A stretch of 64,000 nucleotides of DNA from Deltaproteobacteria bacterium (GCA_034670305.1 JAXMNT010000016.1:83615-147614), one strand, 5' to 3'. Counted from the first letter of the stretch, positions 1 to 64,000 are shown. Made by a program: numbers and translations. The notes: generated by a model not told the origin, from the letters alone.

Positions 1-2
1 AG

Positions 3-1007
3 CGCGAAGAGGTGGCGGGCCATCTCCTCGAGCCAACCCGCGACCGCGTACTTCGCTTTCGACTCACGGCAGCTGGAGGGGGTCGCTCCCCGACCGAGCA
101 GCAACGCGACCGCGAGGATGCCAGCGACGATCGCGAGGCCGAGCCCAAGCAGCAGCGGGTGGTAGAACGCGACGACCATGAGGCCGACCACCACCGTCAA
201 GGTGGCTTCCACCCCGCCGAGCATCAGCGCCGCGATCGCCTTCTGAGCGGTGAAGACATCAAAGAACCGGTTGACGAGCTCGGGCCCATGGGCCCGTTCG
301 AACGCCGAGGCGTGAACCCGGGGCAGACGCTCGGAGAGCTGCGCCACCACCCGCACGAAGAAGCGGCGCTGCACGATCTCGACGACCCACGCCTGAAGCG
401 CGCGCAGCGTGGCCCCGAAGGTCAGTCCAGCCGCCAACAGCAACGCGACCACGACGATCGGCTGGACGAGCGCGCCGAACGCCACGGTGTTCACCAACAC
501 CTGAACCGCCAGAGGCAGGGCAAGGGAGAGGATGCCGACGCCGATCGCGTAGACGACGATGACGGCGAGGTCGGCGCGGTCCGCCGCGACCAGTTCCCAG
601 GCGCGGCGCCACGGGCTGCTGGGCGGTGAGGTCCCCTTCGCCTTGTCCGGCCGACCTCGCTCGGCGCCGAGGTCGACGGCGAGCCATTCGGCGTCTTGCA
701 TCGGCGTCACCGCGAGCCGGGATCGGAGCTCCTCGTGGGTGAGCCACACCGTCCGCCCAGACTCCGCCACCCGGACGCGCGTGCCCCGCGCCTCGAGCAG
801 ACCGAGTGGGACCCCCGCCGAATCGAGGACCAGGAGTGGACCGTCTTGGCGAAGGGCATCGAGCGCCACCTCCACAGGCGCTCGAAAACCCGAGGCCCGC
901 ATGCCCTCCGCCCGCAGCTTGCCCTCGGCCCAGGCCAGGGACGACTCGGTGGGGGGAGGTCCCATCGACCCGACGAGATCGGCAAAATCATACGATTCAT
1001 GAATCAT
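3..1007 (-). CDS. ABC transporter permease/ATP-binding protein, type I secretion (HlyB/PCAT-like); runs off the window start, so the C-terminal part is missing
   Basis: Absent from the ORF track; translated by hand on the minus strand: MIHESYDFADLVGSMGPPP...SPWRRAWELVAADRADLAVIVVYAIGVGILSLALPLAVQVLVNTVAFG...NRFFDVFTAQK, typical of ABC_membrane exporters. Start is 1007 or 965. Confidence 0.75.
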   Translation of the reverse strand, partial: MIHESYDFADLVGSMGPPPTESSLAWAEGKLRAEGMRASGFRAPVEVALDALRQDGPLLVLDSAGVPLGLLEARGTRVRVAESGRTVWLTHEELRSRLAVTPMQDAEWLAVDLGAERGRPDKAKGTSPPSSPWRRAWELVAADRADLAVIVVYAIGVGILSLALPLAVQVLVNTVAFGALVQPIVVVALLLAAGLTFGATLRALQAWVVEIVQRRFFVRVVAQLSERLPRVHASAFERAHGPELVNRFFDVFTAQKAIAALMLGGVEATLTVVVGLMVVAFYHPLLLGLGLAIVAGILAVALLLGRGATPSSCRESKAKYAVAGWLEEMARHLFA

Positions 1008-1065
1008 GTTACACGAATCATGCATCACAAAGCCTGAATGTCAACGCATGAAAACAGATTCATGC
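994..1065. promoter_or_regulatory. AT-rich operator-like region with two palindromes upstream of the ABC exporter
   Basis: Perfect palindrome GATTCATGAATC (994-1005), inverted repeat GCATGAA-N6-TTCATGC (1046-1065) and direct repeat GAATCATG (1001, 1016), in an AT-rich patch. Confidence 0.55.
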
Positions 1066-1077
1066 ATTACGGTCGCC

Positions 1078-1566
1078 CTACTTCTTGAAGCCACCGCCCT
1101 TGCCACCGTCGTACGGCGCACCTTTGCCGCCCATCGGTGCGCCCTTGCCGCCCATCGGTGCGCCCTTTTGCATCGGTGCCACGCCCTTGCCGCCCATCGG
1201 CGCGCCCTTTTGCATCGGTGCCACGCCCTTGCCGCCCATCGGCGCGCCTTTCTGCATCGGCGCCACGCCCTTGCCGCCGATCTTGCCGGGCATGCCCTGG
1301 GCCTTGCCCGGCATCTTCACCGGCACGTGTCCCGCCTTCGGCACCACCGGTCCGACCGGGCCGCCCAGCATCTTCTCGGCCGGGAGTCCCGCCGGCGCGC
1401 CGAACCCACCCTGCATCTGTTGCTGCTGCTGTGCATCGAGCGGCACGTTCATCTGCCGGAGCACGTCCATCACGACGTCGGCCGCGTAGGTGGCCTGGGT
1501 TTGATCGACGCCCTGCATGCGCTGCATGAAGGCTTGGATGAGTGCGTTGCGAACCTGGTGAAACAT
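1078..1566 (-). CDS. Small hypothetical protein with Gly/Lys/Pro/Met tandem-repeat tail
   Basis: Strong RBS (AAGGAGG) 5 nt before the ATG; helical N-terminus, poly-Q, then (GGKGVAPMQKGAPM)x3 and GGKGAPM/GGKGAPY. Confidence 0.75.
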   Translation of the reverse strand: MFHQVRNALIQAFMQRMQGVDQTQATYAADVVMDVLRQMNVPLDAQQQQQMQGGFGAPAGLPAEKMLGGPVGPVVPKAGHVPVKMPGKAQGMPGKIGGKGVAPMQKGAPMGGKGVAPMQKGAPMGGKGVAPMQKGAPMGGKGAPMGGKGAPYDGGKGGGFKK

Positions 1567-1630
1567 CGTCCCTCCTTGTGGGAGCGAGGATGCTACCAGA
1601 ACTCAACCGGTCGCCGACGGCGGCACCGGC

Positions 1631-1690
1631 TCGGCTTCGGCGTCGGCTTCGGCTTCTGCGTCGGCTTCGGCTTCGGCGTCGGCTTCGGCT
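1631..1690 (+). repeat. Intergenic hexamer tract (TCGGCT/TCGGCG)n
   Basis: About 10 degenerate hexamers read directly. Confidence 0.9.
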
Positions 1691-1715
1691 CGCGCCGCGA
1701 CACCAGGGGACATCT

Positions 1716-4700
1716 CTACTCGGCGGGTGCGTCCGCCATCACGTCCGTCGTGGCACTCCGCCGGAATCGCTTCCCGAACCGGCGCGCGTCTTCCACCAGT
1801 CCGTACAGGACCGGCACCATCACCAAGGTCAGCACCGTCGCGACCGCCAACCCAGCGATCACGGCAACCGCCATCGGACCCCACCACGCCGCGCTCTGGC
1901 TGCCGACGATGAGCGAAAAGTTCCGGAAGTCGATCGAGACGCCCACCGCCATCGGCACGAGGCCGAGCACGGTCGTGATGGCGGTCAGGACCACGGGCCG
2001 AAAACGCGTCATGCCGGCGTTGAGCAGCGCGTCTTCGACGGACATGTCTTTCGCGCGCAGCTGCTGCACGTAGTCGAGCAGCACGATGGCGTTGTTCACC
2101 ACGATGCCCGCCAGGGAGATCACCCCCAATCCGGTCATCATGATGCCGAAGGGCGTTCCGGTGATCACCAGCCCCCAGAGCACACCCACGAGCGACAAGA
2201 TGACCGACGCCATCACGATCAGCGGCACCATGAAGCTGTTGAACTGGTAGACGAGCACGCCGAAGATCAGCGCGAGCGCGATCAAGAACGCCTGCCCGAG
2301 GAACGCACCGGTCTCGGCCTGTTCGTCGTTGCTGCCGCCAAGCTCCAGGTGGTAGCCCGCAGGCAACTCCGCCTCGTCGATGTAAGCGAGCACGGCCTCC
2401 TGCACCGCGACCGCGTTGTACCCGTCGATCACGTCGCCGGTGATGCTCACCACCAGGTCCTGATCGATGTGGTGGATGGCGCCCGCGCCGCCGACGAGTT
2501 CGTACGACGCGACGGTGGACAGCGGCACCGGGAACGTGTCTGGGCTCGTGTCTTCGCGGCCGTCGATGCGCAGGCCGAGCACCGCCTGGAGATCTTCTCG
2601 GAACTCCGGCGCGAGCTCGACCACGATGTCGTGTTCTTCTTCGCCGTCGCGCAGCGTGCTGGCTTTGGTCCCCGCGACCGCGGTGCGTACGGTGCTGGCG
2701 ACGGCGCGGGTGCTGGCCCCGACGCGTTTGGCCGCGCCGCGATCGATCCGAAGCCGCATCTCGGGTCGGCCGACGCGGTAGTCGTCGCTCATGTCGGTCG
2801 CGCCCGGGAGCGCGCCGAGCTCGCGCCGAACACGAGCGGAGAGTTCTCCGAGCGTTCGAAAATCTTCCCCGCTCACCCGCACGTCGATCGGTTTGCCGAC
2901 CGGCGGACCCATGTTCTCTTTCTCGATCCGGATCTCCGCGCCGGGGATCGCCGCGACCAGTTCCCGCAGGCGTTCGATGGTGCGGGTGGTCGGCTCCACG
3001 CGGACCCGCTGGCCCGGACGCGCGGTGTTCGCGTCCGGCAGAAAGTCCACCGTCACCCGCGCGGCGTTCGGCGCGCTCTGAGAGCCCTGCGTCGGGTCCT
3101 GGCCGCCCGAGACGCCGACCTCTGCGACGAACACATCCACGTTCTCTTGCGCGGCGAGCAAGTGTTCGATCTCGCGCACGATGTGATCGGTGGTTTCGAG
3201 ATCGGTGCCGAGCGGTGCGCGGACCGCGATGAAGGCGCGGTTCGGTTCGGTCTCCGGAAAGAACTCGACTCCGTGCTGGAGCGCCCCGTACGCCATGAAC
3301 GTGCCGACCAGGGATGCGAAGCCGATGCCGGCCGCGATCTTCCGGTGGCGGATCGACCAGGTGAGGATGGCGCGGTAGCGGCGCATGACGAAGCCGAGCT
3401 CGGCCTCCGGTGCGAAACTGACCCGGCGCTCCCGGTACGGGCCATCGCCTTCACCCTCCCCGTCCTCTGCCGGCGCGGACCCGTCGGGCCGCACGTCCTG
3501 GTCTGCGGCCGTCTTCTTCGCCGGCTTCATGAGCCGCGAGGTGAAGAAGGGGATCGCCCACAGCGCCACCGCCAACGAACAGACCAAGACGATCACGATC
3601 GTCTTCGGCATGTAGCCCATGAACTGGCCCATCATGCCGGTCCAAAAGAGCAGCGGTGCGAACGCCGCCACCGTGGTCGCGGTCGATGCCGCGACGGCGG
3701 CCGCCACTTCTTTGGTGCCTTCGATCGCAGCGGTCTTCCGGTCGGACCCGAGCTCGAGGTGGCGGTAGATGTTCTCGACGATGACGATCGCGTTGTCGAC
3801 CAACATGCCGAGCGCCATGATCAGCGCGAAGAGCACGATCATGTTGAGCGTCATACCCAGCGTTCCGATCACGATGAACGCCAGCAACATCGAGAGTGGG
3901 ATCGCGAGCGCGACGAAGAAGCTGTTCCGGAAGCCCATGAAGAACAGCAGCACGCCGATGACGAGAATGAGTCCGGTGATGATCCCGTTCTCGAGCTCGC
4001 CGATCATGTCGTAGACCATCTTCGATTGGTCGGCGAGGGTCTCGTACTCGACGCCCTCCGGCCACGAGGCGTGCCGTTCGGCGACGAGCGCCTTCACCGC
4101 CTCGGCGATGTCCACGATGTTCGCGCCGCTGCGTTTCGAGATCGCGAGCGAGACCGCGGTCTCCCCGTTCATGCGCGCGTAGCTGGTCCGGGTGGCGAAG
4201 CCGTCGACCACCCGGCCGACGTCGCGCACGAACACGGGGCGATCGCCCACGCGTTTGATCGCAACGCCTTCGATGTCGCTCGGGACCCCGAACTCGCCCG
4301 GCACCCGAAGCAAGAAGTTCGAGTCGCCGCTGCGCACGTCGCCGCCCGGCACGTTCACGTTCTCGTCCGCGATGGCGCCGATCACGTCGTTGAGCGAGAG
4401 GCCGTAGTGTTGCAGCCGGTACGGATCGATCTGGACCTGGATCTCGCGCTCTCGGCCACCGCTCAGCACCGCGTCGAGCACGCCTGGAATGCGACGCACC
4501 TCGTCTTCGAGCGACTCGCCGATCGCCTTGAGTTCGGTCTCGTCGATCGGACCACCGATCGTCACCAGCAGGATCGGGAGATCGCTGAAGTTGATCTCTC
4601 CGATCTCCGTCTCTTCGGCGTCCTCGGGCAGTTTGGGGCGCGCCCTGCCGACCCGATCGCGCACGCGCTGGAGCGCATCTTGGATGTCGACCTCGGCTTC

Positions 4701-4979
4701 GAACTCGAGGACGACCATGCTCATGCCCTCGTAGGAGGTGCTGGTCATCTTCTTGAGATCTTTGACGCCGGCAAGCTCGTTCTCGATCGGGATGGTGACG
4801 AGCGACTCGATGTCCTGAGGCGAGACGCCGATGTACGGCGTGGCCACGGTGACCATCGGGATCTGCACGTCGGGGTTCGCTTCCCGGGGCAGGTCGAAGT
4901 ACGTCAGCAGACCGAACGCGATTGTGCAGAACGTGCCGAAGAGCACGAGCGCGCCTCGGTTGACGATCCAGCCAATCAC
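1716..4979 (-). CDS. RND efflux transporter permease (AcrB/AcrD/AcrF family)
   Basis: 1087 aa; TM4 GMLVDNAIVIVENIYRH; R-FRPVVLTAITTVLGLVPMA; two large periplasmic loops. Confidence 0.95.
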   Translation of the reverse strand: MIGWIVNRGALVLFGTFCTIAFGLLTYFDLPREANPDVQIPMVTVATPYIGVSPQDIESLVTIPIENELAGVKDLKKMTSTSYEGMSMVVLEFEAEVDIQDALQRVRDRVGRARPKLPEDAEETEIGEINFSDLPILLVTIGGPIDETELKAIGESLEDEVRRIPGVLDAVLSGGREREIQVQIDPYRLQHYGLSLNDVIGAIADENVNVPGGDVRSGDSNFLLRVPGEFGVPSDIEGVAIKRVGDRPVFVRDVGRVVDGFATRTSYARMNGETAVSLAISKRSGANIVDIAEAVKALVAERHASWPEGVEYETLADQSKMVYDMIGELENGIITGLILVIGVLLFFMGFRNSFFVALAIPLSMLLAFIVIGTLGMTLNMIVLFALIMALGMLVDNAIVIVENIYRHLELGSDRKTAAIEGTKEVAAAVAASTATTVAAFAPLLFWTGMMGQFMGYMPKTIVIVLVCSLAVALWAIPFFTSRLMKPAKKTAADQDVRPDGSAPAEDGEGEGDGPYRERRVSFAPEAELGFVMRRYRAILTWSIRHRKIAAGIGFASLVGTFMAYGALQHGVEFFPETEPNRAFIAVRAPLGTDLETTDHIVREIEHLLAAQENVDVFVAEVGVSGGQDPTQGSQSAPNAARVTVDFLPDANTARPGQRVRVEPTTRTIERLRELVAAIPGAEIRIEKENMGPPVGKPIDVRVSGEDFRTLGELSARVRRELGALPGATDMSDDYRVGRPEMRLRIDRGAAKRVGASTRAVASTVRTAVAGTKASTLRDGEEEHDIVVELAPEFREDLQAVLGLRIDGREDTSPDTFPVPLSTVASYELVGGAGAIHHIDQDLVVSITGDVIDGYNAVAVQEAVLAYIDEAELPAGYHLELGGSNDEQAETGAFLGQAFLIALALIFGVLVYQFNSFMVPLIVMASVILSLVGVLWGLVITGTPFGIMMTGLGVISLAGIVVNNAIVLLDYVQQLRAKDMSVEDALLNAGMTRFRPVVLTAITTVLGLVPMAVGVSIDFRNFSLIVGSQSAAWWGPMAVAVIAGLAVATVLTLVMVPVLYGLVEDARRFGKRFRRSATTDVMADAPAE

Positions 4980-6208
4980 TCTGCGACCTCAGCGGCCGGC
5001 GCCGGGGCGGGCGCTTGGGCGACCTCACCTGGCGCGGTGTAGACCACCCGGCCTGCCGTGCAGCAGCGGCCGCGGCGCGCGACCAAGAGCGCGTCGCCGT
5101 CCTGGAGCTCGCGGTGCCCAGTGACCACGATCTCGGTGCCCGCTTCGAGTCCCGAAGCGATCACCACTTGGTCCCGCACCACCGAGCCGACTTCCACCGG
5201 CTGCCAGCGGGCCACATCGTTGTCGATCCGGAACACGCCGTTGCCGTCGACCCGCGTGACCAGCATGTACTGGGGGATCACCACTTGCTGCTCGCCGGCG
5301 TCCGTCTCGATCTCGACGTTGGCGATCATGCCGGGAAGCAACCGCCGGTTCGCGTTCGCGACTTCGATCTCGACTTCGAACGCGCGGGTCTCGACCCGCG
5401 CGGCCGGGCTGATGCGCCGCACGTGTCCGGCGACCGCTTCGCCGAGTGCGGGCGCGCGAACCACGGCCGGCAGCCCGGGCCGAAGTGCGACCACGTCTCG
5501 GTCGGGCACCGCGAGGGTGACGAGCACCGGGTCGAGCTGGATGAGCCGTGCGAGCGGCTGGCCGGGGGCCATCACCTCGCCGCGCTCGACATTCAGGGTG
5601 GCGATGGTGCCGGCGAACGGCGCGCGCACCGTGGCACGGCCGGCCATCACCTGGGCGGTCCGCACAGCGGCGCGCGCTGCGGCCACCCGAGTGCGCGCCG
5701 CGTCGATCGACTGTTCCGAGATCGAACCAACGAGCCGCTCGGCGCGCTCCAGTTCGTGCTGTGCGGCGTCGAGTTCCACCCGCATCTGACCGAGCCGCGC
5801 GCCCTGAGTCGCGGAGTCGACCCGCGCGATGACCTGGTTCGCCCGGACGTCCTCGCCCTCTTCGACCAAGACCGCTTCGACGAACCCGCCGAGCGACGCT
5901 GCGAGCAGTGCGTCGCGCGAGCCGGCGACTTCGCCCGGCAAGACGACGCGCAGGGCCGTTGCGCTGGCCGAGACCACCGCGGCTTCGACCCGCGTGGCCC
6001 CCGGCGCCGGCGGCTCCGCCTGGACCCTGGGTTCCTCGGTGGGTTCGGCCTCAGCGCTGCCTCCGCACGCGAGAAGACAGCAACCCAAAAGCGCGATGTT
6101 GGGCCAACGGAACGCGAGCGCCCCAAGCGGGAGCCCTCCGTTCGGAACCCGCGAAGCCGTGGTCGCCCCCCCGAGCGATCGTGCGACAATTGAAATGAGG
6201 GACATCAT
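4976..6208 (-). CDS. RND membrane fusion protein (periplasmic adaptor)
   Basis: Lipoyl/hairpin motifs VEEGEDVRANQVIARVD and TVRAPFAGTI; lipobox-like LLAC; ATG at 6208 overlaps the TetR stop; true start may lie further downstream. Confidence 0.9.
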   Translation of the reverse strand: MMSLISIVARSLGGATTASRVPNGGLPLGALAFRWPNIALLGCCLLACGGSAEAEPTEEPRVQAEPPAPGATRVEAAVVSASATALRVVLPGEVAGSRDALLAASLGGFVEAVLVEEGEDVRANQVIARVDSATQGARLGQMRVELDAAQHELERAERLVGSISEQSIDAARTRVAAARAAVRTAQVMAGRATVRAPFAGTIATLNVERGEVMAPGQPLARLIQLDPVLVTLAVPDRDVVALRPGLPAVVRAPALGEAVAGHVRRISPAARVETRAFEVEIEVANANRRLLPGMIANVEIETDAGEQQVVIPQYMLVTRVDGNGVFRIDNDVARWQPVEVGSVVRDQVVIASGLEAGTEIVVTGHRELQDGDALLVARRGRCCTAGRVVYTAPGEVAQAPAPAPAAEVAE

Positions 6209-6810
6209 CGAGGACTGACTCCGTGAAAGAAGAGGGACAGAAGACGTTCGGGGAGATCGGCCGGTGGCGGGTGGCCGTGCAGCCAAAGTTGAAGGCGTTG
6301 ATCGACCATGCCGCTGAGTGCGTATGCGGCATCGACGAGGTCGACGCTTGAAGAGATCTCGCCGCGCGAGACCCCGAGTTGGAGCAATGAGCGCATCCGC
6401 TCCTGGTGATGGGTCCGAAGGGAGTCGAAGTCGAACTCGGGCTGGTCGGGTTCGGGTCGAAGTTCGGCCCGCATGAGCAGGCTCATCCCAGTCGGCGCCG
6501 ACTCGAGTCGCTCGAAGAACGCACACAACCCGTCGTGCAAGCGATCCCAGGCGCTGACACCGGCCGATGCCTGCTCCGCCATCTCGAGGATCCGCCCCAG
6601 CGCGTCCGTCTCGTGGCGGATCGCCGCGACGAACAACGCTTCTTTGTTTCCGAAGTGGTAGTAGAGCGCCGGTTTGGTACAGCCGGCCGCCTCCGCGACC
6701 TCTCGAACGCTCGTCGCACTCCAGCCCCGCTCGGCGAAAAGCCGGGTGGCTTGGAGAAGAATCCGGTCCCGCGTCGGGGACGGTGCGGCGCCAGCGGTGA
6801 GGGAGGTCAT
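6205..6810 (-). CDS. TetR/AcrR family transcriptional regulator
   Basis: TRDRILLQATRLFAERGWSATSVREVAEAAGCTKPALYYHFGNKEAL HTH. Confidence 0.95.
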   Translation of the reverse strand: MTSLTAGAAPSPTRDRILLQATRLFAERGWSATSVREVAEAAGCTKPALYYHFGNKEALFVAAIRHETDALGRILEMAEQASAGVSAWDRLHDGLCAFFERLESAPTGMSLLMRAELRPEPDQPEFDFDSLRTHHQERMRSLLQLGVSRGEISSSVDLVDAAYALSGMVDQRLQLWLHGHPPPADLPERLLSLFFHGVSPR

Positions 6811-6813
6811 GCA

Positions 6814-6831
6814 ACTTACCGATCGGTAGGT
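6814..6831. promoter_or_regulatory. Probable TetR operator (autoregulatory)
   Basis: ACT-TACCGATCGGTA-GGT; perfect 12-bp core palindrome at 6817-6828, a few nt upstream of the tetR ATG. Confidence 0.75.
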
Positions 6832-7114
6832 CGGCTACTTTGACACGCAGTGGCGACCTGTCCACGAACGGGTACCGCAGCCCTGAGACATTCTTGGCTC
6901 GCTCGCTTCGCGAGACGGGTGGCGTGTCCGGGCGCGTACGTGAGAACTCTCTGGTGATTCCCCTCACGCTGGGAGCTTGGTGAAATCGGCGAATCGTCCT
7001 GGTTTCATTGGGATGGGGTCAGTCGAACCCGCCGGCCATCCCAGGTGGCGGCCACACTGGCCGCCGTCCTGTGACACTACGCATGATCGTTGGGGTTTGG
7101 TTGGCGTACAGGAG

Positions 7115-7131
7115 TCGGCACAGGGGCTGCA
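7115..7131 (+). promoter_or_regulatory. Putative sigma54 (-24/-12) promoter
   Basis: TCGGCACAGGGGCTGCA fits GG-N10-GC (consensus TGGCAC-N5-TTGCW), about 80 nt upstream of the 7209 start. Confidence 0.5.
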
Positions 7132-7208
7132 TGTAGGACAACGCAGCACATGCCAGCGGGTCCGAGAGACTGCTGGCCAAGGCCCGGGATGGCCGACGGA
7201 GCAAACGG

Positions 7209-9215
7209 ATGACTCGACAGACTTTGGCACTCATGCTCGCCCTCGCCGTTCCGGCGGTTGGATGCAGCACGGCCCCAGCAGACGCGGACAAAGACGAGGA
7301 GAACCTCGGCGACGGCAAAGAGGACCGCTGGAACCGGGCCAACGACCCCGAGCGGTTCGACGGTGAGTTCAACTACCACGTCGCCGACCTCCCGCTGACG
7401 GGCAGCGCGGACCGCGATGCGTGGCCGAGCACCTACTGGCCGACCTACGAAGACTCCATCAACGTCCGCTGGGACGGAGCCGAGCTGAGCCCCGCACAGA
7501 AGTACGACGTCGCGTTCAATGGCTGGACCCCGCCTGAAGGGTTCTTGGAGCTTCGCCCGTTCAACCGGAACAACCCCGTCCCCGGCGACGATTGGGACAC
7601 CGCGTACTACGAGCAGCAGGGCCCGCTCGCGACGCACATCAGCAACAACATGGGCAACGGCCGCGACCGCCGCCAAGCGCTGACCGCCATGGGCGCGCCC
7701 GAGGGCGACTGGGAGACCGACACCTGGTGGGGCCTCTGCCACGCCTGGGTTCCCGCCGCGCTTCTCGAAGACCGGCCGCTCCGCGCCGTCGAGCACAACG
7801 GCGTGCGCTTCGAAGTCGCCGACATGGAGGCCCTTCTCATCGCCGCCTACAACCGCGCCGGCGCGGACATGATCGGCGGACGATGCAACGTCGGCTCAGG
7901 CGACTCGATGGTGGAACGCGACGAGTTCGGCCGCGCGGTCGACATCGAATGCCGGGACAGCAACCCGGGCGCGATGCACGTCATCGTCACAAACTACCTG
8001 GGCGTTCTCAACCGCGGCTTCGCCATCGACCGGACCTTCGACTTCGAGGTCTGGAACCAGCCGGTGAAGGGCTTCGAGATCACCAAACAAGAAGAGATCG
8101 ACGTCGCCCGGGCGAACGAGCTCCTCGGCGTGACGGGCGAGACCTACGAGTACAACGCCGACGCGGCGCAGCTCTTCGAGGTCAACCTCTCGCTGCACTG
8201 GATCACCGAGTCGCACGCCACGAAGACGCCGAACGAGTCCTCGCGCTACACGCGCACCGACCGCTTGACGTACATCCTCGAGGTGGACGCCGACGGCAAG
8301 ATCATCGGCGGCGAGTGGTTCGGTCGCAGCCGCTCACAACACCCCGACTTCCTCTGGAACCCGCGCTCGCGCTCGACCTCGTCGATCCCGAACATGGACC
8401 TCGCAGACGTGCGCATGCTCGTCGAGCGCAGCCGCATGCCCGAGATGCCCGACCCCGAGACCGGCGCGACGCATGTCGCCGAAGGCGCGGGTGGACTCGA
8501 CATCCCGGACAACGACACGACCGGCGTGACCAGCACGGCCACCGTCTCCGGCGCGAGCGGCGCCATCACCGGCGTGAGCGTGGCGCTGAACGTCACCCAC
8601 ACGTACATCGGCGACCTGGCCTTCACGCTCGTGAAGGGCGACGTCGAGCGCACGTTCCTCAACCAAGAGGGCGGCAGCGACGACGACATCGATCAGTCGT
8701 ACGACGTGACCGGCTTCGAAGGCCTGGACGCGAACGGTACCTGGACCCTCCGCGCGACGGACCACGCGGGCCAGGATGTCGGCACCCTCGACGGCTGGAC
8801 GCTCACGGTCACCACCGACTCGGCCACCATGCCGGTCGACCCGACGCCCGACCCCATGGAACCAGTGAAGTTCTCCGGCATGGGCGGCATCGAGATTCCG
8901 GACAACGACCCGGCGGGCATCTCGTCGGCGGCCAGCGTCTCCGGCATCACGAGCGGCAGCGTGGCGATCGAGTACAACCTCACGCACACCTACCGCGGCG
9001 ACCTCCTCGTCACCGTGGAGCACAACGGCCGCGCCTGGACGCTCCACGACCAGGAGGGCGGCAGCGCCGAAGACCTCGTCGGCACCTCCCCGCTCGACGC
9101 CACCGGCGACGCCTTCGAGGGCGACCCGTCCGGCACCTGGACCCTGCGCGTCAGCGACAACGCGGGCGCCGACGTCGGCACCCTCAACAGCTGGGCGGTC
9201 ATCGTCACGCCGTAG
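7209..9215 (+). CDS. Lipoprotein with transglutaminase-elicitor-like catalytic domain and two proprotein-convertase P-domains
   Basis: Lipobox AVGC; WPSTYWPTYEDSINVRW, LSPAQKYD, WWGLCHAW, NPGAMHV, EVWNQPV, GGEW, HPDFLW; C-terminal IPDND...HTY.GDL...GTWTLR repeats x2. Confidence 0.85.
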   Translation: MTRQTLALMLALAVPAVGCSTAPADADKDEENLGDGKEDRWNRANDPERFDGEFNYHVADLPLTGSADRDAWPSTYWPTYEDSINVRWDGAELSPAQKYDVAFNGWTPPEGFLELRPFNRNNPVPGDDWDTAYYEQQGPLATHISNNMGNGRDRRQALTAMGAPEGDWETDTWWGLCHAWVPAALLEDRPLRAVEHNGVRFEVADMEALLIAAYNRAGADMIGGRCNVGSGDSMVERDEFGRAVDIECRDSNPGAMHVIVTNYLGVLNRGFAIDRTFDFEVWNQPVKGFEITKQEEIDVARANELLGVTGETYEYNADAAQLFEVNLSLHWITESHATKTPNESSRYTRTDRLTYILEVDADGKIIGGEWFGRSRSQHPDFLWNPRSRSTSSIPNMDLADVRMLVERSRMPEMPDPETGATHVAEGAGGLDIPDNDTTGVTSTATVSGASGAITGVSVALNVTHTYIGDLAFTLVKGDVERTFLNQEGGSDDDIDQSYDVTGFEGLDANGTWTLRATDHAGQDVGTLDGWTLTVTTDSATMPVDPTPDPMEPVKFSGMGGIEIPDNDPAGISSAASVSGITSGSVAIEYNLTHTYRGDLLVTVEHNGRAWTLHDQEGGSAEDLVGTSPLDATGDAFEGDPSGTWTLRVSDNAGADVGTLNSWAVIVTP

Positions 9216-9301
9216 TTTTCCTCTCAAGACCTGGTCGCCAACCACACACACCACGGTGGGCGGGTCCGAGAGAGCTTGTCTTAACACACATCCACACACC
9301 C

Positions 9302-9326
9302 GAAGCCGCCCCCCCTGGGCGGCTTC
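9302..9326. terminator. Stem-loop, possible terminator
   Basis: GAAGCCGCCC-CCCCT-GGGCGGCTTC, 10-bp stem downstream of the 7209-9215 gene; weak U-tract. Confidence 0.5.
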
Positions 9327-9371
9327 ACTAATTGTACGGCACTACCGGGCTCGAGACTGGTGGCCCCCTCC

Positions 9372-9544
9372 GATTTCGGATTTCGGATTTCGGCGTCGGC
9401 TTCGGCGTCGGCTTCGGATTCGGCGATCGGCTTCGGCTTCGGCTCCGGCTTCGGCTTCGGCGTCGGCGTCGGCCTCGGCATCGGCTTCGGCTTCCGCTTC
9501 CGCTTCCGCTTCCGCTTCCGTTCCGCTTCCGCTTCCCGCTTCCG
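9372..9544 (+). repeat. Intergenic repeat tract (ATTTCGG)3-(TCGGCN)n-(TCCGCT)n
   Basis: Read directly. Confidence 0.9.
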
Positions 9545-9585
9545 TCCGCGTGCACTCACTCCGCTTGCCCGCATACTGGCGGCCG

Positions 9586-10818
9586 ATGACTTCCATGGAT
9601 GCGGACGCCCAGCTCGAAGCACTCACCCGCGGCACTGTCGATGTGCACGTTGCCGAAGACCTGCTCGCGCGTCTGAAGACCGGCCGCCCGCTCAAGGTGA
9701 AAGCCGGCTTCGACCCGACGCGCCCCGACCTGCATCTCGGGCACACCGTGCTGATGCAGAAGATGCGGCAGTTCCAGCAGCTCGGGCACGAGGTCATCTT
9801 CGTGGTCGGCGACTTCACCGCCCGCATCGGCGATCCCACCGGCAAAAGCCAAACCCGGTCGGTGCCGACCGAAGCGGAGATCGAAGAAGGCGCACGCACC
9901 TACGCCGAGCAGGCGTTCAAGGTGCTCGACCGCGACAAGACCCGGCTCGTCTTCAACAGCGAGTGGCTGTCCCCGATGGGGTTCGCCGACGTCATCCGGC
10001 TCGCTGGGCGCTACCGGCTCGCGCGGATGATGGAACGCGACGACTTCAAGACGCGCTGGGCCGAACACGCGAGCATCTCGATCCACGAATTGCTCTACCC
10101 CTTGGTCCAGGCCTACGACTCGGTCGCGCTCGAGTGCGACATCGAGCTCGGCGGCACCGACCAGCTCTTCAACCTCTTGGTGGGCCGCGAGATCATGCGG
10201 GAGTACGGGCAGAAGCCGCAGTGTGTGATGACGACGCCCATCCTGGAGGGACTCGGCGCGAAACTCGAAGACGGCAAGATCGTCGGCGACAAGATGAGCA
10301 AGTCGCTCGACAACTACGTCGGCATCACCGAGGCACCCCGCGACCAACTCTTCAAGCTCATGAGCATCACCGACGACGTGATGTGGCGGTACTACGAGCT
10401 GCTCAGCGAGGAGCCCGCGCCCGCGATCGCGAAGATGAAGTCCGAATGCGAGGCGGGCCAGATGAACCCGCGCGACGCCAAACTGCGCCTCGCCCGCGAG
10501 ATCGTCGCCCGCTACCACGACGCGAAGGCGGCCGAGGACGCGGACGCTGCGTGGCGCCATCAGTTCAGCGGACGGAAGGTGCCGACCGATCTGGCCGAAG
10601 TGCGGGTCGCGCTCGACGGCGAGGCGTCGGTCTGGGTCAGCAAGGCGCTGGCGTCGACCGGGCTGGTGAAGTCGTCGTCTGAAGCGCGGCGGCGCATCGA
10701 GGCAGGCGCCATCCAGATCGATGGCGAGAAGGTGAGCGACGTCAAAGCCGAGCTGAAGGCGGGAACCTACGTGGTGAAGGCCGGCAAGAAGACGTGGGCG
10801 AAGCTGATCGTGGAATGA
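9586..10818 (+). CDS. tyrS: Tyrosine--tRNA ligase
   Basis: GFDPTRPDLHLGH (HIGH), IGDPTGK, GGTDQLFN, KMSKS, C-terminal S4 domain. Start is 9586 or 9595; the upstream ORF extension is repeat. Confidence 0.97.
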   Translation: MTSMDADAQLEALTRGTVDVHVAEDLLARLKTGRPLKVKAGFDPTRPDLHLGHTVLMQKMRQFQQLGHEVIFVVGDFTARIGDPTGKSQTRSVPTEAEIEEGARTYAEQAFKVLDRDKTRLVFNSEWLSPMGFADVIRLAGRYRLARMMERDDFKTRWAEHASISIHELLYPLVQAYDSVALECDIELGGTDQLFNLLVGREIMREYGQKPQCVMTTPILEGLGAKLEDGKIVGDKMSKSLDNYVGITEAPRDQLFKLMSITDDVMWRYYELLSEEPAPAIAKMKSECEAGQMNPRDAKLRLAREIVARYHDAKAAEDADAAWRHQFSGRKVPTDLAEVRVALDGEASVWVSKALASTGLVKSSSEARRRIEAGAIQIDGEKVSDVKAELKAGTYVVKAGKKTWAKLIVE

Positions 10819-10843
10819 AGGGCCGAGGGCGAGGGCGACGCGT

Positions 10844-10970
10844 AAGCCGAAGCCGAAGCCGAAGCTGATCCCCGATCACCGAAGCCGAAGCCGAAGCCGA
10901 TCCCGAAGCCGTCCTCGACGCCGAAGCCGAAGGCGATCCCGATCCTCGAAGCCCAAACACCGATCCCCGA
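10844..10970 (-). repeat. Intergenic hexamer tract (AGCCGA)n on +, i.e. TCGGCT on -
   Basis: Lies between convergent tyrS and ihfB. Confidence 0.85.
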
Positions 10971-10987
10971 AGGAAGCGGTTCTCTGA

Positions 10988-11362
10988 CTAGCTGGTGGCG
11001 CCGGGTTCTTCGGGGCGGGTGGGGGTGATGACGAAGCCGTCGTCGTCGTCGTCGTCGTCCATCGACATGCGCTCGGCTTCGGGGAGGTGGGCGTTGACGA
11101 GCTCTTTGAGTTCCTTGCCGACCTTGAAGAACGGGAGGCGCTTGGCCGGAACCGGGACGGGTTTGCCGGTGCGGGGGTTGCGACCGAGGTACGCCGGGTA
11201 GTGGCGGACGGTGAAGCTGCCGAATCCGCGGATCTCAATGCCATCCCCGGCTTCGAGGGCCTGGGTCATCGCCTCGAACACGCAGTTGACCACCTGTTCG
11301 GCGCGGCTCTTGGTGATCGAGCTCCGCTGGGCAACGGCATCGATGAGCTGGGACTTCGTCAC
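10988..11362 (-). CDS. ihfB: Integration host factor beta / HU family DNA-binding protein with acidic tail
   Basis: MTKSQLI...IEIRGFGSF...GRNPRTG...PFFKVGKELKELVN. Confidence 0.88.
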   Translation of the reverse strand: MTKSQLIDAVAQRSSITKSRAEQVVNCVFEAMTQALEAGDGIEIRGFGSFTVRHYPAYLGRNPRTGKPVPVPAKRLPFFKVGKELKELVNAHLPEAERMSMDDDDDDDGFVITPTRPEEPGATS

Positions 11363-11476
11363 GAGGATCTCCGCGTTGGAGTGGCGATTCTATGGGCGGC
11401 GGCGGACGAAGGTCAATAGCGATTACGGACACTTGCGGATCGCCCCCCGGCGCACCGAGGCTGTATGGTGCACCCA

Positions 11477-12412
11477 ATGACCAGCCGATCCAAACGTTGG
11501 GCGACTGCGTGCGGCGTGGCGGGCGTCGGGTTTCTCGGGTGGATTGTCTGGCTCGGGCAATCCGGCGGCCCGTCTGGCAGGACCGACGCAGCGGAAGCTG
11601 ATCCCGCGCCGTTCCTGGACGTGGCGCTGTCTGTGGCCCGCCCGAGACTGCCCGAGGCCGAGGAGGTGCTGGCGGCTGCGAACGTCGAAGCGGCGTTGCA
11701 ACTCAACGGGGGGCTGCCTGGCACCCTCGCGCCGGCGACCACTCGGACGACCCCCGCGTGCAACCTCTCCGTGGGAGGGCTGGATCGCGAAGACTTCGGA
11801 GCGCGGCTTCAGGCGGCGGCGTCCGAGTGCACCTCGGGTGTGATCTTCGTGCCGCGCTCCGTGGGGCTCGGCGTGCGCTGGCCCGACCAGCGGCGGCTGA
11901 CCCTCGACGATCCCGCGCTCGACCCCATCTTCGAGTCCGAAGGTCGGCTCGTCGTGCTGCAGGGGGTGCCGCCCGAGGCGGAGTTCTCCGTCGATGGCGC
12001 GCCGCGTGAGGGCTGGCCCACCCGAGAAACAGCGCTCGCAGAACTGCTGACCCGCGTGCGTCGTTCCACGTACCCGCTCTGGGTTCAGGTGCACACCCCC
12101 GCCGATGGCGCGCGTCTCGCCGAGGAACTCGAGTCCCATCCACATCTTTCGCTGGTCACGGCCGACGACATGGACCTCGCGGCCGCCCATCCCGACCGGG
12201 TCCTATTCGGATCGGGGCTCTCGCTGGAGGTGCGCGGATGGCGGGCCCCTGGTCTCGAGCCGGACGAATCGTTCGATGCGATCGCGTACTACGGGGCAAT
12301 TCGGGACCGGTGGACCCGCTCGGAGCTCCCGGACGCGACGGTCGCAGCGGTGCTGGGAGGCACCGCGGCCACCCTATTGCCCGGTTTGCGGGCAGCCGCC
12401 GACCCACCCTGA
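11477..12412 (+). CDS. Membrane-anchored hypothetical protein with degenerate amidohydrolase-like C-terminus
   Basis: N-terminal TM; VQVHTP, PDRVLFGSG, LPDATVAAVLGGTAATLL resemble the Amidohydro_2 C-terminus. Confidence 0.5.
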   Translation: MTSRSKRWATACGVAGVGFLGWIVWLGQSGGPSGRTDAAEADPAPFLDVALSVARPRLPEAEEVLAAANVEAALQLNGGLPGTLAPATTRTTPACNLSVGGLDREDFGARLQAAASECTSGVIFVPRSVGLGVRWPDQRRLTLDDPALDPIFESEGRLVVLQGVPPEAEFSVDGAPREGWPTRETALAELLTRVRRSTYPLWVQVHTPADGARLAEELESHPHLSLVTADDMDLAAAHPDRVLFGSGLSLEVRGWRAPGLEPDESFDAIAYYGAIRDRWTRSELPDATVAAVLGGTAATLLPGLRAAADPP

Positions 12413-12557
12413 CGAAATGGGGGGTCGTTCCAAGCCCGGCGACCGCAAACGCACTGTTGAACCCGCATCAGCGACTAGGTATGGTCTCGCGCGAAACGGG
12501 GGCGGCCGCTGTGGCCCCGGGCGCTGCACGCGTCCGTACCCGTGCGATGGAGCTCCC

Positions 12558-14915
12558 ATGTCCGACGCAGATCTCGACGACCTCAGCGCACTCGACGCGC
12601 AAGCCCCCCTCGGTGGCGAGATTTTGGGCAACGACGCCCAAACCCTCAAACAAATCCGCCGCCGCAGCAGCCCGATCACGAAAGTGGTGGGGCTCGTCAT
12701 CGTGCTCGGCATGGTGGGCATGGGCATCTGGGCGTACCTCCACAACAAGGCGTACGACGCCCGCATGGATGTCTTCGCGCCCATCGCCGACATGGAGAGC
12801 GCCGAACAACGGGACGCCGCCCTCCGCGAGGTGCTGGCGAACGCCGAGTTCAAGGACGTGCGGGAACGCGCGATCATGAACCTCGGCCACGACGAGGACA
12901 CCGCCGCGGTGCCGCTCCTCATCGAGAACCTCCAGTACGAGGGGACCGTCCGGCGCTCCGCCGCGTGGGCGCTCGCCCGCATCGGCTCCCCGGACGCCGA
13001 CCAGGCCGAAGCGCGGCTGCTCGAAGTGTTGCCCGAGACCGGCGACATCGATCGCAACCAGGTGGTGTGGACCCTCGCCGTGCTGGGCGCGCAGGACCAG
13101 GCGTTCATCGACGCGCTCATCGACCGATTCAGCGAAGGCCACCTTCAGGAACTGGACGGCTTCGACGACCGCATCATTACGCGCGTGCTCGGCATCGAAC
13201 GACTCAGCTCCGAGCAGCTGACGAACCACGAGATCGAAGGCGTGCGCGTCTTGACCGCCCACGCGCTCTCCGAAGCGGGCGGCGAGCCCGTCGTCGCCCC
13301 CCTCTCCCGGATGCTGACCCAGGAGCTGGCCCGCGAAGGCGACGCCCAGTCCGCCGAGGTCATCCGAGCCACCGCCGCCGGGCTGGGACGCACCGGCTCC
13401 CCGAACGCCGCCGAGGCGCTGTTCGCGATGTTGAGCAGCCACGAAGCCATGAACGACACCGTCATGGACGCGCTCAAGAAGTCGACCGCCGCCACCGAGC
13501 TGATCGCACTCCTCGGACGTGCGACCAACGACACGGTCCGCCGCGATCTGACCCGCTTGATCGTGGACAGCCACGACCGCCGCTCCATCGAAGGCCTCAC
13601 GGCACTGCTCACCGACACCAACGTCGAGATCAAGGGCATGGCCGCCCTCGCGCTCGCCGAGTTCGGAGAGCGCTCCGCAGCGCCGGTGTTGCTCGAGCTG
13701 ACGGCCGTCGAAGACGACGACGACCTCGTGAGCTCCTCGCTCGAGCACCTCCGCTACGTGGCGAGCCCCGAGATCACGGCCCAGCTCGCTGGGCTACTCG
13801 AGACCCACGCGTTCCGCAAGTCCGCCATCCTGCTTGCGCTCGGTGCCACGGGCGACCCTGGTGCCGCCCGCTACATCGAACCGGAGCTCGCCGGTCACGA
13901 CGCCAACTCCGCCGCGCGCGCTCTGGCCGACCTGGATCACGATGGCGCCTTCCGCACCTTGCTCGCCAAAGTGGTGCGTCCGAGCGACACCGACATGACG
14001 GCCTTCAACGCCGCCCAGCGCAGCCTGGTGAACGAGGAACTCCTCGCCCTCCGCCGCGCCGCCATCATGGCCATGGGCTACTACGGCCGGGTCGACGCAG
14101 TGGAGAACCTCATGGAAGTCGTCGAAGACGAGAACGACGACTACGAGCTCCGCGCCAAGGCCGCAGCCGCCATCGGACAGGTCGGAACCGCCGAGCAGAT
14201 CGCGACGGTCCTGAACAAGATCAACGACGCGACCCTGAGCGAAGCGGCCCGCCGCTACTACGTGCAGGCCCTCTGGCAGCGCCCGCACCGCGAGCTCAAC
14301 GCACAGCTGCTCGACCTGGTGGGCAACGCCGCCACCGACGTCGACGTGCGCCGCGCCGCCGCCCTCGCCCTCGGCTACGCCGGTGACGAAGGCAACGACG
14401 CGCGGCTCATGAGCCTGCTCGACGACGAAGGCGCCCGCAGGCACGCGGCGTTCGCGGTCGTGCTCGGCGGTGGCGAAGAAGCCGTCCGCAAGCTCGTCGG
14501 CATTCTCGCGGAGGATCGCGACCTCCGGGAGATTCTCCAGGGCTACGTCGAGAACAACGAGAACGACTGGTTCAACCTGCTCACGACCCACCACTTCGAG
14601 AGCGGCGCTATCTGGCGTCGTCTGCGTGCCGGTCAGATCCTCCGCGAGGGCGACGCCGACCTGAGCTACAGCTACTCCTGGCTCAAGACCATCGCCTGCC
14701 TGCGCACCGGCTGGAACGGCGTCGGCGGCATCCGCCCACAGGACGCGCGCGACAAGCTCTGGGAAGCGCTCGAGGGCGAAGACATCGGCCGCCGCGAACT
14801 CGCAGCCTCCGTCTTCGGCGACCTCCCCGAACTCGGCCTGCTCCTTCGCGCCCGCGACGAAGGCGGCGAAATGGGCGAAGTCGCCCGCAGCGTGCTCGAC
14901 CGCGGCCGCCGCTAG
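12558..14915 (+). CDS. Membrane-anchored HEAT/PBS-lyase repeat protein
   Basis: Single TM (VVGLVIVLGMVGMGIWAY), then repeats such as VRRSAAWALARIG, IKGMAALALAEFG, VRRAAALALGYAG. Confidence 0.85.
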   Translation: MSDADLDDLSALDAQAPLGGEILGNDAQTLKQIRRRSSPITKVVGLVIVLGMVGMGIWAYLHNKAYDARMDVFAPIADMESAEQRDAALREVLANAEFKDVRERAIMNLGHDEDTAAVPLLIENLQYEGTVRRSAAWALARIGSPDADQAEARLLEVLPETGDIDRNQVVWTLAVLGAQDQAFIDALIDRFSEGHLQELDGFDDRIITRVLGIERLSSEQLTNHEIEGVRVLTAHALSEAGGEPVVAPLSRMLTQELAREGDAQSAEVIRATAAGLGRTGSPNAAEALFAMLSSHEAMNDTVMDALKKSTAATELIALLGRATNDTVRRDLTRLIVDSHDRRSIEGLTALLTDTNVEIKGMAALALAEFGERSAAPVLLELTAVEDDDDLVSSSLEHLRYVASPEITAQLAGLLETHAFRKSAILLALGATGDPGAARYIEPELAGHDANSAARALADLDHDGAFRTLLAKVVRPSDTDMTAFNAAQRSLVNEELLALRRAAIMAMGYYGRVDAVENLMEVVEDENDDYELRAKAAAAIGQVGTAEQIATVLNKINDATLSEAARRYYVQALWQRPHRELNAQLLDLVGNAATDVDVRRAAALALGYAGDEGNDARLMSLLDDEGARRHAAFAVVLGGGEEAVRKLVGILAEDRDLREILQGYVENNENDWFNLLTTHHFESGAIWRRLRAGQILREGDADLSYSYSWLKTIACLRTGWNGVGGIRPQDARDKLWEALEGEDIGRRELAASVFGDLPELGLLLRARDEGGEMGEVARSVLDRGRR

Positions 14916-14942
14916 AACGTCCGAGCCCACAGTGAAGAAAAT

Positions 14943-14963
14943 GAGCCGCCTCCCGGGCGGCTC
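14943..14963. terminator. Hairpin, possibly bidirectional terminator
   Basis: GAGCCGCC-TCCCG-GGCGGCTC flanked by AAGAAAAT and TCTTCGTT, between convergent genes. Confidence 0.6.
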
Positions 14964-15000
14964 TCTTCGTTGGTGCGGCCGTTTGCCGAGGCTCAGCGTT

Positions 15001-15128
15001 CTGCCGCCGTCCCTGCCGCTGACTCTGCCGCTGCCGCTGACTCTGCCGCTGCCGCTGTCTCTGCAGCTGCAGCTGCCGCTGCCGCTGTCTCTGCCGCTGC
15101 CGCTGCCGCTGTCCCTGCCGCTGTCTCT
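15001..15128 (+). repeat. Intergenic hexamer tract (CTGCCG/CTGTCT/CTGACT)n
   Basis: Read directly. Confidence 0.9.
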
Positions 15129-15134
15129 GGCGAC

Positions 15135-16331
15135 TCAGCCCGTGGTCGCGAGGGCGCGCAGCACGTCCGCGATGAGCTCGTCCGCGTCTTCGATCCCGAC
15201 CGCGTAGCGCACCAGCGCGTTCTTGATCCCGACCGCCTCTCGCTGCTCGGTGGTCAGCTCGAAGAAGCTCATCAGCGCGGGCTGTTCGATCAGCGACTCC
15301 ACGCCGCCGAGCGAGGGCGCAATCCGCGGGATCTCGCAGGCATCGACGAACCGGCTCGTCGCCTCGAGATCCGCGTCCAGCTCGAACGTCACGACGCCGC
15401 CGTAGCCGCCGATCATGTCGCGTTTGGCGATGTCGTGGTTCGGGTGGGAAGGAAGGCCGGGGTACCAGACCTGCTTCACGCGCGGATGCGACTCGAGCGC
15501 ACTCGCCAACTGAAGCGCGCTCGCGCTCTGCTGCCGAACGCGCACCGCGAGCGTCTTCATGCCCCGCAGGATCAAGTACGCCGCGTGCGGGTCGAGCACG
15601 CCACCGAGCACGTGGCGCATCTCGCGCACGAGCCCGACGAGCCCTTCTTTGCCCGCCACCAGACCACCGAGCACGTCGTTGTGTCCAGCCAGGTACTTCG
15701 TGGCGCTGTGCACGACGAGATCGATCCCGAGCTCGGCCGGCCGCAGGTGCACCGGGGTCGCGAACGTCGCGTCGATCATGGTCTTCACCCGCGCCGCCCG
15801 GCAGATCTCCGCGACCCGGCGCAGGTCCGGCACCGTCTGGTAGGGGTTCGTCGGCGCCTCGCTCACGACCAGCTTGGTATTCGGCTGGAGCGCCGCCTCC
15901 ATCGCGTCCACGTCGGCGGGTGGAACCAGCGTCGACTCGACCCCGAAACGGGACAGGATGGTGGTCACGAACTGGCGGGTCCGGCGGTAGCAGTCGCTGA
16001 AGAGCACCACGTGCGAGCCGCTCTTGGTGAGCGCGAGGATCGAAGTCGTCACCGCGGCCATGCCGCTCGCGAACGCCACCGCGTCCTCGGTCCGCTCGAG
16101 CGCCGCGAGCTTCTTTTCCACGAGCCGCACCGTGGGGTTGCCGTACCGCCCGTACTCTTCTTCGCGCTCGGTGCGGCCTTCGAAGAACGCGGTCAGCTCG
16201 GCGGTGTCACGAAAGGTGTAGGTCGCCGTCTGCACGATGGGTGCGGAGAGCGCGTCGAACGGGTGCGACCGAGGTTCTCCGCCGTGTACCGCCTCGGTCT
16301 CGATCGTTCGTTCCGCCTTCTTGGTCGCCAT
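15135..16331 (-). CDS. metB: Cystathionine gamma-synthase / Cys-Met metabolism PLP enzyme
   Basis: YGRYGNPT, FASGMAA, EAPTNP, DATFATP, HSATKYLAGHNDV (PLP lysine), SLGGVESL. Confidence 0.85.
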   Translation of the reverse strand: MATKKAERTIETEAVHGGEPRSHPFDALSAPIVQTATYTFRDTAELTAFFEGRTEREEEYGRYGNPTVRLVEKKLAALERTEDAVAFASGMAAVTTSILALTKSGSHVVLFSDCYRRTRQFVTTILSRFGVESTLVPPADVDAMEAALQPNTKLVVSEAPTNPYQTVPDLRRVAEICRAARVKTMIDATFATPVHLRPAELGIDLVVHSATKYLAGHNDVLGGLVAGKEGLVGLVREMRHVLGGVLDPHAAYLILRGMKTLAVRVRQQSASALQLASALESHPRVKQVWYPGLPSHPNHDIAKRDMIGGYGGVVTFELDADLEATSRFVDACEIPRIAPSLGGVESLIEQPALMSFFELTTEQREAVGIKNALVRYAVGIEDADELIADVLRALATTG

Positions 16332-16379
16332 GCGCGGGAGGCTACCCGATCGTTCGGCCGGCGTCGGCTTTGCGCGCGC

Positions 16380-17258
16380 TCAGGGACAGAGGGGCGAATC
16401 GTCGCAGTCGAAGTCCATGCAGTCGACGAACCCGTCCCCGTCGTTGTCGACTCCATCCGAGCAGTACGTGTCGGTGCCTTCTCCGCACACGGTGATGCCT
16501 GGGGCGTCGCAGTTGGGGTCGGCACAGTCGCGAAGGCCGCTGCGGTCGTTGTCGATTCCGTCGGAGCAGATCGCGTCGAACGTCTCCGGGCAGACCGTGA
16601 TGAAAAAGCTGCGGCTGCAGTCGAAGTCCATGCAGTCGACGAACCCGTCGCCGTCGTTGTCGAACCCGTCGGTGCAGCGCGCCGCGGTGTTCTCAGGGCC
16701 GCAGGCGAGGTCCTCGTCGACCGCGGTGTCGCAATCGTCGTCGAGCACGTTGCAGGTCTCTTCCGCCGGCCCGACCCCGCCCTCGCAGACCCCGTAGACG
16801 CCGTCGACGCACGTCTCCACCCCCGCCTCACATGCGCCGGTCGTGGACCCGCAGGGGCGGGTCTCGCCCTCCACGCAATCGCACCCCTCGTTGACGGTGC
16901 CGTCGCAGTTCTCGTCCTGCCCTGCGGAGTCACAGACCTCGTCGCCCATGAGCGGGCACTCGCATCCATCGTCGGGGTCGCCGTTCACGTCCACGAACCC
17001 TTCCGGACACCCGCCGGCATCGACGTCGTTCGCGTCGACGCCGCCGTCGGCCGCCGCGTCCCGCCCGGCATCCTCGGAGGCCGCGTCCCGACCCGCGTCT
17101 TCCGCCGCCGCATCGACCCGCTCCGGATCGACACACGCGCCATTGATGCACTGCTGTGCCCCGGGACAGTCGAAGACCGACCGGCACGAGGGCGCGTCGT
17201 CGTCCCCGCACGCCACCAGGCCTGCGCACACAACGAACCCGACGAACCACCGCACCAC
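16380..17258 (-). CDS. Cys/Asp-rich lipoprotein with putative metal-binding (MopE-like) repeats
   Basis: Lipobox LVAC; EVCD...DENCDGTVNEG, ETCNVLDDDCD, and C.DG.DND.DG..DC.D.DC x3. Confidence 0.8.
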   Translation of the reverse strand: MVRWFVGFVVCAGLVACGDDDAPSCRSVFDCPGAQQCINGACVDPERVDAAAEDAGRDAASEDAGRDAAADGGVDANDVDAGGCPEGFVDVNGDPDDGCECPLMGDEVCDSAGQDENCDGTVNEGCDCVEGETRPCGSTTGACEAGVETCVDGVYGVCEGGVGPAEETCNVLDDDCDTAVDEDLACGPENTAARCTDGFDNDGDGFVDCMDFDCSRSFFITVCPETFDAICSDGIDNDRSGLRDCADPNCDAPGITVCGEGTDTYCSDGVDNDGDGFVDCMDFDCDDSPLCP

Positions 17259-17301
17259 ATCCAGAGGGTACCCCAGATGCGGTGCCGCTCGCTCAGCCCG
17301 G

Positions 17302-17787
17302 TCAGTCCACCGAGACGATGCGGAGGTACACGTCGTTGTGGTCGAAGTAGTACTCGTCCGCGTTGACCATCTTGGTCGTGCCGCCGGTGCCCCCCGCACA
17401 GGTCGCCTGCACTGTCGGTGCGTCATGGGCTGGACCGTACTCGGTCCAGGTCACGACTCCGTCGACGTACGAGGAGTTGTCCGCCGCGTTGAAGTGATCG
17501 TGCGGCTCCGCGATCGGCGGCAGCCCGCCCATGTCGTCGTGTCCGGGCGACACGCGCGACCAGGTGAAGCAGGGCTCTCCCACCTCGATGACCAGGGTCC
17601 GCCCCGTGTCCTCGTACGTCTCGCCAACGAGCCGGTACACCCCCATCGTCACCGTCGGCCCGCCGGTCGCCCCCGTGTCCACCGCGGGCGCATCCAGACC
17701 ACCCCCCGCATCCGCGACCATGCCGTCGTCGTCGCCACAGGAGAACAGAGCCAAGCAGAGCAGGAGCGCAGTCGTGTATTTCATCAA
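17302..17787 (-). CDS. Hypothetical lipoprotein
   Basis: Signal peptide with lipobox LFSC followed by GDDDG. Confidence 0.7.
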   Translation of the reverse strand: MMKYTTALLLCLALFSCGDDDGMVADAGGGLDAPAVDTGATGGPTVTMGVYRLVGETYEDTGRTLVIEVGEPCFTWSRVSPGHDDMGGLPPIAEPHDHFNAADNSSYVDGVVTWTEYGPAHDAPTVQATCAGGTGGTTKMVNADEYYFDHNDVYLRIVSVD

Positions 17788-17880
17788 TCAAGGGGCCTTC
17801 CGCGGGGCACAACCCGCTTCTCTTCTGCGACGCAAAACACGCCGCAAGGACCCCCTGCCCCAAGACCATACCACGCCCGA

Positions 17881-18012
17881 TCGGCTTCGAAGTCGGCTGA
17901 GGTGTCGGCTGAGGCGTCGGCTTCGGAGTCGGCTTCGGAGTCGGCTTCGGCTTCGGAGTCGGCTTCGGCTTCGGAGACGAGGCGTCGGCTGAGGCGTCGG
18001 CGGTCGGCGTCG
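17881..18012 (+). repeat. Intergenic hexamer tract (TCGGCT/TCGGAG)n
   Basis: Read directly, downstream of nuoI. Confidence 0.85.
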
Positions 18013-18065
18013 GACTCAACGGAGGCCGCAGCCCCCTCAATCCGATTCGCGCCGCGCGAATCGGA

Positions 18066-18665
18066 CTAGTGCTTCTTCTCGCGGTCGAGACCCGGGTGGG
18101 TCGCGTCGCCCGGCTCATGGCGCGGGTTGGCGCTCAGGAACGTGCCGTCGCGGCCGGGCAGGCCGAGCAGCGTCTCTTTGTCGTAGATGAAGTGGTCGCG
18201 CTCGGTCGAAGGCGGCATGTGCATGCCGGTGTCCATGCGGATCGCATCGCACGGGCACGCTTCGACGCAGTAGCCGCAGAAGATGCAGCGCAGCTCGTCG
18301 ATCACGAACGCTTCCGGGAACCGCTCGTAGCCGTGGCGCGGATCGTTCTCGTCGTACTCGCCGGGCTCGATGTGGATGCACTGCGCGGGACATGCGGTGC
18401 TGCAGCACAGACACGCGACGCACCGGGGCGACCCGTCGGCGCGCTGAGTCAGCCGGTGGATGCCGCGGAACCGGGCCGGGTACTCCCGCTTGTCTTCCGG
18501 GTACATCACCGTGGCGATCTCACCCTTGCCGCCGGTGGCCGACGCGATGGTGTTCTTGAAGAAGCGCTTGATCGTCTGGCCGAGGCCCTTGGCGATCTCG
18601 GGCACGTACGCCTGCTCGGAGACGGTGCGGTTGGGCTTCTTGAGGACTTTGACGGTGGCGGCCAT
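18066..18665 (-). CDS. nuoI: NADH-quinone oxidoreductase subunit I
   Basis: RFRGIH, CVACLCCSTACP and CIFCGYCVEACP (two 4Fe-4S motifs). Confidence 0.95.
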   Translation of the reverse strand: MAATVKVLKKPNRTVSEQAYVPEIAKGLGQTIKRFFKNTIASATGGKGEIATVMYPEDKREYPARFRGIHRLTQRADGSPRCVACLCCSTACPAQCIHIEPGEYDENDPRHGYERFPEAFVIDELRCIFCGYCVEACPCDAIRMDTGMHMPPSTERDHFIYDKETLLGLPGRDGTFLSANPRHEPGDATHPGLDREKKH

Positions 18666-18688
18666 GGTTCGGTTCCAGAGAGGGCGGT

Positions 18689-20128
18689 TCAGTTCCAGAG
18701 GAGGACGAGGATGCCCGTGAACAGGATGTTGAGCAGCGCGAGCGGCAACAGACCCTTCCAGCAGAGCTTCATGACCTGGTCGTAGCGAAAGCGCGGGAGG
18801 GTCCAGCGGACCATCAGCTGCAGCCAGATGAAGACCACGATCTTCAGCAGGAAGAAGACGAGCTCGATGGCGAGCACGGCCCAGTGCTGCAGCGCGATGA
18901 AGTCCTGGAAGATCCAGTCGGTCATCGGGATCGCCACTTCCCACGTGCCGGGGAGATCGAACCCGCTGCGGTAGAGGAAGGGCACGTCCCAGCCACCGAA
19001 GAAGAGCACCGTGGCGAGCGCCGCGAGTGCGACGACCTCGATGAACTCACCGGTGAAGAACAGACCGAACTTCATGCCGGAGTACTCGGTGAGGTATCCA
19101 CCGACGAGCTCGCTCTCGCCTTCGGGAAGGTCGAAGGGCACACGCTTCGTCTCGGCGATGGCCGCGAAGGTGTAGAGGATGAAGGCGAAGAAGAGCGGCG
19201 GAATGAACACGCCCCAGATGCCATGGTTGTGCTGCCACATGGCCATGTCTTCGAGCCGGAGCGAGTCGTAGATCATGAAGCAGGGCACGACCGTGAGGCC
19301 GAGCGCGACTTCGTAACTGACCATCTGGCTGGCGGCGCGAAGGCCGCCCATCAGGGAGTACTTGTTGTCGCTCGCGTAGCCGCCGACCGCCGCGCCGATG
19401 ACGCCGGTGCCGGCGACCGCGAAGATGAAGAGGATGCCCACATCGAGCGATGCGACCTGCATCGGGATGGCGGTCGCGAGGCCCGTGCCGCTGCCGTCGC
19501 ACATGCTCGGATGCGCCAGATCGGTCGCGCGCGGCACCACGTCGGTGAGGCACTCGAGGTAGAACGTGTCCGCGAAGGGAATGACCGCGAACGCGAGGAT
19601 CGCCGGGATGACCGTGATGATCGGCGCGATCGAGAACAGGAACTTGTCCGCCTTCGGCGGCACGAAGTCTTCCTTGAAGATCATCTTCACCGCGTCGGCG
19701 AGCGGATGCAGCAGGCCGATCAGGGCGAGCTTGCCGCCGTTGTCGACGTAGCCCTTGTTGACCTTGTGGCCGAGCAGCATGAGCACGGCGAGCACGCCGA
19801 AGACCGGCAGGCTGATGTAGAGGTCTTCCGCCGGAACACCCAGGTCCCAGCCAGTCATCCACATGAGCGCGAGCATCGCGGTCGCGAGGCCGCCGAGCAG
19901 CATGAAGACGAAGAAGCCGGCCCGCAGGGGCTTGAGGCTGAACTTGAAGAAGCCGACCAGCGCCTTCGGCAGCTGGATGTGGGCGCGGTGCGGACCGACG
20001 CGGTCCTGGATCATCGCGCTCTGTCGGCGCTCCGCCCAGACGAGCATCGGCGCGAACGCACCGACCACCACGACCACGATGAAGAGGATCTTGGCGACCG
20101 CCGCCAGGAAGATGTCGAACGTATCCAT
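18689..20128 (-). CDS. nuoH: NADH-quinone oxidoreductase subunit H (enlarged)
   Basis: AERR..A.IQDRVGP, PLADAVK, NKYSLMGGLRAASQMVSYE, PFDLPEGESELVGGY.TEYSG, RWTLPRFRYDQ. Confidence 0.95.
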   Translation of the reverse strand: MDTFDIFLAAVAKILFIVVVVVGAFAPMLVWAERRQSAMIQDRVGPHRAHIQLPKALVGFFKFSLKPLRAGFFVFMLLGGLATAMLALMWMTGWDLGVPAEDLYISLPVFGVLAVLMLLGHKVNKGYVDNGGKLALIGLLHPLADAVKMIFKEDFVPPKADKFLFSIAPIITVIPAILAFAVIPFADTFYLECLTDVVPRATDLAHPSMCDGSGTGLATAIPMQVASLDVGILFIFAVAGTGVIGAAVGGYASDNKYSLMGGLRAASQMVSYEVALGLTVVPCFMIYDSLRLEDMAMWQHNHGIWGVFIPPLFFAFILYTFAAIAETKRVPFDLPEGESELVGGYLTEYSGMKFGLFFTGEFIEVVALAALATVLFFGGWDVPFLYRSGFDLPGTWEVAIPMTDWIFQDFIALQHWAVLAIELVFFLLKIVVFIWLQLMVRWTLPRFRYDQVMKLCWKGLLPLALLNILFTGILVLLWN

Positions 20129-20130
20129 GA

Positions 20131-21741
20131 CTACGCCGTCGCCGTGGGTTCTGCGGCCGCCTCGGCGGTCGCGGATTGGGTGAGTTCGTCGCGGACTTCA
20201 CCGGTCCGCACGTAACCGAGGTCGTGGCCGAGCGCCGCGGCGACCTGCACGAGCGTCTTCCACGCGGTCTCCACTCCGTCCGGGGACGGGATGGCGCGGG
20301 TGAACGTCTGGAAGAGGCCCTGGCCGTTCACGAACGAACCGAAGGACTCGGCCCAGCTCGCGACCGGGACCTGCACCGAAGCCACCGCGCTGAGCGGGCC
20401 TTCGTTGCTGGCCAGCACGACGACCGTGTCCAGGCTGCCAAGCGCATCGAGTGCGCCCTCGCGTTCTCCGCCGTGGTGGCCGAGCGCGAGCACCGCGGAG
20501 ACTTCGCCCGCGAGCACGTCCTGGGCGAGGTCTTCGAGGTCGTGCAGTTCCACCGATTTGGCGGCGAGCGTCGCGCCGGCGCGGTTCGGGTTCGGGTCCG
20601 ACGAACGCAGGATGTCGTCGCCTTCCCAGCCCACGTCTTCGGCCTCGCGCGCCGCGAGGTAGAGCCGGCCGGCGCCGAGTTTCTCGGCGAAGCGGGCGAG
20701 CACCCAGTTGTCTTCGTTGCTCATGCCAGCGCTCAGCACGATGGCGAGCTTCTTGGCGTCGACTGCGCCGAGTTTGGCGGCGACCAGGTCGACCGCTTCT
20801 TCGGGAAGCAGCCGTTCGGCGCCCTCCCCGCGGCCATCGACGGGCGTCTTGAGGCGCCCTTCGTGGACCTCGGTGTAGGTCATCATGCCGTCGTCGCACA
20901 TCCAGAACTTGTTCACGTCCTCGTTGTCGCGCGGGCGAAGGCGGTAGACCTTGCCGATGCGCGGATCGAAGTCGACGTGGCTGTTGCAGCCGGTGCTGCA
21001 ACCGGTGCAGACGCCCTCGACCGACTTGAGGAACCAGACCCGCGCCTTGAAGCGGAAGTCTTGGCTGGTGAGGGCGCCGACCGGGCACACGTGCTCGGTC
21101 ATCAGGGTGTAGCGGTGGTCGAGCTCGCGGCCGGGGGCGAGCACGATCTCGTTCTTGTTCCCGCGCTCGCGCATGTCGAGCACGTGGTCGCCGACCAGCT
21201 CGTCGCACACGCGGATGCAGCGGGTGCACATGATGCAGCGCTCGGCGTCGTAGACGATGGTCGGGCCGAAGGTGACGCCCTTCGGTTTGTGCACCGGTTC
21301 GGTCTGCTTGCGCTTCGCGGTGTGCTGGTGCTCTTCGTAGTAGTCCTGCAGTTTGCACTCGCCGGCCTGGTCGCAGATCGGACAGTCGACCGGGTGGTTG
21401 AGCAGCAGGAACTCTTGCACGTGCGCCTGCGCGTTCTCGACCTCTTCGCCCACCGACGTCACCTCCATGCCCTCGCCGGCGGCCTGCTGGCAGGCCGGGG
21501 TGAGCTTGGGTTTCGTGTCGGGCACGTAGGCCTTCTTCTTCTCATCCCACTTGAGCGTGGGCATCGCCATCTGGCGGCCGCTCGTGATGTGCACGAGGCA
21601 CATGCGGCAGTTCGCGGCGACGCTCAAACCCGGGTGCCAGCAGTAGTGGGGGATCTCGATCCCGGCACGCCATGCGGCGCGCATGATGGTGTCCCCGGGC
21701 TCGAAGGGGATGTCTTGGCCGTTCAGTTTGAAGGTCGGCAT
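20131..21741 (-). CDS. nuoG: NADH-quinone oxidoreductase subunit G (short form)
   Basis: IPHYCWHPGL..AANCRMC, HPVDCPICDQAGECKLQD, RCIMCTRC, CTGCSTGC. Confidence 0.93.
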   Translation of the reverse strand: MPTFKLNGQDIPFEPGDTIMRAAWRAGIEIPHYCWHPGLSVAANCRMCLVHITSGRQMAMPTLKWDEKKKAYVPDTKPKLTPACQQAAGEGMEVTSVGEEVENAQAHVQEFLLLNHPVDCPICDQAGECKLQDYYEEHQHTAKRKQTEPVHKPKGVTFGPTIVYDAERCIMCTRCIRVCDELVGDHVLDMRERGNKNEIVLAPGRELDHRYTLMTEHVCPVGALTSQDFRFKARVWFLKSVEGVCTGCSTGCNSHVDFDPRIGKVYRLRPRDNEDVNKFWMCDDGMMTYTEVHEGRLKTPVDGRGEGAERLLPEEAVDLVAAKLGAVDAKKLAIVLSAGMSNEDNWVLARFAEKLGAGRLYLAAREAEDVGWEGDDILRSSDPNPNRAGATLAAKSVELHDLEDLAQDVLAGEVSAVLALGHHGGEREGALDALGSLDTVVVLASNEGPLSAVASVQVPVASWAESFGSFVNGQGLFQTFTRAIPSPDGVETAWKTLVQVAAALGHDLGYVRTGEVRDELTQSATAEAAAEPTATA

Positions 21742-21793
21742 TCGCTGCTACTCGTTTGAAGTCCGTTCGATCGTGAAGTCCGCAGAACGCGGC

Positions 21794-23014
21794 TCAGCGA
21801 TCGCACTCGCCGCCGATCATGTTGATCGAGCCGAAGGTGGGGATGATGTCCGCGATCATGTCTCCGATGAGCATCTCGCGGACGGCTTGCAGGTTGTACC
21901 AACAGGGAGGTCGCACTCGGACGCGGTACGGGGTGCCGCTGCCGTCGCTGACGATGTAGAAGCCGAGCTCGCCGTTGCCGCCTTCGGTGAAGGAGTAGAC
22001 GGCGCCCTTGGGGCACTTGAGGCCTTCCATCACGAGCTTGAAGTGCGCGATGGTCGCTTCGATCGTGGTGTACACCTCGCGCTTCTCGGGAAGCATGATG
22101 CGCGAGTCGGTGACCGAGACCGGACCGTCGGTGGGCATCTGGTCGAGCGCTTGCTCGATGATGCGGATCGACTGCCGGATCTCTTCCATGCGGACCATGA
22201 AGCGGTCCCAGTTGTCGCCGTCTTCACCGACCGGGACCTCGAAGTCGAACCGGTCGTAGACCATGTACGGGTGGTCCTTGCGGACGTCGTACGCCACGCC
22301 GGTCGAACGCAGCACCGGGCCGCTGCAGCCAAGGGCGACGGCGCGCTCCTTCGAGAGGATGCCGACGCCCTGCATGCGGTCGAGGAAGATGCGGTTCTTG
22401 AGCAGCAGCCCTTCGGCTTCGCCCACCACCTTGTGGATCTCCGGGATGATCGCCCGTACGTCGTCGGCGAAGCCGTCCGTGGGCGGGAACGCCATGCCGC
22501 CGATGCGACCGAAGCTGTGCGTCATGCGCGCGCCGGTCTCGCGCTCGAGAATGTCCCAGACCCAGTCCCGGACCTTGAGCAGCCAGAGGAAGGGCGTGAA
22601 CGCGCCAAGCTCCATCGCGCCGGCGCCGTTGCTCGTGAAGTGGTCGCAGATGCGGGCGAGCTCGCCGAGGATGACCCGGTAGTACTGACCGCGGTCGGGC
22701 ACTTCGATGCCGAGCAGCTTCTCCACCGCGAGCGAGAAGCCCACGTTGTTGAGCATCGGCGAGACGTAGTTCAGCCGGTCGGCGTACGGGAAGACCTGGG
22801 CCCAGGTGCCGCGTTCGCAGCTCTTCTCGAACCCGCGGTGCAAGTAGCCGGGCTGCACGTCCACGTTCATGACCGTCTCGCCGTCGAGGTCGAGCACCAT
22901 ACGGATGGTGCCGTGCATCGCCGGGTGGGACGGGCCCATGTTGAGGCGCATCGGATCCGCGGGGATCTCGAGGGCCTCGTCTTCGTCTTCAAAGATCTCG
23001 TCGGGGGCTTCCAC
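21794..23014 (-). CDS. nuoD: NADH-quinone oxidoreductase subunit D
   Basis: LNMGPSHPAMHG, GYLHRGFEK, DRLNY, C-terminal GECDR. Confidence 0.96.
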   Translation of the reverse strand: MEAPDEIFEDEDEALEIPADPMRLNMGPSHPAMHGTIRMVLDLDGETVMNVDVQPGYLHRGFEKSCERGTWAQVFPYADRLNYVSPMLNNVGFSLAVEKLLGIEVPDRGQYYRVILGELARICDHFTSNGAGAMELGAFTPFLWLLKVRDWVWDILERETGARMTHSFGRIGGMAFPPTDGFADDVRAIIPEIHKVVGEAEGLLLKNRIFLDRMQGVGILSKERAVALGCSGPVLRSTGVAYDVRKDHPYMVYDRFDFEVPVGEDGDNWDRFMVRMEEIRQSIRIIEQALDQMPTDGPVSVTDSRIMLPEKREVYTTIEATIAHFKLVMEGLKCPKGAVYSFTEGGNGELGFYIVSDGSGTPYRVRVRPPCWYNLQAVREMLIGDMIADIIPTFGSINMIGGECDR

Positions 23015-23728
23015 TCAGCTCTCCGGAGTTTCTGCCGCGTCCGCGGCCTTCTTTTGTGCGAGCTCGGCGGCTTGGTCTTCGGCGACCTTCGAGTCGGAGA
23101 GCGCGCGGCGCTGCCCGAGCTGCAGACCGATCGACGGCGAGACCTGCTCGTCGCGGCCGGCCAGGCGCTCTTCCCAGTCGATGCGGGCGAAGGGCTGGCC
23201 TTCTTCGATGCCGAAGGGCGGGAGTTTCAGCGTGCTGTCGACGTCGCGGTATTCGACAAGCGGCTGCACGCGGTCGATCGGGTAGTCCTTGCGGAGCGGC
23301 CACCCTTCGAACTCGTCGTACATGAGGATTCGGCGGAGATCCTTGTGGCCTTCGAACTCGATCCCGAACATGTCGTAGACCTCGCGCTCGGCCCAGTTGG
23401 CGCCGGACCAGACCGGGGTCAGGCTCGCGAGCTTCTTGCCGTCGGCAAGCTCGGTGCGCAGGCGCATCCGGTGGTTGTGCTGCATCGAACGGCAGAGCAG
23501 GAGCACGTCGAAACGTGCGCCGCCCTCCATCTCGCGCTCCGGGTAGTCCACCGCAGTGACGTCGGTGAAGTGATCCATCGCCGACTTCTCGTGGTCCCGC
23601 AGGAAGGTCGCGACCTCCACCCAATGTTTGGGCGCGACGGTGACCTCTGCGTCGCCGCGGAAATCCGTGGCCAGGAGGATCTTGTCCCCGAACTCCTTCT
23701 GGAGGAGCTTCGTGACCTTCTTGCTCAT
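23015..23728 (-). CDS. nuoC: NADH-quinone oxidoreductase subunit C
   Basis: DVTAVDYP, ANWAEREVYDMFGI.F.GH.DLRRILM, PLRKDYP; ATGA overlap with nuoB. Confidence 0.95.
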   Translation of the reverse strand: MSKKVTKLLQKEFGDKILLATDFRGDAEVTVAPKHWVEVATFLRDHEKSAMDHFTDVTAVDYPEREMEGGARFDVLLLCRSMQHNHRMRLRTELADGKKLASLTPVWSGANWAEREVYDMFGIEFEGHKDLRRILMYDEFEGWPLRKDYPIDRVQPLVEYRDVDSTLKLPPFGIEEGQPFARIDWEERLAGRDEQVSPSIGLQLGQRRALSDSKVAEDQAAELAQKKAADAAETPES

Positions 23729-24324
23729 GACTTGTCGACCTTGGGCACCTTGGTGCGCAAACGGGCGAGCTCGGGCACGTCGCGCGGCGGCACGCTCACC
23801 GGCTGACGGTTGCCGTTCTTCACCTTCTCCATGAGGAGCATCAGGCCATCGAGCACCGCTTCGGGGCGGGGCGGGCAGCCAGGAATGTAGATGTCGACGG
23901 GCACGATCTTGTCCACGCCCGGAATGGTCGTGTAGTTGTCGTAGAATCCGCCGCAGCTCGCGCAGGTGCCGAACGCGACGACCCACTTGGGCTCGGTCAT
24001 CTGTTCGTAGATGCGCTTGAGCGCGGGTCCCTGTCGCTGGCTGATCGTTCCGACGACCCAGAGCACGTCCGACTGACGCGGGCTGAAGCGGGGCGCCTCG
24101 GCGCCGAAGCGCGCGATGTCGTAGCGGGGCGAAGCCACCGCGAAGAACTCCATGCCACAGCACGCCGTCGCGAACGGGTACTGGAAGAGGGAGTAGCGCC
24201 GGGCCCACGCCAAAAGCGCGTCCAGCTTGGTCGTGACGAAGCCCGAGTTGGGATCGCCTCCGACGAACTTCTTGGACTGGGGACCAGCCACGGGAAGACT
24301 CCCGGGCTTTTTCACTTCTCCCAT
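23725..24324 (-). CDS. nuoB: NADH-quinone oxidoreductase subunit B
   Basis: TACCGME, SPRQSD, PVDIYIPGCPPRPE. Confidence 0.96.
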   Translation of the reverse strand: MGEVKKPGSLPVAGPQSKKFVGGDPNSGFVTTKLDALLAWARRYSLFQYPFATACCGMEFFAVASPRYDIARFGAEAPRFSPRQSDVLWVVGTISQRQGPALKRIYEQMTEPKWVVAFGTCASCGGFYDNYTTIPGVDKIVPVDIYIPGCPPRPEAVLDGLMLLMEKVKNGNRQPVSVPPRDVPELARLRTKVPKVDKS

Positions 24325-24671
24325 TCGAGGGCACCCTTTTTCCACGCGTAGACCAGGGTCACGCCGAGGATCAGTAGGAAGAGCAGCATCTCCACGAAAC
24401 CGAACCATCCGAGTTCACGGAACATGCTCGCCCACGGGTAGAGGAACACTGCCTCGATGTCGAAGACCACGAAGAGGATCGCGGTCAGGTAGAACTTGAC
24501 GCTCTGCCGGAGGTGGCTCGCACCGATGGTGTTCGAGCCCGACTCGTAGGGGAGCATCTTCTCGGGGGTCGGCTTTTTCGGACCCGCGAGGGAGGTGGCC
24601 GTGAACATCCCGAGCGCCACCAAGGTGGCGACGAGGAGCATCAAGAAGACCGGAAGATAGATGGCGAGCAT
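24312..24671 (-). CDS. nuoA: NADH-quinone oxidoreductase subunit A
   Basis: K..PYESG, KFYLTAILFVVFDIEAVFLYPW, WKKGALEW. Confidence 0.96.
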   Translation of the reverse strand: MLAIYLPVFLMLLVATLVALGMFTATSLAGPKKPTPEKMLPYESGSNTIGASHLRQSVKFYLTAILFVVFDIEAVFLYPWASMFRELGWFGFVEMLLFLLILGVTLVYAWKKGALEWEK

Positions 24672-24996
24672 GGGTGGGGAATTCTCGCTGAGCGGAAGTC
24701 GGTGGGACGGCCCCGAGGTGAACCTACAGCAGTGGCGCGGAGTATCGCGTCAGCCGCCTCGAAATCACACGGAAATCCCTGAAAGACCCGAGATTCGTTT
24801 GGGAAATCGGTCTGCTTCTAGCCTCGCGCCCGGAAACTGTCAATCGCAGGAGCGGCACCCGATGGCCGCGTGCGACCGCTGACGGTGCGATCGCCCGGAA
24901 ACCCCAGTGGCTGAGTCCTGCGCTGGGGTCGCACCGGCGCCATCGCGGGGACCCCCCTTGATGAGAATCGATCGCCGATGTAGGGCAACGCCTCAC

Positions 24997-26814
24997 ATGC
25001 TTCGTACCTCCGCCCTCGCCTTCTTGCTCGTCTTCACCACTGCCCACGCGGGTGCCTTCGCCCAGGAGGGCCCCGAGGAAGACCCGCACGCCGGCCACGC
25101 CGAGCAGCAACCGCTCGCGGCCAGCATGGAGAAGGCCGTCGACGAGTTCTTCGGCAAGTACATCGTCAGCCCGCTCGTCACGGTCTTCTTCTTCGACGTC
25201 GTCTTCTGGGACACGCCGCCGAGCCCCGACGACTCCGACGTCCCGCACCTCACACCCGATGAGAACACCCGGCGGTGGATCCTCCAGACCGTCAACAACG
25301 CCGACGAGGAGTCGCTCGCCGGCATGGTCGGCCCCCACGTCGCCACCTCGCTCATCGAGCAGCGACCACTGACCTACCAGAACCTCGAAGACGCCGCGGC
25401 GATCAGTGGGGATACGAAGACGATCGATCTACTCGCCGCCCACGCCGGCGCGCTGACGGTGCCGCTCGTCGTGTTGTGGCTCGTGCTCGGCGCCCTCTTC
25501 TTCACGTTCCGCTTCAACTTCCCGAACGTGCGCGCCCTCGGCCACGCGATCCGGGTCACCCGCGGCGACTACGACGACGACTCGCAGCCGGGGGAGGTGA
25601 GCCATTTCCAGGCCTTGAGCTCTGCGCTCTCTGCCACCGTGGGGCTCGGCAACATCGCCGGCGTGGCGGTGGCCGTCAGCGCCGGTGGGCCGGGCGCCGT
25701 GTTCTGGATGGTGGTCGCCGCGTTCTTCGGCATGTGCTCGAAGTTCAGCGAATGCACGCTCGGCCAGCTCTACCGGGAGGTCGATGAGAAGGGGAACGTG
25801 TCCGGTGGACCGATGCGCTACCTCGAGACCGGCCTCGCGGAGCTGAAGATGCGTCCGTTCGGCAAGGTGTTGGCCGTCACGTTCGCCATCATGTGCATCG
25901 GCGGCAGCCTTGGCGGTGGCAACATGTTCCAGGCGAACCAAAGCGGCGCGCAGATCGCAGCCGTCGTCCCGATGTTCGGAGAGCCGCTTGGCAAACTCGC
26001 GTACGGCATCGCGCTCGCACTCTTCGTGGCGGCCGTGATCATCGGCGGCATCAAACGCATCGGCAAGGTCGCCGGCTACATCGTGCCGATCATGTGCGGC
26101 GTGTACGTGCTCGCGGGCATGGCGGTCATCCTCGTCAACGCAGGCGAGATCGGGGGCGCGTTCGGCAAGATCTTTGGCGAAGCCTTCACCCCGAACGCGG
26201 TCGGCGGCGGGTTTCTCGGCGTGCTCATGATCGGATTCCAGCGCGCCGCGTTCTCCAACGAGGCCGGCGTGGGTTCGGCGTCGATCGCGCACTCCGCCGC
26301 GAGCACCGACGAACCGGTCCGCGAGGGCATCGTCGCCCTGCTCGAACCGTTCATCGACACCATCATCGTCTGCACCATGACCGGCCTCGTCGTGGTCATC
26401 ACCGGCGCGTACACGAGCGGTCTCGAAGGCGTCGAGATGACCTCGATGGCGTTCAACACCGTGCTGCCTGGCTTCAAGTACGTCCTCACGGCGGCGGTCG
26501 TGCTCTTCGCCTTTTCCACGATGATCTCTTGGAGCTACTACGGCGAGCGCTGCTGGACGTACCTGTTCGGGACCGGCACCTCGATGATCTACAAGGTGAT
26601 CTTCCTAATCTTCGTCGTGCTCGGCGCGATGCTGGAGCTCGGGAACGTCATCACGTTCTCCGATCTCATGGTCCTCGGCATGGCGTTCCCGAACATTCTC
26701 GGCATGTACTTCTTGAGCGGCAAAGTGAAACGTGCCTTCGACGACTACTGGGGCCGCGTGAAGTCCGGCGAAATCAAACCCCTCGCCGACCAGGACGTCC
26801 CTGCAGAGCGGTAG
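24997..26814 (+). CDS. Alanine/glycine:cation symporter (AgcS/AlsT family) with N-terminal signal and HhH-like insert
   Basis: SHFQALSSALSATVGLGNIAGVAVA..GGPGA.FWM, GGPMRY, GGGNMFQANQ, FSNEAG.GSA, EPFIDTIIVC, SWSYYGE. Confidence 0.93.
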   Translation: MLRTSALAFLLVFTTAHAGAFAQEGPEEDPHAGHAEQQPLAASMEKAVDEFFGKYIVSPLVTVFFFDVVFWDTPPSPDDSDVPHLTPDENTRRWILQTVNNADEESLAGMVGPHVATSLIEQRPLTYQNLEDAAAISGDTKTIDLLAAHAGALTVPLVVLWLVLGALFFTFRFNFPNVRALGHAIRVTRGDYDDDSQPGEVSHFQALSSALSATVGLGNIAGVAVAVSAGGPGAVFWMVVAAFFGMCSKFSECTLGQLYREVDEKGNVSGGPMRYLETGLAELKMRPFGKVLAVTFAIMCIGGSLGGGNMFQANQSGAQIAAVVPMFGEPLGKLAYGIALALFVAAVIIGGIKRIGKVAGYIVPIMCGVYVLAGMAVILVNAGEIGGAFGKIFGEAFTPNAVGGGFLGVLMIGFQRAAFSNEAGVGSASIAHSAASTDEPVREGIVALLEPFIDTIIVCTMTGLVVVITGAYTSGLEGVEMTSMAFNTVLPGFKYVLTAAVVLFAFSTMISWSYYGERCWTYLFGTGTSMIYKVIFLIFVVLGAMLELGNVITFSDLMVLGMAFPNILGMYFLSGKVKRAFDDYWGRVKSGEIKPLADQDVPAER

Positions 26815-26872
26815 AAGCCGCCTCACTTTCGCGATTTGATCGGGTCCCGCCTCGCAGATTCTGCGAGACCGC

Positions 26873-28768
26873 TTGACGGGTGCGTGTTCGGCGCGGGATC
26901 CTCCGATCGTGGGGACCACCGAGGCTGATGGAACGCCTCCACCGGACGCTTCGGGACGAACGAGCGGGGTGGAAGAGCGATCTTCCGTCGCGCCGGGGCC
27001 TGGCCTCGGTGCGCTGGAGGTTCGGTGCCCGCATTGCACCCGTGCCCATCCCCGATCGTGGTCGCACTGCCCGACCTCCGGCAAACCGCTCACCGTCGGG
27101 CCAGCGCTCGTCGGACGCATCATCGCGGGGCGCTACGAGATCCGCGGCATCCTCGGCGAAGGCGGCATGGGCGCGGTCTACGAAGCCATCCACCTCGACA
27201 TCGGGCGGCGCGTTGCACTCAAGCGGCTGCATCCCGAACTCGCGACCGACCAGAGCGCGGTCACGCGGTTTCATCGAGAGGCGCGTGCGGCCGGCTCGAC
27301 GGGGCACGAGAACATCGTCGATGTTCTCGATCTCGGGTACGCGGAAGACGGCGCACCGTACTTGGTGATGGAGCTGCTCGAGGGGGAGACGCTCGCCTCG
27401 CGCCTGGCCCACGAACCCCAGCTCTCGGCCTCGCGCACCGCGCGCATTGGCGGCCAGGTGCTGGCGGCGCTGCAAGCTGTGCACGCCAAGGGCGTCATTC
27501 ACCGCGACCTCAAACCCGAGAACATCTTCCTCACCCGCCGGTCCGGTCGGGCGGACTTCGTGAAGGTCCTCGACTTCGGGGTGTCGAAGATCGCGACGGG
27601 CGAGGGGGAAGAATCTTCGCTGACCCGGACCGGGGTCACGGTCGGCACACCGCAGTACATGTCGCCCGAACAAGCCCGCGGCATGAAACACCTTGATCAC
27701 CGCGTGGACCTCTACGCGCTGGGAGTGATCCTCTACCGCTGCCTCAGCGGCCGGCTTCCGCTCGAGGCCGACAACTACCACGCGCTGCTTCGGTCGATTC
27801 TGGTGGTCGAACCGACCCGTTTGACGACCCTCGTGCCCACCCTGTCGCGGCCACTGTCCGACACCGTGCACCGCGCGCTGGCCAAGAAGCCTTCCGGGCG
27901 CTTTCCGGACGCGTTGAGCATGTGGCGTGAGCTCGTGCCGTTCGGCGCGCGCCCGCCGGACGACGACGTGACCGGGCTCCCGGACAGCGGCATCGGAACC
28001 CTGCCGACCCAGCTCGAGGACTCGGCGGAGACCGTCCTCGACACCCCCGCCACATGGAGCGACGTCGTCCCGACATCGCAGCCGGCCGCGTTCGTCGCCA
28101 CGTCGTTCGACTGGGACGAGTCCCGCGCCAAACCGCTGGACCTCTCGAGCCCAGACGTCAGCTCGAAGATCGCCACCCCCGCGCGTCCTTCCCGCACCCC
28201 GAAGAGCGACGAGACCCTCGGCCGGGTCAAAGGCGCGGTCGTCCTCGCCGCGCGCGAGCACCTGGCAAGGTCTGGACAAGGAACGTTTCAAGCGCTCCTC
28301 GACCGGATTCCGCCCGTCCATCGGAACATCCTCGCTGCACGGGTCTTGCCGGTGGCTTGGCTCCCCGCAGGTTCCTTCGTGGCACTGGTCGCGGCCACCG
28401 AACACGTCATGGGTACCGGCGATGGGACGCGCGCCCGCGCGCTCGGCGAAGGCGTTGCCAAAGGCACGCTGATGTCGTCGCACAAACTGCTGGTCGGCGG
28501 CGGTCGTCCCGACGCCGGCATGGAGCGCCTCCCCTCCGTCTGGATGGGCTACTTCGACGCCGCGCAGTTGGTGGCGGAACGCCTCGGCCCGAAGTCGTTT
28601 CGGTTGATCGTCTCGGAAGGCCCGGACGACCAACACATGCTCTCCCTCCTGTGCGGCTTCACTGAACGCCTCCTCGCCCTCTGCGGCGCCACCGCCCCCC
28701 GCAGCTCCATCCGCCAAAGCCGCGCCCGCGGCAACCCCGAGTCCGTCCTCCACATCCGCTGGTCGTAG
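26873..28768 (+). CDS. Ser/Thr protein kinase with N-terminal Zn-ribbon and C-terminal myxobacterial (DUF2378/V4R-like) domain
   Basis: [42 protein letters not shown]. Start uncertain (possibly GTG 26969). Confidence 0.93.
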
Positions 28769-28786
28769 CGGTCGGCTCTCGCGGGT

Positions 28787-28945
28787 GTCGGCTTCGGCGT
28801 CGGCATCGGCGTCGGCGTCGGCTTCGGCGTCGGCATCGGCTTCGGCGTCGGCATCGGCTTCGGCTTCGGCATCGGCGTCGGCTTCGGTTTCGGCGTCGGC
28901 TTCGGCTTCGGCTTCGGCGTCGGCTCCGGCTTCAGCGTCGCTTCA
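28787..28945 (+). repeat. Intergenic hexamer tract (TCGGCN)n
   Basis: About 25 units between the convergent kinase and pepP. Confidence 0.92.
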
Positions 28946-28953
28946 GCCAGACG

Positions 28954-30261
28954 CTACCCCGCCATCACCGCTTCGATCTCGTCGGTCGTCTTCGGGATGT
29001 CGGCGGTCAGGTTGTCGAACCCATCGTTGGTCACGAGGATGTCGTCTTCGATGCGAATCCCGATGCCCCGCCACTTGGGATCCACGTCCGCGTCAACCGA
29101 CACGTACACGCCTGGCTCCACCGTGAGCACGAAGCCGGGCTCGAGCGGCCGCATGGTCCCGTCGACGAAGTACGCGCCGACGTCGTGCACGTCCATGCCG
29201 ATCCAGTGCGAGGTCTTGTGCATGAAGAACGCGCGGTAGTCGCCGGACTCGATGTTCTCATCGACCGTGCCTTGGAGCAGACCGTGGTCGATGAGCCCCT
29301 TCGTGATCACCCGCGCTGCCACGTCGTGCAGGTCGTCCAAGGTGACACCCGGGCGAATGGCTTCGACTGCCGCGATCTGAGACGCGAGCACGACGTCGTA
29401 CAGCGCCTTCTGCGCTGCGCTGAACTTGCCGTTCACCGGGAACGTGCGCGTGACGTCGCTCGCGTAGTAGCCGAGTTCGCACCCCGCATCGATGAGCAAC
29501 AGGTCGCCGTCCTCCATCTTCCGGCCGCTCGCGCGGTAGTGGAGAATCGTGGCGTTCGGGCCCGAGCCGACGATGCTGTCGTACGCCGGCCGATCGCTGC
29601 CACCCATCTGGAAGACGCGGTTGATCTCGGCTTTGATCTCGTACTCGAACTTGCCGGGCTGGGTCGCTTTCATCGCTTCTACGTGGGCGTCGCGGGTCAC
29701 GCGGGCGGCCCGCCGCATCTGCGCGAGTTCCTCTTGCCGCTTTCGCAGCCGCATCTCGTGCAGCGTCGCGCTCGGGTCCACGATCTCGGTCGGGGCGATC
29801 GCCCCGCTGCGCGCGCGACCGCGGACGGTGGCAAGCGCCCGGAACAACACCGCGTCGAACGAACCGCCCCGGCCCACCATCGCGTGCACCCTGCGGCCGC
29901 CCTGCAGGTAGTCCGGCAACCGTTGTTCGAGTTCGTCGATCGGGAACGCCGCGTCGACGCCGAAGTCTCGCGCCGCCCCTTCCACCCCGGCGCGCGGACC
30001 GTCCCAGATCTCGCGCTCCTTGTGGCGTGGACGAACGAACAACACCGCCTGGTGTTCGGGATGGAGGTTGCTGACGACCAACACGCTCTCCGGCTCGTCG
30101 AAACCGGACAGGTAGAAGAAGTCGCTGTCCTGGCGGTACTCGTGTTCCACGTCGTTGTTCCGAATCGAAACCGGAGCGGAGGGGAACACGGCCACGCCGG
30201 GTCCGATGCGTTCGAGCAGTTCGGCGCGGCGGGCGACGTACGTCTGGGGGTCCTGAGCCAT
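28954..30261 (-). CDS. pepP: Xaa-Pro aminopeptidase (aminopeptidase P)
   Basis: YRQDSDFFYLSGF.EP, LHY, IDAG, SDVTRTFP, H..G.DVHD, TVEPG.Y, GIRIEDD. Confidence 0.95.
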   Translation of the reverse strand: MAQDPQTYVARRAELLERIGPGVAVFPSAPVSIRNNDVEHEYRQDSDFFYLSGFDEPESVLVVSNLHPEHQAVLFVRPRHKEREIWDGPRAGVEGAARDFGVDAAFPIDELEQRLPDYLQGGRRVHAMVGRGGSFDAVLFRALATVRGRARSGAIAPTEIVDPSATLHEMRLRKRQEELAQMRRAARVTRDAHVEAMKATQPGKFEYEIKAEINRVFQMGGSDRPAYDSIVGSGPNATILHYRASGRKMEDGDLLLIDAGCELGYYASDVTRTFPVNGKFSAAQKALYDVVLASQIAAVEAIRPGVTLDDLHDVAARVITKGLIDHGLLQGTVDENIESGDYRAFFMHKTSHWIGMDVHDVGAYFVDGTMRPLEPGFVLTVEPGVYVSVDADVDPKWRGIGIRIEDDILVTNDGFDNLTADIPKTTDEIEAVMAG

Positions 30262-30359
30262 GACGGGAACATACCGACTGGACGGCCGGTGTCCATTGCG
30301 GATCCGCGACGATGGTCACAGCACCGGTTCGAACAAGGGTCGGTCGCGGCTCAGCCGGT

Positions 30360-30833
30360 TCAATCGCACTGGGGCGGCAAGGTGCAGACCGCCTGGGCGA
30401 ACTGGCGCACCGCGCCTCGGGGCAACGGGTACGCGAGCGTCGCATCCATGGGCATCGGCCGAGGGTCGTCGGGGCAAGGAGAACGTTGTTGGATGGCGAA
30501 CGTCACCGTCTCGCCGTCGTCCAGAATCTCGGCCCCGCCGTGCGCCGGGCTCATGCCGTAGGAGAACGTGCGCAGCGAATGGCTGGCGAACTCGAACTCG
30601 ACGGCGCCAGCGCAGGACACGAACGTGGCGAGCTGATCCGCGGAGTCGATCGTTTGTGGCGCTTGCACCGAACCGGTCGAACGAAGCTGGCAGCCAGGCG
30701 GCAATTGCAACGGTTGGATCGCGGTCGCGGATTCGAGCCCGGCGGGCCGGCAGGTCTGGGTTGCCGGCTCTGGATCGCCGCCACTCGAATGGGCCCCGCA
30801 GGCGAGTGCGAAGACGAGGGTGCAGGTGCGCAT
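30360..30833 (-). CDS. Hypothetical lipoprotein
   Basis: MRTCTLVFALACG lipobox; paired cysteines; the upstream ORF extension is repeat. Confidence 0.6.
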   Translation of the reverse strand: MRTCTLVFALACGAHSSGGDPEPATQTCRPAGLESATAIQPLQLPPGCQLRSTGSVQAPQTIDSADQLATFVSCAGAVEFEFASHSLRTFSYGMSPAHGGAEILDDGETVTFAIQQRSPCPDDPRPMPMDATLAYPLPRGAVRQFAQAVCTLPPQCD

Positions 30834-30860
30834 GGGCGGAGGGTAACGCACGGAGCGAGG

Positions 30861-31065
30861 GTGGCAGTGGCGGCGGCAGTGGCGGTGGCAGCGACAGTGG
30901 CAGTGGCGGTGGCAGTGGCAGCGACAGCGACAGTGGCAGCGACAGCGACAGTGGCAGTGGCAGCGGCGGTGGCGGCGGCAGTGGCAGTGGCAGTGGCAGT
31001 GGCAGCGGCGGTGGCGGCGGCAGCGGCACCGGCACCGGCAGCGGCACCGGCACCGGCAGCGACAG
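30861..31065 (+). repeat. Intergenic hexamer tract (GGCAGT/GGCGGT/GACAGC/GGCACC)n
   Basis: Reverse-complement class of the 15001 tract; lies between divergent genes. Confidence 0.9.
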
Positions 31066-31126
31066 CAGGCTGGGGCCGGCATCCGTCCCTGGCCATCCTT
31101 GGTCCGACCCGCTACGTCCACTTGGA

Positions 31127-32527
31127 ATGGATGCGCGGGACATACTCCGGACGGGGATCGAACGGTGGCGGCGGAGCGAAGCGATGGCCGCGGTCGCGCT
31201 CTCGCGCGGCGAACGTCTGACCGTCGCATGGCCCACGCTGCGGGAGGTCGAAGCGCTTTCCGATTGCCGCGACGAACTCGAGCCCGACGAAGCGGGGATC
31301 TGCGCGGCGCATTTGGCGCGGGCGGTGGCGGACGAGGTGCTCGACGAAGCGCGGGACACCTGGCGAGATGCTGCCGACCGGCGCACCTCCAAAGGCACGA
31401 CGGTCTCGGAACACGCGCTGCAGGTGCTCGCGGAGAAGAGCGGCATCGAGCCGATCGTGCGCACGCTGGAACAGCCCGCGTTGAAGCTGCGAGAGGCGCG
31501 CTACCAAGCCGACCTCGCCGCGTACAAACGGTGGAACGAACTCGGGCTCCCGGTCCATCCGGACGCAGGCATCGACGCCAAAAACCGCCGCGAACTGGCG
31601 GAGCGCGTTCTGCAGGTCACCCACGAACCGGCGCAAGAGTTGCTGTCCCGGTTGCCACTGGAGCAGAACGATTTGGGTGGACTGTTGCGCGCGCTGCGGT
31701 GGCGAAAGGGCGACGGCATGACGCGGCCCAAGGAACGTTGGCGCCGCCTCGGCGCGGTGATGCCATTCTTCGAAGCGGTGCTCTCGAAACGCGTCCGCGT
31801 CGAACCCCGCGACGGGCACCTCATGGCCCGCCCCCGCGTCCTTCAGCTCGCCCCCGACGACGTGCGCATCGTGCCTGGCCCCAACGCGGGGGTGCTCGGC
31901 GAGCTGTCGGGCGCGCGACTCGTCGGCCGCGCCCTCGGCCTCTCGCTCGCGTCGCCCGCCCTCCCCCGCGCCGTGCAACGCGCACCGGTCGCGAGCGTGG
32001 CGCGGTGCATCGGAGAACTCCTCGTCCAACGTTCGGTGGCCGGCTTCGGCTGGTCCGCGCTCACGCGCAGCGAACGCACTCGCTTGCTGCTCCAGTTCCG
32101 AGCCGGCTTCGTCCTGCACCTGCGGATCTGTGCCGCGTCCACCCTGATCCGCGGCCGCGCCCCCCGCCCCACCCCGAACTGGGTCGGCGTCGACACCAAC
32201 CTCGGCGAAGTCGACGTCGACGGCGAACTCGAAGCCCTCGCCGAACAAGCCCTCTTCGTCCACGTCCCCTCAACGCTCGCCGGCCCCCTGCTTCACACCC
32301 CCTCCGGCGGCGGCGCCCGCCTCCGCGCCTCCCTCGGCGCCCTCACCGCCACCGTCGCGCTGCGCGACCGCTACGACGAAGACTGGCACCACAACCCCCG
32401 CGCCGAAGAATGCCTCCGCAACGCCGCCACCCCCGCCGGCCGCACCTCCGTCGAAGCCTGGACCGCCCACCTCGGCGTCACCCCCGACCACGGCCTCGAC
32501 TACCTGACCGAGCTCCTAAACGACTGA
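31127..32527 (+). CDS. Hypothetical protein, possibly an inactive peptidase M3-like protein
   Basis: C-terminal LRDRYDEDWHHNPRA resembles M3-like proteins; no HExxH motif seen. Confidence 0.5.
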   Translation: MDARDILRTGIERWRRSEAMAAVALSRGERLTVAWPTLREVEALSDCRDELEPDEAGICAAHLARAVADEVLDEARDTWRDAADRRTSKGTTVSEHALQVLAEKSGIEPIVRTLEQPALKLREARYQADLAAYKRWNELGLPVHPDAGIDAKNRRELAERVLQVTHEPAQELLSRLPLEQNDLGGLLRALRWRKGDGMTRPKERWRRLGAVMPFFEAVLSKRVRVEPRDGHLMARPRVLQLAPDDVRIVPGPNAGVLGELSGARLVGRALGLSLASPALPRAVQRAPVASVARCIGELLVQRSVAGFGWSALTRSERTRLLLQFRAGFVLHLRICAASTLIRGRAPRPTPNWVGVDTNLGEVDVDGELEALAEQALFVHVPSTLAGPLLHTPSGGGARLRASLGALTATVALRDRYDEDWHHNPRAEECLRNAATPAGRTSVEAWTAHLGVTPDHGLDYLTELLND

Positions 32528-32545
32528 AACGGCTGCCAGCCCGGC

Positions 32546-32616
32546 CGGCGTCGGTTTCGGCGTCGGCTTCGGCATCGGCATCGGCTTCGGCATCGGCTTC
32601 GGCATCGGCTTCGGCG
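32546..32616 (+). repeat. Intergenic hexamer tract (TCGGCT/TCGGCA)n abutting the four-helix-bundle stop codon
   Basis: Tract ends immediately at the CTA (minus-strand TAG) at 32617. Confidence 0.92.
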
Positions 32617-32928
32617 CTATCCCCGACTCAGCTTGAAGAGCATGGCGCAGACATGGTCGGCGAGGTCGTAGACCTCGTCGCTCGCCTGCACGTATCCCAT
32701 CACCGCAGCCACCTGGAGCGCAGCCTTCACTTCGCGCGCCTCCCCAAGTGCGCGCGAGAACCCATCGGGGTTTCGCGCGCCCCGAGCGCTCCGAGACTCC
32801 GCAACCAGTAGAGGAATCGCCTGCGCCGCCCGCCGCAGCTGCGACTTGAGATTCGCTTCACGAATGCGAGGGAGAACATCGCGGACCAGAAGCGAGAGAA
32901 GTGCGAGCGACTTGTCGAATACGAGCAT
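32617..32928 (-). CDS. Four helix bundle protein (TIGR02436 / 23S_rRNA_IVP / Avd-like family)
   Basis: 103 aa; LKSQLRRAAQAIPLLVAE, F..ALGEAREV.AAL, C-terminal DHVCAMLFKL. Confidence 0.85.
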   Translation of the reverse strand: MLVFDKSLALLSLLVRDVLPRIREANLKSQLRRAAQAIPLLVAESRSARGARNPDGFSRALGEAREVKAALQVAAVMGYVQASDEVYDLADHVCAMLFKLSRG

Positions 32929-32969
32929 CGAGAACCTGCCTTGTGTACGCCGAGCGTGAACTCGCCCGA

Positions 32970-33099
32970 GGGCGCGCAGCGCCCCCAGTGGTCGGCGGGG
33001 GGGCGGGTCAAGGACGAGCAAGCGCGAAGCGCGCCAGCGAAGCGGTGGGCTTCCCGCCGGGCCGAAGGCCTCCTTGAGGCGCCGCCCCCGCCGACCGCT
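32970..33099 (+). other. Branched palindromic element with GNA-triloop mini-hairpins (REP/MITE-like)
   Basis: 15-bp outer stem 32987-33001/33085-33099, inner stem TCAAGGA/TCCTTGA, hairpins GCGC-GAA-GCGC, GC-GAA-GC, GGCC-GAA-GGCC, GGGCGC-GCA-GCGCCC. Confidence 0.7.
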
Positions 33100-33169
33100 A
33101 CGCTGGACCATCCATCGGGCCTCCATCCACCAACGAGGTGGGGATGTTCCGCACCGGAAGAGACGCGTT

Positions 33170-34006
33170 CTAACTCACCCGTCCAAGACATTGATGGAGC
33201 CACCGTCCCGAGGGGCTCCCAACGACGAACATGCCAACCATGGAGCACCACACGGGCACCCCTTCCGCCTCGCCAACGTTCCAGTAACGCCGGCGAATGC
33301 CATCAACCAGGAGCTGGGTGGACTGCCCGAACCCAGCACTGCGCTCCAGGAAGAATCCCTCCCCCTCGGTCGTGAACGTCTCCGAGAGCAGGGACGCAAC
33401 CCACTCCGGAGGTTCGGCTTGGTTCTCCCAGCTTGCACCCAGGCAGTACGCCATGGGTTCGGGTCGAACCGTCGCAATGAGATCGTGGGGCAGCCCGGTG
33501 GGGGCCAGAAAGTAGAACGCTTGAGCGGTCGGGCTATCGTTGAGGGCAAGGTCCGCGAAGGTCTTGGCGTGACCCTCGGCGCGCTTCACGCCGAACACAC
33601 GAAGCGGGTTCTTGTCCGCTGATTCCACGCGACGGGCGGCAAACTCGACCGCATCAAGATGCGCCGCCACCAACCCGTACCGGCGACGTGCATGGACCAA
33701 TGTGCCGCCCATGTGCGAGCGGAGCGCTGCGACGCGCTCGACTGTCGTTGTCCCTTGGCTGATCTTCCGCACCGTCTGGACCGAGCACTGCCGAAGCGCT
33801 GGCTCTCGCCCGATGAGGCGTGCCCACGCCGAGTCCAGTGAGGATTCGTATTCGGCGCGGAGCCTGTCGGCGATGGCACGCAACGTCCGTACGACTCGTG
33901 CCACGGCGACCTCCGGCGCCTGGGCCGGGCGAAGCGAATCCACTTCGATGGCGACCGACTTGGAACCCGCGGGCCGCACGGCCGACTTGGAACTCGCGGG
34001 CCTCAT
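33170..34006 (-). CDS. Hypothetical protein
   Basis: 278 aa ORF starting in an ATGA overlap with the upstream ORF stop; weaker GC3 bias; no motif recognised. Confidence 0.55.
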   Translation of the reverse strand: MRPASSKSAVRPAGSKSVAIEVDSLRPAQAPEVAVARVVRTLRAIADRLRAEYESSLDSAWARLIGREPALRQCSVQTVRKISQGTTTVERVAALRSHMGGTLVHARRRYGLVAAHLDAVEFAARRVESADKNPLRVFGVKRAEGHAKTFADLALNDSPTAQAFYFLAPTGLPHDLIATVRPEPMAYCLGASWENQAEPPEWVASLLSETFTTEGEGFFLERSAGFGQSTQLLVDGIRRRYWNVGEAEGVPVWCSMVGMFVVGSPSGRWLHQCLGRVS

Positions 34007-34566
34007 CGCGCGACTCCGCACTCCGGCGGCATCTGCTGCGCCACCGATTGGTAGAACGCGTGGGCTCGGGGATGTCGGTGTCCGGGGATCGTGATGGCCC
34101 ACCCATAGGCCACCACCAGCGAGACGATTGGACCGACGCACAAAGCCGCCGCCGCGCTCGCACCCAGCTCCATCAGGAGCCCGGAGACCAGCAGCGCCAC
34201 CGTCACGAACCCAATGAGCCCACCAACCCAGTGGAACAGCCGGCTGAACGCAGCGTCTCGTTGCGAGCCGGCTCGGCTCTCCCACTTCGGAAGGAGCCGG
34301 CCCACTGGTGGCGGCGCTGGGGCCACATGGATGTTCGGGCGCTGCACCAGAACGAGTCCGACCGGCGGTTCCAGATCTTCCTCGTTGGCACTGACCACCA
34401 AGTTGAAACCGGATGCAGAGCGGCGGACAAAGTAGCCAAGCCCCCGTAGTCGAACCTCGAGGTCATCCAAGTCCAGATGCACCGGACTCGTGCGCCGAAA
34501 CACCTGGTCGAACGCACCGCCCTCCGGTCCGGAGAACAACCGAAGCAGCGCCCTGAACGTCCCCAT
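34003..34566 (-). CDS. Hypothetical membrane protein (two C-terminal TM helices)
   Basis: WVGGLIGFVTVALLVSGLLM and ALCVGPIVSLVVAYGWAI hydrophobic segments; coupled to the next ORF. Confidence 0.55.
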   Translation of the reverse strand: MGTFRALLRLFSGPEGGAFDQVFRRTSPVHLDLDDLEVRLRGLGYFVRRSASGFNLVVSANEEDLEPPVGLVLVQRPNIHVAPAPPPVGRLLPKWESRAGSQRDAAFSRLFHWVGGLIGFVTVALLVSGLLMELGASAAAALCVGPIVSLVVAYGWAITIPGHRHPRAHAFYQSVAQQMPPECGVAR

Positions 34567-34594
34567 CAAGGCAGGACGAATCAAGGCAGGACGA
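34565..34594 (+). repeat. Perfect 15-bp tandem duplication
   Basis: ATCAAGGCAGGACGA x2, covering the stop codon of the 34581 gene. Confidence 0.9.
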
Positions 34595-35354
34595 AGCGGT
34601 CGCTCTGGCGCCATCTCAGCTCGTCGACCGGGGACGACACGATGTTCTCGCCCAGCACGTCCTCTTCGGTTTCCGGCAAGGAGATGCGGGCTTCGGTCGC
34701 TTCGATCTCCCCCAGGGTCGGGTACTCCATGGTGCGGCGGGTGACCCACTCGCACTGTTCCTCGGTCTCGACGCACGATTCGAAACATTCGTCCCAGGTC
34801 TCGATCCGGCAATCGCAGGGCTCGGTCCAGGTGTCGCAGACCGGCTCGCAGACCGTCTCACACGACTCTTCCTCGCAGTACGTCTCGATCCAGCACTCGG
34901 TCGATCCGTCTTCGTACGTGGCGCAGATCTCTTCGTCCCAACAGTAGGTGTCGCACTCCTCCCAGCAGTCGTCCCAGCACTCTTCGAAGGTGCAGAGGTC
35001 GCAGACCTCCTCCTCGAACGTGTCACAGACGGTCTCGAAGGCGATGCACTCGTCCCAGCAGACTTCCTCCTCGCGCACCCACTCGTAGCTCAGCAGCAGA
35101 TCCGAGTCGTGGATCGTGAACCGGCCGTCCGGCCCAGTGACGATGCCCGGGAACGACCCATCGGTGTCCTCGGTGTAGCGGTGGCGCATCGCGTGCCCGT
35201 CGACGATGAACGTCAGTTCGTACTGGGAGATGCGCAGATCCGGCACCGGCGTCCCCGCCCCATCGACCACCAGCCCCGTCGCCTGCACCTCGACGGTCGG
35301 CGCGGGCGCACACCCGAGCGGCAGCAGGGTGGCGAGGAGAAGGAGGCGGCGCAC
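34581..35354 (-). CDS. Acidic Cys-rich lipoprotein (20-Cys insert in a beta-sandwich-like domain)
   Basis: Lipobox PLGC; G.VVD..G.PVP...TGPDGRFTI (carboxypeptidase-regulatory-like); central Cys/Glu/Trp-rich segment. Confidence 0.75.
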   Translation of the reverse strand: MRRLLLLATLLPLGCAPAPTVEVQATGLVVDGAGTPVPDLRISQYELTFIVDGHAMRHRYTEDTDGSFPGIVTGPDGRFTIHDSDLLLSYEWVREEEVCWDECIAFETVCDTFEEEVCDLCTFEECWDDCWEECDTYCWDEEICATYEDGSTECWIETYCEEESCETVCEPVCDTWTEPCDCRIETWDECFESCVETEEQCEWVTRRTMEYPTLGEIEATEARISLPETEEDVLGENIVSSPVDELRWRQSDRFVLP

Positions 35355-35482
35355 GGGTACAGAATGGGTCCGCCACGGGGCACTGTCCAATCCGATCGCA
35401 GGGGTCACGGTCCAGGATACGCCGGCTGGGTCCGGGTTCCCCCTGGTTCGTCGGGGGTCGGCAGAACCGCGCATCCTCTCCT

Positions 35483-35880
<398 letters not shown>

Positions 35881-35888
35881 GCCCGTTT

Positions 35889-36524
35889 CTACGGCCGCGG
35901 GCCGAAGATGGCGGTGCCCACGCGGACGTGGGTGCTGCCCTCGGCGATGGCGGACTCGAGGTCGCCGCTCATGCCCATCGAACACTGTTCCAGCCCCAGC
36001 TCGGTGGCGAGGGACTTGAGCTTCCGGAACACCGGGGTGGGATCGACGTCCGCCGGCGGCACCGTCATCAGTCCGCGAAGGCGCAGCCCATCCAGCGCGC
36101 GCACCGCCGCGACCAGTGCATCGAGCGCCGAGACCGTGACCCCACTCTTCTGGGGTTCGTCCGCCACGTTCACCTGGAGGCAGATGTCCACCGGGCGGTC
36201 TGCGGTGGTCGCGATGCGCTCGGCGAGGCGGACCGAGTCCACCGAGTCGATCGCGTGCACGTGCGGCAGGACGAGTTTGGTCTTGTTGCGCTGGAGGTGG
36301 CCGATGAAACGCCACTCGAGATCCGCCAGGTCCGCCAGCGCCTGGGCCTTCTCCGCGAACTCCTGCGCGTAGCTCTCGCCGAACACCCGCTGCCCGGCTT
36401 CGTAGGCTTCGCGCACGGATGCGGCCGGGTGTCCTTTGCTGACCGCGACGAGCTGCACCGGTCGGTCGGCCGCGGCATCGCGCACCCGCTCTTGCACCGC
36501 GTGCAGGCGCTCCGCGATCGTCAC
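35889..36524 (-). CDS. yggS: Pyridoxal phosphate homeostasis protein
   Basis: [50 protein letters not shown]. Confidence 0.96.
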
Positions 36525-37099
36525 GGCCAGTGCCCCAGTGCGCCGAGCGCGCGCAGGGCTTCGATGCTCTCGGCGAGCGGCAGTCCGACGACGTTGGAGT
36601 AGCTGCCGTCGATGCGGGTCACGAAGCCGCCGGCGATGCCTTGGATCGCGTAGGCGCCCGCCTTGTCCCGTCCTTCCCCGGTCGCCACGTACCGGGCGAC
36701 CTCGTCTTCGGTGCCGGCGCGCATCGTGACGCGGGTGTGCACGTCGAAGAGGCGGCGACCCTCCGGCCCCGCGACGCCCACCGAGGTCACCACCTCGTGG
36801 TCGCGGCCGAGCAGGCTCCGCACCATCGACGCCGACTCCCGATCGTCGACCGGTTTGCCGAGCACGGCGCCGTCCCGGACGACGATGGTGTCGGCGACAA
36901 GGATGGGCATCGAGGTGCCGAAGCGCTGCTCGGCCGCCGCGAGTTTGTCGTCCGCCATACGCCGCACGTACGCGCGTGCGTCTTCTGCCAGCCTGCAGGT
37001 CTCGTCGACATCGACCGGCCGCACGTCGACGTCGAGACCGATGCCCTCGAGCAACGACCGGCGGCGCGGCGAACCGGAGGCGAGGAGGATCGTGACCAC
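36521..37099 (-). CDS. maf: Maf family nucleoside triphosphate pyrophosphatase
   Basis: LASGSPRRRSLL, ADTIV, LGKP, DKAGAYAIQG, GSYSNVVGLPL. Confidence 0.95.
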   Translation of the reverse strand: MVTILLASGSPRRRSLLEGIGLDVDVRPVDVDETCRLAEDARAYVRRMADDKLAAAEQRFGTSMPILVADTIVVRDGAVLGKPVDDRESASMVRSLLGRDHEVVTSVGVAGPEGRRLFDVHTRVTMRAGTEDEVARYVATGEGRDKAGAYAIQGIAGGFVTRIDGSYSNVVGLPLAESIEALRALGALGHWP

Positions 37100-37100
37100 C

Positions 37101-38732
37101 CTAGTTGCGGTCCCGCTCTTCGCTCCAGCGCCGCACCCGGCGCACGTACGTGCGGGAGACATGTTCCGGATCGAGCGAGAGCAGTTTGGCGATCTCGGTG
37201 ACGAAGCCACGCACGTAGACGAGCGCTGGCAAGGACGGGAAGTCGTCGTCTTCGATCGCGAGCAAGAAGCCGCGGCCGATCTTGGTGCGTTTGCTGACCG
37301 CGGACAGGGAGGTTCCCTGACTCTCGCGGACCGCACGCAGAAGCGGACCGGTGAAGTCGGTCTCGGGCGTGATGACCGGCGCGGGTGGCCGGGGACCGTC
37401 GTCTTCTTCGCCCACGATCTCTTCGAGCTCGGGCTCGGGCGGGAAGACACTCAGCTCGTAAGGACGGCGGCGGGCCGGATCGAGCAACACGTCGTGGGCT
37501 TCTTCCACCCGCGCGCGAAGTCGCTCGAGTCCCGCTTCGTCGAAGAGACCACGGCACGCGAGCGAACCGGGCGCGTAGATTTCGCGGACCCGCTTGTACG
37601 CCCGGCGCACTTCTTCGTCGGTCGCGCCGCGGTCGACCTCCAGGAGGTCGTGGTGCGAGTGCGGCGGCACCATCGGCAGCGGGCTCTTGCGGCGTTTGCC
37701 CGCATCGATCGAGAGCAGGCGGCGGGCGATCTTCTCGATGTTGCGGCTGGCCTTCGTGCCTGGGCTCTCGACGAGCAACGGACGACCGGCGCGCAGGGTG
37801 TTCCAGACGGTGTCGTCGGTGTCGATGTAGCCGATGTAGTCGAGGCGCAGTCCGAGCCGGCGACGGGCCGCGGTCTCGATGAAGTCGCCGAGCTCGAGGT
37901 CCGCGCGCAGCCGGGTCTGGTTGACGACGAACGGGAACCGGAAGGTCTCGATGCACTCTTCCACGCGAAGGGCGAGGCCAGGCGCAGAGCCGCGCAAGTC
38001 CGCCAGCAAGTCGAGCGGTGGCGGTGCGTTCCCGCGCTCTCGAAGCGCCGCGAGCAGCGCGCGACGCTGCCCCGCATCCTCGGCGCGGGCCAAGAGCCGC
38101 CGGGCGAACATCGCGCGTACGAAGCGGTAGGTGCCCTCCATCGCGGTTGGTTCGGGGAGCGTCACGAACACGCTCACGTCCGCGTGGATCCACACGTCGA
38201 TCAACGAGCGGTGGGTGCCGGCGCCGAGGTCGACGACGACGTAGTCCGCGTCGAGGTTGCGCAGCCGAGCGAGCAGCTTGCCGCGACGGGCGCGGCGGCG
38301 AAATCCGCGGGCGGGTTCGTCGATGCCGGCGTGCAGCAGGTGAAGGCCTGGCACGGCCAAGTCCACCATGTCTGTCTGGGGGTCGTCGTCCTCTCCGAAG
38401 TCGAGGTCGAGTTCTTCGGAGGTCTCGAAGGGCAGCTCGGCCTGCTCTTCGTCGCTCGACACGTACTCCGGCAGCGGCGGCTCGTAAGGCGCGACGCCGG
38501 CGGGGTGTTCGGCACCAAGAAAGCCATGCAAGTTGGCGCCGGCCGGGTCGGCATCGGCGGCGACGACGCGTCGTCCGATCGTCGCCAGGTACACGCCGAG
38601 GTTGGCAGCCAGCAGCGTCTTGCCCACGCCGCCCTTGGCGCCCGCCACCGCGACCACGCGCGGCCCGATGTGCACGCCGTCTTCGTCGCTGGGCTCTCGG
38701 AACAGCTCCAGCTCTTCGCTCGGAGCCTTCAC
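37101..38732 (-). CDS. MinD/FlhG-like ATPase fused to a J-like domain and a RodZ-type HTH
   Basis: GAKGGVGKT deviant Walker A, DAD..GANLH, DLGAG; HDLLEVDRGATDEEVRRAY; GPLLRAVRESQG...AIEDDDF..LPALVYVRGF. GTGA overlap with proC. Confidence 0.85.
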   Translation of the reverse strand: MKAPSEELELFREPSDEDGVHIGPRVVAVAGAKGGVGKTLLAANLGVYLATIGRRVVAADADPAGANLHGFLGAEHPAGVAPYEPPLPEYVSSDEEQAELPFETSEELDLDFGEDDDPQTDMVDLAVPGLHLLHAGIDEPARGFRRRARRGKLLARLRNLDADYVVVDLGAGTHRSLIDVWIHADVSVFVTLPEPTAMEGTYRFVRAMFARRLLARAEDAGQRRALLAALRERGNAPPPLDLLADLRGSAPGLALRVEECIETFRFPFVVNQTRLRADLELGDFIETAARRRLGLRLDYIGYIDTDDTVWNTLRAGRPLLVESPGTKASRNIEKIARRLLSIDAGKRRKSPLPMVPPHSHHDLLEVDRGATDEEVRRAYKRVREIYAPGSLACRGLFDEAGLERLRARVEEAHDVLLDPARRRPYELSVFPPEPELEEIVGEEDDGPRPPAPVITPETDFTGPLLRAVRESQGTSLSAVSKRTKIGRGFLLAIEDDDFPSLPALVYVRGFVTEIAKLLSLDPEHVSRTYVRRVRRWSEERDRN

Positions 38733-39568
38733 GGTTGCAGCTTTCGTTCGATCTCTTCGCCGAGTTCGCGCGACCGATCCGTGGCCGCTTCGACCGCGTT
38801 CATCATCGTGGTCCGCAAGCCGCCCGCTTCGAGCACATGGAGCCCCGCGATCGTCGTGCCGCCCGGGCTGCACACCCGGTCCTTCAACCGGCCCGGGTGT
38901 TCTCCCGTCTCGATCAACAGTTGCGCCGCGCCGAGCACCGTCTGCGCGGCGAGCCGCTGCGCGGAAGAGCGGTGCAGACCGACCTTCACGCCCGCGTCCG
39001 CCATGGCTTCGATCATCACGAAGACGAACGCCGGACCGGAACCACTCAATCCCGTGACCGCATCGAGCGCGCTCTCGTCGAGGACCTCGACGATGCCCAC
39101 CGACTCGAAGAGCGCTTCGACCTGGTCGAGATCGTCTTGGCTCGCGTGGCGGCCCTTCGCGATGCCGGTGGCGCCGGCGCGGACCTGAGCCGGCGTGTTC
39201 GGCATCGTGCGCACCACGCGGGTGCCCGGCTCGAGTTGCGCTTCGATGACCCCGGTCGAGACACCGGCCGCGATCGAGACCACGAGCAGATCGGGGCCGG
39301 AGTGGGTTCGGATCTCGGCGAGCACCCGGTCGAAGACCTGGGGTTTGGTCGCGAGCACGAGCACGTCGGCGAACGCGGCGACCTCGGCGTTGGTCGCGGC
39401 TTCGGCGATGCCGAGGCGCGCCGCGAGCTCGTGTCGCTGAGCGGGGCGGGCATCGCCGACCATCAGCTGGTCCGGGCGCGCTGCCTTCGAAGCGATCAAC
39501 GCTTCGAGAATGGTGGTGCCCATCACACCACCTCCAATGACCCCGATGGGGCGATCCGCGAGCTCCAT
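38729..39568 (-). CDS. proC: Pyrroline-5-carboxylate reductase
   Basis: IGGGVMG, LATKPQ, VSIAAGV, RTMPNTP, TGLSGSGPAF, VCSPGGTTIAGL. Confidence 0.96.
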   Translation of the reverse strand: MELADRPIGVIGGGVMGTTILEALIASKAARPDQLMVGDARPAQRHELAARLGIAEAATNAEVAAFADVLVLATKPQVFDRVLAEIRTHSGPDLLVVSIAAGVSTGVIEAQLEPGTRVVRTMPNTPAQVRAGATGIAKGRHASQDDLDQVEALFESVGIVEVLDESALDAVTGLSGSGPAFVFVMIEAMADAGVKVGLHRSSAQRLAAQTVLGAAQLLIETGEHPGRLKDRVCSPGGTTIAGLHVLEAGGLRTTMMNAVEAATDRSRELGEEIERKLQP

Positions 39569-39606
39569 GCCCCCACCCATAGGAGGATCAGGGGCTCTAA
39601 GCCAGC

Positions 39607-39906
39607 GGTGCTGGCTGTGGGAATCGCAGGTGCTGGCCGTGGGAGTCGCAGTGCTGGCCTCGGGAATCGCAGGTGCTGGTCCCGGGAATCGCAAGGGTCG
39701 GGATCGGAGTCGGGGTCGGCTTCGGCTTCGGAGTCGGGGTCGGCTTCGGGGTCGGCTTCGGGGTCGGAGTCGGCTTCGGCGTCGGCTTCGGCGTCGGCGT
39801 CGGCTTCGGCTTCGGAATCGGCTTCGGAATCGGCTTCGGAATCGGAATCGGAATCGGAATCGCTTCGGCTTCGGAATCGGGGTCGGCTTCGGAGACGGAA
39901 TCGGCT
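39607..39906 (+). repeat. Composite tract: ~22-bp unit GGTGCTGGC-TGT-GGGAATCGCA x4, then (TCGGCT/TCGGGG/TCGGAA)n
   Basis: Read directly, between divergent proC and tetR. Confidence 0.85.
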
Positions 39907-39962
39907 GCGGAGTGCCCGGCATGGCAGGTGCTGGCTGATCGCAGGGCAGTGCGAAAATCGGC

Positions 39963-39992
39963 TTGCACGAACTAATCAATCGATACATAAGT
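39963..39992 (+). promoter_or_regulatory. Putative sigma70 promoter/operator of tetR (likely leaderless)
   Basis: TTGCAC-N17-CATAAG with an AT-rich imperfect palindrome ACTAATCAATCGATACATAAGT, just before the GTG at 39998. Confidence 0.45.
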
Positions 39993-39997
39993 TCGAC

Positions 39998-40654
39998 GTG
40001 GCCCGCCCCCGCAACGCCGATGCAGCCCAGACCAGACTTCGCATCCTGGAATGCGCGGTGCGGTGCATCGGAGATCAGGGCATCGCAGGCGTCTCGGTCC
40101 GGGCGATCGGCAAGGCGGCGGGCGTCAGCCTGGCCACGGTGCACCACTACTTCGGTTCGAAGGCGGAGCTGCACGAGCAAGTGCTGGAGTTCTCGTTCCA
40201 GCGGTTCGGCGGACTCCAGTCCGAGCTGGTCGCCGCGCTCGCCGAGCCAGGGTCGGTCGAGTCGAAGATCGAGCGGGCCGCCCGCATCGGGTTTCGGTTC
40301 GGGCTCGCGCACTCCGAGACGAGTCGCATGCTGTTGCGGGCGCAGGTGTTCGATCGCGACGACCCCGCCCTGTCCGAGGTCGCGCACGCCCGGCTGCGGG
40401 AATCGCAGCGAGGGTTTCTGGATCTCGCGAGCATGGGCATCGGTGCGCTTGTCGGCCGACCTCCACGGGAGCTGCGCGTGCCGCTGCAGGGACTGATGAC
40501 GCTGCTGACTCGAATGGCGGTCACCTCGACCGAAGAGCTCCGCATCCTGGCCGGCGCCGATGTGCCGCCGGAAAAAGTGCAGTTCGAAATGGAACGCTAC
40601 GTGGTGCAGGTCGCGCTGGCCACGCTGCTCGAACCACCGAAGAGGACTTCGTGA
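39998..40654 (+). CDS. TetR/AcrR family transcriptional regulator
   Basis: TRLRILECA...GVSVRAIGKAAGVSLATVHHYFGSKAEL. Confidence 0.92.
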   Translation: MARPRNADAAQTRLRILECAVRCIGDQGIAGVSVRAIGKAAGVSLATVHHYFGSKAELHEQVLEFSFQRFGGLQSELVAALAEPGSVESKIERAARIGFRFGLAHSETSRMLLRAQVFDRDDPALSEVAHARLRESQRGFLDLASMGIGALVGRPPRELRVPLQGLMTLLTRMAVTSTEELRILAGADVPPEKVQFEMERYVVQVALATLLEPPKRTS

Positions 40655-41271
40655 ACCAGAACGTGCCCGACCATTTGGAAGCCGAACCCGCGATCGAAGC
40701 CGAAGCCGGCCCGAAGAAACGCATCTGGCCACGCCTCGCGGCGCTCGCCGCCCTGCTCGTGGCGGCGTGGATCGGCATCGAGTGGTTCGGGCTGCGTGAG
40801 GCACTCACCCAAGAAGCGATCCGCGATTTGGTCGCCGGTGCGGGCGTGTGGGGCGTGCTCATGTACCTCGGTGTCTTCAGTGGTGGCACCCTCGTGCATC
40901 TTCCAGGCATCGCGTTTCTCGTCGGCGCGCGCATCGCGTGGGGCCCGGCGATGGGCATGGCGATCGGCTACGTGGGCGCGGTCTGTGCGGTGACCGTTTC
41001 GTTCCTCATCGTGCGCGGCGTGGGCGGCAAGGCACTCGCCGAGATCCGCTGGAAACCGGCGCGACGCGTGCTCGCTGGTCTGGAACGCAAACCGATCCGG
41101 ACTCTGGTCGCATTGCGCACGTTCTTCTCGGTGTCGCCGCCGCTCAACTACGCGCTCGCGCTCTCCCCGCTCCGGTTCCGAACCTACGTGGTCGGCTCCG
41201 CCATCGGCCTGGTCGTGCCCGTCGCGTTCGTGGTCGGTCTCTCCGACATCGTGCTCCGGTGTTTGTCGTGA
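40651..41271 (+). CDS. TVP38/TMEM64 (DedA/VTT) family membrane protein
   Basis: GVWG...HLPG..F..G....WG...G; LNYALALSPLRFRTYVVGSAIG..P. Confidence 0.85.
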   Translation: MNQNVPDHLEAEPAIEAEAGPKKRIWPRLAALAALLVAAWIGIEWFGLREALTQEAIRDLVAGAGVWGVLMYLGVFSGGTLVHLPGIAFLVGARIAWGPAMGMAIGYVGAVCAVTVSFLIVRGVGGKALAEIRWKPARRVLAGLERKPIRTLVALRTFFSVSPPLNYALALSPLRFRTYVVGSAIGLVVPVAFVVGLSDIVLRCLS

Positions 41272-42266
41272 TGCGCGCCGCACGCATCCACGCCTACGGC
41301 GACGCCGACCAGCTTCGGCTCGAAGACGTCGAACTTCCGACCTGCGGTCCAGACGACCTCCGAGTCGAAGTGAAGGCGGCGGCGATCAATCCGATCGACT
41401 TCAAACTCCGCGGCGGTGGGCAGCGGGCGGTGGTCCGACTCGCCCTCCCCTGGACGCTCGGCATGGACGTCGCTGGTGTCGTGCTGGAAGTCGGCGCGCG
41501 GGTGCGCGACTTCTCCGTCGGCGACGAGATCTACGCGTCGCCCGGTCACCGGCGCATGGGGGGCTACGCGGAACAGATCGTGATTCGTGCGGCGGAGTGC
41601 GCCCGCAAACCGACGTCGCTGTCCTTCGAAGAAGCGGCCTCCGTGCCGCTCGCCGCGCTCACCGCGTGGGATGCATTGGTGGACGCTTGCAAGGTCGGCG
41701 AAGGCGACCGGGTCTTGATCCAAGCCGGCGCGGGCGGGGTTGGCACCTTCGCCATCCAGCTCGCGAAAGCGCGCGGCGCAGAGGTCCTGACGACGTGCAG
41801 CGCGCGCAACGTGGAGCACGTACGCTCGCTCGGCGCCGATGTCGCGATCGACTACCACACGAGCGACTACGCGGAGATCGCGAAGGACTGCGACGCGGTG
41901 CTCGAGTCCATCGGCGGCGAACACATCGACCGCGCGATCCGCACCGTGCGGCGGGGCGGAACGGTCGCCGTGATCTCACCGGGGCTGCCGACCTTCAGCA
42001 AACGACACGGGCCGGTACTCGGCGTGTTCGTCCTCGCGGGGCACATCCTGCGCTGGATCATCGGCGCCCGTCTCTCGCGGGGCGTGAAGGTCAAACTCGT
42101 GACCCGGAAGGCGCGCGGCCACGTCTTGCGCGAGCTCGCCACCCTCATCGACCAAGGCACCATCCGCCCGGTGGTCGATCGGGTGTTCCCACTCGACCAA
42201 GTCTCCGATGCCCACCGCTACCTCGAACAAGGGCACGCGCGCGGCAAGGTCGTCCTCGCCATCTAG
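41271..42266 (+). CDS. NADP-dependent oxidoreductase (quinone-reductase-like MDR family)
   Basis: MRAARIHAYG, AINPID, LGMDVAG, AGAGGVGTFAIQLAK, GHARGKVVL. Confidence 0.92.
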   Translation: MRAARIHAYGDADQLRLEDVELPTCGPDDLRVEVKAAAINPIDFKLRGGGQRAVVRLALPWTLGMDVAGVVLEVGARVRDFSVGDEIYASPGHRRMGGYAEQIVIRAAECARKPTSLSFEEAASVPLAALTAWDALVDACKVGEGDRVLIQAGAGGVGTFAIQLAKARGAEVLTTCSARNVEHVRSLGADVAIDYHTSDYAEIAKDCDAVLESIGGEHIDRAIRTVRRGGTVAVISPGLPTFSKRHGPVLGVFVLAGHILRWIIGARLSRGVKVKLVTRKARGHVLRELATLIDQGTIRPVVDRVFPLDQVSDAHRYLEQGHARGKVVLAI

Positions 42267-42274
42267 AGCCCCCG

Positions 42275-42412
42275 TCGGCATCGGCACCGGCTTCGGCTTC
42301 GGGCTTCGGGCTTCGCCATCGGCACCGCCATCGGCTTCGGCACCCGCTTCGGCTTCGGCATCGGCTTCGGCATCGGCTTCGGCATCGGCTTCGGCATCGG
42401 CTTCGGCTTCGG
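42275..42412 (+). repeat. Intergenic hexamer tract (TCGGCT/TCGGCA)n
   Basis: Lies between the convergent oxidoreductase and HNH genes. Confidence 0.9.
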
Positions 42413-42427
42413 TGGAGAACAGAAGCG

Positions 42428-43021
42428 TCAGCCCGCTTTTCGGACCCGCAGCGTCTCGAGGAACGGCTCCCAGTCCGGCACGAATTCCTTCACGCCGGAG
42501 AGCTGCACGACCACCGTCCAGGTCGGACGCTCGGGCTTGTTGCGGAGCGTGAGCCCCGCTTCGACGGGCGTCCGCCGCCCCTTCGACAGGTTGCAGGGAC
42601 GGCAGCAGGTGACGAGGTTCTCCCAGCTCGAACCGCCCCCTCGCGACCGAGGCATCACGTGGTCGATCGTGAGGTCGCCCGCCGCGCCGCAGTACATGCA
42701 CGTGTGCCCATCGCGAAGGAAGACGTTGCGCCGAGAGAGTCGGAGCGGCGTTCGGGGGACGCGGTTGTAGCTGCGCAGCAAGACGATGCGCGGTACCCGA
42801 AGTTCCCCCGAGGGCGTGCGCACGCCGAGTTGGTCTTCTTCCACTGGCAGCGTGGACCAGGTCGAAAAGTCATATGGCTCGTACCGCGAATCGAGACCGT
42901 CGGCGCGACCTGCGTAGAGCATCGTGAACGCTTGCCGTGCCGTGGTGATGCGGACGGGTTGAAAGCCACGGTTGAGAACCAATACCGGCGTGGCCAGTAC
43001 ATCGCGCGCCGGATGAGTCAC
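42428..43021 (-). CDS. HNH endonuclease (McrA-like)
   Basis: VLVLN, SRRNVFLRD..C.YCG, TIDHV.PRSRGG.SSWENLV..C..CN..KG. Confidence 0.92.
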   Translation of the reverse strand: MTHPARDVLATPVLVLNRGFQPVRITTARQAFTMLYAGRADGLDSRYEPYDFSTWSTLPVEEDQLGVRTPSGELRVPRIVLLRSYNRVPRTPLRLSRRNVFLRDGHTCMYCGAAGDLTIDHVMPRSRGGGSSWENLVTCCRPCNLSKGRRTPVEAGLTLRNKPERPTWTVVVQLSGVKEFVPDWEPFLETLRVRKAG

Positions 43022-43094
43022 GGAAGCAGAGTAAGAGCCCAATGCAGGGGGTCAATGGTGCGCGCCGAAACGCCGATGCCAGCGGGGGGTCGCG

Positions 43095-44645
43095 TCAGGA
43101 CCAGCTGGCTTCGAGTCGATCTTGGGCGTCGCCGAGCGCCATGGCTTCGGCCAACCGCACTTCCACATCCCGCCCGCCGGCGCGGTCGAGCGCGCGATCG
43201 AGAAACCCGACCATCATCACGCTGCGGGCAAGATGCGGGAACGGCTGGTTGGCGATGTCGAGCAACCCGTAGCCGCGACCCACCTCCCGAACGCGTGGCT
43301 CGCCATCGACGAACAGCCGCGTCCACAGCTCGCCGCTGCTCGCGAAGACCAGCTCGGGAGGCACGCCGGCGGGGAGCAAGCCTGCCTCATGGCATGCGTC
43401 CGCGAGACGCCGCCCCGCATCGGCCACCAACCGCCGCTCCATGCCGGCGAGTTCGTCGGCCGCGTCGAGCAACGCGAGCACCGAATCCGAGGTGCTGGGC
43501 TCGCCGTCGAGCAGCGAGGTCCCGACCGAAGACTCGAGCTGCCGCAGCACCATGGTCGGCACCGAAGCCCTGAGCTCGTCGAGGATCGCCCCCACCACTT
43601 CGGAAGCGACCTGACCTTCGCCGAGCGCTGGGCCCCCGGCGGTCTGGTCGCGTTCGCGTCGGGTGAGTTCACGAAGGTCGAGCGTGAAGGTGTCGGTCGG
43701 CTCGGGGTCGTCGTTCGGGGTGGGACCGCCGAAGGGGATGAGCGCGTTCTGCATCTCGAGCGCGGTCTGAAAGCGCGCCTCGGGATCCTTTTCCATCGCG
43801 CGCTGGACGATCGCGTCGAGCGCCTCGGAGATGCCCGGCAGCATGACCCGCAGCGGCGGCGCCGGCGTGTGAAGGATCTGCGCGCAGAGCTCCACGACGT
43901 TGCGTTCCTGGAACGGCCGCTCGCCGGTCAGCAGCTCGAACAGCAGGACGCCCGCGGCGTACACGTCCACCCGTGGATCTCGGGGCGAGCCGCCTCGGAC
44001 GACCTCGGGCGCGGTGTAGAACGGCGTGCCCATCGCGCGTCCCATGGGGGTCAGCTGGCGTTCGCTCGCGAAGCTCTCGTGCGCTTCGAGCAGCGCCGCC
44101 ACCCCGAAGTCGCAGATCTTGACCTGCCACACGCCCGGGCCGGAGCTCAACAGGACGTTCTCTGGCTTGAGATCTCGATGCACGACGCCGCGCCCATGGA
44201 CCGCAGAGAGCGCGGCCAATGCTTGGCCAACCACGGAGACCGCGTCGTGTTCCGGGAGGTGGCCCTGTTCGCGCAGGACCGTCTGGAGGCTGTGGCCCCG
44301 GACATACTCCATCACGATGAACGGGCTGCCCGCGTGCATGCCCATGTCGAAGATCTCGACCACGTTGGGGTGGTCGACGCCAGCCGCGGCCTGGGCTTCC
44401 CGCTGAAACCGGGCCAGCGCCACGCCATCGTCGGCCAGGTGGGGGTGCAACACCTTCAGGGCCACCGTGCGGCCCACGTTGGTGTTCACCGCCTTGTAGA
44501 CCACCCCCATGCCGCCGACCCCGAGGACCCTTCGGACCCGGTACTTGCCGCCGATCAAAGCGCCGATGCGGTGACTTGCGCCGCGCGCGGAGGCCGCCGC
44601 TGTGGCTGCTGGACTCACCCGTCCAGGGTCCACGGCAGATGCCAT
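43095..44645 (-). CDS. Ser/Thr protein kinase with C-terminal myxobacterial (DUF2378/V4R-like) domain
   Basis: [34 protein letters not shown]. Confidence 0.93.
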   Translation of the reverse strand: MASAVDPGRVSPAATAAASARGASHRIGALIGGKYRVRRVLGVGGMGVVYKAVNTNVGRTVALKVLHPHLADDGVALARFQREAQAAAGVDHPNVVEIFDMGMHAGSPFIVMEYVRGHSLQTVLREQGHLPEHDAVSVVGQALAALSAVHGRGVVHRDLKPENVLLSSGPGVWQVKICDFGVAALLEAHESFASERQLTPMGRAMGTPFYTAPEVVRGGSPRDPRVDVYAAGVLLFELLTGERPFQERNVVELCAQILHTPAPPLRVMLPGISEALDAIVQRAMEKDPEARFQTALEMQNALIPFGGPTPNDDPEPTDTFTLDLRELTRRERDQTAGGPALGEGQVASEVVGAILDELRASVPTMVLRQLESSVGTSLLDGEPSTSDSVLALLDAADELAGMERRLVADAGRRLADACHEAGLLPAGVPPELVFASSGELWTRLFVDGEPRVREVGRGYGLLDIANQPFPHLARSVMMVGFLDRALDRAGGRDVEVRLAEAMALGDAQDRLEASWS

Positions 44646-44828
44646 CGGGTCAATGCCAAGAACGTTACAACGTGCAGCACTGCGACCTCGGCAACCGCGC
44701 TGCGGTCCCGAACAGCCCAGCCAGCACGGCTCGAAACAGCGTCTGGTCCGAGGAAACCCATGCGTCGCAGGAAGAAGGAAACGCGACGCCACAGACAACT
44801 GCGCCGGCCAAGACCCGAGGACGGGCCC

Positions 44829-46430
44829 ATGCAACACCCACATCGGCCTACATGTCGCTTCCTTCTCCTGACCTGCCTGCTCGGGTGCTGGTCCCTCGAC
44901 TCGCCCCAAGCACCGGACGCCCACCCCACCGACGGTCCGACAGACGTGCCCGACGACGTGCCCTTCTACGCGGAGGTCGAGTCGCTGGAGGTGCTCGATC
45001 GGAGCGACCGCGCCTGGCCGCTCGACGGTGCGCCCCGCCGGCCGACACTGAGGCTACGGTTCAACACGGCTCTGGCGGAGGACGACGTGGTCTTCTTGCT
45101 CGCCACGAACGATCTGACGGCGGTCGCCGCGGACCTCGCCCGCAAGCCGCTGCTTGTCGCCCACCAGCGGGTACGGGTCCCAGCGCGCATGGAGTTCGCG
45201 GGCGCGGAGGTGTTGCTCGAACCGGAGGCGCCACTGGACCTCGACACCACCTACATCCTAGGTCTCGCCGATTGGGCACGGACGCGGGACGGCGACCGCT
45301 TTCGCTCGTACGCCGTCCAGCTGACGACCCTCGCGGCGGACGCGGGTGCGGACGTGGTCGGGAGCTGGCCGCCGGGCGGCGCAGCCGGGGTGCCCGTGAC
45401 GCTCGGGTTCGCGGCCATTCGCTTCGACGACGAGTTTCACGGGCTCGCGGGCATCGGGATGCGTGGCGAAGGACCGGTACGCACCGAGGTGCGACGCGAG
45501 CCATGCGATGGACTCGGATGGGGATCGGGGACGTGCGCCGTGCTCGGATGGGAAGGACCGCTGCATCCGGGCCGCGAGTACACACTCACCGTGGACGACC
45601 GCATCGTGGATCGCGCCGGCGCGTCGATCGGTCCTTGGTCGTCCACGTTCCGAACCGGCCTCGCCCCGTCGGAAGGTCCGCGGCTCATTCCACTCGAGTG
45701 CGCGCCGGACGAGATCTCGCTCGAGGGGCTGTGCGTGCTCGCGGACGAACACTCCGTTCGGGTACGCGGCGCGTGCGATCAGGCGGTCCGCGCGTTTCTC
45801 CGCGCGAGCTCCGGAAGCGACCGACAGATCGCCACCCGGGGTGAGATCGACGTGGCGATCGATGGGCAGCCCGAGGAGACGACGCTGGACGCTGAGCTCC
45901 AGCTTCATGGGCTCGGAGGAGAAACGCTCGTGCTTCCGCTGACGCTGGCGACGACCAGCGCACTGGCCACGCTCACCATCGCCGAGGTGCGTGCCGATCC
46001 CCGCGGGCCCGAACCGAGGCAGGAATACGTCGAGGTGTTGAACTTCGGGAGCGCGCCCGTCAGCCTGCTCGGCGTGAGCCTTTCGGACCGACCAGACCGC
46101 CTCGGGGACGTGATCGAAGTGGACGCGTCGATCCCGGCCGGCGGGCGCGCGCTCCTGGTCCCCGATGCGTTCGACCCGAACCATCCGGACGACCCGGCGG
46201 TTCCGGACGGCATTCCGCTGGTGCGCATTGGATCGTCGCTCGCGAGCGGCGGGCTCTCCAACGCAGGCGAACCGCTCTACCTCCGCGACGCGGCGCTGCA
46301 GCGTCTCTCGACCGTGGACGCTGCACCGGCACCGGGGCCCGGCGTGTGCCTGGTCCGAAACGCAGCGGTGCGGAGCGGGCCGACGGTGTCTTCGGAATGC
46401 ACGCCCGGGCGCGCGACGAGCGCGGACTGA
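44829..46430 (+). CDS. Lipoprotein with Ig-like (Big_5-type) domains and a C-terminal lamin-tail domain
   Basis: Lipobox LLGC; L.P..PL...TTY.L repeats; I.EV.ADP...EYVE..N, GLSNAGE.L.L. Confidence 0.75.
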   Translation: MQHPHRPTCRFLLLTCLLGCWSLDSPQAPDAHPTDGPTDVPDDVPFYAEVESLEVLDRSDRAWPLDGAPRRPTLRLRFNTALAEDDVVFLLATNDLTAVAADLARKPLLVAHQRVRVPARMEFAGAEVLLEPEAPLDLDTTYILGLADWARTRDGDRFRSYAVQLTTLAADAGADVVGSWPPGGAAGVPVTLGFAAIRFDDEFHGLAGIGMRGEGPVRTEVRREPCDGLGWGSGTCAVLGWEGPLHPGREYTLTVDDRIVDRAGASIGPWSSTFRTGLAPSEGPRLIPLECAPDEISLEGLCVLADEHSVRVRGACDQAVRAFLRASSGSDRQIATRGEIDVAIDGQPEETTLDAELQLHGLGGETLVLPLTLATTSALATLTIAEVRADPRGPEPRQEYVEVLNFGSAPVSLLGVSLSDRPDRLGDVIEVDASIPAGGRALLVPDAFDPNHPDDPAVPDGIPLVRIGSSLASGGLSNAGEPLYLRDAALQRLSTVDAAPAPGPGVCLVRNAAVRSGPTVSSECTPGRATSAD

Positions 46431-46431
46431 C

Positions 46432-48711
46432 GTGCGGCCCCCTCAGAACGACTCGCCGCGCGAGGTTCAAGTCGAAGGCGTGGTGGAGGAGATCGTTTTC
46501 CAAACCCCGGACGCACGGTTTGCGGTGGTCGTGATCCGTCCGACGAAAGCGAGCACCGCACGCGAAGCCAGAGAGGACGCGGCCGAGAAGAGCGTTTCGG
46601 ACAGCCAAGACCGTGTTTCGGGCGACGCTTTGGGCGAGCCCGTACTGCGCGCCGTCGGGGACCTCGGGCAAGTCGCGATCGGCGAGACGCTCCGCATGCG
46701 TGGCACATGGGCGAAGCACTCGAAGTTCGGCAAGCAGCTCAAGGTGCGTTCGTTCACGCCGGTGATCCCGACCACCGGCGAGGGGATCCGGAAGTACCTC
46801 GGATCGGGTCTCGTCCCTGGCATCGGCAAAGGGCTCGCCGGCCGGCTTGTCGATGCGTTCGGCGACGAGACCCTCGAGATCATCGCGACCCAATCCGGAC
46901 GGCTCCGCGAGGTGCCCGGCATCGGCAAGTCACGCGCCGGCAAGATCGCGGATGCCGTGCGGGTCCGCCGCGACGAAGCGGAGGGGTTGGCGTTCTTGCA
47001 TGGGCTGGGGCTCGGACCCGCGCTCGCCCGGCGCGTCTTCCGAAAGTACGGCGTGGATGCCGGCCGCCAACTCAAAGACGATCCGTACCTCGTCGCCGAA
47101 CAGGTGCGCGGCGTCGGGTTCAAGACCGCGGACCTCATCGGACACGCGGTGGGCATCGGGTCGGACGATCCGAGACGCGCGGCGGGTGCCGTCCTTCACG
47201 TGCTCGCCCGCGGCGCCGACGACGGGCACGTGTTCCTGGAGCGCACGGAGATCGAGACGCGGACCCGAAAGCTGGACGTCCCTGGAGAACGGGTCGACGA
47301 AGCGATCGATGCACTGGATGCGCGCGGCCTCGTCCACCTGGATGGAGACGCTGTCTACCCGCCGCCGCTCTTCGCCGCGGAGTGCGCCGTCGCGAAGCAG
47401 CTCGCGGTGCTCTCTCGCGCGCGCAAGGCGCTCCCGAACCTCGAGTCCGCCGTGGCCAAGGGCGCGGAGGGCCAAGAACTGAGTGCCACCCAGACCGATG
47501 CGGTGCGGGCCTCGCTCGAAGCCGGTTTGATGGTGCTCACGGGCGGCCCCGGCACCGGCAAGACGACCACCGTGAAGGCCATCGTGCGCGCCCAGGAAGC
47601 GGCTGGCCGCCGAGTGCTGCTCTGCGCACCCACGGGGCGCGCGGCGAAGCGGTTGTCGGACGCCACCGATCGAGAAGCCTCCACCATCCACCGGCTGCTC
47701 CAATGGAACCCGCAGCGGCGCGAGTTCCAGCGCGATTCAGCGAACCCGCTCGACGCCGAGATCGTGCTCGTCGACGAAGCTTCGATGGTGGACCTCCAGC
47801 TCGCTGGCCACCTGGTCGCGGCGGTCGCGCCGAGTTCGCGCCTCGTGCTGGTCGGGGACGTGGATCAGCTCCCGCCGGTCAGCGCCGGTCAGGTCTTGCG
47901 CGAAGTCATCGCGTCGGATGTGCCCCGGGTGGTGCGCCTGCAGGAAGTCTTTCGGCAGGCCGAGAAGAGCGCCATCGTGCGCGGCGCCCACGCGCTCCTG
48001 CGCGGAAGCGTGCCCACCCCCACACCCGCGCGCGAGCACGCCCCGACCGAAGCCGACGACGAACAACTCGGCGACCTCTTCGTCGTCCGCGCGAAACAAG
48101 CGCCGCGGATCCGCGAGTTGCTCGTCGCGCTCCTCTCTCGGATGACCAAGACCTACGGGTTCGACCCACTGAAGGACGTGCAGGTCCTCACGCCGATGCG
48201 CCGCGGTCCGCTCGGCACCGAGAGTCTGAACGAGCTCCTGCAGATCGCGCTCAACGGCGGCGCCGATCCCAAGCGCGCGGGCATGCTCTTCCCGGGCGAC
48301 AAGGTCATGCAACTGCGCAACGACTACGAACGCGAAGTCTTCAACGGCGACCTCGGGCTCGTGCGGCGGGTGGAGGGGGGCATCACCTACGTGATGGTGG
48401 ACGGGCGCGAGGTGAAGTACGCGATCGACGACCTCGACGCGCTCACCCTCGCCTACTGCAGCACGATCCACAAAGTACAGGGCAGCGAGTTTCCCGCCGT
48501 CGTCGTCATCCTGCACCCAAGCCACCACGTGCTTCTCTCGCGCGCCTTGGTCTACACCGCCGTCACCCGCGCCAAGAAACTCGTCGTCCTCCTCGGCGAC
48601 CCCACCGCCATCGCCCGCGCCGCCCGCAACGTCGAATCCCACGAGAGCAACTCCCGCCTCGCCGCCCGCCTCCGCCACGCCGACCAAGACCGCGACCAAG
48701 ACGACTCGTAG
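46432..48711 (+). CDS. recD2: ATP-dependent RecD-like DNA helicase
   Basis: [70 protein letters not shown]. Confidence 0.95.
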
Positions 48712-48762
48712 CTCGCGGGCGCGATCGGACGAAAAACCGCCCGGATTCGGGGAATCGGCGTC

Positions 48763-48965
48763 GAATCGGATTCGGTGTCGGATTGGATTCGGCGTCGGCT
48801 GCGGCGTCGCCCGCGGCCTCGGCGTCGGCTTCGGCGTCGGCTTCGGCGTCGGCTTCGGCGTCGGCTTCGGCTTCGGCTTCGGCTTCGGCTTCGGCGTCGA
48901 GTTCGGCTTCGGCTTCGGATTCGGATTCGGCTGCGGCTTCAGCGTCGGCTTCCGCTTCCGCTTCC
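48763..48965 (+). repeat. Intergenic hexamer tract (TCGGCN/TCGGAT)n ending in TCCGCT
   Basis: Lies between convergent recD2 and the serine hydrolase. Confidence 0.92.
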
Positions 48966-48984
48966 TCCGGCCTTCGCCCCTCGC

Positions 48985-50112
48985 TCAGTCGAGCGCTGCG
49001 AGGACGCCGTCGTGGAACGCGGGCCGGAACGCGCGGATCTTCTCGTTCGCGCGGCTCGGGTGCACGCGGTTGGTCAGCAACACCACCACCACGTCGCGCT
49101 CGGGGTCGCACCAGAAGCTGGTTCCAGTGAACCCGAGGTGGCCGAACGTGGAGGAACTCGCGCGCCGCCCCGCCGCTGGCGCGTCCCCGCTCTTCACATC
49201 GAACCCGAGCCGGTACGAACCGCCCGGTCGTTCGGCGAGGGCGTGCTCGAGCGTGGGCTGGGCGAGAAAGTCGGAGCGGCCCGCTTTGCTGTCGAGCAGT
49301 GCGGTTCCGAAGTGCGCCACGCCCTCCGCCGTTCCGAAGAGCCCAGCGTGTCCCGACACCCCGCCGAGGGCGGCGCAGTTCTCGTCGTGCACTTCGCCCC
49401 GAACCATCCTTCCGCGCCACGCGCAGCGTTCGGTCGGCGCCACCGTACGGGCGAGCTCTGCCCGCTCTTCGGCTTCCAGGGCGCCCGCGAACCGCACCCG
49501 CTTGTGAATGTCGAGTGGCTCGGTGACCCGTCGGCGTACCGTCCGTGCCAATGCCCGGCCGTCGTTCGCGCCATCGGCCCGCGCCACCATCTCGCCCGCG
49601 AGCATGTAGCCGAGGTCGCTGTACAACATGACTTCGTTCGACTCGGAGAGCCGACGACTCGCCTCCGACAAGATCCAGCGCCGCGCCGCGGTCGTCCCGG
49701 GTTCGTGCGCGACGTCCAGATAGAGTCCGCCCCACGCCGCCAGGCCGCTGCGATGGCTCAAGAGTTGTTCGAGGGTGACGGCCGGTGCGCCTTGGGTCCG
49801 CAGGTCCAGCAACACGTCGGTGGCCACCGCATCGAGTTGAAGGGCGCCTTCGTCGCACATGCGCAACGCAGCCACCGCCACAAACGACTTGGTGATCGAC
49901 GCCAGGTCGTAGGGCGTGTGTTCGCGGACCGCGCCAAGTGCGCGCCCCGCCTGCACGCCAAGCGCACCTGCGACGGCCGTCGTATAGACCCAACTGCCGC
50001 GATGGCGGTATGCGACGCAAGCCGCTCCGCCTGGAAAAACGTGTCCACTGACGCCCGCCCCCAAGAGTCGCGACGCTTCACGGAGCACGAGCGCGTTTCG
50101 CCCCAAGGCCAC
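48985..50112 (-). CDS. Serine hydrolase, beta-lactamase class C/AmpC-like family
   Basis: DLASITK (SxxK), LLSHRSGL, YSD, GEVHDEN, GHAGLF, GHLGFTGTS. Start uncertain. Confidence 0.9.
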   Translation of the reverse strand: MALGRNALVLREASRLLGAGVSGHVFPGGAACVAYRHRGSWVYTTAVAGALGVQAGRALGAVREHTPYDLASITKSFVAVAALRMCDEGALQLDAVATDVLLDLRTQGAPAVTLEQLLSHRSGLAAWGGLYLDVAHEPGTTAARRWILSEASRRLSESNEVMLYSDLGYMLAGEMVARADGANDGRALARTVRRRVTEPLDIHKRVRFAGALEAEERAELARTVAPTERCAWRGRMVRGEVHDENCAALGGVSGHAGLFGTAEGVAHFGTALLDSKAGRSDFLAQPTLEHALAERPGGSYRLGFDVKSGDAPAAGRRASSSTFGHLGFTGTSFWCDPERDVVVVLLTNRVHPSRANEKIRAFRPAFHDGVLAALD

Positions 50113-50285
50113 CCCATTCCTGTGTACCGGAGCGGTCCAACAACTGCTACGGAAAACACCCGAGCGGGAAACCAACCGGACGATTTGTCCCCGGCCTCCA
50201 AAGGCCAAACGGCTGGATTCCGCCTCTCCCCACCCCCTGCTCCGTGCCCCACGCGCCCATACATTCGGCGCTTTTTGTAGGTTCC

Positions 50286-51386
50286 ATGACCGACCGACCG
50301 CACCCCCACGCCGTCTCCGTACCGGCCGTCTTCAAGGCCGAACCGGAGGACTTCGTGGTGCAAGAACTCGAGGCGCCGCCGCGCCGGCCGCGGGAGGGCG
50401 AAGAAGCCGAGGCCCCGAGCGCGCCAGACCACTTGTGGCTCTGGGTGGAAAAACGCGACTTCACCACGCCGGAGGCGGCGCGACGCATCGCGCGTGCCTT
50501 GGGGCTGCCGGCCAGCGCGGCGAGCTGGGCAGGCATGAAGGATCGGCGGGCCGTGACCCAGCAGTGGATCAGCGTGCCGGGCATCGAGCACGACTGGCAG
50601 TCGGTCGAACTCGAGGGCATCCGGATCGAGCGCGCCAAGACGGCGGTTGGCAAACTTCGGCCTGGACAGCTCGCGGGCAACCGGTTCGCGATCGTCCTTC
50701 GCGAGGTCCCGGAAGATGCGGTCGCAGGGTTGAGCGCCCGCCTCGACCAACTCAGCGCCGGCATGCCCAACTACTTCGGCGACCAGCGGTTCGGACGGGA
50801 CAACCTGGACGTCGCCCGACGCTGGATCGTGGACGGAGGCAAAGCCCCGCGCGATCGGTTCCAGCGGAAGATGGTGGTCTCCGCGCTGCAGTCGGAAGGG
50901 TTCAACCAGGTCCTCGCGGAACGGGTCCGCCGCGGCACCATGGCGGTGGCGATGGTGGGTGACCGGATGAAACGCGAGGACACCGGGGGATTGTTCCTGG
51001 TGGACGATGCGGTCGAAGCCCAGGCCCGGGTGGACCGCTGGGAGATCAGCCCGACGGGACCCCTCTTCGGCAAGAAGATGCCGAAGGTCGAGGGCGCGGT
51101 GCGGACCCTGGAAGAGGCGTTCCAGACCAGCCTCGGGCTGACCCCGGAGGCGCTGCGGCGCATGGGCAAACTCGGCCGCGGCACCCGCCGCCCGCTGCGG
51201 GTTCGCCTCGACCAGGCCAGCCTCGAGACCCCCGCGCCTGGCCAAGTGCGCCTGAAGTTCGGGCTCCCGGCGGGAAGCTACGCGACCGAGGTCCTCCGAG
51301 CCTTGTTCGGAGACGGCGCCCAAGCCGCGACCGAGGGCCCCAGTCGACAAACCGAAACCCTGGCGCTAGATACCGCGTCCCAATGA
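50286..51386 (+). CDS. truD: tRNA pseudouridine(13) synthase
   Basis: K..PEDF.V.E, AGMKDRRAVTQQW, GNRF.I.LR, PNYFGDQRFG, F.LP.GSYAT. Confidence 0.95.
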   Translation: MTDRPHPHAVSVPAVFKAEPEDFVVQELEAPPRRPREGEEAEAPSAPDHLWLWVEKRDFTTPEAARRIARALGLPASAASWAGMKDRRAVTQQWISVPGIEHDWQSVELEGIRIERAKTAVGKLRPGQLAGNRFAIVLREVPEDAVAGLSARLDQLSAGMPNYFGDQRFGRDNLDVARRWIVDGGKAPRDRFQRKMVVSALQSEGFNQVLAERVRRGTMAVAMVGDRMKREDTGGLFLVDDAVEAQARVDRWEISPTGPLFGKKMPKVEGAVRTLEEAFQTSLGLTPEALRRMGKLGRGTRRPLRVRLDQASLETPAPGQVRLKFGLPAGSYATEVLRALFGDGAQAATEGPSRQTETLALDTASQ

Positions 51387-52057
51387 ACATTCAGGAACGG
51401 CTGACCGCGTTCGCAAACCTCGGCGCCGGCTGGGTGATGTGGCTCTTGGTTCTCCTCTCGGTAGTGAGCCTCGCCATCATCCTCGAGCGTGCGTACTACT
51501 TCTTCTCCTCACGCGACGACGGTCGCCGGCTACAGGACCTGCTTCGAAAGAAGTTGAACGACGGCGACGTCGGGGGCGCGCGCAAGGCGCTCGCCGAGTC
51601 TGCATCGTTCGAAGGCCGCATCGTCGCCTCCGGGCTCGAGCTGGCCGCGGACGGCGCCAAGTCGGTTGAAGAGCGGCTGGGTTCGGAGCGGGGTGTGGCC
51701 AAGGCCCGCATGGAGCGCAACCTCGCGTTCCTCGGCACGGTTGGCAACAACGCGCCCTTCATCGGCCTGCTCGGCACCGTCATCGGCGTCATCAACGCGT
51801 TCCAGGCGCTCGACGCCAGCCAGGGGCAGGTCTCGGAGACCCTGATGACCGAGATCGGCGAAGCACTCGTCGCGACCGCCATCGGCCTGCTGGTCGCTTT
51901 GCCTGCGGTCGCCACCTACAACGTCTTTCAGCGAGTCATCAAGGGCCGCCTGGTCTGGGCCGACGCGATGGGCCGGGACGTGTTGGCGCACCTCAAAGCC
52001 GACGGCGGCGCGGGCAGCTACCGCGAGTCCTCGAAGAAGAAGCAGAAGGACGACTGA
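51383..52057 (+). CDS. exbB: MotA/TolQ/ExbB proton channel family protein
   Basis: FLGTVGNNAPFIGLLGTVIG, IGEALVATAIGLLVALPA. Confidence 0.88.
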   Translation: MNIQERLTAFANLGAGWVMWLLVLLSVVSLAIILERAYYFFSSRDDGRRLQDLLRKKLNDGDVGGARKALAESASFEGRIVASGLELAADGAKSVEERLGSERGVAKARMERNLAFLGTVGNNAPFIGLLGTVIGVINAFQALDASQGQVSETLMTEIGEALVATAIGLLVALPAVATYNVFQRVIKGRLVWADAMGRDVLAHLKADGGAGSYRESSKKKQKDD

Positions 52058-52488
52058 TGGCCGGCGGGGCCATGGACGGTGACGACGACGATCTGATCAC
52101 CGACATCAACGTCACGCCGCTGGTGGACGTCGTGCTCGTGCTGCTCATCATCCTGATGGTCACGGCGACCGCGATCGTCAGCAAGACCATCCCGATGCAG
52201 CTCCCGACCAGTGGGACCACGCAGCCCACCGAGAACACACCGACTACGGTGGCGATCAGCATCGACGACCAAGGCGACCTCTTTCTGGATCGCGAACCGA
52301 TGACTGACGCCGCCTTGCTCGCGCGTCTCACGACCCTGCGCCAGGAAGATCCGGAAACGCGTGCGATCCTTGCCGCCGATGGCAGAATTCAGCACCAGCG
52401 CGTGATCAACGTCATCGACATCCTCCGCGAAGCGCAGATCACGAAGATCGCGTTCAACGCACGTCCGTCTGATCTCGAAGGCGAATGA
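52057..52488 (+). CDS. exbD: ExbD/TolR family protein
   Basis: [19 protein letters not shown]. Confidence 0.9.
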
Positions 52489-53357
52489 GCTCGGTCGCGC
52501 AGCGCCGGTCGGACGACCAGTCCTGGCTCCTCCCGACGTTCGTCGCGCTCTTTCTCTCGGTGCTGGTCCACGGTGCCGGTCTGCCAGCATTCATGTCGCT
52601 GGTGGAAGCGCTCGGTTGGCTCCGTTCGTTGGAGCCACGGCAGAGCACCCTCGTGGAGATGGAAGTACTCCAGCCCGAGCCGGAGTTCGAACCGTTGCCG
52701 GAACCGGCACCAGAGCCGGAAGAAGAGGGCGAAGACGAACCCGAACCGGAACCGGAGCCCGAACCCGAGCCGGAACCCGAACCCGAGCAGGCGCCCGCCC
52801 GTCTCGACCCCGATCCGCCCCCCGATCCGGAGCCGGAACCCGAGGTGGTGGACTTCACGGGCGTCACCCTTGCGGGTGAGGGGCCCAGCGACTTCCAAGT
52901 CCCGACCAGCGATGGAACCGAGCGCGAAGGACCCCTGGGTCCGCCGCCCACCCGAGAACGGCCTGGATCGCGCGATGGAGAAGAAGGCGGAACGGGCTCC
53001 GGTGGAAACGACGAAAACCAGGGTCCGCGCTTCGTCCGGCCCGCCAACTTGAGCCGACGTCCCTCGCCCGCGTCGGGCGCCCAAGCCCAGCTTCAAGCCT
53101 GCATCCAGCAGAACTACCCCCGTCAGGCCCGCACACAGGGCGTGGAAGGACGGGTGGACGCGGCGCTTCAGATCGGGCCAAGCGGCGCGATCATGGGGGT
53201 GCGGGTCCGCTCCGAGAGCGTGCGCGGCCAGGGATTCGGCGCGGTGTGCCGACGGTGTCTGAGCAATGTGCCGGCGTGGACGCCGCCACTCGACCGGCAG
53301 GGCAACCCCGTGGCGACCACGTTCCCCGCGTTCTGCGAGTTCAACGTCAACTACTAG
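52485..53357 (+). CDS. TonB/TolA-like energy transducer
   Basis: TM anchor with S...H (SVLVH), (EP)n linker, YPRQAR..GVEGRV TonB_C motif. Confidence 0.85.
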
Positions 53358-53486
53358 CGTGCGGAGCCGTGACGCTGGGTCGCCCGACCTCTTGGCGTTC
53401 ACTTTCGTTGGAATTTCGCGTTCTTGGTTGAGGCGGACCACCCATCTGGGCGATACTCGCCTCGGCTCCATGAGCCGGGGAGAACC

Positions 53487-55499
53487 ATGAACTCGAGCTT
53501 CCGCGGACGCGTCTTCGCTTCGTTCCACGCCACCGTCGCCCTCAGCTTGTTGTTGGCGGCCTCGGCGGGCACCGCCCACGCACAGGACCCGGTGCCGGTA
53601 CAGCGCTTCAGCGCCAACCGTTTCGCGCCCGCGCCCGGACCCGGAAACTACCTCCAGGTCGATGGCGCGCACCTGCTCGGGCACCTCTCGCCCGGCGCCG
53701 GCCTGACGATCGACTACGCGCACGAGCCCTTGGTGCTCTACGACGCCTCCTGCACCGACGCGACCGAGACCAACTGCGATGTGGAAGGGACCCACACCGA
53801 GTTCGTCTCCTACATGCTCCAGTTCAACCTCTATGGCTCGCTCGTACTCTGGGATCGAGTGCAGATCGGCCTGAACCTTCCGCTGCTGCTCAGCAACGGC
53901 GACGACTTCAACGAGACCGTGCGCGGCATGCCCGTCTCCGTGCCGGGCGGTTCTCGGTTCGCGGTGGGAGACCCCTCCTTGAGCGCCAAGGTGCGGCTCT
54001 ACGGCGACGGCGAAGGCATCGCCGTGGCGGCGTCGGTGTACGGAACGTTTCCGGTCGCGAACGCGATGCAGGGCGAAGGCTTCCTCGGAGACGAGAGCCT
54101 CCGGGTCGGCGGCCATCTGATCGCCGAGTTCATTCAGAGCGGGTTTCACCTCGCGTTCAACGTGGGTGGTTTCTACCGGCCGGAGCGCACCTTCCTCTCG
54201 AACCGCGCCGGCTCCCAGATCACCTACCGCATGGGCGTCGGCTACGACGTGACACCGCTCGTCTTCCTCTTCGGTGAAGTCGACGGCGCGAGCGGACTGA
54301 GCTCGGACGTGGACGAACATCCGCTCGAAGGCCGCCTCGGCGCGCGCCTTCGGCAGGGCGACCTGACCTTCACCCTCGCCGGCGGCGCCGGCATCGTGTC
54401 CGGCGTCGGAACCCCGGTCTTCCGGGTGATCGGCGGGCTCGCGTACGCGCCGCAACGCGGGGACCGAGACGGCGACCACATCGACGACAGCGACGACGCC
54501 TGCCCGACCGACGCCGAAGACATGGACGGCTGGGAAGACGAAGACGGCTGTCCCGAGGCCGACAACGACAACGACGGCATCCTGGACGCGGACGACCCTT
54601 GTCCCACCGAAGCCGAGGACATGGACGGGTTCGAGGACGAGGACGGCTGCCCGGACACCGACAACGACGGCGACGGAGTCCGTGACGGCTTCGACTCGTG
54701 CCCGAACGAGGCCGAGGACATGGACGGCGACCGCGACGAAGACGGCTGCCCGGACGACGACACCGACCGCGACGGGATCGACGACGCAAACGACGCGTGT
54801 CCGAACGAACCCGAGGACATCGATGGCTTCGGCGACGAAGACGGCTGCCCGGAAGACGACTTCGATGGCGACGGCATCCCCGACGACGCGGACGAGTGCC
54901 CGGACCAACCGGAGTTGATCAACGGCATCAACGACACCGACGGATGCCCGGAAGAGGACGCCGACGGCGACGGCGTGCCGGACGACGTAGACCGCTGTCC
55001 GAACGAGCCGGAGACGCTCAACGGACGCGCGGACGACGACGGGTGTCCGGACGGCGAGACGCTGGTCGAACAGCGCGAAGGACGCATCGTCCTGCTGCAT
55101 CAGATCCAGTTCGCCAACAACCGGGCCCGCATTCGGGGCGCGCGCTCCCAGCAGATCTTGGCGGCGGTCGCGGCCATCATGTCCCGCAACCCCCAGTACC
55201 GGAAGGTCCGCATCGAAGGCCACACCGACAGTGCAGGCCGCGAGGACCGCAACGTGCGTCTCTCCCAGGAACGCGCGGAAGCGGTGCTCGCTGCCCTGGT
55301 GCGGATCGGGGTGGCGGCGGAACGCATGGAAGCGGTGGGTCACGGACCTCATCGCCCCATCGCCGACAACGGGACGCCCGAGGGCCGAGCCGCCAACCGG
55401 CGGGTCGAGTTCCACATCGAAGGCGGCCCGGCGAGTGGTCAGCAGATCACGACCGAACAAGGCGTCGCCCACCCGCCCGCCGAAGCGCCCGCGGAGTAA
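53487..55499 (+). CDS. Outer-membrane beta-barrel + thrombospondin type 3 repeats + OmpA domain (TraB-like architecture)
   Basis: Signal peptide AHA; beta-strand region; six ~33-aa D.D.DG..D..D.CP...DGCP units; IEGHTD, LSQERAEAV, RAANRRVEF. Confidence 0.9.
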   Translation: MNSSFRGRVFASFHATVALSLLLAASAGTAHAQDPVPVQRFSANRFAPAPGPGNYLQVDGAHLLGHLSPGAGLTIDYAHEPLVLYDASCTDATETNCDVEGTHTEFVSYMLQFNLYGSLVLWDRVQIGLNLPLLLSNGDDFNETVRGMPVSVPGGSRFAVGDPSLSAKVRLYGDGEGIAVAASVYGTFPVANAMQGEGFLGDESLRVGGHLIAEFIQSGFHLAFNVGGFYRPERTFLSNRAGSQITYRMGVGYDVTPLVFLFGEVDGASGLSSDVDEHPLEGRLGARLRQGDLTFTLAGGAGIVSGVGTPVFRVIGGLAYAPQRGDRDGDHIDDSDDACPTDAEDMDGWEDEDGCPEADNDNDGILDADDPCPTEAEDMDGFEDEDGCPDTDNDGDGVRDGFDSCPNEAEDMDGDRDEDGCPDDDTDRDGIDDANDACPNEPEDIDGFGDEDGCPEDDFDGDGIPDDADECPDQPELINGINDTDGCPEEDADGDGVPDDVDRCPNEPETLNGRADDDGCPDGETLVEQREGRIVLLHQIQFANNRARIRGARSQQILAAVAAIMSRNPQYRKVRIEGHTDSAGREDRNVRLSQERAEAVLAALVRIGVAAERMEAVGHGPHRPIADNGTPEGRAANRRVEFHIEGGPASGQQITTEQGVAHPPAEAPAE

Positions 55500-55517
55500 T
55501 CGGCGACGCGCGTGACC

Positions 55518-55623
55518 GACACGGCGCAGTCGAGCGAAGCGAGCAAGCCGTGTCACCGGGACGGGGTTTGGGGGCGGTGCCCCCAAGAAAGAACGGCCGC
55601 CTCGCGAAGCGAGCCAGGCCCGT
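55518..55623 (+). other. Palindromic REP-like element with GAA-triloop mini-hairpins
   Basis: GACACGGC/GCCGTGTC stem enclosing GCGAAGC; TTGGGGGC-GGT-GCCCCCAA; CTCGC-GAA-GCGAG. Confidence 0.7.
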
Positions 55624-55674
55624 AGTGGAAGTAAGAAAGTTGACCAACGCGCTGGCCCCGGGCTGTATCGGGGC

Positions 55675-56340
55675 GTGCGTTCCCAACTTCGTCGCGGCCT
55701 GTTCCTTCTTGCGTCGCTGACGTGCGCGTTGCCCTTGCTCGCTTGCTTGACGACGGGAGGCGACGAAGAACCGATCGGCGAAGCCGTTGGGAGCTACCTC
55801 TTCACCGAGACGCTGCTCGCCAACGAATGCGGGTTCGAAGCGGCACCGGTCCTGGACATGCTCCAGTTCCGCGCGGAGCTGCGCAACCGAGGTGGTCAGG
55901 CCATCTGGCGTCGCCCGAGCGCACCCGCGATCTACGGCACCGTCACGGACGGGGTCTGGGCGATCCAGACCAGCCAGAGCACGATGCTCTACGAAGGATG
56001 TGCGATGACCCAGCGGGAGATCATCACGCTGACCGAAGTCGCCGCCGAAGCGGGTGACGACGACGCGGGAACCGCCGACGACGCCGGGGTGCCGGACGAC
56101 GCCGGTCAACCCGACGATGCAGGCCTTTCGGACGCTGGCAGCAGCGACGCCGGCCTCGGGGAAGACGCGGGACCGGCCGCGCCGCAGCAGTTCACCGGCA
56201 CCCACAGCATCCGCATCACGCCCGACGTCGGCTCCAACTGCTCACCGAGCCTGGTCTCGTTCGGAGGGCCCTTCCCGGCGCTGCCGTGTGAAGTCCGCTA
56301 CGACGTCGTGGGCGAGCCGACCGACCCGCTCTTCGAGTGA
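55675..56340 (+). CDS. Hypothetical lipoprotein
   Basis: Lipobox LLAC; DAG repeats typical of myxobacterial exported proteins. Confidence 0.7.
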   Translation: MRSQLRRGLFLLASLTCALPLLACLTTGGDEEPIGEAVGSYLFTETLLANECGFEAAPVLDMLQFRAELRNRGGQAIWRRPSAPAIYGTVTDGVWAIQTSQSTMLYEGCAMTQREIITLTEVAAEAGDDDAGTADDAGVPDDAGQPDDAGLSDAGSSDAGLGEDAGPAAPQQFTGTHSIRITPDVGSNCSPSLVSFGGPFPALPCEVRYDVVGEPTDPLFE

Positions 56341-56371
56341 ACGGTGGTCCGCAGCGTCTCCGCTGCGCTGC

Positions 56372-58513
56372 TCACTCCGACGTTTCGGAAGACTCCGGCG
56401 GGTCGCCATCGGGCATCGGCGTGCCTCCGCGTGGGGTGTTCTTCCTGGCGGGCGGCGGTTCGCTCGGCTCCGGACTCGGCGCGCGCGGCGGCTTCGGGAC
56501 CACCGGCGCTTCGGGCGGGCTCGCGGTTTCTCCGGTTCCGGGGGGCGCGGGCGGCTGAGAACGCTCGGCTTCCTTCTCGGCAGCCTTCTCGGCCTTCTCA
56601 GCGGCCTTCTCGGCGGCCCGCTCCAGGCGGCGCTCGGCGAGGATCATGATCTGGGGGGAGGTCGAACCGAAGAACACGCCCCGCGTCGCCATCTGACCGC
56701 TGACCTCTGCCACCCGGAAACCACTGTTGTGAAGCAGCTTGCCGAGCTCGTGCAACGGGTAGAGCCGAAGCGTGTACACGTTCTCGTTCTGGCGACCGTC
56801 GTCCAAGATGACGGTGCGCTTCACCTCGAGCCGTGAGGTGATGTAGTTGAACTTCGACTCTTCCATGCACACGCAGCCATCGCCCTCGAACCAGATCAGG
56901 TTCGGCTGCTGGGCGATGACGTGGTCTCGGTTGACGACGTCGAGCAAGAGGCGGCCCTTCGGACGCAGTGCATGCACGAGCTGCTGGACGACCTTGCGGT
57001 TCGTCTCGTCGTCGAAGTAGCCGAACGTGGTGCCCCAGCAGAGCACCGCGTCGAAGCTTCCTTCGAACGTCATCTCGCGAATGTCGCCGTGGAGGAAGTT
57101 GATCTTCAGGCCGAGGTCCTGCGCCTCGTCGCTCGCCCGGCTCAACATCGCCAGGCTCAGATCCACACCGACGACCAGGTATCCGCGGCGCGTCAGTTCA
57201 ATCGCGTGGTGACCGAGCCCGCAGCCGACATCCAGAATGGTCGCGCCGGGTGGGAGCGCGAGACACGACTCGATGAAGTCCACCTCGTGGCGCACCACTT
57301 TGGGCGTGGGCGGCCGCACCGTGCGAAGGTAATCGTCGCTGAAGAAGGCCTCGAACCAGGGGCGACGTCGCCGCTTGGGCGCGACGGGCTCCGGCAAGGG
57401 CTCCGCCGGGGCTTCGGCTTCCGGAGGAGGAGGCGGCTTGGAGGGCTTCTGCTTGGGACCCTCGCCGACGGTCTCGATCTCTTCTGCGTCGAGATCCAGT
57501 TCTTCCGCGTCGTCGTCGTCGTCTTCGTCGATCTCGTCGAGTTCGATCTCTTCGCTCGGCGCATCGGGCGGAAACTCCGCCGCCGCGCGTTCCAGATCGG
57601 AGATGTCGAGTTCGTCGGAGCTCGGTTCGCCGGTGTCCACGAGCCCGACATCGTCGGTCGCGTGCGGCGCACTCACGCGGACGAGCCCACGGACGACCAC
57701 GGTCTGGGAGACCGGCACGATGGGCGCCATCACATCCACGAGCGTGCGTTCGGGTGCGAGCGCCTCGGGCTCCGGCGTCGCCTCGTCGATTGAGGCCGGT
57801 TCCACAGAATCCTCGGCACCGGCACCGGCCCCAGCGTCGGAACCGGCATCGGCATCGGCACCGGCATCGGCATCGGCACCGGCTTCGGCTTCGGAATCGG
57901 CACCGGCTTCGGCACCGGCATCGGCATCGGCTTCGGCACCGGCTTCGGCATCGGCGTCGGCTTCCGCTTCGGCTTCGGTGTCGGCTTCCGCTTCGGCTTC
58001 GGTGTCGGCTTCGGCGTCGGCTTCGACCTCGACTTTGGCCTCCGCTTCAGCCTCCACTTCGGCTTCGTCGGGTTCCGGATCGAGCTCCAGCTCCTCGATC
58101 TCGTCGGCGCCAAACTCGGCGGTGTCCAGCTCCACCGACGCGAGGTCCGCCGCCGTTTCCTGAAGTGCCTCGCGCGCCGCGAGGAGTTCTTCTGCCGCCT
58201 CGAGGCTCAACGCCTCGACCTGCTCGGTGGCGTCCGGGTCCGGTGCTGCCACAGGGGCGGCCGGCGGCATGGGGGGCGGCGCGACCGAGGGAGGCCGCGG
58301 CGGCGCCACCGAAGCGGCCGCCTTCTTGGGCGGTGGTGGCGTGGCCGCCGGCATCTCCACGGTGGCGCCCCCGAGCCCCTCTGGATCGAACCCATCGGAT
58401 GGGGCCGGAGCGACCGCGCTGCGCCGCGGAACTTCGTCGACGGGGACCCGGAGCGCTCGGCGCTTCCGGCGCCGCGGGCTGAGCGAGACGCTGTCGTCGT
58501 CTTCGTCGCTCAC
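56372..58513 (-). CDS. Class I SAM-dependent methyltransferase with long acidic disordered N-terminus
   Basis: [41 protein letters not shown] overlap with psd. Confidence 0.88.
57813..58070 (+). repeat. Hexamer tract (TCGGCN/CCGGCA/TCCGCT)n inside the methyltransferase CDS
   Basis: Same units as the intergenic tracts; encodes EA/DA/GA dipeptides on the minus strand. Confidence 0.85.
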
Positions 58514-59370
58514 CGGTCGCTCCCGTCTTGAACCGCGTCGCCCATGCGGACGGTGGCTCCTGGTTGCACCAAGAACGGCAGGGGACGTTCGACGAACACG
58601 ATGGCCGTGGAGCCGAGATGGAAGGTGCCGAGCTCGTCGCCTCGGTCCATCGGCGGCCCCTCGTTCCCGTAGCGGCGGGTGCCGTGCTGCCGGCCGTCGT
58701 TGGTCACGACGTCGTCGAAACAGACACTGATGCGCCCGACCCCGATCGCACCGACCATGATGGTGGTGACCAGGCCGTGCTGTTCGCTCGCCTGGGTGAT
58801 GGAGACCCGCTCGTTCACGGCAAACAACGAGGGGACGTGTTCGAGCCCGATGGAGTTCACCGGAAAGAGGGTTCCGGGCACGTGCCGCATCTCGATGACC
58901 GGCCCAGCGACGGGGGCATGGACGCGGTGGTAGTCCCGCGGGGACAGGTAGACGATGAAGTACGCGCCGCCCTGGTACGCATGGAATGCCTCCTGGGTGT
59001 CCGAACCGCCCAGCAGTTCCGCGACGTCGTAGGGGCGGCCCTTCACCTGAATCATGCCGCCCCCGTCGATGGGGCCGAGGTCCTCGAGCCGGCCGTCTGC
59101 GGGCGACACCAGGCTGGTCGGGCTCCCGTCGATCGGACGGGCCCCTGGCTTGAGCTGCCGGGTGAAGAACTCGTTGAACGTCTTGTACCCGCCGCTCGGC
59201 ACGATGGCCTCGTGAAGGTCGACGTCGTAGATGCGGGCAAAGGTCTGCACCGCTTGATCGACGAACGCACTCGGCGCGCGGACGGAGGCCACCCTCCCCA
59301 TTGCTCTACTGAGCTGCTTTCGGGGCAAGAGCCGCAGCGTGTCCGCGGTGAGACGGGCGGGGTCGAGCAT
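58510..59370 (-). CDS. psd: Phosphatidylserine decarboxylase proenzyme
   Basis: FNEFFTR.LK, SPADG, YLSPRDYHRVH.P, NER, F.LGST cleavage motif. Confidence 0.95.
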   Translation of the reverse strand: MLDPARLTADTLRLLPRKQLSRAMGRVASVRAPSAFVDQAVQTFARIYDVDLHEAIVPSGGYKTFNEFFTRQLKPGARPIDGSPTSLVSPADGRLEDLGPIDGGGMIQVKGRPYDVAELLGGSDTQEAFHAYQGGAYFIVYLSPRDYHRVHAPVAGPVIEMRHVPGTLFPVNSIGLEHVPSLFAVNERVSITQASEQHGLVTTIMVGAIGVGRISVCFDDVVTNDGRQHGTRRYGNEGPPMDRGDELGTFHLGSTAIVFVERPLPFLVQPGATVRMGDAVQDGSDR

Positions 59371-59619
59371 GGCTGGGTGTTGGTGGCTGCCGGGACTGGG
59401 GAGACCCAGCGGAAAGAGAAGCTCCACCCCTCAAAAACACGAACAATTTCCACAATCGAACCGGGCGGATGCGGACCGCGATGCTAATCGACCGACGGGG
59501 ACCCGCACAAGCAAGGTTTCGGTTTCGTTCGCTTTCTTTCTCACCCGAGTCACCGCCCAAAAACGAAACGAGCCACCCCGCGTGCAGGGTGACTCGCCGT
59601 TCCTCGAACGTTCTTTGGA

Positions 59620-61041
59620 CTAGATCGCGAAGTACATTTCGTACTCGAGCGGGGTCGGACGCAGCCGGAACGGGGCCACTTCCTGCTCGCGCTTGTACGA
59701 AACCCACTCCTCGAGCACGTCCTTCGTGAAGACATCGCCCTTGAGCAGGAACTCGTGGTCCTCCTCGAGGCAACGCAGCGACTCTTCGAGGTCGCCGGGG
59801 ACGACCGGCACACCCTTGAGCTCTTCCGGGCTCAACGAGTACAGATCCTTGTCGAACGGGTCGCCCGGATCGATCTTGTTCTGGACCCCGTCCAGACCGG
59901 CCATCATCAGCGCCGTGAACGCCAGGTACGGGTTGCACGAGGGGTCCGGGAAGCGGGCTTCGATCCGCTTGGCCTTGGGCGACTGCGAGTAGGTCGGGAT
60001 GCGGATCGAGGCGGACCGGTTGCGGGAGCTGTAAGCCAAGTTCACCGGCGCTTCGTACCCGGGCACCAGACGGCGGTACGAGTTGATCGTCGGGTTCGTC
60101 AGCGCCGTCAGCGCGCGCGCGTGCTTCAGGATGCCGCCGATGTAGTGAAGCGCCATCTCACTCAGACCCGCGTAGCCGTCGCCGGCGAAGAGCGGCTTGC
60201 CGTCCTTCCAGAGCGACTGGTGCACGTGCATGCCGTTGCCGTTGTCGTGGTAGATGGGCTTCGGCATGAACGTGGCGACCTTGCCAGCCTGCCGAGCGAC
60301 GTTCTTGACCACGTACTTGAACCACATCAGCTGGTCCGACATCGTCAACAGGTCGTCGAAGCGCATGTCGATCTCACACTGACCGGCGGTCGCGACCTCG
60401 TGGTGGCTGACCTCCACTTCGTAGCCGAGCTCGGTCAGGATTTGGCACATGTCGGTGCGCATATCCATGAGCGTGTCGGTCGGCATGACTGGGAAGTAGC
60501 CGCCCTTGTGCGGGATCTTGTAGCCGAGCGGGTTGTCGTCCGAGTCCGTGTTCCAGGCGGCTTCGTCCGAGTCGACCTCGTAGAAGGCGGCGTTCGGCTG
60601 CGAGCCGAAGCGGACCGAGTCGAAGACGAAGAACTCGGCTTCGGGCCCGACGTAGCAGGTGTCGGCGATGCCGGTCTGCTTGAGGTAGGCCTCGCCCTTG
60701 CGCGCGATGTAGCGCGGGTCGCGACCGTAGGGTTCGCGGGTGATCGGGTCGACGATGTCGCACGCCATCACGATCGTCGGGTGCTTCGTGAACGGGTCCA
60801 TCTTGGCCGAGGACGCATCCGGAAGGATGAGCATGTCGCTCGCGTTGATCGGCTGGAACCCCCGAATGGAGGAACCGTCGAAGCCGAAACCGTCTTCGAA
60901 GGCCGACTCGTCCAAGCGGTGCGCCGGGACGCTCGTGTGCTGCCAGACGCCGACGAGATCGATGAAGCGCAGGTCGACCATGACCGCGCCCTTCGCCTTC
61001 GCCAGATCGACTGCGTCCTTGGGTGTTTCGATGTCGCTCAT
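59620..61041 (-). CDS. glnA: Glutamine synthetase type I
   Basis: [42 protein letters not shown], adenylylation-site-like DLY. Confidence 0.98.
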
Positions 61042-61156
61042 GGATGGGCTCGCTTTCCGGCGCCGGAGCGCCTCGTACTACTTTTCACGCCGCTGGGCGC
61101 TGTGGGGAATGGGGTTCAGTTCGGGGAGGCGCTGGCCTAGGGGGCGCAGCACGGGT

Positions 61157-61853
<697 letters not shown>

Positions 61854-61855
61854 AT

Positions 61856-63511
61856 TTACTCGTCGGGGCGGCGGCGGTTGAGGAAGAACATGAGGGCGGT
61901 GTGGGCGAAGGTGTAGGTCAGGCCTACGCCGAGCAGGACGCTGCCCATCCAGCGCTGTCGAGCGCTGAGCAACATGGCGCCCCCGATCACACAGGAGCCG
62001 ACCACGATGCCGCTGAAGATGCGGCGCCCGATCAGATCCGCCGCGTCGCGGGTGCTCGGATCCCGGGTCTGCACCCGGAACGCGCCCTTGCGAAGGTCTT
62101 CCAGGATCTCCTGGAGTTGCAGCGGGGCTTCCGAGGCCGCGGCGCTCAAGCGCATGATGCCGCGGATGACGTCCTGCGTGATGCGCTCGGGCGAGTAGCG
62201 CTGCTGGATGAGGCGCAGAAAGAAGGGGCGGACCTCTTGGAACACATCGAGTTCCGGGTAGATCTCTTTGCCCACGCCCTCGACCGTCATGAGCGCTTTG
62301 CCCATCATCAGAAACCCGCCGGGCACCTCCACCGAGTAGCGCCGCGCGCCGTCGATGAGATCGCGGAGCAGACCACTGAGCTCGATCTCGCCGAGCTTCT
62401 TGCCGAGGTACTTCTGCGAGAGGATTGCGACCTCTGCTTCGAACGCCTGTCGATCAACCTTCTTGGTCGGTCGCCCGATCGCCCAGAGCGCATCCGCGAT
62501 GCCTCGGTAGTCCTCGCGTACCGCCGCGACCATCAAGTCGATCGTTCGGTCGCGCAGCTGAGGCGTGAGGTGACCGACCAGACCAAGATCGATCATGCCG
62601 ATGATCGGCGCGTCCGGCGTGCCGAGAATGAACACGTTGCCCGGGTGGGGATCGGCGTGGAAGAAGCCGTCTTCGAAGATCTGCTGGATCATCACGTCGA
62701 TCGCGGTCTTCGCGATCTTCTCGCCCGTGAAACCCTGCTCGGCGGCCGCGTCGATCTTCGGCCCGCCGATGAACTCGAGGGTGAGCACCCGCCGGCTGCT
62801 CGCTTGGCGGTAGACCTTCGGGAACTTCACGTAGCGCTTGCGCTCGAAGTTGCGCGCGAACCGTTCGGCGTTGTCCGCCTCCTGGACGTAGTCGAGCTCC
62901 GCGGTGACCGCGCGGTCGAACTCGCCAACCATCTTCACCGGGTTGTAGAGACGCGCTTCAGGAATCGACCGTTCGACCGCATGGGCGAGCCAGTAGAGCA
63001 GGTCGAGGTCGGCCTCCATGGTGCGGCGCACGTGCGGCCGCTGCACTTTGACCACGACGTCCATCGCGCCTTCGTCGGTCTTGAGCTTCGCGCGGTGCAC
63101 CTGTCCGACCGACGCGGACGCGAGCGGGATCTCTTGGAAGTCGTCGAAGATGACGTCGATCGGCGCGCCGAGTTCTTGCTCGATCACCGGCCGAATCTTC
63201 TCGAAGTCCTCGGGCGGCACATCGTCTTGCAGCTTCTTGAGCTCTTCGATGATGTCCGCCGGAATGATGTCCGGCCGGGTGCTCACGATCTGTCCGAGCT
63301 TCACGAAGCTCGGACCGAGATCTTGGAGAACGAGGCGGATCCGTTCACCGACCCGAACTTCGGGCACTTCCTTCTTCTTGCGCCCCGGCACGAGCGACCC
63401 GAGCCCCGTGCGCCGCACCACCTCGCCGAACCCGTGTTTGACGAGCACGCCAACGATCTGACGCAACCGTTCGAGGTCCTTGACGGTGTTGAGAATGCTG
63501 GGCCCGGCCAT
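61856..63511 (-). CDS. AarF/ABC1/UbiB kinase family protein
   Basis: [51 protein letters not shown]. Confidence 0.93.
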
Positions 63512-63619
63512 CGGCGCGCAGCATACCGTGGCCGACGTCGAAGCGAAGCGGCGATCGGAACCGGGCCTTCCCTGGATCGTTCCGAAGCAGAGTCCGAGGC
63601 CGATGCTGAGGCGGTGCGC

Positions 63620-63916
63620 TGAAGCTGGGTGCTGAAGCTGTCGCTGTCTGGTTCTGAAGCTGTCGCTGGTTCTGAAGCTGTGGCTGGTTCTGAAGCTGTC
63701 GCTGGTTCTGAAGCTGTGGCTGGTTCTGAAGCTGTCGCTGGTTCTGAAGCTGTGGCTGGTTCTGAAGCTGTCGCTGGTTCTGAAGCTGTGGCTGGTTCTG
63801 AAGCTGTCGCTGTCGCTCTCCCTGTCGCTGGTTCTGCAGCTAATTCTGTCGCTGGCTCCGAAGCTGGTTCTGAAGCAGCCTGCCCCTTGCCCCTGCCCTT
63901 GCCTTTGCCCTTGCCC
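63620..63916 (+). repeat. Tandem 18-mer GGTTCTGAAGCTGT(C/G)GCT x9 plus a (TTGCCC)n tract
   Basis: Units at 63650-63811 alternate C/G strictly; TTGCCC-type hexamers at about 63880-63916. Confidence 0.95.
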
Positions 63917-63921
63917 GCGGA

Positions 63922-63999
63922 TCAGCGGTCAGATCGCTTGATCAGCGCGACGAGCATCGCGACGACCTGCTCGAGGTGGGCGAGAGCCCGTTCGATATC
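63922..63999 (-). CDS. C-terminal fragment of a probable second four helix bundle protein (runs off the window end)
   Basis: Hand translation DIERALAHLEQVVAMLVALIKRSDR*; parallels ...YDLADHVCAMLFKLSRG* of 32617-32928. Confidence 0.55.
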   Translation of the reverse strand, partial: DIERALAHLEQVVAMLVALIKRSDR

Positions 64000-64000
64000 G

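Follow-up and report, generated by a model that had tools for sequence, protein, structure and literature searches.

Insertion sequences of the IS5 group typically duplicate a 4-bp YTAR target, and the foldback transposons of eukaryotes have terminal inverted repeats made of short tandem repeats. Proteins of the four-helix-bundle (4HB) family TIGR02436/PF05635 are encoded in the intervening sequences (IVS) of 23S rRNA in Coxiella and Leptospira, where the S23p ORF lies within inverted arms. Short tandem repeats just upstream of this ORF, heptamers in Coxiella, are described as varying between strains; according to the same account, IVS have long been suspected of being mobile elements, with the ORF promoting their movement (PMC4990558). 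Avd, the accessory protein of diversity-generating retroelements (DGRs), has a homologous fold, and its relatives are given as pentameric (cd16375; 4DWL compared with 2GSC in PMC10053308).

The DNA analysed here (the window) is a 64,000-nt stretch of a myxobacterial genome of 7.93 Mb, in which a first-pass annotation had noticed about 14 intergenic hexamer tracts. TRF finds a tandem array at each of these 14 places, and all 14 are intergenic according to a home-made codon-usage gene caller (5951 genes, 88% coding; Table 1). An additional array, absent from the original list, is coding and specifies the (AEAEAD)n acidic linker of a 713-aa protein. With 15 tracts in 64 kb, against 725 of at least 40 nt in 7.93 Mb, the window is about 2.5 times as rich in tracts as the genome on average.

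Table 1. Repeat tracts, 4HB genes and associated elements of the window
Feature	Position	Strand	Remarks
(CGGCTT)n tract	1627-1690	.	Between two minus-strand genes; TRF
(GATTTCG)3 + (TTCGGC)24 tract	9372-9535	.	Next gene 14 nt on; TRF
(AAGCCG)15 tract	10844-10936	.	Convergent gap; TRF
(CTGCCGCTGACTCTGCCG)6 tract	15000-15129	.	Convergent gap; end of right gene 5 nt off; TRF
(TCGGCT/TCGGAG)n + (GGCGTC)n tract	17881-18013	.	TRF
(TCGGCT)26 tract	28788-28944	.	Fills convergent gap; public contigs stop at both edges; TRF
(GGCAGC/GTGGCA)34 tract	30861-31066	.	Hexamer class known upstream of type A 4HB genes
(CGGCTT)11.7 tract	32546-32615	.	(AAGCCG)n on the strand of the 4HB gene; 1 nt past its stop codon
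4HB gene, subfamily C, 103 aa	32617-32928	-	TIGR02436 42.6 bits, PF05635 42.4 bits
Type C leader, non-coding, conserved	32929-33125	-	Multi-hairpin element at 33008-33077
Composite tract, 402 nt: (TCGGCGTCGGCT)23 then (GCTCCC)17	35481-35882	.	Public contigs stop at both edges
22-mer x4 (39607-39693) then (TCGGCG/TCGGAG/TCGGCT)n (39704-39913)	39607-39913	.	Divergent gap
(TCGGCT)23 tract	42275-42412	.	Fills convergent gap; TRF
(TCGGCT)33 tract	48751-48964	.	Convergent gap; TRF
Same hexamer family, coding	57813-58067	-	In frame in ORF 56372-58513(-), 713 aa
(CCGAAG)38 tract	61613-61852	.	End of next gene 3 nt off; TRF
(CTGGTTCTGAAGCTGTCG)10.8 tract	63648-63876	.	Stands in for outer half of terminal hairpin of the insertion sequence
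(GGGCAA)5 block	63879-63916	-	Subterminal hexamer array, left end of IS5-family element
Probable D-type 4HB gene end, last 25 codons + stop	63922-64000	-	Contig end cuts gene inside repeated element

Both 4HB units of the window sit between protein-coding genes, which rejects their identification as 23S rRNA helix 25/45 intervening sequences. The subfamily C gene, already read in the first pass as a 4HB gene abutting a tract, scores above the family cut-offs (24 and 33.8 bits), matches 2gsc (XCC0516) with an E value of 7e-6 and is placed in clade C by the tree. The gene at the contig end had been called a probable second member. Its 25 residues are too short for the HMMs and match 0 families. 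At the DNA level it matches a D-type copy (C15:131712), whose ORF passes TIGR02436 at 70.7 bits, without a difference up to and including the ORF end and repeat block, and it aligns at 95% to the left end of a complete insertion sequence, which makes membership probable. Its stop codon lies 5 nt from the (CCCTTG) block. Across the genome, a tract occurs within 60 nt of the stop codon in 19 of 45 4HB genes and in 549 of 5951 genes overall (odds ratio 7.2, p 6e-9), and an upstream tract within 400 nt in 28 of 42 4HB genes. The suspected link between 4HB genes and tracts thus exceeds the chance expectation from tract density. The 4HB paralogues have dN/dS of 0.11-0.13 at dS of 0.44-0.70, and their proteins are basic (pI 8.5-9.4), a property shared, like the predicted fold, with Avd.

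The complete insertion sequence, about 1.72 kb long, is seen intact only in related metagenome contigs (L113:15-1732 and L112:387-2101). It runs CTAG, hairpin, (CCCTTG)5, 4HB gene (minus strand), transposase (plus strand), (GGGCAA)5, hairpin, CTAG. The 4HB gene is intact, encodes 117 aa (TIGR02436 78-79 bits in both contigs) and is divergent from the transposase, a DDE enzyme of 344 aa (L113:551-1582; NF033581 261 bits, cut-off 140). Each end consists of a hairpin-forming terminal repeat of about 40 nt followed by about five hexamers, and the terminal inverted repeats read CAGG[TC][CT]GCTGAA... at both sides. The NF033581 transposase, imperfect terminal inverted repeats, 4-bp CTAG flanks, many copies and deleted derivatives are those of the IS5 family, from which the element differs in its additional divergent 4HB gene and in ends made of hairpins and hexamer arrays. 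The likeness of these ends to foldback transposons is architectural only, the latter belonging to another domain of life and using another transposase. One literature search listed no paper combining 'IS5 family' with 'four-helix bundle', and no published description of such elements was found. Among 36 evaluable IS5 relatives, a hexamer block of at least 4 units at the end is present in 10 of 10 with a 4HB gene and in 0 of 26 without, a split that largely tracks transposase relatedness and does not amount to 36 independent events; the tree used is a quick one, with label clustering inflated by near-copies and deep nodes unresolved.

Positions 63879-64000 of the window are the left end of one copy of this element. 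All D-type 4HB copies assembled in the same genome are N-terminally truncated, and its transposase is represented by three C-terminal fragments, up to 98% identical to the 344-aa relatives, with the same right end after each of them. Of 210 contig ends, 151 fall inside the element (17 are in or beside a tract). The genome's own transposase lies just beyond the contig end of the window and is missing from the assembly. The earlier remark that neither reverse transcriptase nor transposase is visible needs correction for the transposase; reverse transcriptases number only three in the genome, all retrons.

Of the 302 element termini in the genome, 215 have CTAG in front of them and 126 lie directly against a stop codon; both L112 and L113 have CTAG on both flanks. 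Judged from these junctions, the element inserts at CTAG and apparently duplicates it. TAG is the stop codon in 204 of 295 genes beside G-blocks vs 29% of genes overall, and insertion into the TAG stop of a gene leaves the host gene intact. Among 133 copies of one end, about 5 are long, about 45 carry internal deletions with diverse breakpoints and 58 retain the first ~150 nt only. Several internal-deletion classes recur at 4-9 loci, and 28 short copies (174-672 nt) have both ends. Lacking the transposase and present at many sites, the short two-ended copies are MITE-like non-autonomous derivatives.

The genes of subfamilies A, B and C are organised in units of about 550 nt. A variable tract of hexamers precedes the leader and the ORF, a terminator-like hairpin comes after the ORF, and a second tract is often present. 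The leader (about 230 nt) is structured and strongly conserved, more so than synonymous sites, with compensatory variants in its hairpins. In the window the hairpin element is closed by TCAAGGA/TCCTTGA, the leader has no match in Rfam, and the type C copy is without the upstream tract present in most copies. The hexamer type is specific to each paralogue subfamily and sits at fixed distances, every paralogue clade in the tree having its own. Flanking tracts are direct in units B and C and of two unrelated types in A. Repeat tracts form two classes, short fixed blocks in the inverted ends of the insertion sequence and long variable tracts flanking subfamilies A-C. Units A-C lack terminal inverted repeats, show no detectable target duplication and are not accompanied by an excess of gene-less derivatives, so that, while their association with tracts is observed, we only infer their mobility and origin. 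An earlier suggestion that tract and 4HB gene may form a unit, mobile or RNA-binding/regulatory, had lumped the two classes; its core, a unit that is probably mobile, is supported. In comparison with the IVS of 23S rRNA, which also encode a PF05635 protein, the present units lie between protein genes, their repeats reach hundreds of bases and are mostly gene-less, the A-C flanks are direct, and for one 4HB clade a transposase partner is identified.

Genome-wide, 1137 of 1870 period-6n tracts are intergenic and make up 136 kb of the 961 kb of intergenic DNA (14%). Arrays are 33-596 nt long, with higher-order periods of 12, 18 and 24 nt (TRF). In their tandem 6-nt units, differences in length from locus to locus, higher-order periods and potential for slipped hairpins the arrays resemble SSR/VNTR loci; they differ in their share of intergenic DNA, the genome-specific unit and the physical link to one gene family. 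Over 90% of the long tracts are without a 4HB gene. Their borders share no conserved sequence, their orientation after stop codons follows no strand rule (167 vs 123), and tracts are 3'-biased, occurring in 218 of 876 convergent gaps vs 75 of 984 divergent ones. Long tracts lie within 60 nt of a G-block in 154 of 661 cases (null about 67). The genes adjoining them have a modest TAG/TAA excess (odds ratio 1.66) and no YTAR excess (40/391 vs 858/5942), so the long tracts are not just marks left by IS5 insertion of the same kind. Short structured repeats that lie 3' of genes in their hundreds and are linked to a single small protein family recall the REP/BIME repeats and their RAYT (Y1) proteins, but no catalytic motif is known in the 4HB protein. 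This genome has 11 Y1-transposase genes, considered as a RAYT system and rejected; they belong to a separate IS200/IS605-like element with its own flanks (about 25 copies) and have few tracts within 600 nt.

Similar arrangements are found in other genomes. In four other genera, 23 of 25 4HB loci have flanking tandem repeats with genome-specific units. In a cross-phylum set, repeats flank the 4HB gene in 55 of 80 loci. The 82 kb close to the gene contain 95 period-6 tracts, compared with 25 in 464 kb of other sequence, and in 35 of 71 loci the inverted repeats on the two sides surpass the 95th percentile obtained with mismatched pairs. Degenerate repeat patterns in relatives exceed reversed controls (783 vs 11; 308 vs 0). 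In three genomes (G002, G030 and G012), genome-specific units are common to 4HB flanks and orphan tracts.

The reading we favour, at a probability of about 0.6, is that tracts and 4HB genes are parts of selfish elements that exist in two forms. One is the IS5-family element with its 4HB gene and transposase, which has left hundreds of internally deleted MITE-like copies; in the other, A-C paralogues sit in units with subfamily-specific hexamer tracts. The hexamer arrays are putative cis-sites recognised by a 4HB oligomer, and pentamers, as in the solved relatives, would fit blocks of about five units. The 4HB protein, which may thus read the arrays, would serve the element as an accessory or regulatory factor. 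Being microsatellites, the arrays would lengthen and shorten through slippage and unequal exchange and would outlast the 4HB gene, which is the proposed reason why more than 90% of tracts are now gene-less; such tracts may be binding sites or remnants. A bolder version is offered tentatively. It makes the 4HB ring oligomer a sequence-specific reader of short tandem repeats that binds about five hexamers per element end and joins the ends or controls the transposase, its subfamilies having co-evolved with their own hexamers. The rRNA intervening sequences would then be tolerated insertions of IS-derived foldback cassettes, and long gene-less arrays amplified binding platforms, perhaps co-opted by the host. 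If true, this would be the first function for a very large unknown family (TIGR02436/PF05635, Avd relatives, rRNA intervening-sequence ORFs). An IS5-type element with a 4HB gene also suggests how this enigmatic family spreads.

The most serious competitor, to which we give perhaps one chance in a few, holds that the long tracts are ordinary microsatellites grown in situ by slippage in non-essential 3' intergenic DNA, and that 4HB elements merely share permissive sites with no functional tie. The gene-less majority without conserved borders or strand rule, the 12-, 18- and 24-nt periods typical of unequal exchange, the stable slipped hairpins of the U/T-rich strand, the same hexamers in frame in a coding linker and the missing YTAR excess at long-tract junctions all agree with it. 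It leaves unexplained the subfamily-specific hexamer at a fixed ORF distance, the units shared by 4HB flanks and orphans in the three genomes named above, the inverted, mirror-image arrays that surround 4HB genes in different phyla and the division of IS5 relatives by hexamer block. An RNA-level role is improbable by comparison. As in the IVS of 23S rRNA, the arms would pair into a long stem enclosing the 4HB ORF, for RNase III cleavage or for transcript stabilisation or termination, and orphan tracts would serve neighbouring genes as RNA elements of the 3' end. RNase III is described as cutting IVS stems (PMC4990558), inverted mirrored arms occur in the cross-phylum loci and in the insertion sequence, and the 3' bias would fit. 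As RNA, (UCGGCU)n is highly structured (the U-rich strand of 28788-28944 folds at -58 kcal/mol per 120 nt), but the A-rich strand folds less than shuffled versions of it, and both orientations nevertheless follow stop codons; the direct flanks of units B and C and the two unrelated tract types of A also count against this role.

That a reverse transcriptase makes or uses the repeats, the 4HB protein having an Avd-like part in a DGR or in telomerase-like repeat addition, is very improbable. Templated synthesis would suit genome-specific units, and PF05635 proteins are reported as homologous to Avd (PMC10053308), but the three reverse transcriptase genes of this genome are all retron type XIII (PADLOC 504-517 bits), none adjoins a 4HB gene or tract class, and the partner of the 4HB protein, where seen, is a DDE transposase. 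With no DGR-type reverse transcriptase in the genome, a DGR is rejected, and the Avd/DGR analogy drawn at first is not extended to mechanism. Least credible of all is that the tracts are assembly artefacts of low-complexity sequence. Every tract edge is a break point in contigs from four public short-read runs (all of one study and possibly of the source sample), and no contig spans a tract, so that tract lengths are as assembled, not independently confirmed; the contig ends in or beside tracts point the same way. The same contigs, however, enter the tracts by 20-30 nt from the unique sequence on either side, with 0 differences. Many independent assemblies contain similar tracts, as does G012, a closed single contig from another genus, in which 4 of 12 (TCGGCT)n sites have a 4HB gene within 400 nt.

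The four-helix-bundle (4HB) genes of the window's own genome (49 matches to TIGR02436) fall into four subfamilies, A to D, distinguished by the C-terminus and the 3' flank of the gene, and each subfamily has repeat arrays of its own type around it (see the table). The gene at 32617-32928(-), which belongs to type C, scores above the cut-offs of both TIGR02436 and PF05635 and matches in sequence 2gsc, the structure of pentameric XCC0516; its copy of the unit has the downstream tract and lacks the upstream one. The first-pass annotation had proposed that tract and four-helix gene form a unit, and this is supported at three levels, namely among the paralogue subfamilies of this genome, in other genera and in other phyla. 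At 19 of 45 4HB genes a tract of at least 40 nt begins no more than 60 nt from the stop codon, compared to 549 of all 5951 genes (odds ratio 7.2, p 6e-9). Upstream, 28 of 42 4HB genes have a tract within 400 nt, against about 7% of all genes with a tract within 300 nt of the start.

Type D is an insertion sequence of the IS5 family. When the D unit was aligned to the genome by BLAST, its two ends were present in about 150–360 copies and the middle in just 12–50. Among 133 copies of one end, about five are long. Internal deletions mark about 45, at widely varying breakpoints (several breakpoint classes recur at 4–9 loci each), and 58, many of which are cut by a contig end, keep the first ~150 nt alone. 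The element has sharp termini, CAGGTCGCTGAA... and an imperfect inverse of it; CTAG precedes 215 of the 302 termini in the genome, and 126 of the 302 directly abut the stop codon of a neighbouring gene. The stop codon is TAG in 204 of 295 genes adjoining G-blocks vs 29% of all genes. A TAG share of 29% among called stops is, we presume, unusually high for a genome of 68% G+C, and insertion of the element at CTAG may contribute to it.

The transposase is represented in this assembly by only three C-terminal fragments matching DDE_Tnp_1, two at the start of a contig and the third next to a D-type 4HB remnant, and PF05598 has no matches in this genome. Each fragment is followed by ~100 nt, a (GGGCAA) block, a hairpin and CTAG. 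The fragments thus run into the right end of the element, and the D unit's 'leader' is the 3' end of the transposase gene in reverse complement. Full-length relatives are 344-residue IS5-family transposases on contigs of ~1.2–2.0 kb, and the 80 loci fetched with them included complete elements, in which the 4HB protein scores 78–79 bits on TIGR02436 and the transposase 261 bits on NF033581. There are 12 loci with a 4HB gene among these 80, and the gene is always upstream of the transposase and divergent from it. In the 36 loci with adequate flank, which are related sequences and not independent events, a hexamer block of at least four units lies past the transposase in 10 of 10 with a 4HB gene and in 0 of 26 without one; such blocks inside the transposase gene, counted as a control, occur in 1 of 80. 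The D class is best described as an IS5-family element with hexamer arrays at its ends and a 4HB gene whose role would be that of an accessory.

Repeat-bearing units, mobile elements and coding repeats. Unprefixed coordinates are window positions; C numbers are contigs of the window's own genome and L numbers are fetched loci of other genomes.
Feature	Location	Strand	Details
Complete IS5-family element	L113:15-1732		CTAG, hairpin, (CCCTTG)5, intact 117-aa 4HB gene (-), transposase (+), (GGGCAA)5, hairpin, CTAG
Complete IS5-family element	L112:387-2101		same order of parts
Type A flanks			AGCGGC/AACAGC-type tract ending ~300 nt before the profile match; hairpin and (CGGCTT)n past the stop
Type B flanks			CCGCTT-type tracts at either side
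Type C flanks, including the window gene			AAGCCG/ATGCCG/ACGCCG-type tracts at either side
Type D flanks			fixed (CCCTTG)5 block upstream; complement (GGGCAA)5 downstream
Non-coding leader of the window's type C unit	32929-33125	-	hairpin element 33008-33077
In-frame tract of the same hexamer family	57813-58067		in ORF 56372-58513(-); acidic (AEAEAD)n linker, within the disordered N-terminal region of the 713-aa product
99-nt coding repeats x5	54468-55051		GAC/GGC-rich, Asp/Gly-rich 33-aa repeats in ORF 53487-55499(+); unrelated to the intergenic tracts
42-nt repeat x3.4	1124-1282		95% identity; within called gene ORF 1078-1566(-)
Retron type XIII reverse transcriptase genes (three)	C23:86418-87011, C10:168437-169069, C67:18832-19467		PADLOC RT_XIII, 504-517 bits
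IS200/IS605-like element (11 loci)	e.g. C20:45721-46002, C31:83470-83760		Y1 transposase of 233-249 aa

The interior of the element is almost absent from this assembly. There is no pair of inward-facing termini more than 700 nt apart, and all assembled D-type 4HB genes are N-terminally truncated mosaics. At the same time, 151 of the 210 contig ends (72%) stop inside the element, ~100–200 nt in from either end, so that one element accounts for most breaks in the assembly, which is a practical matter. Together with the missing interior, this means that the assembly probably lacks about 75 long copies. The right edge of the window is exactly such a contig end; it aligns to positions 34–159 of the element at 95%, and the probable second four-helix gene that had been noted at 63922-64000 is thus probably the element-borne gene of an unassembled long copy. 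Next to it, a tract at 63648-63876 stands in place of the outer half of the terminal hairpin of the element. Its 18-mer unit, CTGGTTCTGAAGCTGTCG, resembles by eye an arm of this hairpin (GTTCT..GAAGC), and the tract may have been born by tandem amplification of the element end. At C77:1-520 of the same genome, ~190 nt of (AAGCCG)n repeats join directly onto a D-type 4HB gene that lacks its 5' part, an arrangement that would fit a tract arising at the broken end of an element or taking the place of that end.

Units A–C differ from type D in carrying long variable tracts. Their paralogues are old (dS 0.44–0.70) and under purifying selection (dN/dS 0.11–0.13), and they share a leader of ~230 nt that is conserved above the level of synonymous sites. 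In 29 of the 36 A–C units of this genome, TCAAGGR/YCCTTGA closes a multi-hairpin element of the leader; the sequence of the second hairpin of this element varies while pairing is kept by compensatory variants. The leader has no Rfam match below E 0.67, and the TCAAGGR...YCCTTGA motif has no matches in 25 4HB loci of other genera (L001-L025). No inverted termini were found in units A–C, nor does BLAST coverage of the genome give any copy excess at unit ends that would correspond to gene-less derivatives. Each paralogue clade has a hexamer type of its own on a quick tree of 79 proteins (39 label changes, against 55.7 on average after shuffling), in which near-copies inflate the signal and deep branching is unsettled. 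This tree does not settle whether the AAGCCG-flanked clades of this genome and of G012, a closed genome of another genus, are sisters.

In the genomes of relatives searched, 4HB genes are common within the family, and at 23 of 25 loci from four other genera tandem repeats with a genome-specific unit lie ~200–350 nt upstream of the 4HB gene or pair. The genes of relatives (L002, L003, L005, L008-L020; genomes G012, G013, G002 and G030) often form convergent pairs of differing paralogues 2–90 nt apart, and each gene of a pair is preceded by a repeat type of its own; the outer tracts of the G002 pairs are direct repeats on the chromosome. The repeat units are also dispersed away from the genes, with 783 pattern matches vs 11 for a reversed control in G002 and 308 vs 0 in G030. 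A set of 80 loci from many phyla, fetched with a D-type query, extends the association further. Sequence up to 400 nt from the gene, 82 kb in all, contains 95 period-6 tracts (at 55 of the 80 loci), and the remaining 464 kb contain 25. Compared with mismatched pairs of loci, the two flanks are inverted-complementary beyond the 95th percentile in 35 of 71 loci (3.5 expected) and beyond the 99th in 26 of 71. Runs of G3N2-4 occur in the sense strand downstream in 20 of 71 loci and in the antisense strand upstream in 22 of 71, compared to 3 of 283 per strand in distal controls. One locus, L066, is without a transposase, yet its ends are CTAG-hairpin-array ends like those of the complete element.

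Tandem Repeats Finder (TRF) recovers arrays at all 14 sites that the first-pass annotation listed as tracts. All 14 are intergenic, as had been stated there, and most nearly fill their gap. Because raw ORF lists are useless in DNA of 68% G+C, genes were called with a simple codon-usage caller trained on this genome (5951 genes, 88% coding). Genome-wide TRF gave 1375 period-6 rows; once rows were merged, tracts whose period is six or a multiple of it numbered 1870, of which 1137 are intergenic (136 kb of 961 kb intergenic DNA, 14%) and 702 lie inside called genes. Two unit classes dominate: TCGGCT (430 rows, 75 kb) and CCCTTG/GGGCAA (406 rows of ~36 nt each). Tracts favour the 3' ends of genes, being present in 218 of 876 convergent gaps, ~10% of tandem gaps and 75 of 984 divergent gaps; a tract lies no more than 20 nt from the stop codon of 331 genes and no more than 20 nt from the start of 28. 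One tract in the window is in frame in a 713-residue protein (see the table), the C-terminal part of which we take, by eye, to resemble a SAM methyltransferase (motif ILDVGCGLG).

The long tracts are linked to the 4HB paralogue units, yet they are mostly orphans: more than 90% have no 4HB gene, and no conserved borders were found around those that lack one. They could accordingly be read as pure microsatellites with a coincidental 4HB neighbourhood, a less likely reading in view of the subfamily-specific hexamer types, the genome-specific units in other genera, the inverted arrays across phyla and the split among IS5 relatives. Perfect (TCGGCT)5 runs, counted in 31 genomes, are frequent only here (429, vs 79 in G012 and 4 in G004), and public contigs break at tracts, so that lengths and polymorphism are not readable from them. 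An assembly artefact is nevertheless very unlikely, as similar tracts are present in the closed genome G012; of its 12 (TCGGCT)n sites, 4 have a 4HB gene no more than 400 nt away. Just 154 of 661 long tracts lie within 60 nt of a G-block (null ~67), in a favoured order of (CGGCTT)n, (GGGCAA)n and hairpin (38 vs 6 on the opposite strand). An IS5-type target at the long tracts was rejected, as YTAR is not enriched at their junctions.

Another alternative is that the arrays function as RNA stems. The folding energy of (UCGGCU)n is -58 kcal/mol per 120 nt (e.g. 28788-28944 and other TCGGCT tracts), and that of (AGCCGA)n only -14.8 kcal/mol, far less structured than shuffles (z +5.2). Tracts follow stop codons in either orientation (167 vs 123), which makes a single RNA-level function unlikely. 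Orientation has no regional pattern in this genome either, and a replication-direction model was rejected: adjacent tracts share orientation in 238 of 515 pairs (null 259 ± 11), and orientation correlates only weakly with GC skew (r = -0.12). The physical coupling of 4HB genes to hexamer arrays and the co-occurrence of gene and array among IS5 relatives would fit a mechanism in which a 4HB oligomer recognises the arrays and serves the element as an accessory or regulator, while the arrays would grow by slippage and outlast the gene.

The TIGR02436/PF05635 family is large and spans bacteria and archaea, and we know of no function for it. PF05635 is described as homologous to Avd, a protein of diversity-generating retroelements (PMC10053308). 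Ribosomal RNA intervening sequences (IVSs) with a 4HB ORF have been suspected of mobility since 1993; PMC4990558 recalls hypotheses by which they are remnants of transposition, or else mobile elements that their ORF helps to move, gives the mechanism of mobility as not known, and places strain-variable tandem heptamers directly upstream of the S23p ORF in the Coxiella IVS. The IVSs of Nostoc and Deinococcus, as portrayed in the pertinent part of PMC2672173, bear a transposase and no 4HB genes. Elsewhere, 18 23S_rRNA_IVP genes are counted in cas loci (PMC3936711), and the domain is named in a figure of CRISPR-associated domains (PMC10910872). We found no published description of hexamer-array flanks or of an IS5 partner of 4HB genes and no publication on hexanucleotide repeats in myxobacterial intergenic DNA. 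The element reported here is an autonomous IS5-family element that carries a 4HB gene in cis and is built at its ends from hexamer arrays of like kind, so array binding by the 4HB protein and its need in transposition become questions for the bench.

Two other drivers were considered and rejected. The Y1 (RAYT) genes of the genome belong to a separate IS200/IS605-like element with a conserved downstream flank of ~190 nt, which is present in ~25 copies and has no association with the tracts. The reverse transcriptases are of retron type XIII only; the one on contig C67 has a type C 4HB gene ~5 kb away.
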